From Thermodesulfobacteriota bacterium (GTDB lineage Bacteria > Desulfobacterota > Desulfobacteria > Desulfobacterales > Desulfatirhabdiaceae): a DNA stretch of 64,000 bases. Positions 1-64,000 of this stretch are shown here, piece after piece. Location: NCBI GenBank assembly GCA_040755275.1, contig JBFMBE010000002.1, positions 4,180 to 68,179 on the forward strand. Reading direction: 5' to 3'. Position 1 is the first letter of the stretch; each line of letters begins with the position of its first letter. Position numbers and translations under genes: made by a program. Below the pieces are notes generated by a model. It worked only from the letters and a program-made list of their open reading frames with translations. It was not told the origin of the DNA and made no database searches.

Positions 1-1123
1 TGACGATGAACCGGAAGATAAGAACCCCGACCGTGACAATGAACACCGAAATCATGATTTCCATCCAGTGCGGGAAATACCGCTGGCTGGAGGGCAGATG
101 CCAGTTGAAGGCCACCAGCGAAATATTGAAGCGATTGACGATGATACCCAACACAGTCCATGCCGCCGTGTAACGGATCAACTTGACGTTTTTGTCGCGT
201 ACGCCCACGGCATACAAAAAGCAGGGTAAAGCGATGAATCCAAGCATTTCCACCAGAAACCAGGCCCCATATCCGGTGTTCAGGTAATGCCAGGTGTTGG
301 CCGTCGAAAGACCGATCACTTTAATGATGAAATAGCCGGCCAGAACGAGGGATGCCGCTTTTCCGAAGCCGAGGGTAACGCCCAAGGATTCCCGTTGGTG
401 GGTCTCATCCAGCTTGTCCCCGAAATAATGGTGGGAGAGGGTGCTTTCGAACAGGACCATCGACAGCCCGGCAATGATGCTCGAAACAAAGAAATATACG
501 GGCAGGTAGGTGCTGTACCAGAGTGGATGAAGCTTGGACGGTGCGATCAGGTAAAGGGCGCCCAGCGAGCTTTGGTGCAGGGTCGAAAGAACGACACCGA
601 AGATGGTCAGCACCATCGTCAATTGGACGACCAGGTTTCGGGCCCGCTTCAGGCCGAGCCATTCCAGGGCTGCAGGCGTAAATTCGATGAAGAGCACCGT
701 CAGGTAGAGCGCAACACAGGCGCCCACTTCGAAGAGCAGAGATGTTGTCCCCTGCTGGACGACGAAGGGGTAGGGCAGCCGCCAGGGTCTGCCTACATCG
801 TAGTGGAGAGCGAACACGACGAGGGCATAGCCCAGGAACCCGGTCAGGATGGCCGGACGAACGGCGGAATGAAAGCGCTTCAATCCGAAGATGTAGACAG
901 CGGCGGATGTCACATATCCGCCGGCAGCCAGGGCGACACCACAGAGCAGGTCAAATCCGATCCAAATGCCCCAGGGGTTGTCGTCGTTCAGGTTGGAGAC
1001 AGCTGCCAGCCCTCCGGTGAACCGCAGCACCGTCAGCACCAGACCCATCGCGATGATGATGCCTGCGATCAGATTGAAAGGTGTCAATACCGGTTTGTTG
1101 GAAACGGTGGTGGTTTCAGACAT
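1..1123 (-). CDS. hmcC: NrfD/PsrC-family integral membrane subunit, HmcC-like (3' end beyond left edge)
   Basis: Not in the ORF track because it has no stop inside the window. Hand translation of the minus strand from ATG 1123-1121 stays open to position 1. The product is strongly hydrophobic ([30 protein letters not shown]...NPWGIWIGFDLLCGVALAAGGY...). ATGA start/stop overlap with the upstream Fe-S subunit gene. Confidence 0.8.
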   Translation of the reverse strand, partial: MSETTTVSNKPVLTPFNLIAGIIIAMGLVLTVLRFTGGLAAVSNLNDDNPWGIWIGFDLLCGVALAAGGYVTSAAVYIFGLKRFHSAVRPAILTGFLGYALVVFALHYDVGRPWRLPYPFVVQQGTTSLLFEVGACVALYLTVLFIEFTPAALEWLGLKRARNLVVQLTMVLTIFGVVLSTLHQSSLGALYLIAPSKLHPLWYSTYLPVYFFVSSIIAGLSMVLFESTLSHHYFGDKLDETHQRESLGVTLGFGKAASLVLAGYFIIKVIGLSTANTWHYLNTGYGAWFLVEMLGFIALPCFLYAVGVRDKNVKLIRYTAAWTVLGIIVNRFNISLVAFNWHLPSSQRYFPHWMEIMISVFIVTVGVLIFRFIV

Positions 1124-2193
1124 CAGGCGTGCCCCTCCTGTTCGGCCTTTTTCTTGGCTTCTTCCAAAGCTTTCTGGACGGCCTGCTGGACGGCCGTTTC
1201 CTTTTCCTTTCGGGCCTTTTCAAGTGCGGCCGCCTTTTCGGCTTCCGCTTGTTGACGGGCCTGGGCGATTGCCGCTTGGACGGCTTCCCGTCGTTCTTCC
1301 TCGGATACCCGTTCCTTTCGCTTCGAAATGGCGTAGATACCGGTCAGAAGAACGGGCCACAGACCGACGACGATGGGCACCGCACCGAGGGCGCCGGATG
1401 TGAGCTCGGGGGCGGGGGTGATGCCCAAGTCTTCCCGCATTCCGATGGACGCGAAGGGTACACCCGAAAGATAGAGCCAACTGGTTCCACCCATTTCCGT
1501 CTCTCCGTAGATGTGATCGATGTAGCGCTCCGGGTGGCGGCGGATGCGTTCTCGGGCGATATCCAGAATGTCTTTCCGCTTTCCAAACGTGAGGGCTTCC
1601 TTCGGGCAGGCCTGAACGCACCCCGGTAGCAGGCCTTTCTGAATTCTCGGGTGGCACATCGTGCACTTCATGACACGGGGCTCGAGCGCCTTGTCGTATT
1701 CATAGGCCGGAATCTCGAAAGGACAGGCGATCATGCAGTAGCGGCAACCGACACAAACACTTGGATCGTAAACGACCGCTCCTTCAGGTGTCTTCTGGAA
1801 GGCCCGAACGAAACAAGCCGAGGCGCAGGCCGGTTCGAGGCAGTGGTTGCACTGCTTCTTGACATACACATATTTTCCGATGGATTCCGTCTGCTTCGCC
1901 GACGGAAATTTGTTGACCACGGTGTATGTCTTGGCCGTTGTTCTGCGTCTGGACTCGAGTACAGACAAATCGGTGAACGGCTTGTCCGGCACGGGCAACT
2001 CGTTGACCGTATTGCAGGCGGCTTCGCAGGATCTGCAGCCGACGCATCGGGTGATGTCGTGCAGTACGGCATAGCTGTTGGGATATCCCCTAAAGTGGGT
2101 ATTTGCGGCTCCCTGTGCAGAGGTGCGATTCATCAAGGTCCCTGCTCCGGCTGCTCCCATCCATCCCAAAAATTTTCGACGTGATAACGACAT
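1123..2193 (-). CDS. hmcB: Tat-exported 4x[4Fe-4S] ferredoxin-type subunit with C-terminal membrane anchor, HmcB-like
   Basis: 356-aa ORF with a twin-arginine signal ([15 protein letters not shown]). Several CxxCxxCxxxC(P) cluster motifs ([36 protein letters not shown]). One C-terminal TM helix, then a ~65-aa A/E/K/Q-rich tail. Lies between the 16-haem cytochrome gene and the NrfD-like gene. Confidence 0.9.
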
Positions 2194-2289
2194 GTGATAA
2201 CCTCTACGATTCCCCGGAAGTGGTTTTCAACTCCATGCTCAGCATCGATCCGCCCGGTCCGTTTATCGATTCAACGGCGGAGATGGTTT

Positions 2290-3870
2290 TTAACGGGGTT
2301 TTTCCTTGTGGCACTCGGTGCAACCCATTGGATGTTCCATGGCCATGGCCTGATGACAGCCCATGCACTGGATGTGGTAAGCTCCCATCAATGCCGGTCG
2401 GTTCATGGTGTCCGGCCGCTGTTGGACACTATGGCAACTCTGGCACGTCGGGGGTGTCAGCGAAGCGGGGCTGTTGTGGTGACATCCCTGACATAGCGTC
2501 AAGGTGTTCTGATGGAAATATGCCGCCAGTTTGCTCTTTTCGGTATTCTTCAGTAGGGTGTTCACGATCTTGCGATGCGGAAAATCAGCAGGTTGGTATT
2601 TGTCGGACAAGGTCTTGATAGCGATCTTCTCCGGGATCTTGTTCATCAGGGTGTCATCCAGAACCGTGGATACAGGTTTACGGGCTACCAAAAGCGCCTT
2701 GGCCGCTTGGACTTCTTCGGCGGGTGATTGCGGCACCGGATTCATGGTAGCAGGATCGGCCATATGACACTGGACACATAGGGCATCCGAAAGTTTCTTC
2801 TGAGCCATGGGTGCGTGGCATCCGGCGCAGGCGAGTTCGGCCTTTTTCCGATCGTGGCATCCCATGCAGGAGGTTTCGTCGCTTCGCAAATGCATGGCTT
2901 TTTCGAGGGTGACGAACTTGCCGTCCTTGGCCCCACCCGGTGTGTGGCAAACGTTGCAGGCGCTCATCTGTTTGTGATGGCATACTCGGCAGGTATCCGA
3001 ATAGGTTTCATGGGCCAGGTGATCGAAGGGAACGAAGGCGAGTTTGGCGTCTTTGGAAAGAGCCTCCTTCGACGTCTTGACGAGCACGGTATCGGGTTGC
3101 TTGCGGTTGAGGCGGGGAATATCGGTCAGCTTTTCGATCTTGGCCTGTGCAGCCGGATCGTGGCAGGATGCGCATTGGATGGGTCCCGCCTTCTTGGATG
3201 TAGCAGCCGTTTTTCGGTGACAGTCGATGCAGGCGATGTGGGATGCAAACCGATTGGCGATTCGGTTTTCCTGGGTGGTTTCCAAATGGCAATACCGACA
3301 GGTGCCTTCCTTTTCTTTGATATAGACGAGTTTCTTTGCCTGGGTGTCGTATTCGTGATGGCAGGTTTCACATTTGTTTTCGAGGGCCTTGGTGTGGCGG
3401 GCGTGAAGGGATTTGTCGAGTCCCATGGGTTTGCGATTGGAGAAGTATTTCGGGGTCTCCGTGTGGCATTCTCCGCAGGTGACGGGACCGGATTTCATGC
3501 GGGCGCTGGTTGTGCTGCGGTGGCAGGAAATGCACTGATCATGGTAGATGTTCATGAGGGTTTCGGCGCTGTCGTCCTTGAGTCGCTTGAATTTCAATGA
3601 AAGTCTGTCCTTTTCGGGAAGGTGGCAGGCCGTACAATCCTTCTGTTGTTGTTTGAGCGCTTCGGTGTGGGCATCGTGCGGAAAGAAGACGACGGGACGC
3701 TGTAGTTTGCCGAAGGTCTTCATCGTATCGATAGGGATGATGTCCGCTCGGATTCGATCCGGGGAATTCGGGGCATTGCCCTTCGCCATAGCGAACCAGG
3801 CTGTGACGAAGACGATCAGGATCAAGGTGAGAATGGAGATGGGGAGAATACGAGAGCGAATGTTTCCCAT
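2290..3870 (-). CDS. hmcA: 16-haem high-molecular-weight cytochrome c, HmcA-like
   Basis: 526-aa ORF with an N-terminal signal/anchor. I counted 16 CxxCH motifs by hand: CTACH, CISCH, CGECH, CETCH, CRYCH, CIDCH, CASCH, CRVCH, CNVCH, CMGCH, CAGCH, CVQCH, CQGCH, CQSCH, CMGCH, CTECH. Confidence 0.93.
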   Translation of the reverse strand: MGNIRSRILPISILTLILIVFVTAWFAMAKGNAPNSPDRIRADIIPIDTMKTFGKLQRPVVFFPHDAHTEALKQQQKDCTACHLPEKDRLSLKFKRLKDDSAETLMNIYHDQCISCHRSTTSARMKSGPVTCGECHTETPKYFSNRKPMGLDKSLHARHTKALENKCETCHHEYDTQAKKLVYIKEKEGTCRYCHLETTQENRIANRFASHIACIDCHRKTAATSKKAGPIQCASCHDPAAQAKIEKLTDIPRLNRKQPDTVLVKTSKEALSKDAKLAFVPFDHLAHETYSDTCRVCHHKQMSACNVCHTPGGAKDGKFVTLEKAMHLRSDETSCMGCHDRKKAELACAGCHAPMAQKKLSDALCVQCHMADPATMNPVPQSPAEEVQAAKALLVARKPVSTVLDDTLMNKIPEKIAIKTLSDKYQPADFPHRKIVNTLLKNTEKSKLAAYFHQNTLTLCQGCHHNSPASLTPPTCQSCHSVQQRPDTMNRPALMGAYHIQCMGCHQAMAMEHPMGCTECHKEKPR

Positions 3871-3959
3871 GATGCGCTTCCTTCGGTAATGGATCTTCCT
3901 GCGAATCGCCTGGATGGATCAGCCCTGATTTGGGAATGCTGGAGAGCAGTGTCCCATGT

Positions 3960-4330
3960 CATTTTTGGGGACTTTGTATCGAAAGAATTTTCTTATGTCA
4001 AATAAAAATTTCATACAGTATTTTTACGTAGCGTGACCATGATGTATTATAGAATGCCCAATAAAATATAGAATCATTTTAAGTTACCTATATTATGGTT
4101 AATATCGATGGTAGCATATAGACTAATGTTGTTATGTGGTTATACATAGAAAAATTGTATAATAAATCGGATTGAAATGTCAAATCGTTCTGAATATACT
4201 GACAATATGGAACATGTGGTTATGCATCATGGGGTCTTATTGATTCATCTATTGGTGATCATTTAGGATAATGATGATCAAGCAGGATATACGATGTTTC
4301 CATAAATGCTTTGTCGATGTATAGCGGATC
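3960..4330. promoter_or_regulatory. AT-rich divergent intergenic block between hmcA (minus) and ileS (plus)
   Basis: Two 60-nt lines hand-counted at 28% and 30% G+C, versus more than 50% elsewhere. Direct repeat ATGTGGTTAT(A/G)CAT at 4134-4147 and 4214-4227. TATAGAAT at 4048-4055 and 4067-4074. No credible long ORF. Confidence 0.5.
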
Positions 4331-4622
4331 AATGAAGTCCGTTATAAACTGCGGCGGTTCGACCGGATGCGGTGCCATTGGGACACGTTTCCGATCCAGT
4401 TCAGGGCTGCCGTCTGAAGCGGTATTCCGCCATTCTGGCGGTTGCTCGCGTGTAGCCGCCGTGAGCCAGCCTTCCATGGTTTTCCTTGACACCAATCCGG
4501 AATCTTACTAATAGTCCAGCGGATTGGTCGAGGTATCGCATCAGAAACCGCCATCCCGCTGCAATTCCAAGCAGCGGCATCGCCATACTGCTTGCGCTCC
4601 GAGAGGGCGCGGAGGATATTCC

Positions 4623-7403
4623 ATGAACGACAAGAAGGATTACAAGAAAACGTTGAACCTGCCGGTTACCGGCTTCCCGATGAAGGCCGATCTCGCCAAA
4701 AGGGAACCCGATCGGTTGAAAGCCTGGGAAGCCGTCAATCTGTACCAGCGTGTCCGGGAAGTGTCCAAAGGCCGGCCGCCATTCATCCTGCACGACGGTC
4801 CGCCATACGCCAACGGACGCATCCATATCGGAACGGCTCTGAACAAGATTCTGAAGGATATCGTTGTCCGTTCCCGACAGATGGCCGGCTTCGATGCCGT
4901 TTATGTTCCGGGATGGGATTGTCACGGGCTTCCCATCGAACACAACGTCGAAAAGGAACTGGGAGACGAAAAAGCCAGGCTCAGTCAGGCGGAGATTCGC
5001 AAGAGATGTCGTTCCTATGCGGAAACCTATATCGATATTCAGCGGGAAGAATTCAAACGCTTGGGTGTCATGGGGGAATGGGACAATCCCTATTTGACCA
5101 TGGACTATCGATATGAGGCCATCATCGCTACCGAATGCCTGAAATTCGCTCTTCAGGACAATCTCTTCCGCAGCAAGAAACCCATACACTGGTGTTGCCA
5201 GTGTCATACGGCCCTGGCAGAGGCAGAAATCGAATATGCCGATGAAGCTTCGCCTTCGATTTACGTGAAGTTTCCCCTCGTCGACGATCCCGGCATCGAG
5301 GCGCTTCGAGGCAGGAGGATCTCTGTCATCATCTGGACGACGACCCCCTGGACCATTCCGGCAAACCTTGCCATCAGCCTGCATCCCGACTTCCGCTATG
5401 CCTGCGTGGCGGTTTCGGACGAGGAAGTGTTCATCCTGGCCGCGGATCTCGTCGAGGCCTGCATGAAGGCGTTTGGCATCAGCGGATGGAGCACGCTCGC
5501 CGAAGTGTCTGCGGCAGCACTCGAAAACCTTCGCTGCAAGCATCCCTTGTATCCTAGAGACAGCCTCATTGTCTTGGGAACCCATGTAACCCTCGATGCC
5601 GGAACGGGTTGCGTTCACACAGCGCCCGGCCACGGCCGGGAAGACTACGAAGTGGGACTGAAGTACGGGCTCGACACCCTGTCTCCCGTGGACGACGAAG
5701 GCAAGTTCACGACTGAAGCCGAAGGCTTCACGGGCCAGTTCGTTTTTTCGGCCAACAAGGCCGTCATCTCCCGGTTGCAGGAAGCCGGGGCCCTCGTTTC
5801 ATCTGGAACGATTTCTCACTCCTATCCCCATTGCTGGCGTTGCAAGAAGCCCGTCATCTTTCGGGCAACCCCACAGTGGTTCATTTCCATGGAAAAGACG
5901 GGCCTGCGGCAACAGGCACTTGAAGCCATCGATACCGTGCAGTGGATTCCGAGCTGGGGACGGGAGCGCATCTACGGCATGATTCAGAACCGGCCCGACT
6001 GGTGTGTTTCCCGCCAACGCACTTGGGGGGTGCCGATCGCTATGTTCATCTGTGAGGACTGCGACGAGGCCCTGATGACCCAGCAGATCAGCGACCACAT
6101 TTTTAGGCTCTTCGAGGCACACGGTGCAGACGTTTGGTTCGAGCGGCCGGTACAAGAGCTCATACCGGCAGGCACCACTTGTCCGAAGTGCGGGAGTGCC
6201 CGGTTCAGGAAGGAAACCGACATTCTCGATGTCTGGTTCGATTCCGGTGTTTCCCATGCCGCCGTTCTGGAAGACCGACCCTACCTTGAATGGCCCGCGG
6301 ATCTCTATCTCGAAGGCAGTGACCAGCATCGCGGCTGGTTCCACAGCGCTCTGTTGACAGCTGTCGGCACCCGAAAGAAAGCGCCTTATCGGGCCGTTCT
6401 CACCCATGGATTCGTGGTGGACGCCGAAGGCAAGAAGATGTCCAAGTCTCTCGGCAACGTCATCGCACCGAAACAGGTCATCGACCGCTATGGTGCGGAA
6501 GTGCTGCGCCTGTGGGTATCGGCTTCGGATTATCGCGACGATATCCGGATTTCGGACGGCATTCTGGGGCAGTTGAGCGACGCCTATCGCCGCATTCGGA
6601 ATACCTGTCGGTTTATCCTGGGCAATCTCTTTGATTTCAATCCGGCAACGCATCGGGTTGGGTGGGAACGTCTGACTGGCATCGACCGCTATGCCCTGCT
6701 GCGGCTGCAGCAGCTCATCGCCAAGACCCGCAAGGCCTATGAAGCCTACGATTTCCACATCGTTCATCACGCCCTGTATCAGTTCTGTACAGTGGATCTG
6801 TCGGCGTTCTACCTCGATGTGTTGAAAGACCGGTTGTACACTTCCCTGGCCGACTCGACGGAGCGTCGCGCCGCCCAAACCGTGATGTTCGACACCTTGG
6901 ATGCGATGGTACGGCTCATGGCTCCCATCCTGCCCTTTACGGCGGAGGAAATTTGGGAATTCATGCCTGCATGGCCAAACAAGGAGGCCAGTGTTCATTT
7001 GACCCTGCTCCCCGAGGTGGATGAACGCCTGAAGGATCCCGAGCTCGAATCCGAATGGGATCGGCTGCTCGACATCCGTTCCGCCGTTCTCAAAGCCCTG
7101 GAAGAGGCCCGAATCGGTAAGACCATCGGTCATCCGCTCGATGCCGAGGTTCACCTGAGTGCATCCGGAGAAATGTTTGCCCTTCTCGACAAATACCGGT
7201 GGGAGCTTCAGACGATGTTCATCGTATCCCGGGTGTCGCTGGTTGCTGGAGCCTCGGAACTCGACATCCGCGTCACCAAGGCCGAAGGTTCCAAATGCGC
7301 CCGATGCTGGGTGTACGATCCGGCGGTCGGGGAAGACGTTCCCCTGGGGGAACTTTGCCCGCGCTGCAGAAAGACGGTCGAACGCCTTGAAGCTGTCCAT
7401 TGA
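4623..7403 (+). CDS. ileS: isoleucyl-tRNA synthetase
   Basis: The track ORF is 4524..7403. I start it at [14 protein letters not shown] (ATG 4623). Class I HIGH-type motif ([12 protein letters not shown]), KMSKS motif (KKMSKSLGN) and C-terminal zinc-finger cysteines (CARCW...CPRC). Confidence 0.97.
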
Positions 7404-7887
7404 TCGATCCTCTCTCCAATTGCTGTTCGGGATCGTGATGGGCGTCGTCCTCGTGGATCAAGTGACCAAGGCGATTCTTCTGAATACCCTTCCAACGATA
7501 GGGTCTGCGATTCCGGTGATTCCGGGGTTCTTCGACATCGTTCATGTCCGAAATCCCGGAGGAGCCTTTGGTATGTTCGCCGGAAAAAGTCCGTCGATAC
7601 GTGCTTTTTTCTTTTTGGCGGTCTCGGGGATTGCCGTTGTCCTCATGACGGTGTTCTATGTGCAACTTCCACAGCACTTTCGATGGCTGCGCGCCGGCCT
7701 GGCGCTTGTCGTCGGGGGGGCGATCGGCAATATCATCGATCGCATTCGTTTCGGCGAGGTGATCGACTTCATCGACCTGTATGTCGCCCAATGGCACTGG
7801 CCTGCCTTCAATGTGGCGGACAGCGCCATCTCCATCGGCATGGGGGTCGTGGTGCTTCATGTGCTGACCAACCGCCTTCCGGAATAG
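7387..7887 (+). CDS. lspA: lipoprotein signal peptidase II
   Basis: In frame with track ORF 7159..7887. Hydrophobic LspA-like sequence ([20 protein letters not shown]...NPGGAFGMF...[11 protein letters not shown]). The start is uncertain: TTG 7387 (overlaps the ileS stop) or ATG 7438. Conserved ileS-lspA synteny. Confidence 0.88.
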
Positions 7888-7897
7888 TCGAGAACCC

Positions 7898-8659
7898 ATG
7901 CATCCGATTCTGTTCCAGTTCGGCCCGATGACGCTGTACACCTATGGGTTGCTGTTGGCTGTCGCCTTCATCGTCGGTATTGCCCTCGCCAAGAAGGAGG
8001 CGGTTCGTGTCGGCATCGATCCCAATCAGATTCTGGATCTATCTTTCTACATCCTGATATCTGCAGTCATCGGGTCCCGACTTCTCTTCATTCTGACCGA
8101 TCTCCCGCGCTTCATCGCAGATCCGATCGAAATCTTCCGGATATGGAACGGTGGTCTGGTCTTTTACGGCGGCTTTATCGGGGCTGCTCTGACCGTCGTA
8201 TTCTATCTGCGGCATACGGGGCTTGACTTCTGGAAAACGGCGGATGTGCTGGCGCCCTCCGTCGCTCTGGGACAGGCCATCGGTCGTGTCGGGTGCTTCA
8301 GTGCCGGATGCTGTTACGGAAAGATTTGTGAACTGCCGTGGGCCGTCACCTTTTCCGATCCCAACAGCCTTGCCCGCCTCAACGTCCCACTCCACCCTAC
8401 GCAGCTGTACGAGGCGTTCGGTAATCTGGTGATTTTTCTGATCCTGTGGTTCCGGCGCGCATCCATCGCCTATGAAGGGCAAACTTTTGTGCACTACCTG
8501 GTTTTCTACGGGGCCATGCGTTCGGTGGTGGAAATCTATCGGGGAGATTTCCGGGGAGACACCTATTGGAGTGTGTTTTCGGTTTCCCAACTGATCGGAA
8601 TGGGGATGATCGTCATCGGAATCATCCTGAATGCCATGAGACGTCGGCAGAATGGATGA
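7898..8659 (+). CDS. lgt: prolipoprotein diacylglyceryl transferase
   Basis: 253-aa multi-TM ORF with typical Lgt motifs (YGLLLAVAF, GGLVFYGGFIG, GRVGCFSAGCCYG, HPTQLYE). Confidence 0.93.
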   Translation: MHPILFQFGPMTLYTYGLLLAVAFIVGIALAKKEAVRVGIDPNQILDLSFYILISAVIGSRLLFILTDLPRFIADPIEIFRIWNGGLVFYGGFIGAALTVVFYLRHTGLDFWKTADVLAPSVALGQAIGRVGCFSAGCCYGKICELPWAVTFSDPNSLARLNVPLHPTQLYEAFGNLVIFLILWFRRASIAYEGQTFVHYLVFYGAMRSVVEIYRGDFRGDTYWSVFSVSQLIGMGMIVIGIILNAMRRRQNG

Positions 8660-8730
8660 AGGGGGATGGCTGATCATGGAAAACAGTCGGCAGTGGACCG
8701 TGGATGTCGGAAGGGCTCCTAGTGATCTTT

Positions 8731-8990
8731 GACGGCTTCGCAAAAAGGCCGGATGCTGTGTCGTGCTGCATCCCTCGTCGTTGCGGCGTACGTTTAAGTA
8801 CGCCTCACTCCTCGGGATTTGCACTCCTTGCCTGCAGCCTTTTTTCGAAGCCGTCCATATGATGGACTTTTTGCGAGTCCATCATCTTTGATGGAGTCTC
8901 AAAAGGCTTCCCCAGCCACCCCGCTTATGCCCTGCATTTCCCAAAAGCACGGGAAAAGCGACTTTTTGCGGGACCGTCATCTTTGACGGA
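8731..8990. repeat. composite interspersed repeat (modules W + X of the window-wide family)
   Basis: 8731-8855 is bounded by inverted termini GACGGCTTCGCAAAAAGGC / GCCTTTTTTCGAAGCCGTC. 8861-8990 contains the hairpin GATGGACT-TTTTGCG-AGTCCATC. It also carries a segment (CTCAAAAGGCTTCCCCAGCCACCCCGCTTATG...GACTTTTTGCGGGACCGTCATC) that recurs at 23430-23510 and, inverted, at 31089-31180 and 44987-45085. Confidence 0.8.
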
Positions 8991-9157
8991 GCGATGCGTG
9001 TAAACACCTGTTAAGATGTTTTGTTAATCCCAAACGAAATGATTAACGGTAGCAGACAGGATAGGGAAGGCAGAAATCAGGATGAAGCAGGCAGAGGAAA
9101 GATCGGTTTACCGCTACCATTCAAGATACACGGTGGGTGAAACTGACAGCGGAACTA

Positions 9158-9173
9158 TGGCACACCTATTGCT
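9158..9173 (+). promoter_or_regulatory. candidate sigma-54 (-24/-12) promoter, exact TGGCAC-N5-TTGC
   Basis: tggcacacctattgct matches the RpoN consensus TGGCAC-N5-TTGC(A/T) exactly. It is intergenic and points at no annotated plus-strand gene. An inverted repeat TTAATC-N11-GATTAA lies about 124 bp upstream (9024-9046). Confidence 0.35.
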
Positions 9174-9229
9174 AATATCTTTGGCAGGGTATGTGGTTAC
9201 CTCTCTTACCTCCATCTTGGCTGGGTGAA

Positions 9230-9258
9230 GTCAACCAGTCTCCTCCGGACTGGTTGAC
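9230..9258. other. perfect 11-bp stem hairpin with CCUCC-containing loop
   Basis: GTCAACCAGTC-tcctccg-GACTGGTTGAC, followed by a second nested hairpin at 9263-9289 (GGGAT-CCCTT-cggt-AAGGG-tgc-ATCCC). No U-tract on either strand. Lies just 3' of the minus-strand gene that ends at 9321. Confidence 0.5.
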
Positions 9259-9320
9259 ACCCGGGATCCCTTCGGTAAGGGTGCATCCCACCATTCGGCC
9301 AGATACTGCAGTACCTTCTC

Positions 9321-11141
9321 TCACCCCATTTCCTCGATTTGGATCGAAAAGCGCCTCATCTTCAAGCCGTTTTTTGCACAGAACTGCCGAAGTTCGTTCA
9401 GGCGGTTGTCGAACGCCTCAACCTTGAAGGAAACGAGCAACCCTTCGATGGGATATTGTTCCCGTAGGGTCGCCAGGTCCGCATATCCTCCCAGAACCGG
9501 ATAGCCCTGCAGGTTCTTGCCGACCTTCAAAGGGTCGTCATCGATGAAACCGATCGGTCGAAGGCCCAGAGACGGATTGTGTAGGATCTCCCGCAAGAGC
9601 AGCTCTCCCCCTCTGCCTGCGCCGTAAATCAATACGCTTTCTCCGGATAGGGTGTTGCGGAGCATGGCATCCCCCGCCAGTCGAAAGAACCCCCGGGTTC
9701 CAAGAAGGGCGGCGGTCGTCAGGAGCCAATCGATGAGAAAGGCCCCCTTCGAAAAATCCGAAAACCGATACACGAACGTCACCGCAGCGATGGAAAGCAA
9801 TGATGCGAGTGTGCTGGCCTTGAGATAGACGGCGACATCATTGGAGCTCATGTTGCCCCAGAGGCCCCGATATACCCCGACGATGTAGAAAACGAGGAGT
9901 TTACAGGCGATGACAATGGGAAGCGATTTGAGAAAAATTCGGAAATAGAAGAGAAAATCGGTAGAGCTGAATCGGAGGCGGTAGGATAGGTAATAGGAGA
10001 AGGCCACCAGCCCAAGATCCAGGATGACCATCAGAATCTGTCGTTTGTAGGTCCATTCGACCAGGATCGGCGTGAAAGCTTTCCCGCGTAGCAGGGAGAA
10101 TTCCTTTTCAGGATAGACCCGAAGCTGCGAGAGGTAAACCCCCATGAGAAGAACGGCCACAACGACGGGCACGATGACCGAAGGAGCGCTCATGGTATCG
10201 CTTCGATGAACGAAGAGGGCGGCCAGGCCGGCTCCGACGGCGATGCCATATAGAACGAGAACCGCATTTCGTTCGCTCAGACCGACCAGAACGAGTCGAT
10301 GGGACGTATGGTCTTTTCCGCCCATCGATGCCTTTCGGCCGCTCAGAATTCGGATGAGCGTCACCAGACTCGTATCGACGATCGGTACCAGGGCGACCAG
10401 GATCGGAATCGATACCCGCGACAGGGTGGACAGGGGGGTGGTCTCGGCATATACAAGAGATAGAAGGGCGATCAGAAAGCCGATCGTCAGGCTGCCACAA
10501 TCGCCCATGAAAATCGAGGCCGGGTTGAAGTTGTAGATCAGAAAACCTACCAGCGCGCCGGACAGCATCCAGGCTGCAGCCGAAGCCGTCGGATGGATCG
10601 GAGCCAGGAGCAGTGCCAGAACGGCAGCAGCGATTGCCCCGATCCCGGCACACAGGCCGTCCATGTTGTCGAGCAGGTTGAAAGCATTGGTGATACCGAC
10701 CACCCAGAACAAGGTGACCATGGTATCGAGGGTGAGGGATACGAACCATTTGAGCCGGAATCCGAGGAAGGCGACGAAGGAGGCTACCAGGATTTGGCCC
10801 AGGAGCTTGGTCTGGGGTTTCAACCGAACAACATCGTCCACCAGTCCCAAAGCGAACAGCAGGCTCATTCCGAGCCATGCGACGAAGGCAAAGGGCGGCT
10901 CGAACGCGGGAGTCTCGGGGAAAAAAGAAAGGGTGCCGAAGTCGAATACATCGAGCTTGATCAGCATCGGAAGCGAGACGGCGGTGTAGATGGCAATACC
11001 GCCCATCAAGGCGGTCGGTTTTCGATGCCAACGATCCTGGGTTGGATAGGCCAGCCATCCGTATCTGCCGGCCAGCCGTTTGACCACAGGGGTCAACAGG
11101 GCGCACAGCGCCAAGGACAAGGCAGCATTACCGAGAATCAT
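9321..11141 (-). CDS. WecA/MraY-family (GT4) polyprenyl-phosphate sugar-1-P transferase fused to a C-terminal 4-TM + Rossmann-like (WbaP/CapD N-terminal type) region
   Basis: The track ORF is 9321..11258. I start it at MILGNAALSL (ATG 11141). The N-terminal ~330 aa have MraY/WecA motifs (NAFNLLDNMDGL, IFMGDCGS). The C-terminal part has 4 TM helices, then LIYGAGRGGELLLREILHNPSLGLRPIGFIDDDPLKVGKNLQGYPVLG. Confidence 0.8.
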   Translation of the reverse strand: MILGNAALSLALCALLTPVVKRLAGRYGWLAYPTQDRWHRKPTALMGGIAIYTAVSLPMLIKLDVFDFGTLSFFPETPAFEPPFAFVAWLGMSLLFALGLVDDVVRLKPQTKLLGQILVASFVAFLGFRLKWFVSLTLDTMVTLFWVVGITNAFNLLDNMDGLCAGIGAIAAAVLALLLAPIHPTASAAAWMLSGALVGFLIYNFNPASIFMGDCGSLTIGFLIALLSLVYAETTPLSTLSRVSIPILVALVPIVDTSLVTLIRILSGRKASMGGKDHTSHRLVLVGLSERNAVLVLYGIAVGAGLAALFVHRSDTMSAPSVIVPVVVAVLLMGVYLSQLRVYPEKEFSLLRGKAFTPILVEWTYKRQILMVILDLGLVAFSYYLSYRLRFSSTDFLFYFRIFLKSLPIVIACKLLVFYIVGVYRGLWGNMSSNDVAVYLKASTLASLLSIAAVTFVYRFSDFSKGAFLIDWLLTTAALLGTRGFFRLAGDAMLRNTLSGESVLIYGAGRGGELLLREILHNPSLGLRPIGFIDDDPLKVGKNLQGYPVLGGYADLATLREQYPIEGLLVSFKVEAFDNRLNELRQFCAKNGLKMRRFSIQIEEMG

Positions 11142-11330
11142 GGCTGTATCAAGGGCGTTTTCTGGATGATGGAGGATGTTGGGAGGGGTTCGAACCCATG
11201 GTCCCATGGGTCGATCGCGGCATTCAGGTGCGACAACCCGGTGGAACCGGCCCGACACGGCCCGTCCATGCCAGAAACCTGGCCATAGCGGACTTCAGGC
11301 GCACCCACCACCGAGCGATGAAGGAAGACA

Positions 11331-12374
11331 TCAGGCCCACAGCACCCGTTTCCCGCCCGCTTGTCGTTCAACCACTTCCCCGATGACCACAGCCGTCTCC
11401 CCCATGCCTGTGCAGCGTTCGATGACATCGTCTACATGAGATTCCGGTACAACGAGAATCATGCCGATGCCGTTGTTGAAGGTGCGCAACATTTCCTCTT
11501 CCGGCACCTGGCCTGCTTCTTGAAGGAAGGTGAAGATGGGGTGTCTTCTCCACGAGGACTTTCGGATCAAAACTCCGCAGGCTTGGGGAAGAATTCGTAC
11601 GATGTTTTCCGTGATCCCTCCGCCGGTGATATGGGCGATTCCATGAATGGGCAGGTCCCGGATCAGTTTTAAAACCGTATCGACATAGATGCGCGTGGGG
11701 GTGAGCAGCTCTTCGCCCAACGTCTTGCCAAGCGCTTCGACATGTTGATCGACCCTCAGGTTCAGGACATCGAAGCAGATTTTGCGAACCAGAGAAAACC
11801 CGTTGCTGTGAAGCCCGCTGGAGGCCAGCCCGATCAGTTTGTGGCCGACACGGATTTCGGAACCATCGATGATCTTGTTGTTGTCGACGATGCCGACGGC
11901 AAATCCGGCCAGATCGTATTCGTTTTCGGCATAGATGCCGGGCATTTCAGCCGTTTCTCCACCGATGAGGGCGCATCCCGCCTGTTTGCATCCTTCGCCG
12001 ATGCCCGAAATAATCTGGACGGCGATCTGTTCATCGAGTTTTCCCATTGCCAGATAATCCAGGAAGAACAGGGGCTTTGCCCCTTGAACCACGACATCGT
12101 TCACGCTCATGGCGACCAGGTCGATGCCAACCGTGTGGTGCACCTGCATGAGGAAGGCAATCTTGAGCTTTGTGCCGACCCCGTCGGTGGAACTCACGAG
12201 GATGGGCTTTTCCATGTTGGTGGTGTTCAAGGAAAAAAGCCCTCCGAAACCGCCGATCTCACCCATGACGCCTGCTCTTGGCGTTTGAGAGGCGATTTGC
12301 TTGATGGTTTTCACCAGATCGTTGGCTTTGTCGATATCGACGCCGGAATCTGCATAGGTCAACGGTTTCTGCAT
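11331..12374 (-). CDS. purM: phosphoribosylformylglycinamidine cyclo-ligase (AIR synthetase)
   Basis: 347-aa ORF. N-terminus LTYADSGVDIDKAN plus GGFGGLF and SSGLHSNGFSL motifs are typical PurM. Confidence 0.96.
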   Translation of the reverse strand: MQKPLTYADSGVDIDKANDLVKTIKQIASQTPRAGVMGEIGGFGGLFSLNTTNMEKPILVSSTDGVGTKLKIAFLMQVHHTVGIDLVAMSVNDVVVQGAKPLFFLDYLAMGKLDEQIAVQIISGIGEGCKQAGCALIGGETAEMPGIYAENEYDLAGFAVGIVDNNKIIDGSEIRVGHKLIGLASSGLHSNGFSLVRKICFDVLNLRVDQHVEALGKTLGEELLTPTRIYVDTVLKLIRDLPIHGIAHITGGGITENIVRILPQACGVLIRKSSWRRHPIFTFLQEAGQVPEEEMLRTFNNGIGMILVVPESHVDDVIERCTGMGETAVVIGEVVERQAGGKRVLWA

Positions 12375-12642
12375 GGTCTACCCCATGAAAGGAAATGAAA
12401 GCGCTCTGGAAGATCCATTCAGGATTCAGGTGGATAAGTAATCGAATCAAGTATCGACATTGGGGTGAAAAGTCAAAAGATTTTTTTCAGCATGTCGGAT
12501 TCAGGCCAATCGAATCCATGCAGCTTCATCGTCCTTTGCTTTTGACATGGCTTCCAATCTATTGTATGAACCAACGAATTTTTGAAAACCTTTGCATTCG
12601 ACCTTTCCGCAGGAAGCGGAAAGCCGGTCAGGAGAAAGCCTC

Positions 12643-13809
12643 ATGAACAAATTCGCACGACTCGATCGATTACCGCCCTACGTCTTTGCAACGGTCAACA
12701 AGATCAAGATGGATGCCCGGCATGCCGGAAAAGACATCGTCGATCTCGGCATGGGAAACCCCGATCTTCCGACCCCCAAACACATCGTCGATAAACTGAT
12801 CGAGGCGGCACAGAAGCCCCAGAACCACCGCTATTCGGCTTCCATGGGCATCACGCGCCTGCGGATGGCCATTTGCGACTGGTACAAACGCCGTTTTGAT
12901 GTCGATCTCGATCCGGAAACCGAGGCCATCGTCACCATCGGTATCAAGGAAGGGCTCTCCCACCTCGTTCTGGTCACCATTCGACCGGGAGACGTCGTGT
13001 TCACACCAAATCCGACCTATCCCATCCACCCCTATTCCGCCATCATTGCAGGTGGTGACGTACGCGGCATCCCCGTCGGTCCGGAGGAAGATTTCTTCCA
13101 GAACCTGATCAACGCAACCAAACAGACGTGGCCGCGTCCCAAAGTGCTCATTCTTTCCTATCCGCATAACCCGACGACGGAAGTGGTCGATCTCGACTTC
13201 TTTCAAAAAATCGTCGATTACGCCAAGGAAAACGATATCCTCGTGATCCACGATTTCGCCTATGCCGATCTCGTCTTCGACGGATACAAGGCTCCCAGTT
13301 TTCTGCAGGCAAAAGGGGCCAAGGATGTCGGTGTGGAATTTTTCTCCATGTCCAAAAGCTACAGCATGGCCGGGTGGCGGATGGGGTTCTGTGTCGGGAA
13401 TGCCGAAACCATCTTCGCACTCAAGCGAATCAAGAGCTATCTCGATTACGGGGCTTTCCAGCCGATTCAGATCGCTTCCATCATCGCTTTGAACGGGCCG
13501 CAGGATTGTGTGCAGCAGATTTGCGATACCTACCGGGAACGACGGGATGCACTCATTCAGGGGTTGAGCCGTATCGGGTGGGAGATCAAGAGTCCCAAAG
13601 GCACGATGTTCGTCTGGGGAAGGATCCCGGATGCCTATCGTAAGATGGGATCCGTGGAATTCGCCAAATTTCTGATCCATGAAGCCCAAGTGGCCGTTTC
13701 CCCGGGGCTGGGATTCGGGGAATACGGGGATGAATACGTGCGCTTTGCTCTCATCGAAAATCCGATGCGGATTCAGCAGGCCGTTCGCGGCATCCGCAAA
13801 ATCATGTGA
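12643..13809 (+). CDS. alaC: class I/II PLP aminotransferase, AlaC-type (glutamate-pyruvate aminotransferase)
   Basis: Start chosen at [15 protein letters not shown] (ATG 12643). Collinear by recall with E. coli AlaC/YfdZ (RLPPYVF, GMGNPD, SKSYxMAGWRxGF, VRFALIEN). Confidence 0.9.
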
Positions 13810-13827
13810 TGCGAGGAGCTCTTCCGG

Positions 13828-15141
13828 ATGAAAACCATTCATATCGGTGTGCTGGGATGCGGTACCGTGGGAACCGGCGTGGTCCGGATCCTTCTGGAGC
13901 GGCGGGATCTCCTCCGAAGAAGAGTCGGTGCGGATCTCGCCCTCAAAGCCATTGCCGATATCGATATCGATCGCGACAGAGGATTTGCCATCGACAGATC
14001 GCTCTTCACGAAGGATGCGAGACAGGTGGTTCTCGACCCGCAGATCGACATCATTGTCGAGACCATCGGGGGAACGACGATCGCAAAAGACCTCATTTTA
14101 TTGGCGATCCAGAACCGCAAGCAGGTCGTGACGGCCAACAAGGCGCTTTTGGCAAGTGAAGGAATCCAGCTCTTTGCCAAAGCCTGGGAAAACGGGATCG
14201 ATCTGGGGTTTGAGGCCAGTGTGGGCGGCTGCATGCCCGTCATCAAGACCCTTCGGGAATCGCTGGTCGGAAACGCCATTCTGTCCGTTCGGGGCATTCT
14301 CAATGGCACCTGCAACACGATTCTCTCCAAGATCACCGATGAACGATGCTCGTTCGAAGAGGCTCTTCGGGAAGCCCAGGCCAAGGGATTTGCCGAAGCC
14401 GATCCAACCCTCGACATCGAAGGCATCGACACGGCTCACAAGCTGGCCATCATCATCTCTCTGGCGTATGGCACGGATGTCCGGCTCGGCGATATCTATG
14501 TCGAGGGCATTTCCAGCATTACCCCGATGGACATCGAGTTCGCCGAACAGTTCGGCTATCGGATCAAGCTACTGGCCATCAGCAAGCGGATCGACCATGC
14601 CATCGAGGCCAGGGTCCACCCCACGATGATTCCAGAGAACAACATGCTTTCGAATGTGAACGGTCCTCTGAATGCGGTCACCATCACAGGAGATGCAACG
14701 GGGGATACCCTGCTCTATGGCTATGGTGCCGGGATGATGCCGACGGCGAGCGCCATTGTTTCCGATCTCGCCGATATTGCCCGAAATCTGATGACTGGAG
14801 CCGTCGGCCGAATGCCGACCCTGGCGTTCCAACCCGATGCCATCCGGTCCATTCCGATTCTTCCGATCGAAGAGCTCGTATCGCACTACTATATCCGGTT
14901 TTCCGCCATCGATCAGCCGGGGGTGCTTTCGAAGATTTCCGGTATCCTCGGCAACCACGGCATCAGTCTCGAGTCGGTACACCAGAAGGGAAGAAAATCG
15001 AATGCATCGGTTCCGCTGGTGATGTTCACCCATTTGGCGAGAGAACGGGACGTTCGGGCTGCATTGATGGAAATCGAGCGGCTCGACGTCGTCTGCGACC
15101 ATCCGGTGCTGATCCGGATCGAGGAGCCCAACGGACATTGA
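13828..15141 (+). CDS. hom: homoserine dehydrogenase with C-terminal ACT domain
   Basis: 437-aa ORF with an N-terminal Rossmann motif (IGVLGCGTVGTGV), a catalytic region (ANKALLA, GILNGTCN, AEADPTLDIEGID) and an ACT-like C-terminus. Confidence 0.95.
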   Translation: MKTIHIGVLGCGTVGTGVVRILLERRDLLRRRVGADLALKAIADIDIDRDRGFAIDRSLFTKDARQVVLDPQIDIIVETIGGTTIAKDLILLAIQNRKQVVTANKALLASEGIQLFAKAWENGIDLGFEASVGGCMPVIKTLRESLVGNAILSVRGILNGTCNTILSKITDERCSFEEALREAQAKGFAEADPTLDIEGIDTAHKLAIIISLAYGTDVRLGDIYVEGISSITPMDIEFAEQFGYRIKLLAISKRIDHAIEARVHPTMIPENNMLSNVNGPLNAVTITGDATGDTLLYGYGAGMMPTASAIVSDLADIARNLMTGAVGRMPTLAFQPDAIRSIPILPIEELVSHYYIRFSAIDQPGVLSKISGILGNHGISLESVHQKGRKSNASVPLVMFTHLARERDVRAALMEIERLDVVCDHPVLIRIEEPNGH

Positions 15142-15174
15142 TGTCGATATTGACCAGGGAAGGATAGTGACCCC

Positions 15175-15774
15175 ATGCACATCGTCTGTACCGATCTCGA
15201 AGGTGTTCTGATTCCGGAAGTGTGGATTGCAGTCGCCGAAAAGACTGGAATTGCCGAACTGCGCCTGACCACACGGGACATTGCCGATTACGACCAGCTG
15301 ATGCAGCAGCGGCTGAAGATTCTGAAGGAAAACCGCTTGACCTTACGAGACATTCAGGACGTCATCTCGACCATGGAACCGCTCGATGGCGCACTGGATT
15401 TTCTGGATAGGCTCCGGGAAACGACCCAGGTGATCATCGTTTCGGATACCTATATCGAGTTTGCCAGGCCCTTCATGAAGAAGCTGGGATGGCCCACGCT
15501 GTTCTGTCACCATCTCACGACGGACGCATCGGGAACCATTATCGGCTACAACCTGCGGCAGAAGGATGCCAAGAAGCGCACGGTTCAAGCCTTGAAAAGC
15601 CTGAATTACCACGTGATCGCCATGGGAGATTCTTTCAACGATACGGCCATGCTCATCGAAGCCGATCACGGAATCCTCTTCCGGCCGCCGGCATCGGTAG
15701 CGAATGCGTTTGCGCAGTTTCCCGTATGTACGGATTACGCAACGCTGTTTCAGATGATTACATCGTTTCTGTAA
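15175..15774 (+). CDS. thrH: HAD-family phosphoserine phosphatase / homoserine phosphotransferase, ThrH-like
   Basis: 199 aa, collinear by recall with Pseudomonas aeruginosa ThrH (M.I.C.DLEGVL.PE.WIA.AEKTGI..L..TTRDI.DYD.LM.QRL.IL). The HAD DxD-type motif is replaced by the ThrH-type DLEG motif. Sits immediately after hom. Confidence 0.85.
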   Translation: MHIVCTDLEGVLIPEVWIAVAEKTGIAELRLTTRDIADYDQLMQQRLKILKENRLTLRDIQDVISTMEPLDGALDFLDRLRETTQVIIVSDTYIEFARPFMKKLGWPTLFCHHLTTDASGTIIGYNLRQKDAKKRTVQALKSLNYHVIAMGDSFNDTAMLIEADHGILFRPPASVANAFAQFPVCTDYATLFQMITSFL

Positions 15775-15777
15775 GTC

Positions 15778-16224
15778 ATGTCGATCGTCAACCACACCAC
15801 CTGCCGGGTTATTTACGGCGATACGGACAACATGGGCATGGCTTACCATGCCAACTATTTGAGATGGTTCGAGATCGGAAGAACGGAACTGTTCCGCTCC
15901 CTCGGTCTTCCCTACAGGGAGATCGAAGCCCGGGGGCTTTACCTTCCGGTCTCGGAAGCCCACTGCAAGTACCTGCACCCTGTGCGCTACGACGATGTGC
16001 TGGTCATCGAAACGACGGTGGACCCGACGGTACGCGGGGGAATGAAATTCCACTACGCCATCCGAATCGAAGCGGATCGAACCTTGGCCGCCCGGGGATG
16101 GACCCTGCATGCCTGTGTGACTCCGGAAGGCAAGGTCATTCGGCCACCCGCTTTTCTCAAGGAAGCCATACGCACATGTGTTGGCCTTGCCTCCGATGAC
16201 GGTCGAGAATCTCGATATCCATGA
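15778..16224 (+). CDS. YbgC/4HBT-family acyl-CoA thioesterase
   Basis: 148-aa hot-dog-fold signature (RVIYGDTDNMGMAYHANYLRWFEIGRTELFRSLG). Confidence 0.85.
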   Translation: MSIVNHTTCRVIYGDTDNMGMAYHANYLRWFEIGRTELFRSLGLPYREIEARGLYLPVSEAHCKYLHPVRYDDVLVIETTVDPTVRGGMKFHYAIRIEADRTLAARGWTLHACVTPEGKVIRPPAFLKEAIRTCVGLASDDGRESRYP

Positions 16225-16534
16225 AACCCCGGAAGGGTTGATCTTCAAGGTGCACGTTCAGCCCAGGGCATCCCGGAACCGGATCCTCGGATTGTTCGGG
16301 GATGCCCTGAAAATCGCCGTGACGGCCCCGCCGGTGGACGATGCGGCCAATCGCATGGTGATCCGGGTGCTGGCAGAAGTTCTGGGTATACCGGACGGGT
16401 CGATTTCCATCTTGTCGGGTCACACTTCGCGACACAAACGCATCCGGTGGAAGATCGATGGAGATCCGTCGAAAGGATGGGTTGCAGCGAGACAACAGTT
16501 GCTTTCGATCATCCGCCATGGAAAAAGAACTTGA
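16196..16534 (+). CDS. yggU: DUF167 / YggU-family protein
   Basis: ATG 16196 lies within track ORF 16178..16534. Typical YggU core (FKVHVQPRASRNRILG...LKIAVTAPPVDDAAN...LAEVLGIP...ILSGHTSRHK). Confidence 0.85.
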   Translation: MTVENLDIHETPEGLIFKVHVQPRASRNRILGLFGDALKIAVTAPPVDDAANRMVIRVLAEVLGIPDGSISILSGHTSRHKRIRWKIDGDPSKGWVAARQQLLSIIRHGKRT

Positions 16535-16574
16535 CGGATCGGTCGGAAAAATTTATAAATCGCGCATACGTTGA

Positions 16575-16651
<77 letters not shown>

Positions 16652-16822
16652 CTTCCGATCCCAGCTTTTTTCAATGGTCCTATACCCCGAATCCAGTTCC
16701 TGGTTTCGGGGTTTTTTCGTTGTGCAGGATGCAAGTTGGCGTTAACCGAAGTTGTTAAACGCATGATGAGCTGCCAAACGGGATGTTGGCAGTGGCTGTA
16801 ACGCAAGAAAGGAGACGGATCC

Positions 16823-17230
16823 ATGGCACTGTTGGAATGGAGTGATGCACTCAAGGTGAATGTGGCGGTCATTGACCGGCAGCACCAACGCCTCGTACAG
16901 ATGATCAATGATCTGAACGATGCCATGAAAAAGGGCAAGGGCAAGGATATTCTCGGAAAAATTCTCGAGGAGATGGTGCGGTATGCCATGACCCATTTTT
17001 CGACGGAAGAGACCTATTTCGATCGGTATCAATATCCGGAAGCCTCGAAGCATCGGGCGGAACATGCCGCCTTCGTAGACAAAGTGAAGCAGTTCAAGTC
17101 GGATTACGAGCACAACCGGGTCGGGCTTTCTATCGAAATCCTGAATTTCCTGAGCGATTGGCTGGTGAAACACATTCAGGGGTCGGACAAGCGATACGGG
17201 CCGTTTTTCAATCAGAAAGGGCTTCAATAG
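16823..17230 (+). CDS. bacteriohemerythrin
   Basis: 135 aa. Begins LEWSDALKVNVAVIDRQHQRLV. His/Glu iron ligand pattern (H..E...F.....H..H....D) is typical of hemerythrin-like domains. Confidence 0.9.
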   Translation: MALLEWSDALKVNVAVIDRQHQRLVQMINDLNDAMKKGKGKDILGKILEEMVRYAMTHFSTEETYFDRYQYPEASKHRAEHAAFVDKVKQFKSDYEHNRVGLSIEILNFLSDWLVKHIQGSDKRYGPFFNQKGLQ

Positions 17231-17247
17231 CTACCGGCAGGCCGGAA

Positions 17248-18003
17248 GTGCCTTTCTCGAAACGCGTATCCTGTATTCCTCCAAAGCCTGTGGATCGATC
17301 GGGCTTCACCCTGCTCGAGCTGCTGGTTGCTGTGGCCATGACGGCCGTCATTACCCTGGCTGTATACGGCACCTACCGATCCGTCGTCTCGGCCGCGGAC
17401 ATTTATGGAAAGCGGGTCCGATATCAGGAGATGGCGGCCGGTTGCATCGAACGGATGCGGGCCGACTTGCAGGGGCTCGCCGTTCACACACGGGAGGAAT
17501 TCGTTCCGGGGAAGGAGGAACGATCGGCGGATCCGCTGATGATCCGGATTCAACCGGTAAATGACTCCAGCGATGCGGAAGAGGGAAGGCCGTTTTTGTG
17601 GCTGACGTCTCGATCCGTCATCCCGGTGTCGCCGCAGGATACCTCCGGTATTGCAGACATCCGCTATGAGCTTGTACCTGACCGGAACGGCGGTTGGAGC
17701 ATCCGGCGGGCCCAGCGGTTGTTGCCGTTTTCAGAGCGTGCCGAACGTTCCTCCGAGCAATCGGAGACCCATCCCATCATCTGCTCGGCTGTACGATCCG
17801 TTCATGTGGCTGCAGTCGATGGAAAGGGGGAGCGGGTGCAACGATGGAATTCCAACGCTTCGGACTATCGGCATGAAACACCGGAAGCCGTTTTTCTGCG
17901 ACTGGAGGTCGGTGAGACGGGCAATCGGGTGAACGTCGAAACGCTGGTGAAACTTCCGGTTCGACGCTCCCGTGGTTCCAAAGAAGCTCCCAAAAGCCCA
18001 TAG
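17248..18003 (+). CDS. type II secretion / type IV pilus minor pseudopilin, GspJ-like
   Basis: GTG 17248 lies within track ORF 17158..18003. Prepilin-type N-terminal methylation motif GFTLLELLVAVAMTAVITLAVY. The size (~250 aa) fits GspJ. Confidence 0.7.
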   Translation: MPFSKRVSCIPPKPVDRSGFTLLELLVAVAMTAVITLAVYGTYRSVVSAADIYGKRVRYQEMAAGCIERMRADLQGLAVHTREEFVPGKEERSADPLMIRIQPVNDSSDAEEGRPFLWLTSRSVIPVSPQDTSGIADIRYELVPDRNGGWSIRRAQRLLPFSERAERSSEQSETHPIICSAVRSVHVAAVDGKGERVQRWNSNASDYRHETPEAVFLRLEVGETGNRVNVETLVKLPVRRSRGSKEAPKSP

Positions 18004-18007
18004 CCCC

Positions 18008-18068
18008 ATATAGGATGGCCCCGCGCCTCGACAGGGACTTCCTGACTTTTTGCGGGGCCATCCTATAT
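18008..18068. repeat. 17-bp perfect inverted repeat hairpin (member of the interspersed repeat family)
   Basis: ATATAGGATGGCCCCGC - 27 nt - GCGGGGCCATCCTATAT. The loop (GCCTCGACAGGGACTTCCTGACTTTTT) matches the CGACTCGACAGAGACTTCCTGACTTTTTGCGAGGCCATC module seen at 31201-31245, 45262-45305 and 48778-48821. Confidence 0.85.
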
Positions 18069-18109
18069 CGGTTGTCGTTTCCTAACCCCCAACCTGCGGA
18101 CGTTTTGCC

Positions 18110-19165
18110 TTGTCGCACATCCTACCATCCGAACGCGGCATCGTTCTGCTCATCACCCTCGCCATCATCAGCGTTCTGCTGGTCCTGACGTTTTCCGTAA
18201 ACCGTCATGCGATCCGGGTGTATGGTAGAACCCGTGCCATCGAAAATCGGGCCGTTCTGGATGCCATGGCTGAAAGCGGAATTCGACTCGGCATGGCGAT
18301 GCTGATTCGGGACAAGGCCGAAAGTGAAATCGACTCGGTGCAGGAATGTTGGGCCGATGAAACGTGCCTGAGTCTTCTCGTTCGGCAGCTCGACTTCGAG
18401 TCCGGGGAGCTCGAACTTTGCATCGAGGATGAGCAAGGCAAACTCGATGTGAATGCGCTGGTTAGCGGTACGAATGGGGAGCGATTCCATCCGGTGGCCT
18501 ATGCCATGTGGAGTCGGTTTCTTCGGGATCGGGCACGGTCACTGGATGTGGAAGTCGATACAGAGGCGTTTCTCGATGCCCTCAAGGACTGGATGGATTC
18601 CGAAGACGACGAGCGGATCACCGGGTCGGGCGGTGCCGAGTCTAACTGGTACATGCATCTTTCACAGCCATATCCCTGCAAAAACGCACGTGTGGATGAC
18701 ATCGGGGAACTGTTGCGGATCCGGGGCATGAAGCCGACACTCTTCTATGGAAAATCCGGGGTTGAGGGAATTCGTCCGTTTATTACGGCATCCAATCCCA
18801 AGTGGTCTTTCGGCAGCTTTGGAAGAATCAATATCAATACGGCCAGACCCGAGGTGTTGGGGGTGGTGCTGCCCGAAATCCGAGAGAAGCAGGCCGAGCA
18901 GATGGCAGCCTATCGCATGGAGCGCTCATCGGGCACTTTTATCCATGATCTTTCAGATCCCCTGTGGTATAAGCGGGTTCCCGGTCTGACGGACGTGACC
19001 TTGTCGCCTGATCGGATCGCGTATGCAAGCAATCGGTTCTCCATCACGGCGACAGCACGGATCGATCCGCTATCTCGGCGGATAACGGCCCGGGTGCTTC
19101 GGGAAAAACAGGGGGAAAGCGGAACCTGGCACTGTCGGGTGATTTCCTGGGAATTGGATCGGTAA
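18110..19165 (+). CDS. type II secretion minor pseudopilin GspK-like
   Basis: 351 aa with a TTG start. N-terminal hydrophobic segment (RGIVLLITLAIISVLLVL). GspK-type features (YMHLSQPYPCKNARVDDIGELLRIRG; ININTARPEVL helix-hairpin-helix-like). Confidence 0.75.
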   Translation: MSHILPSERGIVLLITLAIISVLLVLTFSVNRHAIRVYGRTRAIENRAVLDAMAESGIRLGMAMLIRDKAESEIDSVQECWADETCLSLLVRQLDFESGELELCIEDEQGKLDVNALVSGTNGERFHPVAYAMWSRFLRDRARSLDVEVDTEAFLDALKDWMDSEDDERITGSGGAESNWYMHLSQPYPCKNARVDDIGELLRIRGMKPTLFYGKSGVEGIRPFITASNPKWSFGSFGRININTARPEVLGVVLPEIREKQAEQMAAYRMERSSGTFIHDLSDPLWYKRVPGLTDVTLSPDRIAYASNRFSITATARIDPLSRRITARVLREKQGESGTWHCRVISWELDR

Positions 19166-19169
19166 GGGG

Positions 19170-20642
19170 ATGGGTGATCGGATCCTCGCCATCGACTGGC
19201 GAACACATGCGGTTTTCGGGGCAGTCCTGAACAGGGGGCGAAAGGGGTACCGGGTGGTCTGCCGTGCCCAGGCGCCGATCGATCCGAACGCTGACAGGAT
19301 GGGGGTGGATCGTTTGGTGCCCTTCGAGCGCGTTCTGCAAAGCCTTGCAGAGCAGACGGAGATCGCCGGCACCGTCTGCAGCATCGTGTTGCCGACGGCC
19401 TGGTTTCAGTTTCACCGAATGCATCTTCCATTTCGAAAACACCAGGATATCGCATCCGTTCTTCCCTTCGAGATTGCATCCCACCTTGTCGGCGCCATCG
19501 ACGAGATGGCCTTGGCTTTCGATGGGGTTGCTGCCGACGGCGATGGATCCTACGTGGTTGCAGCCGCTATTCCAAAAATCTGCATCGATGCCATTGAAGC
19601 CGCTGCGGCAGCTCATCGGCTGCAAATCCGGCGCATCGCTCCGGCATCCGATGGGCTTGGTCGGGTGATCGCAGGATGCGACCGGGATGCATCGAAGCGG
19701 GAATGGCTGCTCGTTCTCGTAGAAGGTACCGAGGACGTCTCGCTGGTCGGCGTGTCGAAGGGATGTGTCCGGTTCATCCGCTGCCTGCCGCTGGCGATCG
19801 GTTCGACGGTCGATTCGGTTGGAGATGACTGGCTCGGGCTTGAAGGGGAAATCCGACGGACCCTGATATCGGAGAACGAGAATGCGACAGAGGGGCGTTT
19901 CGAACCGGAAGCCGCCGTCGTTCTGATCGAGGCCGACGGCCCATCCTGGAAAACCCCTGGAGAAGGCGTCTCCCTCGATATCGGTGTGCCGGTTCTGCCG
20001 CTGACATCCGTATTCTGCCGCGATCTCCCCGATGGTACGGCCGTGGATGAGTGGCTCTGGTTTCGACTGCATGAAATGGCTCCAGGGGACGGAATCGATG
20101 TCCATCCGGAAACCAGGCGCCTTCGCGGTTTGTGGAGCAGTCACAGAAACCGGATTCTGTGGTCTACGACTCTGGCCGGGCTTTGCCTCCTCCTGACATT
20201 CGGGAGTATCGGCATGGACATTGTATTGACTACCCGAACGCTCAGGAGCATCGATCGAACGATCGCAGCCCGATTCCATCAGGTGTTTCCTCCGGACATG
20301 CCGATGGTGGATCCGGTTCAGCAGGTGCGCAATCGGAATCGAGAGCTTGCGGACGATCCCTTGATGGCTTTTGCGGGAAACCCGACGCCGACGGCCGATG
20401 TTCTGACGGCCCTGATCCAAGATGTGATGGGGAATCTCGATGTGGTTCTGAGTCGATTGAGCCTCGATGGAGAGAAATTGTCCATCGGGGGGAATGCGGC
20501 GGATTTTGAATCGGTGTATGAAATGAAGCGTCGTTTCGAAAGGTCCGGCATTCAGACGACTGCAACCATTCAGTCCGCTTCCCAGGATGCTGCCCAGAAC
20601 CGGGTGCTTTTCTCGATGGACATCACACGTTTTCGCCCCTGA
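19170..20642 (+). CDS. GspL/PilM-like bitopic assembly protein
   Basis: 490 aa. Actin-like cytoplasmic N-domain, a single TM (ILWSTTLAGLCLLLTFGSIGMDIVL) and a ferredoxin-like periplasmic C-domain (LSLDGEKLSIGGNAADFESVYEMKRRFE). Follows the gspJ/K-like genes. Confidence 0.65.
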   Translation: MGDRILAIDWRTHAVFGAVLNRGRKGYRVVCRAQAPIDPNADRMGVDRLVPFERVLQSLAEQTEIAGTVCSIVLPTAWFQFHRMHLPFRKHQDIASVLPFEIASHLVGAIDEMALAFDGVAADGDGSYVVAAAIPKICIDAIEAAAAAHRLQIRRIAPASDGLGRVIAGCDRDASKREWLLVLVEGTEDVSLVGVSKGCVRFIRCLPLAIGSTVDSVGDDWLGLEGEIRRTLISENENATEGRFEPEAAVVLIEADGPSWKTPGEGVSLDIGVPVLPLTSVFCRDLPDGTAVDEWLWFRLHEMAPGDGIDVHPETRRLRGLWSSHRNRILWSTTLAGLCLLLTFGSIGMDIVLTTRTLRSIDRTIAARFHQVFPPDMPMVDPVQQVRNRNRELADDPLMAFAGNPTPTADVLTALIQDVMGNLDVVLSRLSLDGEKLSIGGNAADFESVYEMKRRFERSGIQTTATIQSASQDAAQNRVLFSMDITRFRP

Positions 20643-20651
20643 CGAACCTGT

Positions 20652-21581
20652 ATGAACCCAACCTGTCCCGATCTTTCCGTCATCATCGTCAACTGGAACA
20701 CCCGGGAGCTGTTGCTTCGTTGCATCGAATCCGTCCGCAAGACCGTTGTCGACCTGGACTGCGAAATTCTGGTGGTGGACAACGCCTCGACGGACGGCAG
20801 TGTCGATGCTGTCCGAGAGCGCTTTCCCGATGTCCGCCTCATCTGCAACGAGCGGAACCTCGGATTTGCAGCAGCCAACAACCAGGCCTTCGAACGGATG
20901 CAAGGACGCTACGCCCTGCTGATCAATTCCGATGCACGACTTTTGCCGGGTGCTGCGCGAGTCCTGTTCGATCATCTCGAAACCCATGCCGATGTGGGCA
21001 TGGTCTGCGGCAGATTGCTCCATCCCGATGGCTCACCCCAGCGATCGGTCGCCCCCTTTCCTTCCTGGCTTACCCTGATTACCAATGAAACCCTGCTCAA
21101 TGTGCTGTTTCCAAAACGGTATCCCGGAAAGCGTCGGATCCCCGATCGGCCGATCGAAGTGGCATCGGCGATCGGGGCCTGCCTTTTGATTCGCAAGGCG
21201 GCCATCGACCACATCGGTGGATTCGACGAAGGGTACTTCTTTTTTTTCGAGGAAACCGATCTGGCTCGGCGGATGTGGGAAAACGGATGGAAGGTGGTTT
21301 GGGTGCCTCAGGCAACCATCGTTCACGAACAAGGGAAAAGTGTAAGCAACCGGGCCGATGGCAGGATTCTGTTCTACCGATCCCGATATCGGTACCTTCG
21401 GAAATGGCATCCACGCTCCTATCCAATCCTGTCGGCTATCGTGGTGCTTCGACTGATCGTGAACTTTCTGCTCTCCGGAGCCGGATGTCTGTTGACTGCG
21501 GGATGCGTGGGTTCCCTTCGGAACAAGACGATCGTGTATGGAAAGCTGATCGGGTGGCATCTTGGAGGGGGCGGGACGTAG
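20652..21581 (+). CDS. family 2 glycosyltransferase
   Basis: LSVIIVNWNTRELLLRCIESV...ILVVDNASTDGS...NLGFAAANNQ and a DxD-like region. Typical GT2 (rhamnosyltransferase-like). Confidence 0.88.
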   Translation: MNPTCPDLSVIIVNWNTRELLLRCIESVRKTVVDLDCEILVVDNASTDGSVDAVRERFPDVRLICNERNLGFAAANNQAFERMQGRYALLINSDARLLPGAARVLFDHLETHADVGMVCGRLLHPDGSPQRSVAPFPSWLTLITNETLLNVLFPKRYPGKRRIPDRPIEVASAIGACLLIRKAAIDHIGGFDEGYFFFFEETDLARRMWENGWKVVWVPQATIVHEQGKSVSNRADGRILFYRSRYRYLRKWHPRSYPILSAIVVLRLIVNFLLSGAGCLLTAGCVGSLRNKTIVYGKLIGWHLGGGGT

Positions 21582-21629
21582 GGGGCAGAAGTCAGGAGTC
21601 AGCGGTCGGAACCCTCTCCTCGGAGATAT

Positions 21630-22586
21630 TTGAACATGGTCTTTCAACCAGATGGTACCATCCTTCTTCTCTCCTTTCTGTTGGACCTTCTCCTGAAGGA
21701 TCCCGTTTCGCTTCCCCATCCGATTCGGTGGATGGGAAAGGCCATCGAGTCCTTCGAACCGATGTTTCGAAGGGCGGTCGCCTCACCGGTGCTTTCCGGC
21801 GTTCTGTTTTCTCTCACCCTCATTGTATCGACCTGGACCATCGGGGCGCTGATCTTATGGATGTGCCATTGGGTGCATCCTTTGTTGGCAAGGGGCGTCG
21901 AGTGTATTCTTTTATGGTATTGCATTTCGGCTGGAAGCCTTGCCGAATCGGCTGAAGGGGTCGTGAGGGCGTTGCTGCATCGCGGGATACTTGATGCCCG
22001 AAAAGCCGTATCGATGATCGTAGGCCGGGACACGGAATCCCTGAATGAAAGCGGCATCCTGCGGGCTGCACTTGAAACGACGGCGGAAAATTTTGTGGAT
22101 GGCGTCTTTGCGCCGCTGTTCTATTACGCCATTGGTGGCATTCCGCTGGCTCTCGCCTATAAGATGGTCAATACGCTCGACTCGATGGTCGGATACCGTA
22201 ACGATCGGTACATTCAATTCGGAAAAGCCGCTGCACGGATAGACGACGCAGCCAACTGGATACCGGCTCGACTTGCGGTATTGCTCATCGCCTGCGGGGC
22301 GCATCTGTTGAATCGCAGGGGAAGGGATGTACTGGCCACGGCCTTTCGAGAAGGGAAGAACCACTTGAGTCCGAATTCGGGTTATCCGGAAGCCGCATTT
22401 GCCGGTGGACTGCAGGTTCGATTGAACGGCCCCAATTATTACCATGGCGTTCTCGTTCAAAAACCCTACATCGGCAAAGACTTCGGAGAGGTCACGCCTC
22501 GACTGGTGTTTCGGGCGATAGATTTGATGGTGTGTTCGAGTTTTCTGGCCGTTTGTATGTTGACCGTCATCCTTCGTTGCTCATAG
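21630..22586 (+). CDS. cbiB: adenosylcobinamide-phosphate synthase
   Basis: 318-aa membrane protein with CobD/CbiB motifs (PHPIRWMGK, SPNSGYPEAAFAGGL, RLNGPNYYHG). Confidence 0.92.
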   Translation: MNMVFQPDGTILLLSFLLDLLLKDPVSLPHPIRWMGKAIESFEPMFRRAVASPVLSGVLFSLTLIVSTWTIGALILWMCHWVHPLLARGVECILLWYCISAGSLAESAEGVVRALLHRGILDARKAVSMIVGRDTESLNESGILRAALETTAENFVDGVFAPLFYYAIGGIPLALAYKMVNTLDSMVGYRNDRYIQFGKAAARIDDAANWIPARLAVLLIACGAHLLNRRGRDVLATAFREGKNHLSPNSGYPEAAFAGGLQVRLNGPNYYHGVLVQKPYIGKDFGEVTPRLVFRAIDLMVCSSFLAVCMLTVILRCS

Positions 22587-22666
22587 ACACGACTCCGGAG
22601 GTTCAGGGGCGTTGAGGGATTTTGCTTGATATGCAGGACGGTTTTTGGTAAAAACCCAGCCCATAT

Positions 22667-22740
22667 GGTGGGTGTAGCTCAGTTGGCAGAGCACCGGGTT
22701 GTGGCCCCGGTGGCCAAGGGTTCAAGTCCCTTCATCCACC
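22667..22740 (+). tRNA. tRNA-His (GUG)
   Basis: Cloverleaf read by eye. An encoded extra G(-1) pairs with discriminator C73. Anticodon loop TTGTGGC. T-loop GGTTCAAGTCC. The 3' CCA is not encoded (CTC follows). Confidence 0.9.
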
Positions 22741-22758
22741 CTCTTTCCCGCCTCTTCA

Positions 22759-22835
<77 letters not shown>

Positions 22836-23096
22836 AGATATTTCAGACAGATCCCGATCGACATCCATGTTTCCCGGTTGGATGCTGACAGGATCAGAAC
22901 CAATAACATCCGTCCGATCAGTTCCTGCAAACGAAATCCTCGTCCCAAAAGCAGTACAGCCGAAGTTCTTGCATAACACTTCGCCATCCGCCGTCTGCAA
23001 GACCTCTTTTCCCATTTCCCGAATGTCATAACCATCATGAATTGTACGGACCGTTCGATAAGTATTCAGAATTTGTCAGCGGTCGAACACTCTTTT

Positions 23097-23305
23097 ATGA
23101 TGGCGTCGCAAGAAGTCGCTAACCACCGATTTTCCTTCCAAGCCGTGCCTCCAGCAGGAGGGCGGGTGATGTTTTGCGACTCCATCAACAAGGATGGCCC
23201 CGAAAAAAGTCGGGCCCTATGGATGGACCCGCAGGAAGGCGGGTGAATTTTGCTCAGCAGCAGAACAACTCAGCCGCCCGATCTCGTAGGATCGGACGGA
23301 TGGCC
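23097..23305. repeat. composite interspersed repeat (GATGGCGTCGCAA terminus + hairpin module Z)
   Basis: Starts ATGATGGCGTCGCAAGAAGTC. Contains GGATGGCCCCGAAAAAAGTCGGGCC. Contains CAGCCGCCCGATCTCGTAGGATCGGACGGATGG, which is the inverse of GGCTATCCGCCCGATCCTACGAGATCGGGCGGCTG at ~45190-45225 and of 53481-53510. Confidence 0.75.
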
Positions 23306-23329
23306 AGACAGTAAACAGAGGCTGGTTGA

Positions 23330-23512
23330 ATCGCAATGGCTTGCTTTTCATTCGATATTTCGATCCAGTACGTCCGTCCGATGCAACGATCTCCGGCGGC
23401 TTGAAACAGGTTTTCGCAGCAAGCTCAAAAAGCTTCCCCGGCCACCCCGCTTATGTCCGACATTTACAAACAGCACGGGAAAGACGACTTTTTGCGGGAC
23501 CATCAACAAGAA
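23330..23512. repeat. interspersed repeat, full-length module X
   Basis: By-eye alignment to the inverse of 44987-45190 and to 8890-8981 (..GATCTCCGGCGGCTTGAAACAGGTTTTCGCAGCAAGCTCAAAAAGCTTCCCCGGCCACCCCGCTTATG..GACTTTTTGCGGGACCATC). Confidence 0.75.
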
Positions 23513-23537
23513 GGTATCACCAGAAAGGAAATACGTC

Positions 23538-24377
23538 ATGATTCGCTCCTTGTTTAAGATGTATTGCGGTTTGGGATTGGTCTTGCTGGTGTTGGGGCTT
23601 TCGGCGGGTTCGGCCGCTTCAGGTGCGTTGGATGTCTTCAAGGGTCTTGAGGGAACGATCCAGATTGCGGGAGGTACGGCCCACATCCCGGTCATGAACG
23701 ATGCTGCCAAGGCCATCATGACGGCCAACCCAAAGATCCGAATCCTCGTGGAAGGCGGCGGATCGGGAATCGGCGTGCAGAAGGTCGGGGAGGGACTGGT
23801 GGATATCGGCAATACGGGGAGGCCGCTCACCGAACAGGAAATCGCTCAATACGGCCTCAAATCCTTTCCGTTTGCCCTGGATGGCGTTGCCGTGGTGGTG
23901 CATCCATCGAATCCCGTAACCAACCTGACGGCCCAGCAAGTCCGGGATATTTTCTCGGGTGCCATCACCCGTTGGAAGGATGTCGGCGGAAACGATGCGC
24001 CGATTCACCTGTTCACCCGGGATGAGGCCAGCGGTACGAGGGAAGTGTTCTGGGAAAAGGCGCTCAAAAAAGGAAGTGTCGCATCGTCAGCCAATGTGGT
24101 TGCTTCCAATGGGGCCATGAAAGTGGCCGTGGCTCAGGACAAGGATGCCATCGGGTATGCCGGCATCGGCCATGTGGATGCCAGCATCAAGGGGATCAAA
24201 CTGGACGGTGTTGCTCCGACCCAGGAAAACGCCATGAACGGTTCCTATCCGGTGACCCGAAAATTGTATATGAATACCAAGGGAGAGCCCAAACCGCTCG
24301 TCAAGGCCTTCATCGATTATATCTTGAGTTCGGAGGGTCTCCAAATCATTCAGAAACACGGATACCTTCCCCTGTAA
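23538..24377 (+). CDS. pstS: phosphate ABC transporter substrate-binding protein
   Basis: ATG 23538 lies within track ORF 23250..24377 and has an AGGAAA Shine-Dalgarno. Signal peptide MIRSLFKMYCGLGLVLLVLGLSAGSAA. PBP-like-2 pattern (GGSGIGV, SGTREVF). First gene of pstSCAB. Confidence 0.9.
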   Translation: MIRSLFKMYCGLGLVLLVLGLSAGSAASGALDVFKGLEGTIQIAGGTAHIPVMNDAAKAIMTANPKIRILVEGGGSGIGVQKVGEGLVDIGNTGRPLTEQEIAQYGLKSFPFALDGVAVVVHPSNPVTNLTAQQVRDIFSGAITRWKDVGGNDAPIHLFTRDEASGTREVFWEKALKKGSVASSANVVASNGAMKVAVAQDKDAIGYAGIGHVDASIKGIKLDGVAPTQENAMNGSYPVTRKLYMNTKGEPKPLVKAFIDYILSSEGLQIIQKHGYLPL

Positions 24378-24392
24378 GGGTCGAGTCTGAAC

Positions 24393-25295
24393 TTGAGGAG
24401 TCGCCGTTTTGCAGCCTCTCGGGCAATTCGCTATATTGCCCGTCGTGAGATCTGGATCGAGCGGGTATTGTTTCTTGCGGCAGGGCTCAGTGCAGCCGTC
24501 GTCGTAGCCATTTTTTCGATGCTGACGTGGTTCTGCCTGCCGCTGTTCACCGAACATCGGCTGGGTGCCGTTCTGGAGTGGCGCTGGGATCCCATCCATC
24601 AGCACTTCGGTATCCTGCCGATGCTCTTCACCTCCTGTCTGCTCACGATCATTGCCCTCATTGTCGCCTTCCCCCTGACCATCGGCATCTGCTCCCTCCT
24701 CCACGGGGTGCTCCGAAACGGAGTGCTACATCGGATGTTGCTCTTTCTCCTGCATTTCATGACCGGAATTCCGACGGTCATTTACGGGTTCGTCTCGGTG
24801 TTTGTCCTCGTGCCCCTGCTACGCTGGGTGTTCGAAGCCGGAACCGGCTTTTCCCTGCTGGCCGCCGGCCTGACCCTGAGTGTTCTGATCCTGCCCACGA
24901 TGGTGTTGGTGCTTCATGCCGAGCTCGATCAGGCAGAGGCGAGGTATCGGCTGACAGCTGAGGCACTGGGGTTCTCCCCGGAACAAACCATTCGAACCGT
25001 TCTGCTGCCGGCATGCCGCAGGGCACTCGTTGTCACGGTGCTGCTTGGCATGGGCCGGGCCGTCGGAGATACCCTCGTTTCCCTGATGGTGGCCGGGAAT
25101 GCGGCCCAGGTTCCCCATTCCATCTTCGATTCGGTTCGCACCTTGACCGCCCATATCGCTCTGGTGTTGGCGACAGACAGCCACAGCATGGCCTATCAAT
25201 CCGTTTTTGCAGCCGGATTGTTTCTTTTCCTGCTGATGAGCTGCTTTCAGGCGTTCCTAAGGTTCTGGGCCAAACATGGAACGGTATTCAAATGA
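24393..25295 (+). CDS. pstC: phosphate ABC transporter permease
   Basis: 300-aa, 6-TM permease with the EAA-type loop (AEALGFSPEQTIRTVLLPA). The start (TTG 24393) is uncertain. Confidence 0.88.
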   Translation: MRSRRFAASRAIRYIARREIWIERVLFLAAGLSAAVVVAIFSMLTWFCLPLFTEHRLGAVLEWRWDPIHQHFGILPMLFTSCLLTIIALIVAFPLTIGICSLLHGVLRNGVLHRMLLFLLHFMTGIPTVIYGFVSVFVLVPLLRWVFEAGTGFSLLAAGLTLSVLILPTMVLVLHAELDQAEARYRLTAEALGFSPEQTIRTVLLPACRRALVVTVLLGMGRAVGDTLVSLMVAGNAAQVPHSIFDSVRTLTAHIALVLATDSHSMAYQSVFAAGLFLFLLMSCFQAFLRFWAKHGTVFK

Positions 25296-26173
25296 AACCA
25301 CGAACGATGGATCTCTTCTGGAGAACGGCATCCTGGCTGAGCGGGTTGACCGTTTCCGCAAGCGTGATGTTCCTGATCGGGTTTTTGCTCTGGCAGGGGA
25401 TTCATGCCCTATCGCCTGCCTTGTTCTTCGGGGATACGGCATGGCAGGATGCCCTGTTCGGGCGAAAGCCCGTTTTTGAAGGCATTTGGCCGGCTGTCGT
25501 CGGAACATTGTCGCTTGTGGTGCTCGCTTCGCTGATTGCCGTACCCATCGGGGTTGCAGCCGGTATCTATCTTTCGGAATACGCCACTATACGGCAGTGT
25601 CGTTGGATCGGTTCCCTGGTGGACCTCCTTTCTGCAACCCCATCCATCGTGATGGGACTCTTCGGCTTCACCCTGATCCTGCTCCTTCGAAGGACGATGC
25701 TTCCCAATGCCCAGACGGGGTTGATGCTTGCTGCAGCATGCATCGCCCTGATCGTTCTGCCGTATCTCATTGCAACGACAAGGGCCTCACTTCAGGGGAT
25801 ACCGGAAGAGTCACGGCTGCTCGGGGCAAGCCTCGGGCTGACGAAATGGCAGCACATCCGCCATACCTTGATCCCTCTTTCCGCCAAGGGTATTTTGGGA
25901 GGAGTGGTGTTGGCCATCGGCAGAGCGGCCGAAGACACGGCCGTGATTCTGATGACCGGTGTCATGGCCCGGGCAGGCATGCCTCGGAACCTATGGGACA
26001 AATTCGAGGCTCTTCCGTTTCAGGTGTACTATCTGGCAGCCGAACATCGGAATGCCGCCGAACTGGCACAAGGATTCGGAACGGCGCTGGTTCTTTTAAT
26101 CGTGACGGCTGCATTGTTCGGATTTTCATACTGGATCGAAAGGCAGGCAGCCAGGCGATGGGACAGCGGATGA
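25292..26173 (+). CDS. pstA: phosphate ABC transporter permease
   Basis: ATG 25292 (MKPRTMDLFWRT) overlaps the pstC stop (ATGA). EAA loop (GASLGLTKWQHIRHTLIPL). Confidence 0.9.
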   Translation: MKPRTMDLFWRTASWLSGLTVSASVMFLIGFLLWQGIHALSPALFFGDTAWQDALFGRKPVFEGIWPAVVGTLSLVVLASLIAVPIGVAAGIYLSEYATIRQCRWIGSLVDLLSATPSIVMGLFGFTLILLLRRTMLPNAQTGLMLAAACIALIVLPYLIATTRASLQGIPEESRLLGASLGLTKWQHIRHTLIPLSAKGILGGVVLAIGRAAEDTAVILMTGVMARAGMPRNLWDKFEALPFQVYYLAAEHRNAAELAQGFGTALVLLIVTAALFGFSYWIERQAARRWDSG

Positions 26174-26937
26174 AGGGAGATTCTCCGCCAGACATTCGGA
26201 TCGATGCGCTCAGGGTTTGCATCGGAGGTCGGGATGTGCTCTGCGGCATCGATCTTTCGCTGCGAAAAGGAGAAGTGATGGTTGTGGTCGGTCCGTCCGG
26301 CTCCGGAAAGACGACGCTGCTGCGGGCCGTCAACCGGCTGAACGAAAGTTTTCCGGATTGTACGACCCGGGGCAGCGTGCGTATGAAGCTTGGGGATCGT
26401 ATTGTCGATCTCTATCAAGACGATCTTCCTTTACCGGAGATTCGCAGGCGTGTGGGCATGGTGTTTCAAACCCCTGCCATCCTACCGTTTTCTATTGAAA
26501 AGAACATCCGTCTTCCGCTTCGGGTCGCCCTCGGTTTGAAACCTCAAGAAATCGAGCGGCGCATGGAGCATGCACTGCACGACGTGGGGCTTTGGGACGA
26601 GGTGAAAGACCGCTTAAATAGCCCGGCCCGGATGCTCTCGGGCGGGCAGCAACAGCGTCTTTGTCTGGCGAGAACCATAGCCCTCGACCCGGAAGTCCTA
26701 CTTCTGGATGAGCCGACCGCTTCCCTCGATTTCCGGGCGGCTGCCCGCATCGAGCAATGGATGGTCGATCACCGGGACCGATACACCATCCTTGCCGTAT
26801 CCCACAGCCTGGGTCAGACACGGCGGATTGCGGACCGGGTATGCGTACTCAAGGACGGGCGGATCGTCGAGACCTTCGGCAGAGATCGGATGGCGGATGT
26901 GGAAGACTTCTACGCCCGGATGGAAGCGCTTTTTTGA
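26170..26937 (+). CDS. pstB: phosphate ABC transporter ATP-binding protein
   Basis: ATG 26170 overlaps the pstA stop. Walker A GPSGSGKTT, signature LSGGQQQRL, Walker B LLLDEPTASLD. Confidence 0.93.
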   Translation: MKGDSPPDIRIDALRVCIGGRDVLCGIDLSLRKGEVMVVVGPSGSGKTTLLRAVNRLNESFPDCTTRGSVRMKLGDRIVDLYQDDLPLPEIRRRVGMVFQTPAILPFSIEKNIRLPLRVALGLKPQEIERRMEHALHDVGLWDEVKDRLNSPARMLSGGQQQRLCLARTIALDPEVLLLDEPTASLDFRAAARIEQWMVDHRDRYTILAVSHSLGQTRRIADRVCVLKDGRIVETFGRDRMADVEDFYARMEALF

Positions 26938-27090
26938 GCGAAGAATTCGGTTGCCCCTGGCTGAAATGCAACGGCCCCTATCGCGCACCGTGAACACCCA
27001 TCCCCTCTGTCCTCCGTCTCAGATCGGACCCAAAACGGGCTTCCCGCTCAGGCATCCCTAAAGATCGCTCCTATACAAGCCCTTCTTGAC

Positions 27091-27131
27091 ATTCACCTCC
27101 GGTATGATCGAATATCATACCGGAGGTGAAT
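27091..27131. promoter_or_regulatory. perfect 18-bp inverted repeat pairing an anti-SD (CACCTCC) with the Shine-Dalgarno GGAGGTG of the downstream ORF
   Basis: ATTCACCTCCGGTATGAT-cgaat-ATCATACCGGAGGTGAAT, with arms verified base by base. GGAGG at 27122-27126. GTG 27126 and ATG 27130/27133 follow. Confidence 0.7.
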
Positions 27132-27323
27132 GATGGAAACTGCAAAGTCGCTATTACGACTGATGATGACACCCTTCAGAGAGTTGACCGTCTTGTGAAA
27201 GAGCATGTTTTTCCGAATCGGAGGCAAGCGATCCAGGAGGCCGTACAAGAGAAGATTGAACGCTTCGAGAAAACACGGCTCGAAAGGGTATTCTCAACAC
27301 TTGATCCTTCCCATCATTCATGA
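27126..27323 (+). CDS. ribbon-helix-helix (CopG/Arc/MetJ-type) small DNA-binding protein; start problematic
   Basis: 65-aa ORF with an RHH pattern: beta strand KVAITTDDDTL, helix QRVDRLVKEH, then NRRQAIQEAVQEKI. Its only in-frame start is GTG 27126, which abuts the SD with zero spacing (see findings). Confidence 0.6.
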   Translation: MNDGNCKVAITTDDDTLQRVDRLVKEHVFPNRRQAIQEAVQEKIERFEKTRLERVFSTLDPSHHS

Positions 27324-27363
27324 ACCCGGCAGTAACGGGAAATCGGGGTTGGAAAGAACCGAC

Positions 27364-28452
27364 ATGTCCAAGACGCATGGAAAGAAACTCAGGAAAAAGC
27401 CAGAACGGCTAGCTAAAAAGAGCGGCATGCCTCCCGGGACGATGGCTTTCGTTGGCAGGCAGAAGGTCGAGAATGCCCGTATCGATGTGCTGCATTACGA
27501 CGAAACATCGGTGCGTGAGTTGATCGATGCCGACGTGAACCAGTGCAGCGATGTCGCCAAAGAGCCGGGTGTTACCTGGATCAACGTGAACGGTATTCAC
27601 GACACGGTGCTGATTGAGGCTCTTGGGCAACGTTTCGGCCTTCATCCGCTGACATTGGAGGATATCGTCAACACAACCCAACGGCCGAAAGTTGAGGAGT
27701 TTACATCCTATCTGTATGTCGTTCTCAAAATGATCGGATTTGATGATACGGAAAGCCAACTCAAGATTGAACATGTCAGCCTGATTCTGGGTGACGGTTT
27801 CGTCATCTCCTTTCTGGAGGACGAAGGCGATGTGTTTGACCCGGTGCGGGGGCGCATCCAATCAACGAAAGGGCGAATCCGTACCATGAAATCCGACTAC
27901 CTGGCCTATGCCCTCGTGGATGCAGTGGTGGATCATTATTTTGTGGTTGTCGAGCGAATCGGAGACCGTATCGAGGAAATTGATGATCGTATTCTGACCG
28001 ATCCAAACCCGAACGACATTCATGAAATCCACCAGCTCAAGGATCAAATCCTGAATTTGCGCAAAGCGGTCTGGCCTTTGCGCGAGGAGATTGGAGCTCT
28101 GGAGAAGATCGAGTCCACGCTGATTCGACCGGAAACACGGGTGTATTTGCGTGACATATACGATCACACAATCCAGATCATTGACATGCTGGAAACGTTT
28201 CGGGACATCATCGGGAATATGCATGACACCTATTTGTCCAGCATCAGCATTCGCATGAACGAAATCATGAAGGTGCTGACCATTATCGCCACGATTTTCA
28301 TCCCGCTGACGTTTATCGTGGGTGTATATGGCATGAACTTCGAAAACCTGCCGGAACTGAAATGGCGCTACGGCTATTTTATGGTCTGGGGCATGATGAT
28401 AGCGGTCGCAGGCGGATTGATTGTCTATTTTAAACGAAATCGCTGGATATAA
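27364..28452 (+). CDS. corA: CorA-family magnesium/cobalt transporter
   Basis: ATG 27364 lies within track ORF 27205..28452. Two C-terminal TM helices with the YGMNF(E) signature (GVYGMNFENLPE). Confidence 0.93.
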   Translation: MSKTHGKKLRKKPERLAKKSGMPPGTMAFVGRQKVENARIDVLHYDETSVRELIDADVNQCSDVAKEPGVTWINVNGIHDTVLIEALGQRFGLHPLTLEDIVNTTQRPKVEEFTSYLYVVLKMIGFDDTESQLKIEHVSLILGDGFVISFLEDEGDVFDPVRGRIQSTKGRIRTMKSDYLAYALVDAVVDHYFVVVERIGDRIEEIDDRILTDPNPNDIHEIHQLKDQILNLRKAVWPLREEIGALEKIESTLIRPETRVYLRDIYDHTIQIIDMLETFRDIIGNMHDTYLSSISIRMNEIMKVLTIIATIFIPLTFIVGVYGMNFENLPELKWRYGYFMVWGMMIAVAGGLIVYFKRNRWI

Positions 28453-28606
28453 ACACAGCTCTTGTACGAAAAGGGCGGGCTCAATCCCGACAACCTTCCC
28501 GAGGAGGCCATGTTCAACGTCGAGGAAGATTACCTGGTTTATGCACGCATGCTGGCGAGGGATACGGGCAAAGGGCAAAAAGCAGTGGTGAAAGGGAAAA
28601 GATAAC

Positions 28607-29862
<1,256 letters not shown>

Positions 29863-30001
29863 CTCCGGCGATGGAAGAGAAAACGGGACGACGGCGAGAT
29901 CGATGGCGGATATGTGGCAACTCTCCAACAAGTTGCCTGGTCATTGCCTCGTTTTAGAGATTACGATTCCCCGGTATCCCATCCCTTCCCGTTTGTTTCT
30001 G

Positions 30002-30865
30002 TCATTGTGCGAACTCATAGGTCGCGCTCATGATGCGCCCGCGCCAATAAGGCTTGGGTCCCTCGGGAAGTAGCCATGCCACCTCGCCTTCCATCGGGAT
30101 GGTCATCCCGGCATGTTGTTCGTATGATCTCCACCGGCCTTCCCAGGGGGTTGGAATGACAGCTCCTTCGACAGTGCGTCCGCGCGCCTCCGAACGTACC
30201 GATTCGATCAGCCCGTTTTCATGGAAGCGAAACAGCATCTTTAGTGTGTAACCGCCATCTTTCATCGTCGCCTCGGCAGAGGTTTCATCCACTTCTTTCC
30301 ACAGGACCCCCTGGCTCGGTAAAAGCGCCGTCGGGTACCAGGCGGCTTCAGCGAAAAAGCGCATCAGTTCACCCTGCGCAACGTCCGGTGTGCCGCGCAG
30401 ATTGACCAGCGATATGAGTCCGAACAACGACGCATGGAGAATCCCTTCACCGGCGATGTAGGCGTCATGAACGCGTACCGCCAGACCAGGAATCATCGAT
30501 ATGCGTGCTTCCCAGTCGAAGCCCGGTCGTTGGGTGATCACGCGCTGGGTCGAGGTGAACGGTCTCCACTGCTCGCCGGTTTCACTCATGTTGAACGTGC
30601 CGGCCTGCTCGACGCTGACAGCCGAGACGATGGGTTGCCCGTCCTTGAGTACGGTTCGAAAGTATCTTTGAACCGGTACGGGTAATCCGATCAATTCGCT
30701 GGATCTATATGTCTTGGCAACGAGCGGAAGACGAGCCGCCTCAAGCTTTGCATGGATTTCTCTTGTAGCGGATTGCCACCGACTGGATCCATAGGCGATT
30801 ACAGCGGCGATCATCCCCACCAGCCCGAACCATGTGATCAGAATCACCTTCCCCATTTCCGTCAT
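30002..30865 (-). CDS. conserved hypothetical protein with N-terminal membrane anchor
   Basis: 287-aa ORF. One N-terminal TM (VILITWFGLVGMIAAVIAY), then a beta-rich soluble domain (LPVPVQRYF...GFDWEARI...AAWYPTALL). I recall similar DUF-type proteins but cannot name the family with confidence. Confidence 0.6.
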   Translation of the reverse strand: MTEMGKVILITWFGLVGMIAAVIAYGSSRWQSATREIHAKLEAARLPLVAKTYRSSELIGLPVPVQRYFRTVLKDGQPIVSAVSVEQAGTFNMSETGEQWRPFTSTQRVITQRPGFDWEARISMIPGLAVRVHDAYIAGEGILHASLFGLISLVNLRGTPDVAQGELMRFFAEAAWYPTALLPSQGVLWKEVDETSAEATMKDGGYTLKMLFRFHENGLIESVRSEARGRTVEGAVIPTPWEGRWRSYEQHAGMTIPMEGEVAWLLPEGPKPYWRGRIMSATYEFAQ

Positions 30866-31088
30866 CCGTACAGCCGAAGGCTGCGATTCAGCCTCGGCGG
30901 AACGCCTTCCGCTGAAACCGGTTATTCAAAAAAGCCGCTTCGCGGGAATATTTCCTGATTCAACGCCTGATCATTGTCCAGGAAATCCCGTGTATTGCTA
31001 TCCTGTTGTTTCAGAACGGCTTATAAAGAAGGCCGGATGCCGCGTCAAGAAGATTGGCTCGCCTGTGGCCCATTTTTGAAGTCGTACA

Positions 31089-31410
31089 GATGATGGTCTC
31101 GCCAAAAGGAGCTTTTTCCGGTGCTTTTCGTAAATGACGGGCATCAGCGGGGAGGCTGGGTAAGCCTTTTGAGCTTGCTGCGAAAAAGGTTCCCCAGTCA
31201 CCCCGCGACTCGACAGAGACTTCCTGACTTGTTGCGACGCCATCAAACTTGAGCAGCCCCATCTTGTGAAATCGGGCGGATGGTCCAAAGAGAAACGATG
31301 ATTGGATGTAATACAACGCAATGTTTTTCAAAAGAAATGGCTTGAAGCTGGCCCGGCCGATCCAGCGATCTCCGACTGCATCAAACAGTTTCCGCATCCC
31401 TCGCCATGGC
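31089..31410. repeat. composite interspersed repeat (X-proximal, Y, Z-like and inverted X-distal modules)
   Basis: 31089-31185 aligns to 44987-45085. 31185-31245 carries GGTTCCCCAGTCACCCCGCGACTCGACAGAGACTTCCTGACTTGTTGCGACGCCATC. The inverse of 31300-31410 aligns at ~70% by eye to 45083-45165. The last part overlaps the 3' end of the mvhD ORF. Confidence 0.7.
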
Positions 31411-31852
31411 AGGCCGTCATGATGGAGGGTGCGATTCCGGTTTTGACCATTCGTCTCATCGGGCCGAGGGCTTCCACCGTCTGGCAGACGTAGCGGGCTG
31501 TGTCCGCAAATTTGGTGGATTCGGCGGATGAAATCCAGGAAAAATGCAGTCTTCCCGGTTCGATGCCCGTATGCTCCAGCAGGTTTTTCAGCAAGGCGAA
31601 CTTGCGGCGGGCGTAGAAATTCCCTTCGATGTAGTGACAATCCCCGGGATGGCATCCCGATATCCATACCCCATCCGCGCCCTGCATGAAGGCGCTCAAG
31701 ATGAATTTCGGGCTGACCCGTCCGCTGCAAGGCACACGGATGACCCGGATGTAGGGGGGATACTCCAATCGGCTTACGCCCGCAAGGTCTGCGGCACCAT
31801 ACGTACACCAGTTACACAAGAATGCGACGATTTTCGGCTTCCAGTCAGTCAT
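31328..31852 (-). CDS. mvhD: MvhD-family (methyl-viologen-reducing hydrogenase delta subunit-like) [2Fe-2S] protein, third copy
   Basis: ATG 31852 (MTDWKPKIVAFLCNWCTYGAADLAGVSR...VPCSGRV...GADGVWISGCHPGDCHY) lies within track ORF 31328..31942. The last ~25 codons read into repeat-derived sequence. Confidence 0.85.
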   Translation of the reverse strand: MTDWKPKIVAFLCNWCTYGAADLAGVSRLEYPPYIRVIRVPCSGRVSPKFILSAFMQGADGVWISGCHPGDCHYIEGNFYARRKFALLKNLLEHTGIEPGRLHFSWISSAESTKFADTARYVCQTVEALGPMRRMVKTGIAPSIMTACHGEGCGNCLMQSEIAGSAGPASSHFF

Positions 31853-32012
31853 GCATTTCTCCCGGTTGGTTTCGAACGTCTTTGGTTGGTCATTGGCTTG
31901 TAACGAGGCACTGTGTGTCGTGCCCCAGGACTTCTGCAACATCCTCAGTTCCTATGGATGGATGGCAGGGGATGCGCAATATCAATTCCTATTGATGCAC
32001 CCCCTGGATATG

Positions 32013-32738
32013 TCAACTGTTCAGAATTCCCTCGATGACCGAGGTGAACGGACGGGTCATTTTCCGAAGGGCCAGATGGCGGGTAAGGTCGATCGGGCCT
32101 GAATCCGCGACGGCATGCTCGAAGCTCAGTTTCGGATCGAAGGGGGTGAGGTAAATGACACGAACGTCGTCCGGATCCACCAGAACGGCTTTCGGGAATT
32201 TCTTGCGTACTTCGGCAATCCGCTGATCGGCCAGCTTGCGGACCTTGTCTCGATCGCCGAAGGTCATAGCGCCGGTAGGACAGCTCTGCACACAGGCGGG
32301 CAGCAACCCGTTGTGAACCCGGTCGTTACACATGTCGCATTTGGCGAGCGTTCCGTCTTCCGATTTTCGAGGAATGTGGTACGGGCAGGACGCGATGATG
32401 TCATCGGCCTTCAGGAACCGGGTTTCTGCCGAATAGAGTACGGCGCCGGTTGCCGGGTCCGTATAGATGGCTCCGGGCTCGCCTGCCGTGTCCTGACAGG
32501 GGGGTGATATACAATGGCGGCACTGTTCCGGAAAAAAGAGCCAGTACAATCGGTTGTCCACCACCGTTTCCCGCATGCGGACGAGTTTGTAGGTATTGAA
32601 GGAAAGATCGGCCGGGTTTTCGTACGTGCCGCGATTCTTCGTGATTTCGGCCGGAAGATCGTGCCACTGTTTGCAGGCCACCTGGCAGCCCCTGCAAGCC
32701 GTGCATAGGGTCGTATCGATCAAGAATGCTTTGTCCAT
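32013..32738 (-). CDS. fdhB: formate dehydrogenase iron-sulfur (beta) subunit, no membrane anchor
   Basis: 241 aa with 4Fe-4S ferredoxin motifs (CTACRGCQVACK, CRHCISPPC, CDMC...CVQSCP). Sits immediately downstream of fdhA. Confidence 0.9.
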   Translation of the reverse strand: MDKAFLIDTTLCTACRGCQVACKQWHDLPAEITKNRGTYENPADLSFNTYKLVRMRETVVDNRLYWLFFPEQCRHCISPPCQDTAGEPGAIYTDPATGAVLYSAETRFLKADDIIASCPYHIPRKSEDGTLAKCDMCNDRVHNGLLPACVQSCPTGAMTFGDRDKVRKLADQRIAEVRKKFPKAVLVDPDDVRVIYLTPFDPKLSFEHAVADSGPIDLTRHLALRKMTRPFTSVIEGILNS

Positions 32739-32752
32739 TCAGACACCTCCCT

Positions 32753-35700
32753 TCATTTCTTCGAAACGTTCGCCATGAACGTCTTGGTTTCCGGAATTCG
32801 GGTGTTGGAATCTCCAGCGAATGGCGTCAGCACATTGGCGCTTTCCTCGGTTCCAGACGCCGGCCAGCGCCATCCAAAATTGTAGGGAAGTCCGATTGGG
32901 TAGACGAGGGTGCCTGCGATTTTCATCGGCTTGAACCGCTTGGTGACGATAGCTGTGGCTTCCATGGAGCCTCTGGCGGTGCTGACGATGACCCGCTCGC
33001 CGTTCTGAATGTGTTTGAGTGCTGCAAGCTCCTCGCTCATTTCGACGAAAACCTGGGGCTGAAGTTCCAGCAGCCAGGGCTGCGGTCGTGTCATGAGGCC
33101 CGTCTGCCAGTGTTCGGACACCCGATAGGTCGAGCAGACGTAGGGATATTTGGGATCGCAGGTTGCAGCAAACCGGTCTGCATCTGTCGAGTAAATCGGC
33201 ATCGTGGGGCTGTGCAGCTGGTCGCTCAATGGATTCTTTTCAATGGGGCATTCCATGGCTTCGTAGTGCTCGGGGAAGGGGCCGTCGTTCAGCCCTGGGC
33301 CAAAAAGCTGGCCAAAGCCATGCAAGGTCATGATGAAGGGATGTTTTCCGTTCGGATTGGGTTTGCCGTCGGCATCGGCCAGCGGGGGTGCTGGTCCGTC
33401 CGGGACATCTCCGACCCATTTGCCGTTTTCCCACTTGATCACCCATCGTTTCGCACAGGAGGGCTGTCCCTTCAAATCGACGGATGCACGGTTATAGAGA
33501 ATCCGGCGGTTGACCGGCCAGGCCCAGGCAAATTCCGGGTAGAGCCCGATCTGGTTGGCGGCGTCATCCGTCTTGCGACGGGCGGACATGTTTCCGGCAT
33601 CCGTATAACTGCCGGAATATATCCAGCAACCGCATGCCGTGCTGCCGTCGGCCTGAAGCAGGGCGAAGGTAGGCACCTGTTTTCCGGCCTTGTATTCCGT
33701 ATCACCGATCTTGATGTCTCGGGTGAAGGTGCCGTTGATGATCTTGGCGACCTTGTGGGAATCGAATTGATGGCCGGTCCTGTAGTCCCATTTGAGGTTC
33801 ACAATTGGATCCAGAAAGACGCCACCGTCCTTCTGGTAAATTTCCTTCAGTTTGAGACCGAGCTCCAGAATGATGTCGCCGTCCGGACGGCTGTTGCCGA
33901 GCGGTTTGGGTCCTGCATAACGCCACTGCATCCAGCGTCCGCTGTTGGTAATGCTGCCTTCCTTTTCCACCGAAACGCAGGCCGGTAGCATGAAGACTTC
34001 GGTGCCGATGTTTGTCGGTTTCATGCCGGGGCCCTTCCAGAAGGAGCCGGTTTCGTTGTCGAAAAGGTTGACGTTGACCATCCAGTCGAGATTGCACAGG
34101 GCTTTGCGAACCTTGTTGGCGTTTGCGCCGCTGCAGGCCGGGTTCATTCCCCAGGCGAACAAGCCCTTGATGGTGCGCTGGTACATTTGATCGAAGAGAT
34201 CGAGCCAGGAATAGGATTTTCCGTCGTCCAGCTTGGGCATCCAGGGATACCCGAACTCGTTTTCGGCCGTCGCTGTCTCGCCGAACATGGCCTTGAGATA
34301 GCTCACGATGTACTTGGGTTCGTTCTGCCACCAGTTGAGGCTCAAGGGATCCTTGCTTTGGGGCCGGCGTTTGAGAACGTCTTCCAGTTTTTGAAATTTC
34401 GCCGTGGGAACGCCGACATACCCGGGCCAGATGTGGAACAGAAGACCGTGGTCCGTCGAGCCCTGAACATTGGATTCACCACGGAGCGCATTGACACCAC
34501 CGCCTGCGATACCGACATTGCCCAGCAGCAGCTGAATGATGGCCATCGTCCGAATGATCTGAACGCCGACGGTGTGCTGGGTCCACCCCATGGCGTAGAG
34601 AATGGTTCCGGCCTTATCCGGTTTCCCGGTGGCAGCAAAGGCTTTGTAAACGGCCAGCAAATCCGCTTCGCTCGTACCGGTGACCGAGGAGACGGTCTTC
34701 AGGTCATAGCGAGAATAATGCTTCTTCAGCTGATTGAATACACAAAGCGGATCCTTCAGGCTCATATCCCGTTTGGGCTTGCCGTCTGCATCGAGTTGGA
34801 AAGCCCATTTCGACTTGTCGTATGAACGGGTTTTCGGGTCGAAGCCTGCAAACAGGCCTTTTTCAAATTTGTATTCCGGATTGAGGATGAAAGCGGCGTT
34901 GGTGTAGTGCAGTACATATTCCGTCTGAAACAGGCTATTTTGAAGAATGTAGTGGATCATGCCACCCAGAAAGGCGATATCGGATCCGGATCGTACCGGA
35001 GCGTAGATATCCGCCTTGGATGAGGTCCGGGTGAACCGCGGATCGACGCTGACAAGAGTTGCCCCGTTTCGCTGGGCTTCGGTAACCCATTTGAATGAAA
35101 TGGGGTGGGTCTCTGCGGCGTTGCTGCCCATGACGAGAATACAGTCGCTGTTCTTCATGTCGATGAAGTGATTGGTCATGGCACCCCGGCCATAGGTTTC
35201 GGCCAGGGCCGGAACCGTACTGCTGTGGCAGAGGCGGGCCTGATGTTCGATATAGACGAGGCCGAGGGCTCGCATCAGGGCCTGGTATATCCAGCATTCC
35301 TCGTTGTCGAAGGCGGCGCTTCCGACAGATGCAATGGCCTCCGTGCGGTTGACGAGCTGACCGGTGGCATTGGTTTTGATAAAGGTGGCGTCCCGGGTTT
35401 TCTTCACGCGCTGAGCGATGCGGTCAATGGCCCAATCCCAGGAGACTTCTTCCCATTTGTCGGAAAACGGCGCCCTGTACATCGGGGTCAACAGCCGGTT
35501 TGTGTTTTCGGCGAGTCCTTTTAAACCGGCCCCTTTCGAACAAAGTGCCCCCCGATTGATGACATGATCCGGATCGCCTTCGATGTTGATGATGCGACCG
35601 TCTCCTTTCTTGCTCGTGTGGACCAGCGCTCCGCATCCGACCCCGCAGTAACAACAAATCGTCGTGGTTTCTTTGGCATATCGGGTTTTGAGCATTTGGG

Positions 35701-35803
35701 CATGGCTCTGAACCGGTTTTAAATCGAATCCCAACGTTCCGACCGCCATTCCGGCAACCATAGCGCCCGAGATCTTCAGAAAATCTCTTCGATCGACCTT
35801 CAT
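32753..35803 (-). CDS. fdhA: Tat-exported molybdo/tungstopterin formate dehydrogenase catalytic subunit (Cys type)
   Basis: ATG 35803 is preceded by GGAGG. Twin-arginine signal MKVDRRDFLKISGAMVAGMAVG. N-terminal [4Fe-4S] motif CCYCGVGCG. At the active site it has ARLCHSS where Sec-type enzymes carry U, so the ORF is uninterrupted. Confidence 0.95.
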   Translation of the reverse strand: MKVDRRDFLKISGAMVAGMAVGTLGFDLKPVQSHAQMLKTRYAKETTTICCYCGVGCGALVHTSKKGDGRIINIEGDPDHVINRGALCSKGAGLKGLAENTNRLLTPMYRAPFSDKWEEVSWDWAIDRIAQRVKKTRDATFIKTNATGQLVNRTEAIASVGSAAFDNEECWIYQALMRALGLVYIEHQARLCHSSTVPALAETYGRGAMTNHFIDMKNSDCILVMGSNAAETHPISFKWVTEAQRNGATLVSVDPRFTRTSSKADIYAPVRSGSDIAFLGGMIHYILQNSLFQTEYVLHYTNAAFILNPEYKFEKGLFAGFDPKTRSYDKSKWAFQLDADGKPKRDMSLKDPLCVFNQLKKHYSRYDLKTVSSVTGTSEADLLAVYKAFAATGKPDKAGTILYAMGWTQHTVGVQIIRTMAIIQLLLGNVGIAGGGVNALRGESNVQGSTDHGLLFHIWPGYVGVPTAKFQKLEDVLKRRPQSKDPLSLNWWQNEPKYIVSYLKAMFGETATAENEFGYPWMPKLDDGKSYSWLDLFDQMYQRTIKGLFAWGMNPACSGANANKVRKALCNLDWMVNVNLFDNETGSFWKGPGMKPTNIGTEVFMLPACVSVEKEGSITNSGRWMQWRYAGPKPLGNSRPDGDIILELGLKLKEIYQKDGGVFLDPIVNLKWDYRTGHQFDSHKVAKIINGTFTRDIKIGDTEYKAGKQVPTFALLQADGSTACGCWIYSGSYTDAGNMSARRKTDDAANQIGLYPEFAWAWPVNRRILYNRASVDLKGQPSCAKRWVIKWENGKWVGDVPDGPAPPLADADGKPNPNGKHPFIMTLHGFGQLFGPGLNDGPFPEHYEAMECPIEKNPLSDQLHSPTMPIYSTDADRFAATCDPKYPYVCSTYRVSEHWQTGLMTRPQPWLLELQPQVFVEMSEELAALKHIQNGERVIVSTARGSMEATAIVTKRFKPMKIAGTLVYPIGLPYNFGWRWPASGTEESANVLTPFAGDSNTRIPETKTFMANVSKK

Positions 35804-35876
35804 GGGACAACCTCCTTTTCGTTCGGGTAAGACTACTCCCAATATACAGTAGGTTGCGTGTTTGCGTTTCCGCTGA

Positions 35877-36812
35877 TCAATTCACCACGGGCCTTGGCAA
35901 AAGCCCAGCCCGTTCGGCGATCTCCGGAACCCGATGTTCCCATTCGATGGCCATCAGATGAACCCCGGCCACCCCCTTCATCGTCTTGAATTCCTCGATC
36001 TGCTCCAGGCAGAACCGGATCCCCTCTTCGGCCACCTTGGTCTTTTCCACCCCCTTCAGCCGTTTGATGAGCGATTCGGGCACATCCATGCCCGGGACCT
36101 GCTTGGCCATGTAGTTGGCCATACCGACACTCTTCATCGGTGTGACTCCGGCCAGGATATAGCATTTTTCCGTCAGCCCCATGTCGTTGGCCTGCCGGAT
36201 GAACTCCCGGAACCGTTCCATGTTGTAGATGCACTGGGTCTGAATGAAATCGGCGCCTGCGGCGATTTTCTTGGCGAGGCGGTAGACGCGGAATTCATAA
36301 GGTTCCGCGAACGGATTGGATGCGGCTCCGATGAAGAGTTTGGGCGGCACGTCGATGGGCTCGCCGTTGAAGAATTTCCCTTCATCCCGCATCGTTTTGG
36401 CAAGGGAGATGAGCTGCATCGAATCGATGTCGTAAACGTTCTTCGCTTGGGGATGGTTGCCGAATTTCTGATGGTCGCCGGAGAGGCACAGCATGTTGCG
36501 GACACCCATGGCGTAAACCCCCAGGATGTCCGACTGCATGGCCAGCCGGTTGCGATCCCGGCAGACCATCTGAAAATTTGGCTCGACCCCTTCCTGTACC
36601 ATGATGGCCGATGCAGCCCAGCTCGACAGGCGAACGACCGCCGTCTGATTGTCCGTCACGTTGACGGCGTCTACCACTCCTTTCAGATGAAGGAATTTCT
36701 CGCGGAGATGCTCGACATTTGCACCTTTGGGCGGACCGCATTCTCCGGTGAGGGCAAAGTGACCGGCCTTGAGTACTTTTTCCAGATTGCTTCCCGATTT
36801 GAGATCATCCAT
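35877..36812 (-). CDS. metF: methylenetetrahydrofolate reductase, acetogen/sulfate-reducer type
   Basis: 311 aa (LEKVLKAGHFALTGECGPPKG...AVNVTDNQ...). The start overlaps the metV stop by 8 nt. Confidence 0.92.
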   Translation of the reverse strand: MDDLKSGSNLEKVLKAGHFALTGECGPPKGANVEHLREKFLHLKGVVDAVNVTDNQTAVVRLSSWAASAIMVQEGVEPNFQMVCRDRNRLAMQSDILGVYAMGVRNMLCLSGDHQKFGNHPQAKNVYDIDSMQLISLAKTMRDEGKFFNGEPIDVPPKLFIGAASNPFAEPYEFRVYRLAKKIAAGADFIQTQCIYNMERFREFIRQANDMGLTEKCYILAGVTPMKSVGMANYMAKQVPGMDVPESLIKRLKGVEKTKVAEEGIRFCLEQIEEFKTMKGVAGVHLMAIEWEHRVPEIAERAGLLPRPVVN

Positions 36813-37479
36813 GTTGGATCAATTCCTCCCTTCGGCTTCTTCGAAGTCCTCCATCCCGGGCGGTCTGCCAGTTCTTGGCGGGGAACACCTGAAGCAGATC
36901 GTTCAAGCGGCCCAGCTCCATTTTCTTACGAACGATCTTGTCCCAGATGCAATCGACATTCTTGGCGATTTCGCACTTGCCGTGATCCGATCCCCCGCAG
37001 GGACCGTTCATGAGACTCTTGGAGCAGCGGGCGATCGGGCACAGTCCGTCGAAATGATGGATGATGCATGTGCCGCAGCCGGCACAGCGCTCTTCCCAGA
37101 TGCCGTGGGCGACGGCTCCTCCAAAGAAGGTCGTGTTGACTGCCGGATAGAATCGCTGGTCTGGATAGGCTTCCGACAGAAACTGGGGCCCAACGCCGCA
37201 GGCCATGGAGATGACGGCGTCATAGTCGTTGACGCGGTCCTGAATCATGGCGATGTATTCCGGGTCGCACTGGCGCTCGAGCAGGGTCTCATCTACGTGC
37301 AGAGGACGGCCTTCCTTCTTGCGGGCGATTTTCAGGGTGGCGGCCAAAATCTGAACTTCCTTGAGACCGCCGACATTGCAGACGGTCACACAGCCCTTGC
37401 ATCCCACCACGAGGATGTTCGAGCAGTCCTTCACCATATCCAGAATTTCATGAATGGATTTACGGTCGGCGACGATCAT
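36805..37479 (-). CDS. metV: methylene-THF reductase small Fe-S/zinc-ribbon subunit MetV
   Basis: ATG 37479 lies within track ORF 36805..37725. Cys-rich (VVGCKGCVTVCNVGG; CAGCGTCIIHHFDGLCPIARCSKSLMNGPCGG). ATGA overlap with the upstream mvhD stop. Confidence 0.88.
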   Translation of the reverse strand: MIVADRKSIHEILDMVKDCSNILVVGCKGCVTVCNVGGLKEVQILAATLKIARKKEGRPLHVDETLLERQCDPEYIAMIQDRVNDYDAVISMACGVGPQFLSEAYPDQRFYPAVNTTFFGGAVAHGIWEERCAGCGTCIIHHFDGLCPIARCSKSLMNGPCGGSDHGKCEIAKNVDCIWDKIVRKKMELGRLNDLLQVFPAKNWQTARDGGLRRSRREELIQHG

Positions 37480-37925
37480 GGCATTCCTTCCTGGGTTGGG
37501 CATGTTTGCGAAGACGAAGCGAGCGGGGTGGGGCCGAGTTTTCGGATGCGTTCGGTCATTTGGATGGCGATTTCGGCGAATCGTGGGCCCATGGCCGAGC
37601 TCAGATTGAACATGTCGATCCGGTCGGGTTCGATGCCGATTTCTTCGAGGGTCTTCTGGACATAGGCCACCCGCTTCTTTGCCTTGAGATTCCCCGATAC
37701 GAAGTGACAGTCCCCTTCCATGCATCCGGCGACGTAGACCCCGTCGGCTCCGTCCTCGAAGGCTTTCAGCAGATGGATGATGTCCACTCTACCTGTACAG
37801 GGAACCTGGGTGATCTTGACGTTGCTCGGGTAGTTCAGGCGCATGGAGCCGGCCAAATCCGCCGCAGCATAGGCGCAGTATTTACAGCAGAATGCGATCA
37901 GTGTCGGTTCGAACGGTTCGGTCAT
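37476..37925 (-). CDS. mvhD: MvhD-family [2Fe-2S] protein, first copy
   Basis: 149 aa (LIAFCCKYCAYAAADLAGSMR...VPCTGRV...GADGVYVAGCMEGDCHF). Confidence 0.92.
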   Translation of the reverse strand: MTEPFEPTLIAFCCKYCAYAAADLAGSMRLNYPSNVKITQVPCTGRVDIIHLLKAFEDGADGVYVAGCMEGDCHFVSGNLKAKKRVAYVQKTLEEIGIEPDRIDMFNLSSAMGPRFAEIAIQMTERIRKLGPTPLASSSQTCPTQEGMP

Positions 37926-37943
37926 TGGGCTCTTCTCCCTGGT

Positions 37944-40900
37944 TTAAGCGGCGCAAAAGAGGGCATGGGTCTTGGCGTTGATCTGTTCGTCCGTAAAATG
38001 CTTGAGGGTAATGGCCTTACCCGGACATTCGGAGGCGCACACCCCGCAACCATGGCATTCGACAGCCTCGATCACGGCATGACCTTTTTCCGGGTCGATC
38101 CGGGGTACACCATATGGGCAGGTACGTACACAGGTCAGGCATACCGCGCAGCGCTCGCCCTGAACCGCTGCCACAACGCTTCCCACCAGGATGCCTTGTT
38201 TCGATACGATGTTCATGGTTCGGGAAACGGCTGCCTTGGCCTGGGCGATGCTTTCATCGATCGTCTTGGGATAATGGGCGAGCCCGGCCAGAAAGAGGCC
38301 TTCGGAGGCAAAATCCACGGGCCGTAGCTTGGCATGTGCCTCCACCAGAAATCCATCGGCATTGGTCGGAACCTTGAACGCCTCGAAGAGTTTCTTGTTT
38401 TCATTGGCGATGATGGCTGCAGCCAATACCACGAGATCCGTCCGGATTTGGATCGGCCGGCCCAGAATGTGATCCGTCACGGTGACGGCAAGCGGAGAGA
38501 AGCCGCCTATCTGGGCATCTGCATCGAGGGTTTCAACGACCGGTGGCTTTTCCGGATCCCAGCGGATGAACTGGATGCCCGCTTCACGGGCTTTCTGGTA
38601 GAGCGATTCCCGAAAACCGTAGGATCGAATATCCCGATAGAGGATGAAGATGCGCATCTCTGGCTGGATGGCCTTGAGCCAGAGAGCGCTTTTCAGGGCA
38701 TGGGCGCAGCAGACCCGGCTGCAGTAAGGACGTTCGGACGTTCGGGAACCGACGCACTGGATGAACACCGCACTTTTCGCTTCGAGAAGCCTGGGGTCCC
38801 GATCCTTGGCCGCCTGGTCGAAATCGAGGTGGGTGAGAACATTCGGGTGCTTTCCATAAAGATATTCGGTTGGCTTGTATTCGTGGCCGCCCGTTGCCAG
38901 AATGGCTGCACCGTGCTGGAGGATCTTCTGAACGGCGGGTGCATCGCCGCTTTGGGTGACGATGGTCGTCGTGAAATTGCCGATGGTTCCGGTGACATGG
39001 GTGACCTCGGTTTCGAGGAAGACTTGGACGCGTTCGTTGTCCTCGACGTTCTGGATGAGCCGCTTCAGATAGGCTTCCACGTTTTCACCCTGCCAAGTCG
39101 ACTTGAGCTGATGGGCCATACCGCCCAACTGATTGCTGCGCTCGATGAGGTAGGCTTGATAGCCCTGGTTTGCCACGCCAAGGGCGGCTTCCATTCCAGC
39201 CACCCCGCCGCCGACGATCAGAACCGATGGCGTCACGCTCAGGATGACCTGCGGCAGTGGCTCGACGTAGGCCGCCTTCGCGACGGCCATGCGGACAAGG
39301 TCCTTGGCCTTGGCCGTGGCTTTTTGCGGAGTCGCCATGTGCACCCAGGTGTTCTGGTCCCGGATGTTGGCCATCTCGAAGAGGTATTTGTTCAACCCCG
39401 CTTCCCGGATGGTCTCCTGAAAGAGCGGTTCATGGGTTCGGGGGGAACAGGAGGCCACGACAACCCGGTTGATGCCCTTTTCGATCAGAACCTGTTTGAT
39501 CTTTTCCTGGGTGTCCTGGGAGCAGGTGAAGAGGTTGTCCTCGACGTGAACGACATGGGGCAAGGTTCTGGCGTATTCCCGGACTTCCGGTACGTTGGCC
39601 ACGCCGCCGATGTTGATCCCGCAATTGCAGACGAAGACCCCGATCCGGGGCGGTTCCGAAGAGAAATCCTTTTCGGGCGGCAGGTCTTTGACCTTGGTTT
39701 TCGTCCATCGGGCTTCGGAGAGATCGTGGGTGGCCTCTGCGGCGGCAGCCGATGCCTCCATGACGGACTGGGGAATGTCTTTTGGGGCCTGGAACGAGCC
39801 GCACACGTAAATGCCCGGTCTGCTGGTCGAAACGGGGGAAGTGTCGGAGGTCTTGATGAACCGGTATTCGTTCAGATCGAGGCCGAGACGTTCGGCCAAG
39901 TCCACGGCAGTCGCGGAAGGGGAGAGCCCGACCGAGAGCACGACGAGATCGAAGGTCTCTTCCTGGATATCGCCCGATTCGAGGACATATCGGATTTTGA
40001 GATCACCGTTATCCATCGGTTCGATGGTGTGTACGCGGGAGCGAATGAAGCGGACGTTCTTTTCGTCTTTGGCCCGCATGAAATATTTGTCGAAGTCCTT
40101 CCCGTAGGTGCGCATGTCCATGTAAAAGATGGCTGTGTCGAGCGGACTCGAGGCATGTTCCTTGGCGATGATGCTCTGCTTGATTGCGTACATGCAGCAC
40201 ACCGAAGAGCAATAGCCCCGCTCGGCCCGGTTGATGTCCCGGGAGCCCACACATTGCATCCAGGCGATTTTTTCGGGAATTTTCCGGTCGTAGGGCCGCA
40301 TCAAGTGGCCCTTGTATGGTCCCGATGCACTCAGAATCCGCTCGAACTCGAGGCTGGTGACGATGTTCGGGTGTTTGCCGTAGGCCAGGCTTTCGAGCCG
40401 TTTCGGATCGACCGTCGCACTTCCCATGGCGAGTACCACGGCCCCGACCTCGAGGGTGGTCTTCCGGGGCTCTTCGTCGTATTGAATGGCCTCGGCCAGA
40501 CAGACTTTCTCGCAGAGCCCGCATCCGATGCATACGGAGCGGTCGATGGCATAGGCGAGCGGGACGGCCTGGGGATAGCGGATGTAGGTGGCTTTCCTTA
40601 GATCGAGGCCGCAGTCGAATTCGTTGATGGCCGTCACCGGGCAGACCATGCGACACTGGCCGCAAGCCGTGCACTTGTCGATGTCGATGTATCGCGGGTC
40701 GTTTCGAAGCGTGACCTGAAAGGCGCCGACATTGCCTTCGACGGTTTCGACCTCGCTGTTCGAGATGATCTCGATGTTGAGGTGCCGCCCGACTTCGACC
40801 AGAAACGGGGAGATGACGCACATCGCGCAGTCGTTCGTCGGAAAGGTCTTGTCGAGCTGGGCCATCAGGCCGCCGACGGTTGTGGAATTGTCCACGAGAT

Positions 40901-41003
40901 AGACGTAGTAGCCGGCGTTGGCCATGTCGAGGGAGGCCTGGATACCGGCCACACCGGCGCCGACGACCATGACACTGCCGACGGGTGGTTGCTGTTGGGT
41001 CAT
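37944..41003 (-). CDS. hdrA: giant HdrA-like flavoprotein: N-terminal HdrA-like FAD/Fe-S module fused to a complete canonical HdrA module (copy 1)
   Basis: The track ORF is 37944..41009. I prefer ATG 41003 because of SD spacing. Two GxGxxG motifs (VVGAGVAGIQASL; IVGGGVAGMEAAL). Two CxGSRD...YCSxVCC motifs. The HdrA N-domain motif IGVFVCNCGINIGG lies mid-protein. Inserted and C-terminal 2x[4Fe-4S] ferredoxin motifs. Confidence 0.9.
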   Translation of the reverse strand: MTQQQPPVGSVMVVGAGVAGIQASLDMANAGYYVYLVDNSTTVGGLMAQLDKTFPTNDCAMCVISPFLVEVGRHLNIEIISNSEVETVEGNVGAFQVTLRNDPRYIDIDKCTACGQCRMVCPVTAINEFDCGLDLRKATYIRYPQAVPLAYAIDRSVCIGCGLCEKVCLAEAIQYDEEPRKTTLEVGAVVLAMGSATVDPKRLESLAYGKHPNIVTSLEFERILSASGPYKGHLMRPYDRKIPEKIAWMQCVGSRDINRAERGYCSSVCCMYAIKQSIIAKEHASSPLDTAIFYMDMRTYGKDFDKYFMRAKDEKNVRFIRSRVHTIEPMDNGDLKIRYVLESGDIQEETFDLVVLSVGLSPSATAVDLAERLGLDLNEYRFIKTSDTSPVSTSRPGIYVCGSFQAPKDIPQSVMEASAAAAEATHDLSEARWTKTKVKDLPPEKDFSSEPPRIGVFVCNCGINIGGVANVPEVREYARTLPHVVHVEDNLFTCSQDTQEKIKQVLIEKGINRVVVASCSPRTHEPLFQETIREAGLNKYLFEMANIRDQNTWVHMATPQKATAKAKDLVRMAVAKAAYVEPLPQVILSVTPSVLIVGGGVAGMEAALGVANQGYQAYLIERSNQLGGMAHQLKSTWQGENVEAYLKRLIQNVEDNERVQVFLETEVTHVTGTIGNFTTTIVTQSGDAPAVQKILQHGAAILATGGHEYKPTEYLYGKHPNVLTHLDFDQAAKDRDPRLLEAKSAVFIQCVGSRTSERPYCSRVCCAHALKSALWLKAIQPEMRIFILYRDIRSYGFRESLYQKAREAGIQFIRWDPEKPPVVETLDADAQIGGFSPLAVTVTDHILGRPIQIRTDLVVLAAAIIANENKKLFEAFKVPTNADGFLVEAHAKLRPVDFASEGLFLAGLAHYPKTIDESIAQAKAAVSRTMNIVSKQGILVGSVVAAVQGERCAVCLTCVRTCPYGVPRIDPEKGHAVIEAVECHGCGVCASECPGKAITLKHFTDEQINAKTHALFCAA

Positions 41004-41024
41004 ATGCATTCCTTTCTCATGGCT

Positions 41025-41780
41025 TCATTGGCGAAAGATGGGGGTATGACCTTCATGCCCGGCCAGCTCGGCAAGACCGATGCGTTCGAGCTCGTTCAGG
41101 CGCTGGGAGATGGTGTATACATCGAGGCGGGTGCGTTCGGAGAGGGTGGGCACCGATGCAGGCGACTGGCACAGGACTTCCTGGATCAGGCCCTTCTGAT
41201 ATTCGGCCGTGACGGCCTCCAGCAGGATGCGCTGAAAGAGCTCGGGGTCGATCTGAACGCCGTAGACGTTGGCACGTTCGGTGAGCTGGCGGTCGATGCC
41301 GACCAGCCAGCGAAGTCGCTGGGAGGAAACGGCACGGATGCAGCCGGCAAGCTCCAGAGCAAAGGCCGATGGATCGAAGGGGCCGAGTGCTGTGATGGTG
41401 CTGGAGAATGTGCGTACGCTTTCCGCGTAGGCCTGGGCTTCGGCTGCGCTGGCCCATTGCAGATGGATGCGGTTTCTGCCGATGCCGGCCAGATCGAGCA
41501 GGATCTGGAGCATTTCGACCCGTTTGATCGTATAGAGGTTTCCGTCCAGATAATGGCAATCGCCGGGATGGCATCCGCCGATGAAGACCCCGTCATAGCC
41601 TTCCATGAGTCCCTTGAGAACGAAAAGCGGGTCCACCCGGCCCGAACACATGGTGCGGATCACCCGGAAGGTGGGCGGATACTGCAGCCGGGAAACTCCG
41701 GCCAGATCGGCTCCGGCATAGGCACACCAGTTGCACAGAAACGCCAGAATCGTGGGCTGGTACGTGTTGTCCATGGTCAC
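41025..41780 (-). CDS. MvhD-family domain fused to a C-terminal winged-helix-like extension
   Basis: 251 aa. Residues ~1-135 are MvhD (ILAFLCNWCAYAGADLAGVSR...MCSGRV...GGCHPGDCHY). The C-terminal tail ends VPTLSERTRLDVYTISQRLNELERIGLAELAGHEGHTPIF, which looks like a wHTH. The start is GTG 41780 or ATG 41774. Confidence 0.8.
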   Translation of the reverse strand: MTMDNTYQPTILAFLCNWCAYAGADLAGVSRLQYPPTFRVIRTMCSGRVDPLFVLKGLMEGYDGVFIGGCHPGDCHYLDGNLYTIKRVEMLQILLDLAGIGRNRIHLQWASAAEAQAYAESVRTFSSTITALGPFDPSAFALELAGCIRAVSSQRLRWLVGIDRQLTERANVYGVQIDPELFQRILLEAVTAEYQKGLIQEVLCQSPASVPTLSERTRLDVYTISQRLNELERIGLAELAGHEGHTPIFRQ

Positions 41781-41866
41781 CGTCGCTTTCTTTCGAGGGG
41801 TTCGTTGTAGATTGCGGTTTCCAATCGATCCGTCATTCCGGGTTGCGAAAGCCCGCCTGCCGGCTC

Positions 41867-44800
41867 TTATGCCTCAGCTGCGGCCCTGGTGCAGATGGCC
41901 GCCTCGATCTGCTGCTTTCGGAAATGCTTCATGTCGATGGCTTGCTGCGGACAGGATGCCGCACACACGCCGCACCCCTTGCACAGGGCCGACAGGTTCT
42001 CCGCGCGGTAGCCCTTGCCGATCACCTGTTTCAGGCGGATGGCTCCAAAGGAGCAGGAAGCCTCGCACAGCCCGCAGCCGATGCACTTGTCTTCGTCCAC
42101 CACCGAAACGATCGGTGCGATATCGATGGTCTCCTGAACGAGAAGGGTGGCTGCACGCGCTGCGGCCGCCTGTCCCTGGGCGATCGATTCGTCGATGGAC
42201 TTGGGATAGTGCGCCAAGCCGCATACAAACACCCCATCCGTCGAAAAATCCACGGGTCGCAGCTTGACGTGCGCCTCCAGAAAGAAACCGTCTTCGGTCA
42301 GCGGCACCTTGAGCATCTTGGCCAGAGTTTCTTGACCATCGGGCGCCACGATGGCCGTTGCGAGATGGAGATGGTCCACGGGAATTTCGATGGACCGATC
42401 CAGGATGGGGTCATGCACCATGACGAGAAGACCGCCATTGGTGTCGGCCTGCACCTGCGGCTTGTGATCGAGGTCGTATCGGATGAAGATCACCCCGAGC
42501 TCGCGCGCCTTCTGGTACAATGCCTCCCGCTGGCCGTAGGAGCGGATGTCCCGATACAGAACGAAGACCCGAAGATCGGGTTTTGCGGTCTTCCAGCGGA
42601 TGGCGCTCTGCAGGGTCGCCGTGCAGCAAATGCGAGAGCAGGCCGGCCGCTGGGGTTCCCGGGAGCCGACACATTGGATGTAGGCGATGCTGGTTGCGGA
42701 TGCGAGAGCGGCCGGATCGGTTTCGAATCGCTCGTCGAGTTCGTGCCAGATGGTCACCCGCGGATGACTCCCGTAAAAGTATTCGGCGGGTCTGAAGGGA
42801 CGAGCGCCGGTGGCCACGACGACAGCTCCGTGTTCGATGCTCTGAAGCCCATTCGGGGTTTGCACCGTTGTGGTGAAATTGCCGACGAATCCCTCGATCG
42901 ATTGAATGGACGACTGGTTCAGCACCCGAATGGCCGGATGTGTGCTGACCCGCTGGATCATTTCCTCCAGAAGCGGCGCCACCGCATGCCCGTTCCAGCT
43001 CTGATAGACAAGCCTGGCGTTCCCGCCGAGCGTCGTATCCCGTTCGATCAGTACGGTTTCGAATCCCTGATCCGCAAGACCCAGTGCAGCACTCATCCCG
43101 GCCGCACCGCCTCCGATCACCAGGGCATTCTTGTTGACGGCAATGGCCAGCGGTTCGATCGGTTCGAGCAGCCGTGCCTTGGCGACAGCCATGCGAACCA
43201 GGTCCTTGGCCTTCCGGGTGGCTTCCTCCGGCTGGTTCTGGTGGACCCAGGCGTTCTGGTCCCGGATATTGGCAAATTCGAAGAGGTAGGGATTGAGCCC
43301 TGCCTCCTGAATGGTTTCCTGAAACAGCGCCTCGTGGGTGCGGGGAGTACAGGCCGCAACGACGACACGATTCAGCCGGTTGTCGACGATGGCCTGGCGG
43401 ATGGTCGCCTGAGTGTCTGCGCTGCAGGTGAACAGATTCGTGGTGGCAAAGGCGACATCGGGAAGGGTCTCGACGTATGCCTTGACGGCCTGCACATCAA
43501 CGACACCGGCGATGTTGGTTCCGCAATGGCAGACGAACACCCCGATACGGGGAGTATCTTCCAACGCCAGCGGTTCGGCCCGTTTTTGTTCCGTGGGGAT
43601 GGCCGTGTTTCGAACGTTGGAAAGCAGTCCTGCCGCACCGGCCGCAGCGGCCGAAGCCTCCATGACGGTCTGGGGGATGTCTTTTACGCCGGCGAAGGCG
43701 CCGCAGACGAAAACCCCGGGACGGGACGATGTCACCGGGCTGAAGGGAAGGGTTTGGCAGAAGCCGTCTCCATCGAGTCGGACGTCGAGTTTTTGCGCAA
43801 GTTCGCGGGTTGCGGCATCGATTTCCATGCCGACGGAGAGAACGATGAGATCGAAAACCTCATCCTGTGGAAGCCCGGAATCGGTGACATAGGTGACTTT
43901 GAGCCGGTCGTCCGTTTCGGGTTCGATCGAATGCACCCGCGCCCGGATGAAGCGGACCCCGCTCTCCTCCCTGGCCCGATTGTAGGTCTGCTCAAAGCCT
44001 TTGCCATGGGTGCGCATGTCCATATAGAAAATGGCCGTATCCAGATCGGCTCCGGCGTGTTCCTTGGCAACCAGGGCTTCCTTAATGGCATACATGCAGC
44101 AGACCCCCGAACAGTAGGGATGACTGTCCTCCCGGATGTCTCGGGATCCGATGCACTGAAGCCATGCAATCTTATGGGGTTGTTGGTGATCCGACGGCCG
44201 GACGAGGTGACCTTCGAATGGACCCGAAGCGCTCAGGATCCGCTCGAACTCCATACTCGTCACCACGTTCTTCAGGGTGCCGTAGCCATAACGAACGATG
44301 GAACCAGGATCGAAGGCGTGAAATCCGGGTGCGAGAACCACCGCACCGACATCGATGGTTTGGGTCGTTTCCTGCTGGGAGAAATCCACGGCGTTTGCCG
44401 GACAGAATTTCTCGCAAGCGCGGCATTTGCCGTTCTTGAAATAAATGCAATGATCGGCGTCGATGGCGTACTTGAGCGGGACGGCCTGGGGATAGAGAAC
44501 ATAAGCCGCCTTGCGGTTGTTCAATCCCTGGTTGAATGCGTTAGGCACTTTCTTGGGGCATTTTTCGGCGCACTTCCCGCAGGCGATGCATTTTTCGTTG
44601 TCGATATATCGGGGCCGGTTCCGGAGGATTGCGGTGAAACGCCCCGCCTCGCCTTCGACGGATTGAACGTCACACAGCGTATGGATCCGGATGTTCTTGT
44701 GTCGTCCGACCTCGACGAGCTTCGGAGAGAGAATGCACATCGAGCAGTCGTTCGTGGGAAAGGTCTTGTCGAGGGTGCTCATCACCCCGCCGATGGCGGG

Positions 44801-44923
44801 TTTGCTTTCGACCAGATGAACCAGATATCCGGCATTGGCCAGATCCAGGGAGGCCTGGATGCCGCCGATACCTCCGCCGACAACCAGTACACTTCCGATG
44901 GGTAACTGCAGGGCTTCGAGCAT
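41867..44923 (-). CDS. hdrA: giant double-module HdrA-like flavoprotein (copy 2)
   Basis: The track ORF is 41867..44941. I start it at MLEALQLPIGSVLVVGGGIGG (ATG 44923), which has the same GGAAAGGAAC RBS as copy 3. Same architecture as copy 1. Confidence 0.9.
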   Translation of the reverse strand: MLEALQLPIGSVLVVGGGIGGIQASLDLANAGYLVHLVESKPAIGGVMSTLDKTFPTNDCSMCILSPKLVEVGRHKNIRIHTLCDVQSVEGEAGRFTAILRNRPRYIDNEKCIACGKCAEKCPKKVPNAFNQGLNNRKAAYVLYPQAVPLKYAIDADHCIYFKNGKCRACEKFCPANAVDFSQQETTQTIDVGAVVLAPGFHAFDPGSIVRYGYGTLKNVVTSMEFERILSASGPFEGHLVRPSDHQQPHKIAWLQCIGSRDIREDSHPYCSGVCCMYAIKEALVAKEHAGADLDTAIFYMDMRTHGKGFEQTYNRAREESGVRFIRARVHSIEPETDDRLKVTYVTDSGLPQDEVFDLIVLSVGMEIDAATRELAQKLDVRLDGDGFCQTLPFSPVTSSRPGVFVCGAFAGVKDIPQTVMEASAAAAGAAGLLSNVRNTAIPTEQKRAEPLALEDTPRIGVFVCHCGTNIAGVVDVQAVKAYVETLPDVAFATTNLFTCSADTQATIRQAIVDNRLNRVVVAACTPRTHEALFQETIQEAGLNPYLFEFANIRDQNAWVHQNQPEEATRKAKDLVRMAVAKARLLEPIEPLAIAVNKNALVIGGGAAGMSAALGLADQGFETVLIERDTTLGGNARLVYQSWNGHAVAPLLEEMIQRVSTHPAIRVLNQSSIQSIEGFVGNFTTTVQTPNGLQSIEHGAVVVATGARPFRPAEYFYGSHPRVTIWHELDERFETDPAALASATSIAYIQCVGSREPQRPACSRICCTATLQSAIRWKTAKPDLRVFVLYRDIRSYGQREALYQKARELGVIFIRYDLDHKPQVQADTNGGLLVMVHDPILDRSIEIPVDHLHLATAIVAPDGQETLAKMLKVPLTEDGFFLEAHVKLRPVDFSTDGVFVCGLAHYPKSIDESIAQGQAAAARAATLLVQETIDIAPIVSVVDEDKCIGCGLCEASCSFGAIRLKQVIGKGYRAENLSALCKGCGVCAASCPQQAIDMKHFRKQQIEAAICTRAAAEA

Positions 44924-44986
44924 ATGGGTTCCTTTCCACATAAGTCAAGGGTTGGGATCCAGAAGACATAAATCAGAATGTCTATC

Positions 44987-45330
44987 GATGATGGCCTCGC
45001 AACAAGTCGATTTTCCCGTGCTTTTCGTAAATGTCGGGCATCAGCGGGGTGGCTGGGGAAGCCTTTTGAGACTGCTGCGAAAACGTGTTTGAAGCCGCCG
45101 GATATCGTTGGATCGGGTGGAGATGCTTCATCCATATTTGTTTGAAAAACATCCTGTTGCAACTCAGCAATTCTGTATTCCAAGTTTGGCTATCCGCCCG
45201 ATCCTACGAGATCGGGCGGCTGAGTTTTTTCGCAGCATCGAAAAAGGTTCCCCAGTCACCCCGCGACTCGACAGAGACTTCCTGACTTTTTGCGAGGCCA
45301 TCATCGATGATGGCCTCGCAACACGTCCGG
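44987..45330. repeat. largest composite of the interspersed repeat family (X, Z hairpin, Y, head-to-head junction)
   Basis: GATGATGGCCTCGCAACAAGTC...(X)...CCGCCCGATC-ctacga-GATCGGGCGG (10-bp hairpin)...GGTTCCCCAGTCACCCCGCGACTCGACAGAGACTTCCTGACTTTTTGCGAGGCCATCATC|GATGATGGCCTCGCAA. Lies between hdrA copy 3 and copy 2. Confidence 0.85.
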
Positions 45331-45445
45331 CACACTCCCTCTTGGCCCGTAAGAATCATCCGCGTTTCTTCGGGCTGCTGATGGACGGTTTTCGTCGATA
45401 GGACGAGCCAAAAGGCTCCACTGCCCAATGCAGCAGCGGCAAGGG

Positions 45446-48400
45446 TCATCCGGCATCGCTCAACGCGTAGATCTGAGCGAAAATCTGATCGTTGTCGAAC
45501 CCTTTCAAGTGAATGGCTCCGGATCGGCAAGAAGCCACACACAGGCCGCATCCCTTGCACAGCACCGGATTGATCTCGGCTTTGCCCGGGAAAAACCTTG
45601 CCTTCTCGTCGATGAACGAAGGGGCCGAGTAAGGGCAGATCGAGACGCAGACACCGCAGGAACTGCACAGGGCCGGATTGACCTTGGCCACGTTTCCGCT
45701 GGTCAGGATCGTTTTGCGGGCAAGCAGCGTAACGGCACAGGAGGCGGCCGCTCTTGCCTGAGCGATGGATTCGTCGATGGGCTTTGGATAGTGGGCGAGA
45801 CCGCAGAGAAAGACCCCGTCGGTCGCGAATTCCGAAGGTCCCAGTTTGGCGTGTTTCTCGACGAAGAAACCGTCTTCGTTGAGCGGAACCTTGAAAAACT
45901 TGGCCAAGGCTTCGCTTTTCGGCGGAACGATGGCCGTAGCCAGCACCAACAGGTCAGCGTCGATCGTGATGGCCTGATTCAGGATTGGATCCAGGACGGT
46001 GACGAGTCTGCGGCCGTTTTCGACCTGAACGACCGGTTTGTTGTTGAGGCTATACCGGATAAAGATCACGCCTGCCTCCCGGGCCTCCTGGTAGAGGAGT
46101 TCCTTTTCGCCGTATGTCCGGATATCCCGATAGAGAATGAACACGCGGGAATCGGGGTTTTTCCGCTTGAGGTGAATGGCGTTGTCGATGGAGTGGGTGC
46201 AGCACACCCGGGAGCAGTACATGCGTTCGGGAATGCGGGAGCCTACACACTGGATGAAAACGGCCGTTTGAAGGGTTTCGAGCGCGGGGTCGTTGTCGAT
46301 GAGTTTGCGATCGAGTTCGAGGCTGGTCAGAATTCGAGGGTCCTGGCCGTAGCCGTACTCCGTTGGGACAAGGGTGGATGCCCCAGTGGCAATGATGGCT
46401 ACCCCATGTTCGAGCGTTTCTTCCGTTCCGCCTGAGGACTCGAGCCGGGTCTTGAAATTGCCCACGAACCCCTGAACGGAGGCAATGGTCGTGTTCAGAT
46501 AGACGGTGATCCGTGGATCGCATTCCACTTGGTGGATCATGTCGGTCAGTGCAGCCGAAATGTCTTCACCTCTTGCCGTGCGGTACAGGTTTCGGGCCTG
46601 ACCGCCCAGCTCGCCCGATTTCTCGACGATGTGGGTTGCATAGCCCTGGGAAGCGAGGCTCGATGCGGCAGCTATTCCGGCGATTCCACCACCGATGACG
46701 AGGGCCGTCTGGTTGACTTCGAGGGTGGCCTCTTCGAGCGGCTCCATCAGCGCCACCTTCTCGACAGCCATCCGGACCAGGTCCTTCGCCTTTTCGGTGG
46801 CCTCCGTCGGGTTCTGTCGATGTACCCAGGAATCGTGGTTTCGGATGTTGGTCATTTCGAAAAGATATTTGTTCAAACCGGCGGCCATCAGGGTTTCCTG
46901 AAAAAGCGGTTCGTGCGTCTTCGGGGTACAGGCGGCAACGACCACGCGGTTCAATCCTTTTTCACGGATCAGCTCGGCGATGGTGTTTTGGGTGTCCTGC
47001 GAGCAGGAATAGAGATTGTCCGTTGCGAATTCCACAAAGGGGAGGGTCTTCACATACTGCGTTACGGCAGGGACATCGACCACGCCAGCGATATTGATGC
47101 CGCACTTGCATACAAAAACACCGATGGCCGGTCGTTGGCCGATGACATTGGTCTGTGGGATGATCTCGGGCTTTTCCGTCAGGGAGTTGCGGCTTGCTGT
47201 CAGGATGGCGCCTGCAGATGCGGCTGCAGCGCCGGCATCGATGACGGTCTGAGGGATATCGCGAGGTCCCAGAAAGGCGCCGCAGGCGAAAATGCCTTTT
47301 CGGCTCGTTTCGACGGGTGCAAACGAGGTGCTGCTGCAGAAGGAACCGCTCGTGAGCTCGATGCCGAGGGTTTCGGCCAGATTTCGTGTTTCGAGGGATG
47401 TTTCCAGACCGATCGACAGAACGATCATGCTGAAGGTTTCGGTCTGGATGGCGCCGTCTTCCGTGATGTAGCGGACCTCGACGTCATCTTCCGGAGCTGG
47501 TGCGATGGTGTGGATGCGGCTTCGGATGAAGCGAACGCCCTGTTTGGTCTTGGCCGTTTCGTAGCAGCGCTCGAATTCCTTGCCGTGGGTGCGCATGTCC
47601 ATGAAGAAAACGGCGCAGTCGAGGTCATAGGGAGCATGTTCCTTGGCGATGACCGCTTCCTTGATGGCGTACATGCAGCAGACGCTTGAGCAATAGGGGT
47701 TCGAATCCTCCCGCACGTCTCGGGATCCGATGCATTGCAGCCAGGCGATGCTTTTGGGTTCCAGATGATCGGACGGCCGGACGAGGTGGCCTTCGAATGG
47801 ACCCGATGCACTCAGGATCCGCTCGAACTGCATGCTGGTGACGACGTTTTTGAGACGGCCGAAGCCGTACCGATCGAGATGGGTCGGATCGTAGGGATGG
47901 AAGCCGGGTGCCAGAATGACGGCACCGACAGCAACGACGTCGATGGATTCTGTTTGGGAAAAATCGACGGCACCTGCCGGGCAGAATTTTTCACAGGCAC
48001 GGCATTTGCCGTTCTTGAAGTAAATGCAGTGATCGGCATCGATGGCGTACTTGAGCGGAACGGCCTGAGGATAGAGGACATAGACCGCCTTGCGGTTGTC
48101 CAGCCCCTGGTTGAAAGCGTTGGGTATCTTCTTGGGACATTTTTCGGCGCACTTTCCGCAAGCGATGCATTTGGCGGTGTCGATGTAGCGGGGCCGATAC
48201 CGCAGTGTTACGCTGAAATTTCCGGCCTCGCCCGCAACGTTCTGGATAGCGCACAGGCTGTGGATACGGATATTCTTGTGCCGTCCGACCTCCACGAGCT
48301 TGGGCGAGAGGATGCACATCGAGCAGTCGTTTGTGGGAAAGGTCTTGTCGAGGGTGCTCATCACCCCGCCGATGGCGGGTTTGTTTTCGACCAGATGAAC

Positions 48401-48502
48401 CAGATATCCGGCATTGGCCAGATCCAGGGATGCCTGGATACCGCCGATGCCGCCGCCGACAACCAAGACGCTTCCGATAGGGGACTGCGGGGCTTCGACC
48501 AT
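45446..48502 (-). CDS. hdrA: giant double-module HdrA-like flavoprotein (copy 3)
   Basis: 1018 aa. The N-terminal third is very similar to copy 2 (MVEAPQSPIGSVLVVGGGIGGIQASLDLANAGYLVHLVENKPAIGGVMSTLDKTFPTNDCSMC...). Same motif set as copies 1 and 2. Confidence 0.92.
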   Translation of the reverse strand: MVEAPQSPIGSVLVVGGGIGGIQASLDLANAGYLVHLVENKPAIGGVMSTLDKTFPTNDCSMCILSPKLVEVGRHKNIRIHSLCAIQNVAGEAGNFSVTLRYRPRYIDTAKCIACGKCAEKCPKKIPNAFNQGLDNRKAVYVLYPQAVPLKYAIDADHCIYFKNGKCRACEKFCPAGAVDFSQTESIDVVAVGAVILAPGFHPYDPTHLDRYGFGRLKNVVTSMQFERILSASGPFEGHLVRPSDHLEPKSIAWLQCIGSRDVREDSNPYCSSVCCMYAIKEAVIAKEHAPYDLDCAVFFMDMRTHGKEFERCYETAKTKQGVRFIRSRIHTIAPAPEDDVEVRYITEDGAIQTETFSMIVLSIGLETSLETRNLAETLGIELTSGSFCSSTSFAPVETSRKGIFACGAFLGPRDIPQTVIDAGAAAASAGAILTASRNSLTEKPEIIPQTNVIGQRPAIGVFVCKCGINIAGVVDVPAVTQYVKTLPFVEFATDNLYSCSQDTQNTIAELIREKGLNRVVVAACTPKTHEPLFQETLMAAGLNKYLFEMTNIRNHDSWVHRQNPTEATEKAKDLVRMAVEKVALMEPLEEATLEVNQTALVIGGGIAGIAAASSLASQGYATHIVEKSGELGGQARNLYRTARGEDISAALTDMIHQVECDPRITVYLNTTIASVQGFVGNFKTRLESSGGTEETLEHGVAIIATGASTLVPTEYGYGQDPRILTSLELDRKLIDNDPALETLQTAVFIQCVGSRIPERMYCSRVCCTHSIDNAIHLKRKNPDSRVFILYRDIRTYGEKELLYQEAREAGVIFIRYSLNNKPVVQVENGRRLVTVLDPILNQAITIDADLLVLATAIVPPKSEALAKFFKVPLNEDGFFVEKHAKLGPSEFATDGVFLCGLAHYPKPIDESIAQARAAASCAVTLLARKTILTSGNVAKVNPALCSSCGVCVSICPYSAPSFIDEKARFFPGKAEINPVLCKGCGLCVASCRSGAIHLKGFDNDQIFAQIYALSDAG

Positions 48503-48686
48503 AAGGGTTCCTTTCCAAAAAAATCAGGGGTTGGGATTCAGAAGTCAGATGTTTGAAGACAGAAGTCAGAACGACAATGGATATATCCATATAAACCGGA
48601 AACCCGTCTTGCACATGAATCGTGGAAATACATGGCTGTAAGGCCCCCTGTGGCCTATCGATGGGTTGTTCGTGACTTCGTCATCT

Positions 48687-48821
48687 GTGATGGCCTCGCA
48701 ACAATTCAGGCAGTCTTCGTCGAGCCTCGGGGTGACCGGGGAACCTTTCTTGCTGCTGCGAAAAAACTCAGCCACCCCGCGACTCGACAGAGACTTCCTG
48801 ACTTTTTGCGAGGCCATCATC
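48687..48821. repeat. interspersed repeat (two inverted GATGGCCTCGCAA termini flanking Y-type core)
   Basis: GTGATGGCCTCGCAACAATTCAGG...CTGCTGCGAAAAAACTCAGCCACCCCGCGACTCGACAGAGACTTCCTGACTTTTTGCGAGGCCATCATC. Lies between the hdrD-like gene and hdrA copy 3. Confidence 0.85.
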
Positions 48822-48831
48822 TATTATCAGG

Positions 48832-50139
48832 TCAATATCCCGGAAGATTCACTTCCTTGAGGTCGTCGGCGAGATAGGTGCGCTCGTTTTCGGCCAAGAT
48901 GCCCAACGACAGGGCGATGATCGTCCAGAGATGCACGGTGCGGTATTTCCCGTGGCCATAATGTTCGCCGAGCTCGTGAATCTGGGCATGGCAGTTGTGA
49001 CAGGGTGTGACGACATAGGAAGCGCCGGTTTTCATGATCTGTTCGTGTTTAAGCCTTCCGTAATGCAGCCTCGCTTCCTTGTATCCGTTCTGTAAATATC
49101 CACCCCCTCCGCCGCAGCAATAGTTGTTGCTCTTGTTGGGATAGGTATCGATGAAGTTTTCTTCGCCTACACAGGCGACGGTGACAAAGCGCAGATCGTC
49201 CGCGAGGGCGTCTCCCCAACCTTTGCGGATCTGATTACAGGGGTCCTGTACCGTGAACTTCACTTTCAAATCCTTGTTCCAGTCGGAGTTCACCTTGAGC
49301 TTTCCTTCCCGAATCCACCTGGCGTAGTACTGAACCATCGGTGCGATTTCGAGTCCGGTGTCGATCTTGTGTTTCTGGGCCCCTTTCCATACAGAAAACG
49401 TCGAATGGCCGCATTCGGTGTTGAGGTATACCTTGCATCCAAGGCTTTTAGCGGTCTGCAGGGTCAAGTTCGTGATCCGCTTCCATCCTTCGTCGTCCGC
49501 CAGGAACATGCAGTAGTTTTCACCCCCCCATCCGGTGCAGCTGTAAGTCCAATCGGCGCCGACGATATGCAGAATCTTCCACAGCGGTACCATTTCCTCC
49601 GGTTCGGTGACGGGTTCGCGGGAGTTCTGGCTCAGGAAGAAATGGGCGCCCTGCTTGTCGATCGGTGCCTGAAGATCTTCCCATCCAGGCTGATTGGCAC
49701 GCACCTCTTCGAGCATGTCCTGAACGACGAAGCGGAAATCCTCTTCTGGGGTTCCCATGGCGCTGCAACTATCGTTTCGGAGAGCCATGTCGCAGGAGCC
49801 TAAAATTCCTTTCGGACGCTTTTCCCGAGGCCAAAGCTTACGAGCTTCGTAAATGAGGGCCGCGATATCGATTTTCATGGGGCAGGCATGGGTGCAGCGA
49901 TAACACATGCTGCACAACCATACCCAGGGGTGTTCAGTGATTTCCTCATCAAGCCCCAGGACCGCCAGGCGCAGGAATTTCCGGGGGTCCATGTTCTCGA
50001 GGCCCGATGCCGGGCAGCCCGACGAGCAGGCGCCGCAGGTGAGACATAAATTCAGGTTGGCGTTCGGGACAATTTCCTTGACCCGGTCGATGAAGGTCGA
50101 AGTCTGTTCTCTGGGAATTCGAACGGTGTTTTCCGACAT
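48832..50139 (-). CDS. HdrD-like Fe-S oxidoreductase (2x[4Fe-4S] ferredoxin domain + two CCG domains; HdrC-HdrB fusion type), no TM
   Basis: 435 aa. CLTCGACSSGCP and CSMCYRCTHACP motifs. CCG-domain signatures (NNYCCGGGGG, TPCHNCH). SD AGGAGAA upstream of ATG 50139. Confidence 0.9.
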   Translation of the reverse strand: MSENTVRIPREQTSTFIDRVKEIVPNANLNLCLTCGACSSGCPASGLENMDPRKFLRLAVLGLDEEITEHPWVWLCSMCYRCTHACPMKIDIAALIYEARKLWPREKRPKGILGSCDMALRNDSCSAMGTPEEDFRFVVQDMLEEVRANQPGWEDLQAPIDKQGAHFFLSQNSREPVTEPEEMVPLWKILHIVGADWTYSCTGWGGENYCMFLADDEGWKRITNLTLQTAKSLGCKVYLNTECGHSTFSVWKGAQKHKIDTGLEIAPMVQYYARWIREGKLKVNSDWNKDLKVKFTVQDPCNQIRKGWGDALADDLRFVTVACVGEENFIDTYPNKSNNYCCGGGGGYLQNGYKEARLHYGRLKHEQIMKTGASYVVTPCHNCHAQIHELGEHYGHGKYRTVHLWTIIALSLGILAENERTYLADDLKEVNLPGY

Positions 50140-50153
50140 CTGGTTCTCCTTCT

Positions 50154-50699
50154 CTATAGGGGGGAATGATCGCAGGAATGCGTTTCGGTTTCGTGAATCG
50201 GGTAAGCGTCGCTTCGTTCGATGAGACCGCGAAAGACCATGCGAAGGTATTTTTCTTCGATGGGGGGAAAGTCCTCAGGGGGATCGGTCATGAAGGCTTC
50301 GGACTGATCGAATGAGGAATCTTCCGACGACAGGAGTGGTTCCGGTATCTCGATGGGAACGGAACGACTCTTCCATAGGATCGGTTGCAGCCGTTTTTTG
50401 TTGATGAGCCATCGGTCGCATTCGTCATGGGTACCGATGAAGGCGATGTGAAGACAATCCTCTTGCCGAAGGGTGATGAGGCGATAGCCGCAACCGAGGT
50501 CATACTTGAGGCAGTTTTTCAGGCGCTGCTCACCGCTTTTGGTCGCTTCGTGGAGGCAGTCGGGAATGCGGCGCTCCTGAATCAGTCTGGCAATGATTTC
50601 GTCGGCTTCCCGAGCGGCGATCTGGGCTTTGCGGTTTCCCTTGCGGAGGGTATCGAGCTGTTTTTCAAATAAGGGGTCGCGATGAATCAGACGGATCAA
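50154..50699 (-). CDS. hypothetical protein with RelE/ParE-toxin-like N-terminal domain and acidic/proline-rich C-terminal extension
   Basis: 181-aa ORF with a TTG start and an AGAGGA SD. The N-terminal ~100 aa fit the RelE/ParE pattern by eye (FEKQLDTLRK...KNCLKYDLGCGYRLITLRQEDCLHIAFIGTHDECDRW). The stop lies 14 nt before the hdrD-like start. Confidence 0.5.
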   Translation of the reverse strand: MIRLIHRDPLFEKQLDTLRKGNRKAQIAAREADEIIARLIQERRIPDCLHEATKSGEQRLKNCLKYDLGCGYRLITLRQEDCLHIAFIGTHDECDRWLINKKRLQPILWKSRSVPIEIPEPLLSSEDSSFDQSEAFMTDPPEDFPPIEEKYLRMVFRGLIERSDAYPIHETETHSCDHSPL

Positions 50700-50784
50700 G
50701 ATGCGGTTCCTCTTCGGTCGAATGTCGTTTCATGAAATTCGATGAGGGCGCTTGTCACCGTTGGGGAAAAGCGCTGACAAGGGC

Positions 50785-50799
50785 GCAATGCGCCTTCCA
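50785..50799 (-). promoter_or_regulatory. weak sigma-54-like element (TGGAAG-N5-TTGC) within a near-palindrome GGCGCAATGCGCC
   Basis: The minus strand reads tggaaggcgcattgc. GG and GC are correctly spaced, about 90 nt upstream of the 50699 start. Only a partial match to consensus. Confidence 0.2.
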
Positions 50800-51234
50800 G
50801 CGGCTTGAAGATGGAGAATCAATGAAGAAGGTTGGGAAGGACGGAAGGAAAACGGGTCAAAACGATCGGTCCGTTCGACTTACTGCTGGGTCTTCGGTCT
50901 TTTCCCAAGTCCACCGGCCCGGGTGGCCATCCTCAAGCCGTCTCAGGTAAAACCGAAGTTGTATGGGGGGAAGCTGGTGATCATTGTCAACCTGTTGGAA
51001 ATATCCGCTAAACGAAACCCAGATGGAGCCGGATGGGCGGTATTGTCCTGGCTTTTGGCTTGGATGCCAGGCACCATCCCACCGCGTACCCGATACCATC
51101 CAGAATGCGCTTTTCCTACATCACGAAATCAGGTTTGTCAATCGTTTCATATGGATATGCAAATAACGCATAGACGATGCAAATAGATAGGTATTCGGAA
51201 TATCCGGGATTCGTCGGTTTCAAATTCATGCAGG

Positions 51235-51300
51235 GATGATGGCCCCGCAAAAAGGCCGGATGCTGCACGAGGTAGTATTCATTCGTTTCGCAAAGCCGTC
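51235..51300. repeat. short copy of repeat module W
   Basis: GATGATGGCCCCGCAAAAAGGCCGGATGCTGCACGAGG...TTCGCAAAGCCGTC. Compare 8731-8765 and the W termini. Confidence 0.65.
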
Positions 51301-51335
51301 TCAGGAATGTCTACCGAGACCGCTCACTGTCTCGA

Positions 51336-53312
51336 TCATCTCCGATCGAGCACATCACGGATTCTGGCCGCCAGGGAGTGCAGGGTGAACGGCTTCTGGA
51401 TGAGGGCGGCCTCTTCAGTGAGAATGCCGTGTCTACGGATGGTTTCTTCAGGGTGACCGCTCATGTAAAGGATGCGGATGCCCGGATGCAGACTTGCAAC
51501 GTGCTCGTACAGCCGATTTCCGCTCATCTCGGGCATGATGACATCGGTGAGCAGCAAATCGATGGTTGCTTCGGAGCGGGCCAGATCCAGGCAGCTTTCG
51601 GGGCTGGATGCACTCAGCACGCGGTAGCCCAGCCGGGTAATGAGGTTGGCGGCGAATTCTCGAACGAATTCGTTATCTTCCGCAAGCAGGATCGTCTCTG
51701 TTCCCCCAATCAGGGTGTCCACCTCGTCACCGTCAACGGATTCCGAAGGGATCGGTTGTTTTGCGGGGGCTGCCACAGGCCAGTCGATATCGAAAATCGT
51801 ACCCTTACCAACCTCGCTTCGCACCCGAATCCGTCCTCCATGCTGGGTGACAATGCCGTATACCATGGCCAGCCCCAGCCCCGTTCCTTTTCCCATTTCC
51901 TTTGTCGTGAAAAACGGATCGAAGATGCGGGCGCAGGTTTCGGCATCCATTCCCATTCCGGTGTCGCATACCGTCATGCGAACCGCCTGCTTGCCGATGA
52001 GGCTTTCTGTCGGGAGGAAATCTGTTTCGGTGGGATCGGCCAGATGGGTTCGTAAGATGAGGGTGCCGCCCTGCGGCATGGCATCCTGGGCATTGACGGC
52101 TAAATTCATGATGACCTGTTCCACCTGGCCTGGATCCGCCAGAATTCGGGGGATGGAATCGTTCAGATCCGTGATGATTCGGATATCTTCCCGGAGGGAA
52201 CGGGCGATCAGATCGATGAAATCCCGGATGATTCGATTCAGGTTGACCGGATGGATGTCGAGCTGCTGGTTCATTCCGAAAGCCATGAGCCGCCGCACGA
52301 GGTCCTTGGCCTTTTCGGAGGTTTCCATAAATTTCCGGACATACCGCCTGGTTCTCTCTTCCAAGGCGGGATCCAGAAGCAGCAACTCGCAATAGCCCAT
52401 CATCGGCTGCAGGAGGTTGTTGAGATCGTGAGCGATGCCTCCGGCCAGAAGGCCCACGGATTCCATCTTCTGCGATCGATGAAGCTGTTCGCGATAGGTT
52501 TCCCGTTCCTGTTCGATCCGTTTCCGTTCGGTGATATCGATGACTGCAATGAGGCCGGCCGGTTCGCCTTGATAATGAATGGTGACCCCGGTCAAAAGCA
52601 CCCATTTGAGGATGCCGTTCTTGTCGATGATTCGGAATTCATAAGCGTTCTGTGGATTTTCGCCTCGCTGTCGGGCCTTGCCCCTTGTGATGACCATGTC
52701 TCGATCTTCCGGGTGAACCATATCCCAGAAGGTGCTTCCGACGAGTTCCTCCAGCCGGTATCCGCTGATGCGCTCGGCCGCCGGATTGGCATAGACCCAG
52801 CAGTCGTTTTGGTAAATGAGGATGCCGAAGGGACAGGCTTCGGCTAGTGTCCGGAATTTCAGCTCACTTTCCTTGAGCCGTTCTTCAGCAGCCAGAATTT
52901 TGGTGATGTCCCGGATCATGCCCGAAACACCGTCCGGCTCCCCGTTTTCGTCGTAAATGAGTCTTGCGTTGATGGAGACCGGGATGATCGTCCCGTCCTT
53001 GCGTCTCAAGCGGGTGATGAAATTGTCCGTGAAGCCGTCCCGCCGCAGGGTGCTCAGGATCCGATCCCTTTCCTTCGGATTGACGTAGACATACCGGACC
53101 GGCATTCCGATCAATTCCTCCGGTTTCCATCCGGTGAGCCGATAACAGGAAGGGGAGAGGACGCGGATCCGCTCTTCGGAATCGATTTCGTAGTACAGGT
53201 CTTCTAGGGACTCGAAAATCCGACGGTATCGGTAATCGGAAAACCCATCCGGATGGTCTTCCGGGCTGCCGCCATCTCGAGATGTCGTGTTGGGAGTGAG
53301 GCCTTCGTTCAT
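51336..53312 (-). CDS. PAS-PAS hybrid sensor histidine kinase with C-terminal receiver
   Basis: 658 aa. Two PAS-like regions, HisKA H-box (GGIAHDLNNLLQPMMGY), HATPase_c (G-boxes DTGMGM, GTGLGLAMV) and a REC domain (LLAEDNEFVRE...DLLLTDVIMPEMSG). Confidence 0.92.
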   Translation of the reverse strand: MNEGLTPNTTSRDGGSPEDHPDGFSDYRYRRIFESLEDLYYEIDSEERIRVLSPSCYRLTGWKPEELIGMPVRYVYVNPKERDRILSTLRRDGFTDNFITRLRRKDGTIIPVSINARLIYDENGEPDGVSGMIRDITKILAAEERLKESELKFRTLAEACPFGILIYQNDCWVYANPAAERISGYRLEELVGSTFWDMVHPEDRDMVITRGKARQRGENPQNAYEFRIIDKNGILKWVLLTGVTIHYQGEPAGLIAVIDITERKRIEQERETYREQLHRSQKMESVGLLAGGIAHDLNNLLQPMMGYCELLLLDPALEERTRRYVRKFMETSEKAKDLVRRLMAFGMNQQLDIHPVNLNRIIRDFIDLIARSLREDIRIITDLNDSIPRILADPGQVEQVIMNLAVNAQDAMPQGGTLILRTHLADPTETDFLPTESLIGKQAVRMTVCDTGMGMDAETCARIFDPFFTTKEMGKGTGLGLAMVYGIVTQHGGRIRVRSEVGKGTIFDIDWPVAAPAKQPIPSESVDGDEVDTLIGGTETILLAEDNEFVREFAANLITRLGYRVLSASSPESCLDLARSEATIDLLLTDVIMPEMSGNRLYEHVASLHPGIRILYMSGHPEETIRRHGILTEEAALIQKPFTLHSLAARIRDVLDRR

Positions 53313-53480
53313 ATCCTTCTCTGCGCGTTCTTGCCGGTCTACTCAATGTACATGCAGCAGTCGGCCTTTTTCAGGACGGCTTCTAACGGAAGTGGGTTCA
53401 ATGCACCGAAGCGGACGAGCTTCACGCATTTTCGTTCGAAAAACACTGCCTGATATTCCAACAACCCCTCGTTTTTGTTT

Positions 53481-53598
53481 GGACCATCCGCCCGATCCTA
53501 CGGAGCTTGGGCTGCTGAGTGTTTCCGATGCTGAGCGAAATTCACCCGCCCTCCTGCAGGCAAAAAGAGGGTGTCTGACGATTGGCGAGACCATCATG
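53481..53598. repeat. interspersed repeat, degenerate Z-type module
   Basis: GGACCATCCGCCCGATCCTACGGAGC...GCTGAGCGAAATTCACCCGCCCTCCTGCAGG...GGCGAGACCATCATGG. This is the inverse of 23221-23305 by eye. Confidence 0.65.
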
Positions 53599-53603
53599 GA
53601 TTC

Positions 53604-54224
53604 CTACTCGATGATCGGATGTTCCGTCCAGCGTTCGATGGCATGGATCAACTGATCGAGGGAAACCACCCCGAGGACGATGACGAGATAGCCTTCTACG
53701 GCATTTCCCTGAAGCCGGAAATTGGTGGAAACGGTGAGCGCGTAGCGCAGCTCTTCCTGACCGACGACGAGGGTACCCATCATCGCTTCGAGGTCTTCCA
53801 CGAACAGCCGCGGCACGGAAAAGGATACATGAACCTTGAGTAGGTTGCCGAACATGCCCAGGCAGGCATTCAAGAGAATGTTGCCGATTTCCGTCAGCAC
53901 TTCCCGGCCCGTTGCATCCACCCGAATGCCCGGGCGTTCCTGCCCGGTCAGCAGGTTCACCAGCATGGAAGCCCCATCGGCATTCAGGACGAGCATGGCA
54001 TCACCTGCGAGGGTTCCGGTAAAGATCTGGTGAACGGTGGCGACTTCCCCCTGAATGAAGGCCCCCAATTTTCGGCTCATGTCTTCGATGGGGATGATGT
54101 CGACCTTGGGTACGTCCAGAAGGACCCGGTGTCCGGTCAAATCGGAGAGGGAGGCCGCCGTCTTGGAGAAGGCGATGTTGATCAGTTCGGTCAGGGCATC
54201 CTGTTGTTCCTGGGTTAGAATCAT
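53604..54224 (-). CDS. cheC: CheC/CheX-family CheY-P phosphatase
   Basis: 206 aa. D-x3-E-x2-N motif at DALTELIN and a second variant at EVLTEIGN. ATGA overlap with the upstream cheY. Confidence 0.8.
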   Translation of the reverse strand: MILTQEQQDALTELINIAFSKTAASLSDLTGHRVLLDVPKVDIIPIEDMSRKLGAFIQGEVATVHQIFTGTLAGDAMLVLNADGASMLVNLLTGQERPGIRVDATGREVLTEIGNILLNACLGMFGNLLKVHVSFSVPRLFVEDLEAMMGTLVVGQEELRYALTVSTNFRLQGNAVEGYLVIVLGVVSLDQLIHAIERWTEHPIIE

Positions 54225-54589
54225 GATGGATCTCCTTGCAGGGCGTTTCGCACCGCTTCCAGAACCTGTCGGGTATTGAACGGCTTGTTGACGAAGGCCC
54301 TGGCCCCTGCCTCCATGACGAGGGCCCGGGTGGCATCCTGAATGTCCGCAGATGCGACGACCACCCGTGCCTTCGGGTCGATCTGGCGGATGCGGGTGAG
54401 AACATCGATACCGTGCATGCCTTCCATGGTCAGATCGAGGGTGACCAAGTCGGGCTTTTCCAGGAAATAGCGTTCGATACCGCTCATTCCGTCCGTCGCT
54501 TCGCAGACTTCATGGCCGTCCGATTCGAGAATGGCGCGCATCATCCTTCTGGAAAGCATCGAGTCGTCTACAATGAGGATTTTGGCCAT
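54221..54589 (-). CDS. cheY: single-domain CheY-like response regulator
   Basis: ATG 54589 (MAKILIVDDSMLSRRMM...DLVTLDLTMEGMHG...K) lies within track ORF 54221..54622. Confidence 0.9.
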   Translation of the reverse strand: MAKILIVDDSMLSRRMMRAILESDGHEVCEATDGMSGIERYFLEKPDLVTLDLTMEGMHGIDVLTRIRQIDPKARVVVASADIQDATRALVMEAGARAFVNKPFNTRQVLEAVRNALQGDPS

Positions 54590-54800
54590 AGTCGGTTTCC
54601 TATATGTTGGGGCTGCAGGCAATGGTTTTGGGTCATCGAGCGAACGATTTCAACAGGGTATGGGATCTATCGGATTGTTGGACAGATGCCGTCGTACCCG
54701 CTTGCCATGAATTTCAGGATGGGATCTCGAGCCACGAAAAAGAACCGACTTCCTCGTTTCCCTCGTCATCGTTCATAGACAATGGTTCTTTGTCCATCGC

Positions 54801-55847
54801 CTAAATGAATCCGATAACGGCTTCCGTCATTCCGTGCAGCGGAACATTCCTGTCGCTCAATCCAGCTTCGTCGACCGATCGGGGCATGCCGTATACGACA
54901 CACGTTTCTTCGGCTTCCGTGATAACCATCCCTCCCTGGGCCTTGATCCAGGCACAGCCCTGCAATCCATCCTGGCCCATACCCGTCATGACCACACCGA
55001 GCACGCGGCTGCGGTAGACGTCCGCCGCCGATCGGAACAGAACGTCTACGGACGGTCGGTGGGGGGTGTCGAAGGGCTTGGCGTCGAGATGGGTGTAAAC
55101 CGTTCCGTCGGCTTCCTTTCGGAACACGAGGTGTCTTCCGGCCTGGGCCAGATAGACCATTCCTGGTTCGACTTTCATGCCTTCCTGGGCTTCGACGACA
55201 TGGAGCCTCGAAATCGCATCGAGGTTCTTGGCATAGAGCTCCGTATAGCCCACCGGCATGTGCAGCACAACGGCGATTGGAACGGGAAAATCCGACGGAA
55301 ATCTTGGGATGACCATTTTGAGTCCCTGCGGACCTCCGGTGGATATGCCCATGACGACGATATCAAGCCTCGGTTTTGGGGTCAATACAGGGGCTGCTTC
55401 CGGGAGCTTCTGTGGCGCCTGGACCAGGGGTTGGATCCTCGCCATGGGGATACCGGCTGCATTGCGTACCTTTTCGATGAGGTCATGGCCGATTTCATAG
55501 ACCTTGTCCGTTGCAAGGGCCGTCGGCTTCTGGATGAAATCCACGGCTCCCATATCGAGGGCCTTGAGCGCCATGGCCCCGGTTTCGCTGGCGATACTCA
55601 CCACAACGATGGGAATCGGCCGGATGGCCATCTGGCGTTCGATGAAACCCAGCCCGTCCAGATTCGGCATGATCAGATCGAGGGTCACCACATCGGGCTG
55701 CAGCTGCCTGCACAGTTCGAGGGCTTCCTCGCCGTCGCGTGCGACGCCGACCACCTCGAGCGTCGGTGACCTGTTCAGGATCTCCTTGATGACCTTTCTG
55801 ACATAGGCCGAATCGTCTACGACCAGAACTCGGGTGATACCGTTCAT
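54801..55847 (-). CDS. cheB: protein-glutamate methylesterase/deamidase (REC + CheB catalytic domain)
   Basis: 348 aa. REC (RVLVVDDSAYVRK...DVVTLDLIMPNLDG) and catalytic domain (GISTGGPQ, HMPVGYT, VVMTGMGQDG). Confidence 0.93.
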   Translation of the reverse strand: MNGITRVLVVDDSAYVRKVIKEILNRSPTLEVVGVARDGEEALELCRQLQPDVVTLDLIMPNLDGLGFIERQMAIRPIPIVVVSIASETGAMALKALDMGAVDFIQKPTALATDKVYEIGHDLIEKVRNAAGIPMARIQPLVQAPQKLPEAAPVLTPKPRLDIVVMGISTGGPQGLKMVIPRFPSDFPVPIAVVLHMPVGYTELYAKNLDAISRLHVVEAQEGMKVEPGMVYLAQAGRHLVFRKEADGTVYTHLDAKPFDTPHRPSVDVLFRSAADVYRSRVLGVVMTGMGQDGLQGCAWIKAQGGMVITEAEETCVVYGMPRSVDEAGLSDRNVPLHGMTEAVIGFI

Positions 55848-55880
55848 TCGAAGCTTCCTTTCCGAACTGAATCCAACGTT

Positions 55881-56720
55881 TCAGGGTTCCTTGACATATA
55901 CGAAGGCGCCGCCGATTTCGCGCAGTTTGAAAGCCGTCGTGATCTTGAGCAGGGATTCGGCGGCCGCCACGAAGAGATAGCCCGGTATGCGCATGTTGTC
56001 GAAGAACGTTCCAACCGTCTTTCGGATGGCATCCGGTGAAAAATAGATGAACACGTTTCTGCAAAAGAGAAGATGGGTCCTGGCTAGGGGGGCTACCTGC
56101 CGGGCATCCATCAAGTTGATGCGGTGCCATTCGATGCGCTGGTGAATGTTCGCATCGATTTTCCATCCTTTGGGGGTTTCCGAAAAATACCGACTCCGCA
56201 TTTCCGCAGACGTGTTGCGCAGGGAGCGTTCCCGATAGATCCCGGCTATGGCCTTGTCGATGGCCGACTGGCTGGCGTCGCTGGCAAGGATACGGATGCG
56301 CTGGTCGAGCAAGCCTGCCTCTCTGAGGGTGATGGCGATGGTGAGCGGCTCTTCTCCCGTGGCACAGGCGGCGCTCCAGATCGTGATCGGCAGGATGCAG
56401 TTCTGGGACAGCAGCGAAGGCACGATGGTGGTCGTCAGGGCCCGGATCTGGTCCATTTCCCGGAAGAAATAGGTTTCCTGAACCGACAGAGCTTCCATCA
56501 CCCGAAGCCATTCCTCCTCGGAGTCGGCATCGTACTTGAGCAGGTAGTAGTAGTCCAGAAAGGAGTCGAATCCGCGTTCGATCACGAGCGGCGAGAGCTT
56601 GTCCGCCAGGATGTCTCGGCGGTCGGCCTCGAAATAGATGCCCAGTTTCTCGTGAATGGCATCCCGCAGAAGGATGAAGGTCGTATCCTTGAGCGTGAGG
56701 GATTCGGAAAAGAAATTCAT
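55881..56720 (-). CDS. cheR: chemotaxis-type protein-glutamate O-methyltransferase
   Basis: 279 aa. CheR N-domain plus SAM-binding fold (ETYFFRE, IWSAACATGEEPLTIA, IFCRNVFIYF). Confidence 0.92.
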   Translation of the reverse strand: MNFFSESLTLKDTTFILLRDAIHEKLGIYFEADRRDILADKLSPLVIERGFDSFLDYYYLLKYDADSEEEWLRVMEALSVQETYFFREMDQIRALTTTIVPSLLSQNCILPITIWSAACATGEEPLTIAITLREAGLLDQRIRILASDASQSAIDKAIAGIYRERSLRNTSAEMRSRYFSETPKGWKIDANIHQRIEWHRINLMDARQVAPLARTHLLFCRNVFIYFSPDAIRKTVGTFFDNMRIPGYLFVAAAESLLKITTAFKLREIGGAFVYVKEP

Positions 56721-56748
56721 GTCGTTCGACGGCCTCTCGATGGAGTCG

Positions 56749-59481
56749 TTACCCGATCACCCGAGTCAGCGCCTTTCGGGCGGCATTGCGGACATCCGGA
56801 TGCGGATCGTTATCGGCCAGTTGAGCCAGCTTCTTTTCCGCCGCACGGTTTCCGGTCTGGGTGAATACGGCGATGGCGGCCATTCGGACCCGCCAGTCGG
56901 GATCGTTCAAACATCCCAGGATCATCTTGGTCGCATCGGCCCGCTTCATCCGGCCTAAAGCATCGATGATGGCTATGCGCACCTCGGGATTCGGATGCTC
57001 GAGGCCCGAGGCCACCCATCCGATCCGCTTTTCCGGCATGGCGGCCAGTGCCGCAACGACGGGTTCCCGTAGCCTGCGGTCCACTGTCAGGTAAACGAGG
57101 GACCGGACGGCCTCGGAATGGGCGCATCGGGCCAGGGCTTCGATGGCTGCAGACGAGACGGCTGGATCGCTGTCGCTAGCGGCCACCCACTGGAGTTTGG
57201 CGATCGTCGTCGGGCTTTCGTCCGACTCGAGGGCCTGAATGGCGCAGAGGCGATCCTGTGGATGTTCGGCGTGCAGCGTTTGAAGCAGGATGTCTCGGGC
57301 GGCCGGGTGACCCAGGTTGCCCAGTGCTGCGATGGCCGCACGGGCGATGTCCGGGTTTTCATGGCGGATGAGGTTCTTGAGCGCATCGAGGGACTGGCCC
57401 GATCCGATCCGTCCGAGGGCTTTGGCCGCAGCGATGCGGACGTGATCGCTCGGATCGTTCTGTGCGATCCGGATGAGTTCGGCCTCCGCATCTGCGGCAT
57501 GCAGCTTACCCAGGGAGATGGCGCTGAAATAGCGTACCCAGGCATCCGGGTCGTCGAGGGCTCGCATCAGCAAGGAAGCCGTATCCGTTGCATCCATGTG
57601 CCCCAGTGCCCGTGCCGCTGCCGCCCGTACCTTGGGTGTATCCTCGAATAGGCATTTTTCCAGAAGCGGCAGGTAGTTTCGGTCATCGAAAAAGGGCAGG
57701 TGTTCGATCGCCGTCTTTCGAACCGTTTCGTTCGCATCCCGACAGGCCGCTTCGATGAGGGGAATACATTGAGAATAGCCGAAGTATCCGGCAATCCGGA
57801 TGGCCGATTCGCGGATCAGGGGATTTTCGGACTGCATGAGATCGGCCATAGCATCCCCCATGTCGGGATGTCCGATGGAGTTGAGGGCGCCGATGACCGC
57901 CTGACGGACGGCCGGATTGCGATGCCCCAACAGCGGCAGCAGCGACTCGAAGGCCTGACGGTCTCCGATCTTGGCCAGTGCTCCGGCAGTGGGGATAATG
58001 AGCTCGGGGTCGTCGGAAAGCAGCCGAACGAGCTCCGGAACGGCCAGTGGATCGCCGATACGACCGATGGCCATCACGGCGGCCCGGCGGGTGTCGAGGT
58101 CTTCGGCATGCAGTTGCTCGATCAGAAGTTCCAGGACATCTCTGCCGTAACGGACCAGCGCTTCGATCACTTCCCGGCGTGCCGAGGGCTCCCCCAGAAG
58201 CCGTGTGAGTGCCGCATAGACCGCAGGGCTCTTGAGCCATCCGAGCACCAAGGCCACTGCGCGAAGCCGGTCTGCAGGTGCCTCTTCCAGGCAGGCGATC
58301 AGGCGCAGGGCACCGGTGGGCTCGAACCGACTGCGGGCGATATCGGCAATGAGCGCTCCTTCTCCGAAGCGCTGTTCGTAACGATCGTAAATGGCTGCGA
58401 GGGCGGATGCGATTTCGATGACGGGCGGGTCGGGCTGGTGGAGTCGATCGATCAGGGGGCCGACACAGAGTTCATCGCCGTTTGCAGCCAGGGCGTCGAT
58501 AACCGCCGTTTCGAGCATGGGCTTGCCCAACAGAGCGATCAGCCGTCCGACGACTGCGGGCTCTTCGATTCGGGCCAAGGCATCGACTGCAGGAAACGAC
58601 AGAAAAAAGTCTTCGGATTCGGCGATGGCCATCAGTCGGTCTACGGCTTCGACGGCGCGCAGTTTTCCGAGGGATTCGATGGCGTGGTAGACCACATTCG
58701 GATCGGGATCGTCGAGTGTCCGGATGAGGGCGCCGATGGCCTGCGACGTGCGCTTTTCTCCGAGAAACAGGGCCGTATACATGCGAAGATCCGGGTCCGG
58801 ATCGTCCAGCAGTGCGAGGATCGGAGACAGGTCGTCGAAACGGGCTGCTGCCAGGACCTGAAGGGCTGAGTTCAGTATTGCGGCATTGGCATGCTGCATT
58901 TTGAGCGAGCGAATGAGCCCTTGGATCATCTCGGCGTCCGTGCTGCGGGAGAGCCTGTCCACTGCCGTCTTGCGTACCCGCCAGCTCTTGTCTCCCAGCG
59001 CTTCGGTCAGGTACCGGGAACTGTCTTCATCCATTTCCGCGAGGCTTCGTGCCGCCTGGTAGCGTACGGTCTCGCTGGGGTTCTGAAGGTCTTGTTTGAG
59101 GTCGAGTTCCGCCTCCAGCCGCGGGGTGACATCCTCGACCAAGAGAATGGCTCCGATGACGGATTCCTGCTCCCGAACGGGGGAGATGGTGACTTTCTGC
59201 CGCATCGTTTCGAAATTTCGTGAGGGGTGTTCCGGAGGGCAGGCAATGAGGTGGCGGTGGAATGCCGAGGAAAGCACCGAAACTGTGCCGTTCTGCAATA
59301 CATCCCGAATTCGGGGGAGGATGTTGCGCGCTTCAAGATCCGGGATCAATTCATCGAGCGGTTTTCCAATGGCTGTTTCAGCAGGAGTGCCGCTGATCCT
59401 GGCAATCCAGGGATCCCATGCCGTCACCCGAAGCTGGCGGTCGATGCCGATCATGCCCATGGCTGAGGCGTTGTCGCTCAT
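56749..59481 (-). CDS. PAS domain + ~800-aa HEAT-repeat (PBS-lyase-type) protein
   Basis: ATG 59481 lies within track ORF 56749..59721. N-terminal PAS (IGIDRQLRVTAWDPWIARISG...). This is followed by many ~31-aa repeats of the form D.D..VR..A..ALG.I. Confidence 0.85.
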   Translation of the reverse strand: MSDNASAMGMIGIDRQLRVTAWDPWIARISGTPAETAIGKPLDELIPDLEARNILPRIRDVLQNGTVSVLSSAFHRHLIACPPEHPSRNFETMRQKVTISPVREQESVIGAILLVEDVTPRLEAELDLKQDLQNPSETVRYQAARSLAEMDEDSSRYLTEALGDKSWRVRKTAVDRLSRSTDAEMIQGLIRSLKMQHANAAILNSALQVLAAARFDDLSPILALLDDPDPDLRMYTALFLGEKRTSQAIGALIRTLDDPDPNVVYHAIESLGKLRAVEAVDRLMAIAESEDFFLSFPAVDALARIEEPAVVGRLIALLGKPMLETAVIDALAANGDELCVGPLIDRLHQPDPPVIEIASALAAIYDRYEQRFGEGALIADIARSRFEPTGALRLIACLEEAPADRLRAVALVLGWLKSPAVYAALTRLLGEPSARREVIEALVRYGRDVLELLIEQLHAEDLDTRRAAVMAIGRIGDPLAVPELVRLLSDDPELIIPTAGALAKIGDRQAFESLLPLLGHRNPAVRQAVIGALNSIGHPDMGDAMADLMQSENPLIRESAIRIAGYFGYSQCIPLIEAACRDANETVRKTAIEHLPFFDDRNYLPLLEKCLFEDTPKVRAAAARALGHMDATDTASLLMRALDDPDAWVRYFSAISLGKLHAADAEAELIRIAQNDPSDHVRIAAAKALGRIGSGQSLDALKNLIRHENPDIARAAIAALGNLGHPAARDILLQTLHAEHPQDRLCAIQALESDESPTTIAKLQWVAASDSDPAVSSAAIEALARCAHSEAVRSLVYLTVDRRLREPVVAALAAMPEKRIGWVASGLEHPNPEVRIAIIDALGRMKRADATKMILGCLNDPDWRVRMAAIAVFTQTGNRAAEKKLAQLADNDPHPDVRNAARKALTRVIG

Positions 59482-59529
59482 ATGGACCTCTTGATTTTTC
59501 GTGCAATGGTTGCAGGATCGTCGTATGGT

Positions 59530-60726
59530 ATGGCCATGGAAACCGAACGACTGCCGACAGTCACTGAAAAACGCATCAAGCGCCATGTCCTTGGGAAGGA
59601 GCACGGATTTTTCGCTGTGTGTGCGCCCGGGCTGGCAACGGTCTGTGATTCGGAACTGGCTGCAATCGATGCGCTTCGGGGCGTCGATCGGCGGATATCC
59701 GACGAGGGGGTCGCATTTCATGGAAGGCTCGTCGACTGCTTTGCGGCCAACCTCTGGTGCCGGACGGCAACCCGCGTGTTGATGCGGCTATACTCTTTCA
59801 GTAGTTTTACTTTTTCCCATTTTTTCACGCAATGCAAGCATTTTCCTTGGGAACTCTTTCTTGCACCCGATATTCCCGTGGATGTTCAGGCTGCCACCCA
59901 CCATTGCAGGCTTCACCACACCGAGGCCATCGCACACCGCGTCCTCGAGGGGATATCTGAACGGGTCGCCGGGCTGAAGCACGCCGAGGATCATCCGAAT
60001 GACCCGATGGAACAGCGGATTTTCGTTCGAGGGGTGGATGATCGCTTCACCCTGTCGATCGATTCGAGCGGACTTCCCTTGTACAAGCGTGGCATCAAGA
60101 CAATCGTCGGCAGGGCTCCGCTTCGGGAGACCCTTGCAGCCGGTCTGCTTCGTCTTGCCGAATACGACGGCAGTGCCTTCCTGCTCGATCCCATGTGTGG
60201 ATCGGGCACGTTTTCCCTGGAAGCGGTCTCGATGGCCCGAAACGTACCGCCGGGCTGGGTGAGGGCGTTTGCCTTCGAACGGTGGCCGGGATTTCGAGCG
60301 GCGCAATGGGCTTATTTGCGAAAACAAGCCCTGTCCCGCATCGACTTCGAGCGGCCGATTTCCATTCTCGCTGCAGACAAGCGCATCGAGGCATGTGAAC
60401 GGCTGGAAGCTGTTTGTCGGAAGCACGAATTCCTGAAGGACGTTCCGGTGGCCTGCATGGACGTTTTCGACATCCAGCCCAGGGCCCTCAGCTCCCGTCC
60501 CGGGATCGTCGTCCTGAATCCACCCTACGGCATCCGTATCGGGACCCAAACGAGCATCCCCTCGCTCTATCGTGACCTGGTACGGAAGCTGTCCCTGGAC
60601 TTCAAGGGGTGGCGTCTTGTCTGGATATCGCCGGTTCTTCCTGCCCTGAAGCTTGCCGAAAGCCGTGAGTACCGATTTTCGCACGGAGGGCTTTCGTTGA
60701 AGGCCGTCATCGGCAGGATCGGATGA
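59530..60726 (+). CDS. THUMP-domain class I SAM-dependent RNA methyltransferase (RlmL/COG0116-like)
   Basis: ATG 59530 or 59536 lies within track ORF 59482..60726. LWCRTATRVLMRL, DPMCGSGTFSLEA and NPPYGIRIG motifs. Confidence 0.88.
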   Translation: MAMETERLPTVTEKRIKRHVLGKEHGFFAVCAPGLATVCDSELAAIDALRGVDRRISDEGVAFHGRLVDCFAANLWCRTATRVLMRLYSFSSFTFSHFFTQCKHFPWELFLAPDIPVDVQAATHHCRLHHTEAIAHRVLEGISERVAGLKHAEDHPNDPMEQRIFVRGVDDRFTLSIDSSGLPLYKRGIKTIVGRAPLRETLAAGLLRLAEYDGSAFLLDPMCGSGTFSLEAVSMARNVPPGWVRAFAFERWPGFRAAQWAYLRKQALSRIDFERPISILAADKRIEACERLEAVCRKHEFLKDVPVACMDVFDIQPRALSSRPGIVVLNPPYGIRIGTQTSIPSLYRDLVRKLSLDFKGWRLVWISPVLPALKLAESREYRFSHGGLSLKAVIGRIG

Positions 60727-60860
60727 ACGACCGATCCGAAACGCTTCTGAGATCCGAAGATATCATTGACTTTACATGGTAAATATGAAATTTTACCCTC
60801 TTCGTGTCGTGGCGCAACGTATCGCCAACATCATGAATGTATAGACCTCGGGAGCTTTCC

Positions 60861-61364
60861 ATGGATTTCACGCGAACCGTTTCATCCTTTCAACACCCCG
60901 ACGTCACCCCCGAAATGCTTCAGTCCATCGACCGAATCATCGCCGAGAATCGAGACAAATCGGGTTCCGTGATCGCCGTTCTGCGGGAGTGCCAGAACAT
61001 CGTCGGCTATCTCCCCGTCGAGATGATCGATTACATCAGCACCGGTCTCAACCTGCCAAAGAGCCATGTCTACGGTGTTGCATCTTTCTATGCGCTCTTT
61101 TCCATGAAACCCAAGGGCAGGCACATGATCAAGATCTGTTTGGGAACGGCCTGCTACGTAAAGGGCATCCAGGAAGCCTTTGCCCGCATCAAGAACACCT
61201 ATCGGCTTACGGAAGGCGGCACATCCGAAGACCGCCGGTTTTCTCTCGAAGCCGTCCGCTGTCTCGGGGCCTGTGGGTTGGCGCCGGTCATGGTGGTTAA
61301 CAAGGATACCCACGGGGCCATCAGCGCCGACAAGGTGATCGATATCCTCGAAACTTATACATAA
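60861..61364 (+). CDS. NuoE/HndA-type [2Fe-2S] thioredoxin-like ferredoxin
   Basis: ATG 60861 (or 60837). Motifs VASFYALF, CLGTACYVKG, RCLGACGLAPVM. Confidence 0.9.
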   Translation: MDFTRTVSSFQHPDVTPEMLQSIDRIIAENRDKSGSVIAVLRECQNIVGYLPVEMIDYISTGLNLPKSHVYGVASFYALFSMKPKGRHMIKICLGTACYVKGIQEAFARIKNTYRLTEGGTSEDRRFSLEAVRCLGACGLAPVMVVNKDTHGAISADKVIDILETYT

Positions 61365-61383
61365 TGGATAATGAACCCCATCT

Positions 61384-61737
61384 ATGAAGATTTCCGAAAT
61401 TCGTGACATTCTCAAGGCCGAAGTCCTTGCGGGAGACAGCAACCTGGATCTGGTCGTTGTGGGCGGCGGTGGTGCCGATCTCATGGAAGACGTTCTGGCC
61501 GCAGTCGCCAAGGGATCGGCCCTTCTCACGGGGTTGACCACCGAGCAGGTCATTCGTACCGCGCGAATCGCCGGGGTGGCCGTCGTTGTCTTCGTGCGCG
61601 GCAAGCGACCCGATGCACGGGTCGTCGAGATGGCCAAATCCTTCGACCTGCCGGTTCTCTTGACCCGCTATTCTCTGTTTGTGGCGTGTGGACGCCTATA
61701 TATGAACGGACTCCGGGGCCTCGACGGGTCCTGGTAA
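61384..61737 (+). CDS. DRTGG-domain protein
   Basis: 117 aa (GGGADLMEDVLAAVAKGSALLTGLTTEQVIRTARIAGVAVVVF...). This family is commonly interleaved with NuoE/NuoF-type genes. Confidence 0.75.
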   Translation: MKISEIRDILKAEVLAGDSNLDLVVVGGGGADLMEDVLAAVAKGSALLTGLTTEQVIRTARIAGVAVVVFVRGKRPDARVVEMAKSFDLPVLLTRYSLFVACGRLYMNGLRGLDGSW

Positions 61738-61752
61738 TCAGGAGCTTGGAAC

Positions 61753-63600
61753 ATGTCGAATCTCACCATGATCGATTTGATGACGATCAAAGAAAAAGCC
61801 GTTCAGGAACTCGAATCGGATCAATACATTCGGTTGATGATCTGCGGGGGGACGGGATGCCATGCCACCGGAAGCATCCACTTGAAGACGGCTCTCGAGG
61901 CGGAAATCGAGCAGCGCGGGCTGCAGCAGAAGGTCCGGGTGATCGAAACCGGATGCAACGGGTTCTGTGCCATGGGACCGATTCTCGTGGTGCAACCGGG
62001 CGGGATTTTCTATCAGAAGGTTCATGCCCCGGACGTTCCGGAGTTGATCGAACAGCAAATCATTGCCGGAAAGCCCCTCGAACGCCTCCTCTACAAAGAC
62101 CCGTCCACCAAGAAACCCATTCCTTTCATGCACGACATTCCCTTCTTTGCCCACCAGACAGCCATCGCCCTGCGCAACAAGGGGATGATCGATCCGGAGA
62201 ATATCGAGCATTACATCGGACGCGACGGCTATTTCGGAACGGCCAAGGCCCTGCTCGAGATGGAATCCGTCGATATCATCACCGAGGTCAAGGCATCCGG
62301 GTTGCGCGGGCGTGGCGGCGCCGGATTTCCAACGGGTGTCAAATGGGAGTTTGCCTCCAAAAGCGAAGGATCCGTCAAATATGTGCTCTGCAACGCCGAT
62401 GAGGGCGATCCGGGAGCCTTCATGGACCGAAGCATTTTGGAGGCCGATCCCCATGCCGTTCTCGAAGGGATGATCATCGCATCCAAAGCCATCGGGTCGC
62501 ATCAAGGCTACATCTATGCCCGAACCGAATACCCGCTCGCCATTCGTCGGCTGGAGATCGCAATCCGCCAGGCCCGGGAGCTGGGATTGCTCGGAAAGAA
62601 CATCCTCGGATCGGGGCATGATTTCGATATCGAGATTTATCAGGGTGCCGGTGCTTTTGTCTGTGGTGAGGAAACGGCTCTCATGCGTTCCATCGAGGGC
62701 AAGCGGGGTATGCCCCGTCCCCGGCCGCCGTTTCCGGCCCATAAGGGGCTGTGGGAGAAGCCGACCGTTCTGAACAACGTCGAGACCTTCGCCAACATCG
62801 CCCAGATCATCATCAACGGCGGCGCATGGTATGCCTCGATGGGTACGAAAACGAGCAAGGGAACGAAGGTCTTTGCGTTGTCCGGCGATATCCACAACAT
62901 CGGGCTGGTCGAAATTCCGATGGGAACCACCCTTCGCAAGCTCATTTACGATATCGGCGGCGGTATTCCGAACAAGAAGAAATTCAAGGCGGTCCAGCTG
63001 GGCGGCCCGTCGGGCGGATGCGTTCCGGAAGCCTACCTCGACACCCCCATCGACTACGAGGAAATCGCCAAGGTCGGCGCCATCATGGGCTCCGGCGGGG
63101 TCATCGTGATGAACCAGAACACCTGCATGGTCGACATGGCCCGCTTCTTCATGGACTTCATCCAGGACGAATCCTGCGGCAAATGCACCCCGTGCCGGGA
63201 AGGAACGCGAAGACTGCTCGAAATCCTGAAGAAAATCTGCGCTGGACAGGGGGAGCCTGAAGACATCGAGAAACTGGAGTCGCTCTCCGAAACCATCAAG
63301 GAGACGGCCCTCTGCGGGCTGGGGCAGACGGGACCCAATCCGGTGCTTTCCACCCTGCGGTATTTCCGGGAAGAGTATGACGCGCACATCCACGAAAAGC
63401 GATGCCCTGCCAAACGCTGTGTGGCCCTGCTGAAGTTCGAAATCGATCCGAACATTTGTACGCAGTGCGGCAGCTGCTTCCGGAGCTGCCCGGCCCAGGC
63501 CATCACGTGGGAGAAGAAGCAGCCGGCGTACATCGACAAGAGCAAATGCATTCAGTGCATGACGTGTTTCGAAAAATGCAAGTTTGATGCGATCTTTTAG
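61753..63600 (+). CDS. NuoF/HndC-type NAD(P)H-binding FMN flavoprotein with N-terminal [2Fe-2S] and C-terminal 2x[4Fe-4S] domains
   Basis: 615 aa. GLRGRGGAGFPTGVKW, NADEGDPGAFMDR, ESCGKCTPCREG. C-terminal CTQCGSCFRSCP and CIQCMTCFEKC. Confidence 0.93.
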   Translation: MSNLTMIDLMTIKEKAVQELESDQYIRLMICGGTGCHATGSIHLKTALEAEIEQRGLQQKVRVIETGCNGFCAMGPILVVQPGGIFYQKVHAPDVPELIEQQIIAGKPLERLLYKDPSTKKPIPFMHDIPFFAHQTAIALRNKGMIDPENIEHYIGRDGYFGTAKALLEMESVDIITEVKASGLRGRGGAGFPTGVKWEFASKSEGSVKYVLCNADEGDPGAFMDRSILEADPHAVLEGMIIASKAIGSHQGYIYARTEYPLAIRRLEIAIRQARELGLLGKNILGSGHDFDIEIYQGAGAFVCGEETALMRSIEGKRGMPRPRPPFPAHKGLWEKPTVLNNVETFANIAQIIINGGAWYASMGTKTSKGTKVFALSGDIHNIGLVEIPMGTTLRKLIYDIGGGIPNKKKFKAVQLGGPSGGCVPEAYLDTPIDYEEIAKVGAIMGSGGVIVMNQNTCMVDMARFFMDFIQDESCGKCTPCREGTRRLLEILKKICAGQGEPEDIEKLESLSETIKETALCGLGQTGPNPVLSTLRYFREEYDAHIHEKRCPAKRCVALLKFEIDPNICTQCGSCFRSCPAQAITWEKKQPAYIDKSKCIQCMTCFEKCKFDAIF

Positions 63601-63655
63601 GCGATGGGAGGAGACCTTCCTTTACGCAATCCATGTATAGTTTGGGGAGAATCCA

Positions 63656-64000
63656 ATGATCGAAGCCGTACTGATGATGGGTGGACTGGGTGCGATCGTC
63701 GGAGCCGGGTTGGCTGCGGCATCCAAGATTTTCTATGTGTATGTCGATCCCCTGATCGAAGCCATTGAAGGAGAGCTCCCCGGTGCCAATTGCGGCGGAT
63801 GCGGTTTTGCCGGATGCAGCGCCAACGCGGCCGCCATTGCGGCCGGAAAGTCCTCTCCGGATTCCTGTGTGGCTGCAGGTGCGGAAGTGGCGGAAGCCAT
63901 CGCCAAACTGCTCGGGGTGTCCGTCGGAGCCAAGGACAGGGAAATTTCGCGTCTGGGATGCAGTTATTCCGTGGATCATGCCGATACGAGGTTTTGTTAC
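63656..64000 (+). CDS. RnfB-like Fe-S protein, N-terminal part (continues beyond right edge)
   Basis: ATG 63656 follows GGGGAGA. A TM helix, then LPGANCGGCGFAGCSANAAAIAAGKSSPDSCVAAG, collinear with the RnfB N-terminal [4Fe-4S] domain. Confidence 0.8.
   Translation, partial: MIEAVLMMGGLGAIVGAGLAAASKIFYVYVDPLIEAIEGELPGANCGGCGFAGCSANAAAIAAGKSSPDSCVAAGAEVAEAIAKLLGVSVGAKDREISRLGCSYSVDHADTRFCY

Follow-up and report, generated by a model that had tools for sequence, protein, structure and literature searches.

A putative modular Hdr-type methylene-THF reductase locus with a co-located periplasmic formate dehydrogenase in an uncultured Desulfatirhabdium-like sulfate reducer

The gene cluster at positions 31328-50699 of the window, the 64-kb stretch of DNA that was analysed, raised the question of whether its products form a single electron-transfer machine or a set of separable modules. 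The earlier note described twelve co-directional minus-strand genes and proposed a large complex in which an Hdr-type methylene-THF reductase (MTHFR) is coupled to formate or ferredoxin. All twelve ORFs were confirmed, and family searches (Pfam, NCBIfam) and structure searches, by which the genes were identified, supported an Hdr-type MetFV cluster with three genes of the FlpD/MvhD family (Table 1). The fused HdrD and the three HdrA and three MvhD genes of that interpretation also stood, and the cluster is, as proposed, more modular than that of Moorella; the "doubled" and "triplicated" HdrA, the inclusion of FdhAB in the machine and the single transcription unit were not supported. The reading favored here, which we hold to be probable though far from certain, is that an uncultured Desulfatirhabdium-like sulfate reducer encodes here an Hdr-type MTHFR in which MetFV is combined with HdrA, MvhD and a CCG protein, and that the locus has grown by module accretion. 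The product would be a modular cytoplasmic flavin-based bifurcating enzyme that oxidises methyl-THF, with a periplasmic formate dehydrogenase encoded alongside. Enlarged by two additional flavoprotein modules and the neighboring formate dehydrogenase, the locus is an unusual form of an enzyme system that is already known, though poorly understood, and does not represent a new type of machine. HmcA and HmcB are also encoded within the window.

Table 1. Features of the cluster, with positions in the window
Feature	Position	Strand	Basis or remark
RelE/ParE-fold protein, 181 aa	50154..50699	-	First gene of run, 14 nt upstream of hdrD; AF2/Foldseek
HdrD-like protein	48832..50139	-	Pfam CCG + Fer4_8
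MITE-like repeat copy, hdrD-hdrA3 gap (329 nt)	48686..48821	.	Repeat comparison
HdrA3, 1018 aa, fused two-TrxR	45446..48502	-	HdrA models; flavin-site residues K/D
MITE-like repeat copy or copies, hdrA3-hdrA2 gap (504 nt)	44987..45327	.	Repeat comparison
HdrA2, 1024 aa, fused two-TrxR	41867..44941	-	HdrA models; flavin-site residues K/Q
MvhD-wHTH, 251 aa	41025..41780	-	FlpD match; AF2 model
HdrA1, 1021 aa, fused two-TrxR, metVF-proximal	37944..41009	-	HdrA models; flavin-site residues K/K
MvhD1, 149 aa	37476..37925	-	FlpD/MvhD family
MetV, Fe-S subunit of MTHFR	36805..37479	-	PF12225, E 4e-33
MetF, methylene-THF reductase catalytic subunit	35877..36812	-	PF02219, E 5e-41
FdhA, molybdo/tungstopterin formate dehydrogenase catalytic subunit, Tat signal	32753..35803	-	TIGR01553
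FdhB, Fe-S subunit	32013..32738	-	Fer4_11
MvhD3, Cys-rich tail CHGEGCGNC	31328..31852	-	FlpD/MvhD family; possible ORF start 31942
MITE-like repeat copy, downstream of mvhD3	31103..31247	.	Repeat comparison

A neighborhood search recovered the order RelE-fold gene-hdrD-hdrA3-hdrA2-mvhD-wHTH-hdrA1-mvhD-metV-metF-Tat-fdhA in three further Desulfatirhabdium-like contigs, L081 (Logan SRR29635772), L082 (GCA_964549995.1) and L083 (ENA ERZ511474), so the arrangement is not due to chance or misassembly. It is this conservation that speaks against chance; the shared orientation by itself counts for little, since the minus-strand run continues beyond the cluster, from about 29.1 to 61.6 kb. The three-HdrA order was present in L082 and L083, and fdhA followed metF in L081 and L083. 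The segment HdrA-MvhD-MetV-MetF was conserved across the Desulfobacterota, with MetF 76-89% identical among 80 species loci. A two-HdrA core with MvhD-wHTH occurred in L001, L002, L071, L076, L079 and Desulfobacca acetoxidans (L090), and about 12% of related loci, D. acetoxidans among them, carried the hdrA2 and mvhD-wHTH add-on. The module content of the relatives varied freely: the number of HdrAs ranged from one to three, and HdrD was present, absent or moved. A literature search found no paper describing or characterising this gene order.

The junctions, in order from the RelE-fold gene to mvhD3, were 14, 329, 504, 86, 15, 18, -4, -8, 73, 14 and 160 nt. All of the distances quoted in the earlier note were correct on recalculation, including the 73 nt between metF and fdhA, the ATGA in which the mvhD1 stop overlaps the metV start, and the 8-nt overlap of metV and metF; its figure of about 21 nt between mvhD-wHTH and hdrA1 corresponds to the second ATG of hdrA1, and the fdhB-mvhD3 gap would shrink to 70 nt if MvhD3 starts at the upstream ATG. 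What had been left out were the 329- and 504-nt gaps that flank hdrA3. Both contain MITE-like repeats, and one arm of the repeat in the hdrA3-hdrA2 gap recurs in inverted orientation in the copy at 48681-48777. Because of these gaps, co-transcription is uncertain in this genome and a single transcription unit is not to be assumed. In L083, the hdrD-hdrA3 and hdrA3-hdrA2 junctions were only 138 and 41 nt.

Each HdrA had two Pyr_redox/FAD modules and matched HdrA models with E values down to 1e-297. A domain map drawn against solved HdrA structures showed that each is a fused asymmetric pseudo-dimer. The N-terminal half consists of a TrxR/FAD domain with a Cys-x2-Cys pair and an inserted 2x[4Fe-4S] ferredoxin domain, while the C-terminal half contains the HdrA N-domain cluster, a second TrxR/FAD domain and a C-terminal 2x[4Fe-4S] domain. 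The size of these proteins had been taken as double that in the characterised complex, but a fused two-TrxR HdrA is normal for Hdr-type MTHFRs, being 101 kDa (942 aa) in Sporomusa ovata and 162.8 kDa (1487 aa) in Moorella thermoacetica (PMC9430772; also PMC9012536). The Moorella protein is in fact larger than the HdrAs of the window and, unlike them, carries a GltD/NAD(P)H insert; PF14691 was absent from the window's HdrAs and present in relatives of about 1484 aa.

The locus does have three hdrA genes, but the proteins are only 51-61% identical and, by sequence comparison, are different paralogue classes with separate histories, not a simple triplication. HdrA1 is sister to the GltD-containing HdrA of about 1480 aa that adjoins mvhD-metV-metF in Desulfosarcina and relatives. 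The orthologue of HdrA2 in two-HdrA clusters (L001, L002, L071, L076, L090) is the distal HdrA. In L082 and L083, orthologues 88-92% identical to HdrA3 are encoded at the equivalent place. Residues 300-1010 of HdrA3 fall with the HdrA proteins from DsrC-linked clusters and residues 1-290 with HdrA2, a split that points to gene conversion between hdrA2 and hdrA3. The residues at the flavin "Lys409" position of modules 1 and 2 differ among the three (K/K in HdrA1, K/Q in HdrA2, K/D in HdrA3), with a pattern that is consistent inside each clade.

The MvhD proteins also differ in origin. MvhD3 had a median identity of 69% to the MvhD encoded after HdrA3-like genes in DsrC-linked clusters, whereas that MvhD was 41-47% identical to MvhD1 and MvhD-wHTH. 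The homologues of HdrA3 and MvhD3 are the products of the two leading genes in the common HdrA-MvhD-Fer4_8-Fer4_22-AsrB-like-DsrC clusters. The wHTH label given to the 251-aa MvhD was supported by an AF2 model (pLDDT 88) in which an MvhD [2Fe-2S] adaptor is joined by a helical linker to a C-terminal ArsR-like winged helix. The N-terminal domain was 52% identical to the MvhD of 5odc/5odh (TM 0.83-0.84, with 8rvu reaching 0.88), and for the C-terminal part the matches were the ArsR/SmtB-type proteins CzrA, SmtB and HlyU. Pfam wHTH matches were sub-threshold here, and precomputed Pfam wHTH entries exist for many members of this widespread family of about 252 aa; both are in line with the model.

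The family of HdrA3 and MvhD3 normally lies beside DsrC, not MetF, which raised the possibility that the MTHFR comprises hdrA1-mvhD1-metVF alone, that HdrA2/MvhD-wHTH, HdrA3/MvhD3 and HdrD serve other reactions (e.g., DsrC, sulfite reduction), and that FdhAB is unrelated. The mobile repeats in the gaps on both sides of hdrA3, the absence of FdhAB from L002 and the occurrence of the RelE-fold gene in unrelated contexts as well are consistent with such independence. However, 1) the distal HdrA and MvhD-wHTH always lie directly upstream of the proximal HdrA-MvhD-MetVF, in at least six species including D. acetoxidans, 2) L083 retains the three-HdrA order with junctions of 41-138 nt, and 3) repeated hdrA2/hdrA3 gene conversion shows long co-residence. 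We consider it unlikely that these are independent redox genes.

As had been claimed, HdrB and HdrC are replaced by one HdrD-like CCG protein. A 2x[4Fe-4S] ferredoxin domain lies at its N-terminus, together with a CCG domain that is canonical and a CCG-like region that is degenerate. Cys motifs were present and transmembrane segments absent, and the protein is predicted to be soluble and effectively an HdrC-HdrB fusion. It matched the TmcB, HmcF and DsrK models (E 1e-49 to 1e-32), all far under the curated cutoffs.

In the favored modular enzyme, the core would comprise hdrD, hdrA2, mvhD-wHTH, hdrA1, mvhD1, metV and metF. By analogy with methanogen Hdr and the class II benzoyl-CoA reductase BamDEF, we infer that electrons pass between MetF/MetV and HdrA via the MvhD [2Fe-2S] adaptor. 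Bifurcation or confurcation would occur at the Lys-flanked FAD of the first TrxR module, with the high-potential branch leading through the CCG protein to either a thiol/disulfide, for instance DsrC, or a soluble carrier and the low-potential branch through the inserted ferredoxin domain to ferredoxin. The expected direction in a complete oxidiser is methyl-THF oxidation (E0' about -200 mV), which bifurcation could make feasible without NAD+; the window's HdrAs are devoid of the GltD NAD(P)H module. This scheme faces a difficulty, in that bifurcation from a -200 mV donor to ferredoxin would require an acceptor at about 0 mV or above. The candidate named above, DsrC, is a guess, since the HdrD-like protein falls so far below the DsrK, HmcF and TmcB cutoffs.

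The additional modules have a parallel in a preprint on class II benzoyl-CoA reductase (BCRII), in which BamE is a fused HdrA dimer with a bifurcating FAD at Lys280 and a non-bifurcating one at Gln768, BamF is an MvhD extended by more than 100 aa and bearing a wHTH by which the input module is docked, and BamD is an HdrBC fusion. HdrA2 (K then Q) resembles BamE and MvhD-wHTH resembles BamF, likenesses that follow the preprint's description, not sequences. HdrA2 and MvhD-wHTH may be a BamE/BamF-like add-on that docks another partner and HdrA3 and MvhD3 a pair taken over from the family of DsrC-linked HdrA-MvhD clusters, the two pairs acting as alternative or serial modules.

The BCRII precedent of two coupled FBEB modules, the second docked by a wHTH-bearing MvhD, would also suit the cytoplasmic part of the earlier proposal, a single supercomplex of three fused HdrAs, three MvhDs, HdrD and MetFV with bifurcation modules in series and FdhAB separate in the periplasm. 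The 3:3 ratio of HdrA to MvhD genes with homology-supported pairings, the conserved order with tight spacing in L083, and the differing second-flavin residues, which suggest non-redundant roles, favor this assembly. Nevertheless, there is a single HdrD and a single MetFV for three HdrAs, and the variable number of HdrAs and variable HdrD among relatives fit exchangeable modules better than an obligate assembly. In S. ovata, pulldowns revealed interactions of MetVF with HdrA, HdrB and MvhD, but the proteins associate only loosely; neither the S. ovata nor the Moorella enzyme has been purified as a stable complex, and the second substrate is not known (PMC9430772). A single supercomplex is accordingly regarded as doubtful.

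FdhA scored 1458 bits against TIGR01553 (cutoff 814). Its N-terminus has the canonical twin-arginine motif RRDFLK, a hydrophobic stretch and an AxA-like site; the TAT_signal match was exactly at the Pfam gathering score, and the protein aligns with periplasmic D. vulgaris FdhA from residue 1, through the Tat signal, with Cys in place of Sec192. FdhB had no signal peptide or transmembrane segment, and none was present in any other product. FdhAB is predicted to be exported by the Tat route and to be a cysteine-type homologue of the periplasmic FdhAB known from Desulfovibrio, and so has no place in a cytoplasmic complex. That the methyl branch is physically coupled to FdhAB in a direct way is therefore topologically implausible.

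The full proposal, a 12-subunit machine in which FdhAB and MvhD3 act as a cytoplasmic formate-oxidising input to HdrA, so that formate is coupled directly to methylene-THF reduction, gains from mvhD3 directly following fdhB and from the closeness of fdhA to metF. Methanogen Fdh-Hdr complexes with an MvhD adaptor are known (7bkb), and D. autotrophicum has been described as having hdrA/mvhD-fdhAB loci. Against the proposal, besides the Tat signal, the best structural relatives of FdhAB were periplasmic FdhAB (6sdr, 1h0h) and FdnGH, with F420-type FdhA only at about 1e-57 to 1e-65. Moreover, mvhD3 directly follows metF in L002 with no Fdh between them, and this, with the orthology of MvhD3 to the DsrC-cluster MvhD, makes fdhAB look inserted between metF and mvhD3. 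The 12-subunit machine is therefore most improbable. In the favored modular reading, FdhAB would be a separate periplasmic enzyme, possibly co-expressed, that oxidises formate outside the membrane and probably passes the electrons to cytochrome c/Hmc.

The 181-aa protein called RelE-like had no Pfam or NCBIfam match and belongs to a family of 58 hypothetical proteins. The label was nonetheless upheld by an AF2 model (47-sequence alignment, pLDDT 71), in which the N-terminal 100 or so residues have the RelE/YafQ/YoeB/ParE fold (Foldseek TM 0.70-0.76 target-normalised, E about 1e-3) and the C-terminal extension is poorly predicted. A distant homologue sits in an unrelated context, and the gene is kept upstream of hdrD in L002, L082 and L083.

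The interval of interest (31328-50699) contained twelve open reading frames, all on the minus strand, and gene identities were assigned by Pfam and NCBIfam profile searches (see the table). The locus is a variant of the modular Hdr-type methylene-THF reductase (MTHFR) in which every component is of a known kind, and its host is an uncultured organism represented by a metagenome-assembled genome (MAG). The twelve-gene run described in the earlier note was found where it had been placed, in an order conserved in relatives. The three HdrA proteins, designated HdrA1 (proximal to metVF), HdrA2 (distal) and HdrA3 (farthest upstream), matched HdrA models with E values down to 1e-297. HdrB and HdrC were absent as separate subunits and were replaced by one fused, HdrD-like protein that has one canonical CCG domain. 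No membrane helix was predicted in any of the twelve products.

Features of the cluster and its surroundings (positions in the window)
Feature	Position	Strand	Assignment or remark
First gene (RelE-fold)	50154-50699	-	no Pfam or NCBIfam family match
HdrD-like	48832-50139	-	CCG domain and 2x[4Fe-4S] domain
HdrA3	45446-48502	-	1018 aa; 2 FAD/Pyr_redox modules; HdrA models
HdrA2	41867-44941	-	1024 aa; 2 FAD/Pyr_redox modules; HdrA models
MvhD-wHTH	41025-41780	-	FlpD/MvhD family
HdrA1	37944-41009	-	1021 aa; 2 FAD/Pyr_redox modules; HdrA models
MvhD1	37476-37925	-	FlpD/MvhD family
MetV	36805-37479	-	PF12225
MetF	35877-36812	-	PF02219
FdhA	32753-35803	-	TIGR01553, 1458 bits vs cutoff 814; Tat signal
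FdhB	32013-32738	-	Fer4_11
MvhD3	31328-31852/31942	-	FlpD/MvhD family
MvhD3 Cys-rich tail	31328-31420		CHGEGCGNC
Homogenised hdrA2/hdrA3 stretches	44923-45010 and 48485-48570		with the first ~900 nt of each gene
MITE-like repeats	8865-8981, 18044-18065, 23096-23507, 31103-31247, 44987-45327, 48686-48821, 51235-51256
Hairpin	45194-45219		T-run on plus strand
HmcB and HmcA	1123-3870	-	HmcA with 16 haems
ABC transporter	23.2-26.9 kb		PstS/PstC/PstB-like
Hybrid sensor kinase	51336-53312	-	PAS-PAS-HisKA-HATPase-REC
Chemotaxis cluster	53604-60684	-	CheC-like, CheB, CheR, 990-aa PAS and HEAT-repeat protein
NuoF-like gene	61753-63600	+

The junctions, in gene order, measured 14, 329, 504, 86, 15, 18, -4, -8, 73, 14 and 160 nt. 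The distances quoted earlier were correct on measurement, but that list had left out the gaps of 329 and 504 nt that flank hdrA3. The minus-strand run extends from ~29 to ~62 kb, so that the common direction of the genes is in itself weak evidence. Scanned for promoter and terminator consensus sequences, the cluster gave no more matches than shuffled controls, and the only strong hairpin in that scan had its T-run on the plus strand.

Gene order was more informative. The genes for MetV and MetF adjoin with an 8-nt overlap. When MetF was used as the anchor for a search against one genome per GTDB species, the best 80 loci were all Desulfobacterota-like, with a MetF identity of 76-89%. The series HdrA-MvhD-MetV-MetF occurred in nearly all of them, often with an HdrD-like gene upstream, and mvhD and hdrA lay directly upstream of metVF on the same strand in most. 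Three further loci reproduced longer portions of the cluster: 1) L081, a Logan contig (SRR29635772) with an identical MetF, had hdrA2, mvhD-wHTH, hdrA1, mvhD, metV, metF, fdhA and fdhB, 2) L082, from an uncultured Desulfatirhabdium MAG (GCA_964549995.1), had the first gene (encoding the 181-aa RelE-fold protein), hdrD, hdrA3 (92% identical), hdrA2, mvhD-wHTH, hdrA1, mvhD, metV and metF, and 3) L083, an ENA contig (ERZ511474), had the same series as L082, with hdrA3 88% identical, junctions of 138 and 41 nt around hdrA3, and a Tat-FdhA gene after metF. The order of the cluster exceeds chance, and the synteny pointed out in the earlier note is real and conserved. Literature searches, including Desulfatirhabdium with Hdr and MvhD with winged helix, found no published account of this gene order.

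The upstream architecture could be counted in 48 of these loci that had a full 10-kb upstream flank. A single HdrA of ~1480-1600 aa preceded metVF in about 31 of the 48, while six had one HdrA of ~920 aa and four to five had one of ~1010 aa. Two HdrAs with an MvhD-wHTH between them were found in 6/48 (about 12%), and three loci had no HdrA within 10 kb. A cultured species, Desulfobacca acetoxidans (L090), also has the two-HdrA architecture. A third HdrA was seen in none of the 48, and a scan of metagenomes with HdrA3 for further three-HdrA loci gave nothing above 73% identity, returning a DsrC-linked family instead. By these searches, the three-HdrA form is therefore restricted to a narrow Desulfatirhabdium-like clade. 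The Desulfatirhabdium MAG GCA_964549995.1 carries two distinct Hdr-type metF clusters, L076 (CAZJXF010000035.1), the two-HdrA version with hdrD between mvhD and metV, and L082 (CAZJXF010000030.1), the three-HdrA version as in the window.

The Hdr-type (type IV) MTHFR, MetFV-HdrABC-MvhD, is known from Moorella thermoacetica and Sporomusa ovata (Mock 2014 as cited in PMC9430772; Kremp 2022, PMC9430772). For Moorella, the enzyme was proposed from genetic evidence and a partial purification. In S. ovata, MetVF was seen to interact with HdrA, HdrB and MvhD in pulldown assays, but a stable complex was not purified and the co-substrate is not known (PMC9430772). No solved MetFV-Hdr structure was found among the PDB entries searched. 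The window resembles both systems in that metV and metF are translationally coupled and directly follow mvhD and a fused, two-TrxR HdrA, in having a CCG-domain partner, and in that all products are soluble. It differs from both in the fusion of HdrB and HdrC into one HdrD-like protein, which is common in Desulfobacterales, in having three HdrA paralogues rather than one, and in the winged helix borne by one MvhD.

The HdrA of S. ovata has 942 aa and two TrxR domains, while that of Moorella has 1487 aa and a GltD insert (PMC9430772). The size of the window proteins, described in the earlier note as a doubling, is consequently within the range of characterised HdrAs. Residues ~13-440 aligned with the TrxR/FAD domain and inserted ferredoxin domain of solved HdrA, residues ~446-625 with the N-terminal cluster domain followed by the beginning of another TrxR domain, and residues ~883-1016 with the C-terminal ferredoxin domain. 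Two GxGxxG and two CxxxCC motifs in each protein indicated two TrxR-like FAD modules, the second of which was without the inserted ferredoxin domain, and the Cys-x2-Cys pair equivalent to Cys194/Cys197 was kept in the N-terminal half only. By these alignments and motifs each window HdrA is a fused pseudo-dimer, and the complementary pattern of loss is that known for fused HdrAs, Moorella's included (PMC9012536). In contrast to the S. ovata protein, the N-terminal TrxR module of the window proteins retains the inserted ferredoxin domain and, unlike that of Moorella, they have no GltD/NAD(P)H insert. PF14691 was absent from all three and present in relatives of ~1484 aa, the size difference mapping upstream of the first CxxxCC motif. 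HdrL of Desulfobacterium autotrophicum is an HdrA/GltD fusion of about 1480 aa, and the name was rejected for the window proteins, which have 1018-1024 aa and no glutamate-synthase-like NADH module.

The three paralogues have different affinities. Pairwise identities were 51% for HdrA1/HdrA2, 51% for HdrA1/HdrA3 and 61% for HdrA2/HdrA3. HdrA1 clustered with the ~1480-aa, metVF-adjacent HdrA of Desulfosarcina and relatives but is missing their ~470-aa insert, HdrA2 clustered with the distal HdrA of two-HdrA loci, and residues 300-1010 of HdrA3 clustered with a very abundant family that heads HdrA-MvhD-Fer4_8-Fer4_22-(FAD/NAD AsrB-like)-DsrC clusters. The first-module lysine at flavin N5 (Lys409 equivalent, motif CCMYAxK) was present in all three. 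The equivalent residue of the second module was K in HdrA1, Q in HdrA2 and D in HdrA3, consistently within each clade.

A recent tandem triplication of hdrA, which the earlier note had called "triplicated", was ruled out by the identity of only 51-61% between the paralogues and by their separate groupings. Higher similarity was limited to the 5' ends of hdrA2 and hdrA3, where the 5' UTR and the first ~290 codons (~900 nt) had 72-91% DNA identity, compared with 47-75% downstream. In L083 the N-termini encoded by hdrA2 and hdrA3 were nearly identical to one another, and this, together with the homogenised 5' ends of genes of different origin, indicates that gene conversion between hdrA2 and hdrA3 has been repeated. 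Two copies of a MITE-like repeat bracket hdrA3 as a 97-nt inverted repeat, 86% complementary, as if the gene were an insertion specific to the window, but L083 has orthologues in the same position without the repeats and this possibility was also discarded.

The distal module resembles part of a different enzyme. [quoted passage not shown] The window has an HdrD-like CCG protein, K/Q residues in HdrA2 (K/D of HdrA3 also fits, while K/K of HdrA1 does not) and a 251-aa MvhD-wHTH that exceeds the usual length by ~100 aa and bears a winged helix. HdrD, HdrA2 and MvhD-wHTH thus agree in each of these features with BamD, BamE and BamF as the preprint describes them. The cluster differs in having neither the BamBC tungsten (W-AOR) catalytic module nor the BamGHI input module, in having MetFV as the catalytic partner and in MvhDs that use Cys, not Sec. 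The C-terminal winged helix of MvhD-wHTH was modelled at pLDDT 88 with ArsR/SmtB-type structural neighbours, and the N-terminal domain shared 52% identity with MvhD in the Hdr-Mvh structure from a methanogen. Proteins of ~252 aa consisting of MvhD, a helical linker and an ArsR-like winged helix (P0179-P0298) form a large family that fits the published picture of BamF and is widespread in Desulfobacterota, including Desulfobacca acetoxidans and Syntrophobacter; no paper treating them as a family was found. The NuoF-like gene 11 kb from the cluster could belong to a bifurcating input module of the HydABC/BamGHI type, the kind that the BamF-like MvhD-wHTH docks in the benzoyl-CoA reductase.

The two-HdrA clusters of Desulfobacterota (D. 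acetoxidans L090; L001, L002, L071, L076, L079) share with the window the series distal HdrA (K/non-K), MvhD-wHTH, proximal HdrA (K/K), MvhD, MetV and MetF. To this the window adds hdrA3 between hdrD and hdrA2, and fdhAB between metF and mvhD3. Its hdrD is upstream, whereas in L076, L078 and L079 this gene separates mvhD from metV.

HdrA3 and MvhD3, the MvhD with the Cys-rich tail, were nearest to the first two genes of the DsrC-linked clusters (L084, L086, L092-L171). HdrA3 was 62-73% identical to their HdrA, and MvhD3 had a median identity of 69% with their MvhD, compared with 41-47% for MvhD1 and MvhD-wHTH. Since each is closest to genes of the same cluster, they look like a cognate pair, now split to the two ends of the metF cluster, for which the DsrC-linked cluster is the probable source family. 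In the window the two genes are 13.5 kb apart, they are accompanied by no Fe-S, FAD/NAD or DsrC genes, and the proteins use Cys where their relatives appear to use Sec. The presence of the pair suggests that methyl-group oxidation and the DsrC-linked HdrA system are connected at the genomic level. The DsrC-linked cluster itself (HdrA of ~940 aa, MvhD, Fer4_8, Fer4_22, FAD/NAD AsrB/PyrK-like, DsrC) is very common in metagenomes and was complete in 31/80 loci; its HdrA apparently contains Sec, and its MvhD has Sec as well. The Cys-rich tail of MvhD3, which is missing from the L002 orthologue, may bind an extra metal or cluster.

In L002, the closest two-HdrA relative, mvhD3 directly follows metF with no fdh genes between, so that fdhAB of the window looks like an insertion between these two genes. 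The region downstream of metF in that locus (L002 10971-13269) consists of mvhD3, a short HdrA-like ORF and an AIR-synthase-family ORF, putatively selD (selenophosphate synthetase). The HdrA-like ORF is terminated by an in-frame stop that may be a Sec codon; the window proteins all have Cys.

The earlier note had suggested that the locus, FdhAB included, could encode one large machine. However, residues 1-1015 of FdhA were collinear with the periplasmic FdhA of D. vulgaris, twin-arginine signal included; the Tat motif, RRDFLK, aligned with the D. vulgaris signal and the Pfam TAT_signal match was at its cutoff. FdhB matched the beta subunits of D. gigas and D. vulgaris (E 1e-80) and is a small Fe-S subunit without a membrane anchor. 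Like the periplasmic FdhAB of these organisms (6sdr, 1h0h), the window enzyme has no membrane or cytochrome subunit in the cluster. It differs in having Cys at the position of the catalytic selenocysteine (Sec192), with no in-frame stop, and in the embedding of its genes in a metF/hdr cluster. The hallmarks of a methanogen-type Fdh, a cytoplasmic FdhA without a signal peptide and an F420-type FdhB, were not found. An enzyme that is predicted to leave the cytoplasm by the Tat route cannot be one of the subunits of an HdrA/MetF complex inside it. The description of the locus as an Hdr-type MTHFR that departs from Moorella holds as regards its modularity and difference, but not for HdrA size, simple triplication or the inclusion of FdhAB.

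Genomic links between Hdr and formate dehydrogenase have precedents. They were noted in D. autotrophicum, and in Thermacetogenium phaeum a functional chain of MTHFR, Hdr, quinone and periplasmic FDH was proposed (PMC6895022). The latter resembles the window in that an organism with an oxidative Wood-Ljungdahl pathway has a Tat-exported FDH encoded beside Hdr components, with a proposed link through the membrane. Its FDH is membrane-bound with a quinone-reactive subunit and is encoded next to hdrBC, whereas FdhAB of the window is without a membrane subunit and is encoded next to metF. HmcB and the cytochrome HmcA, both above NCBIfam equivalog cutoffs in an operon that continues past the window start, confirm at the level of gene content a sulfate-respiring host and would offer a periplasmic electron-acceptor route for FdhAB. 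A candidate tungstate uptake system, TupABC, that might have served the FDH was rejected, the ABC transporter being PstS/PstC/PstB-like.

The mechanism that we favour, as somewhat more probable than not, is as follows. MetF/MetV would exchange electrons with the fused HdrA via the [2Fe-2S] adaptor MvhD, and bifurcation would occur at the Lys-flanked FAD of the first HdrA TrxR module. The high-potential electron would reach the CCG protein by way of the TrxR-domain cluster and continue to a disulfide (e.g. that of DsrC) or a soluble carrier, and the low-potential electron would be passed to ferredoxin via the inserted ferredoxin domain. For a complete oxidiser, bifurcation would pull the oxidation of methyl-THF, a step that is otherwise unfavourable. 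The pairs HdrA2/MvhD-wHTH and HdrA3/MvhD3 would be extra modules, either mutual substitutes or connectors to further partners, while periplasmic FdhAB would separately oxidise formate. As the oxidative methyl branch ends in formate, the co-location of fdhAB could reflect co-regulation.

A bolder alternative is that the three HdrAs (second-flavin K, Q and D), each with its own MvhD (plain, with winged helix, or with Cys-rich tail), together with one HdrD and MetFV, form a multi-module cytoplasmic supercomplex in which tandem bifurcation/confurcation couples methyl-THF oxidation directly to the reduction of DsrC (sulfite) and ferredoxin, with a co-expressed periplasmic FdhAB completing a formate cycle. 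Such an assembly would correspond, in a sulfate reducer, to the class II benzoyl-CoA reductase with its two modules; we regard it as unlikely.

The electron partners of Hdr-type MTHFR are an unresolved step of Wood-Ljungdahl bioenergetics in acetogens and complete-oxidising sulfate reducers alike, and the main value of the locus lies in sharper hypotheses about them. The system is modular, the metVF-proximal HdrA occurring with a GltD NAD(P)H insert (most Desulfobacterales, Moorella) or without it, and in ~12% of related loci the proximal HdrA is insert-free and has a BamE/BamF-like HdrA-MvhD(wHTH) module upstream of it. At no locus examined did a second HdrA accompany the GltD insert, which suggests that the second HdrA module takes the place of NAD(P)H where electrons enter or leave. 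This hypothesis is testable in cultured organisms, Desulfobacca acetoxidans and, if its genome has the cluster, Desulfatirhabdium butyrativorans, the two-HdrA core being present in at least one cultured species.

The first gene of the cluster had been called RelE-like. An AlphaFold model built from 47 homologues, of moderate confidence, had an N-terminal beta-alpha-alpha-beta3 domain, and Foldseek gave target-normalised TM scores of 0.70-0.76 against YafQ, RelE, YoeB and ParE. The Pfam and NCBIfam search had no match, and upstream of the gene there was no convincing small ORF for an adjacent antitoxin. The label holds for the modelled fold only.

The MITE-like intergenic repeats, with the terminus GATGATGGCCTCGCAA(A/C)AAGTC, had 12 matches in the window versus 0 expected and belonged to no Rfam family; the Rfam scan of the whole window found three tRNAs and no other non-coding RNA. 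Directly upstream of the cluster is a hybrid sensor kinase. In many other species (L027, L045, L050, L051, L053, L063, L069, L073, L090), metF-hdr clusters are likewise flanked by kinases or response regulators of weak similarity to it, which may reflect either a conserved regulatory association or mere generic kinase similarity. Farther upstream is the chemotaxis cluster, also on the minus strand.
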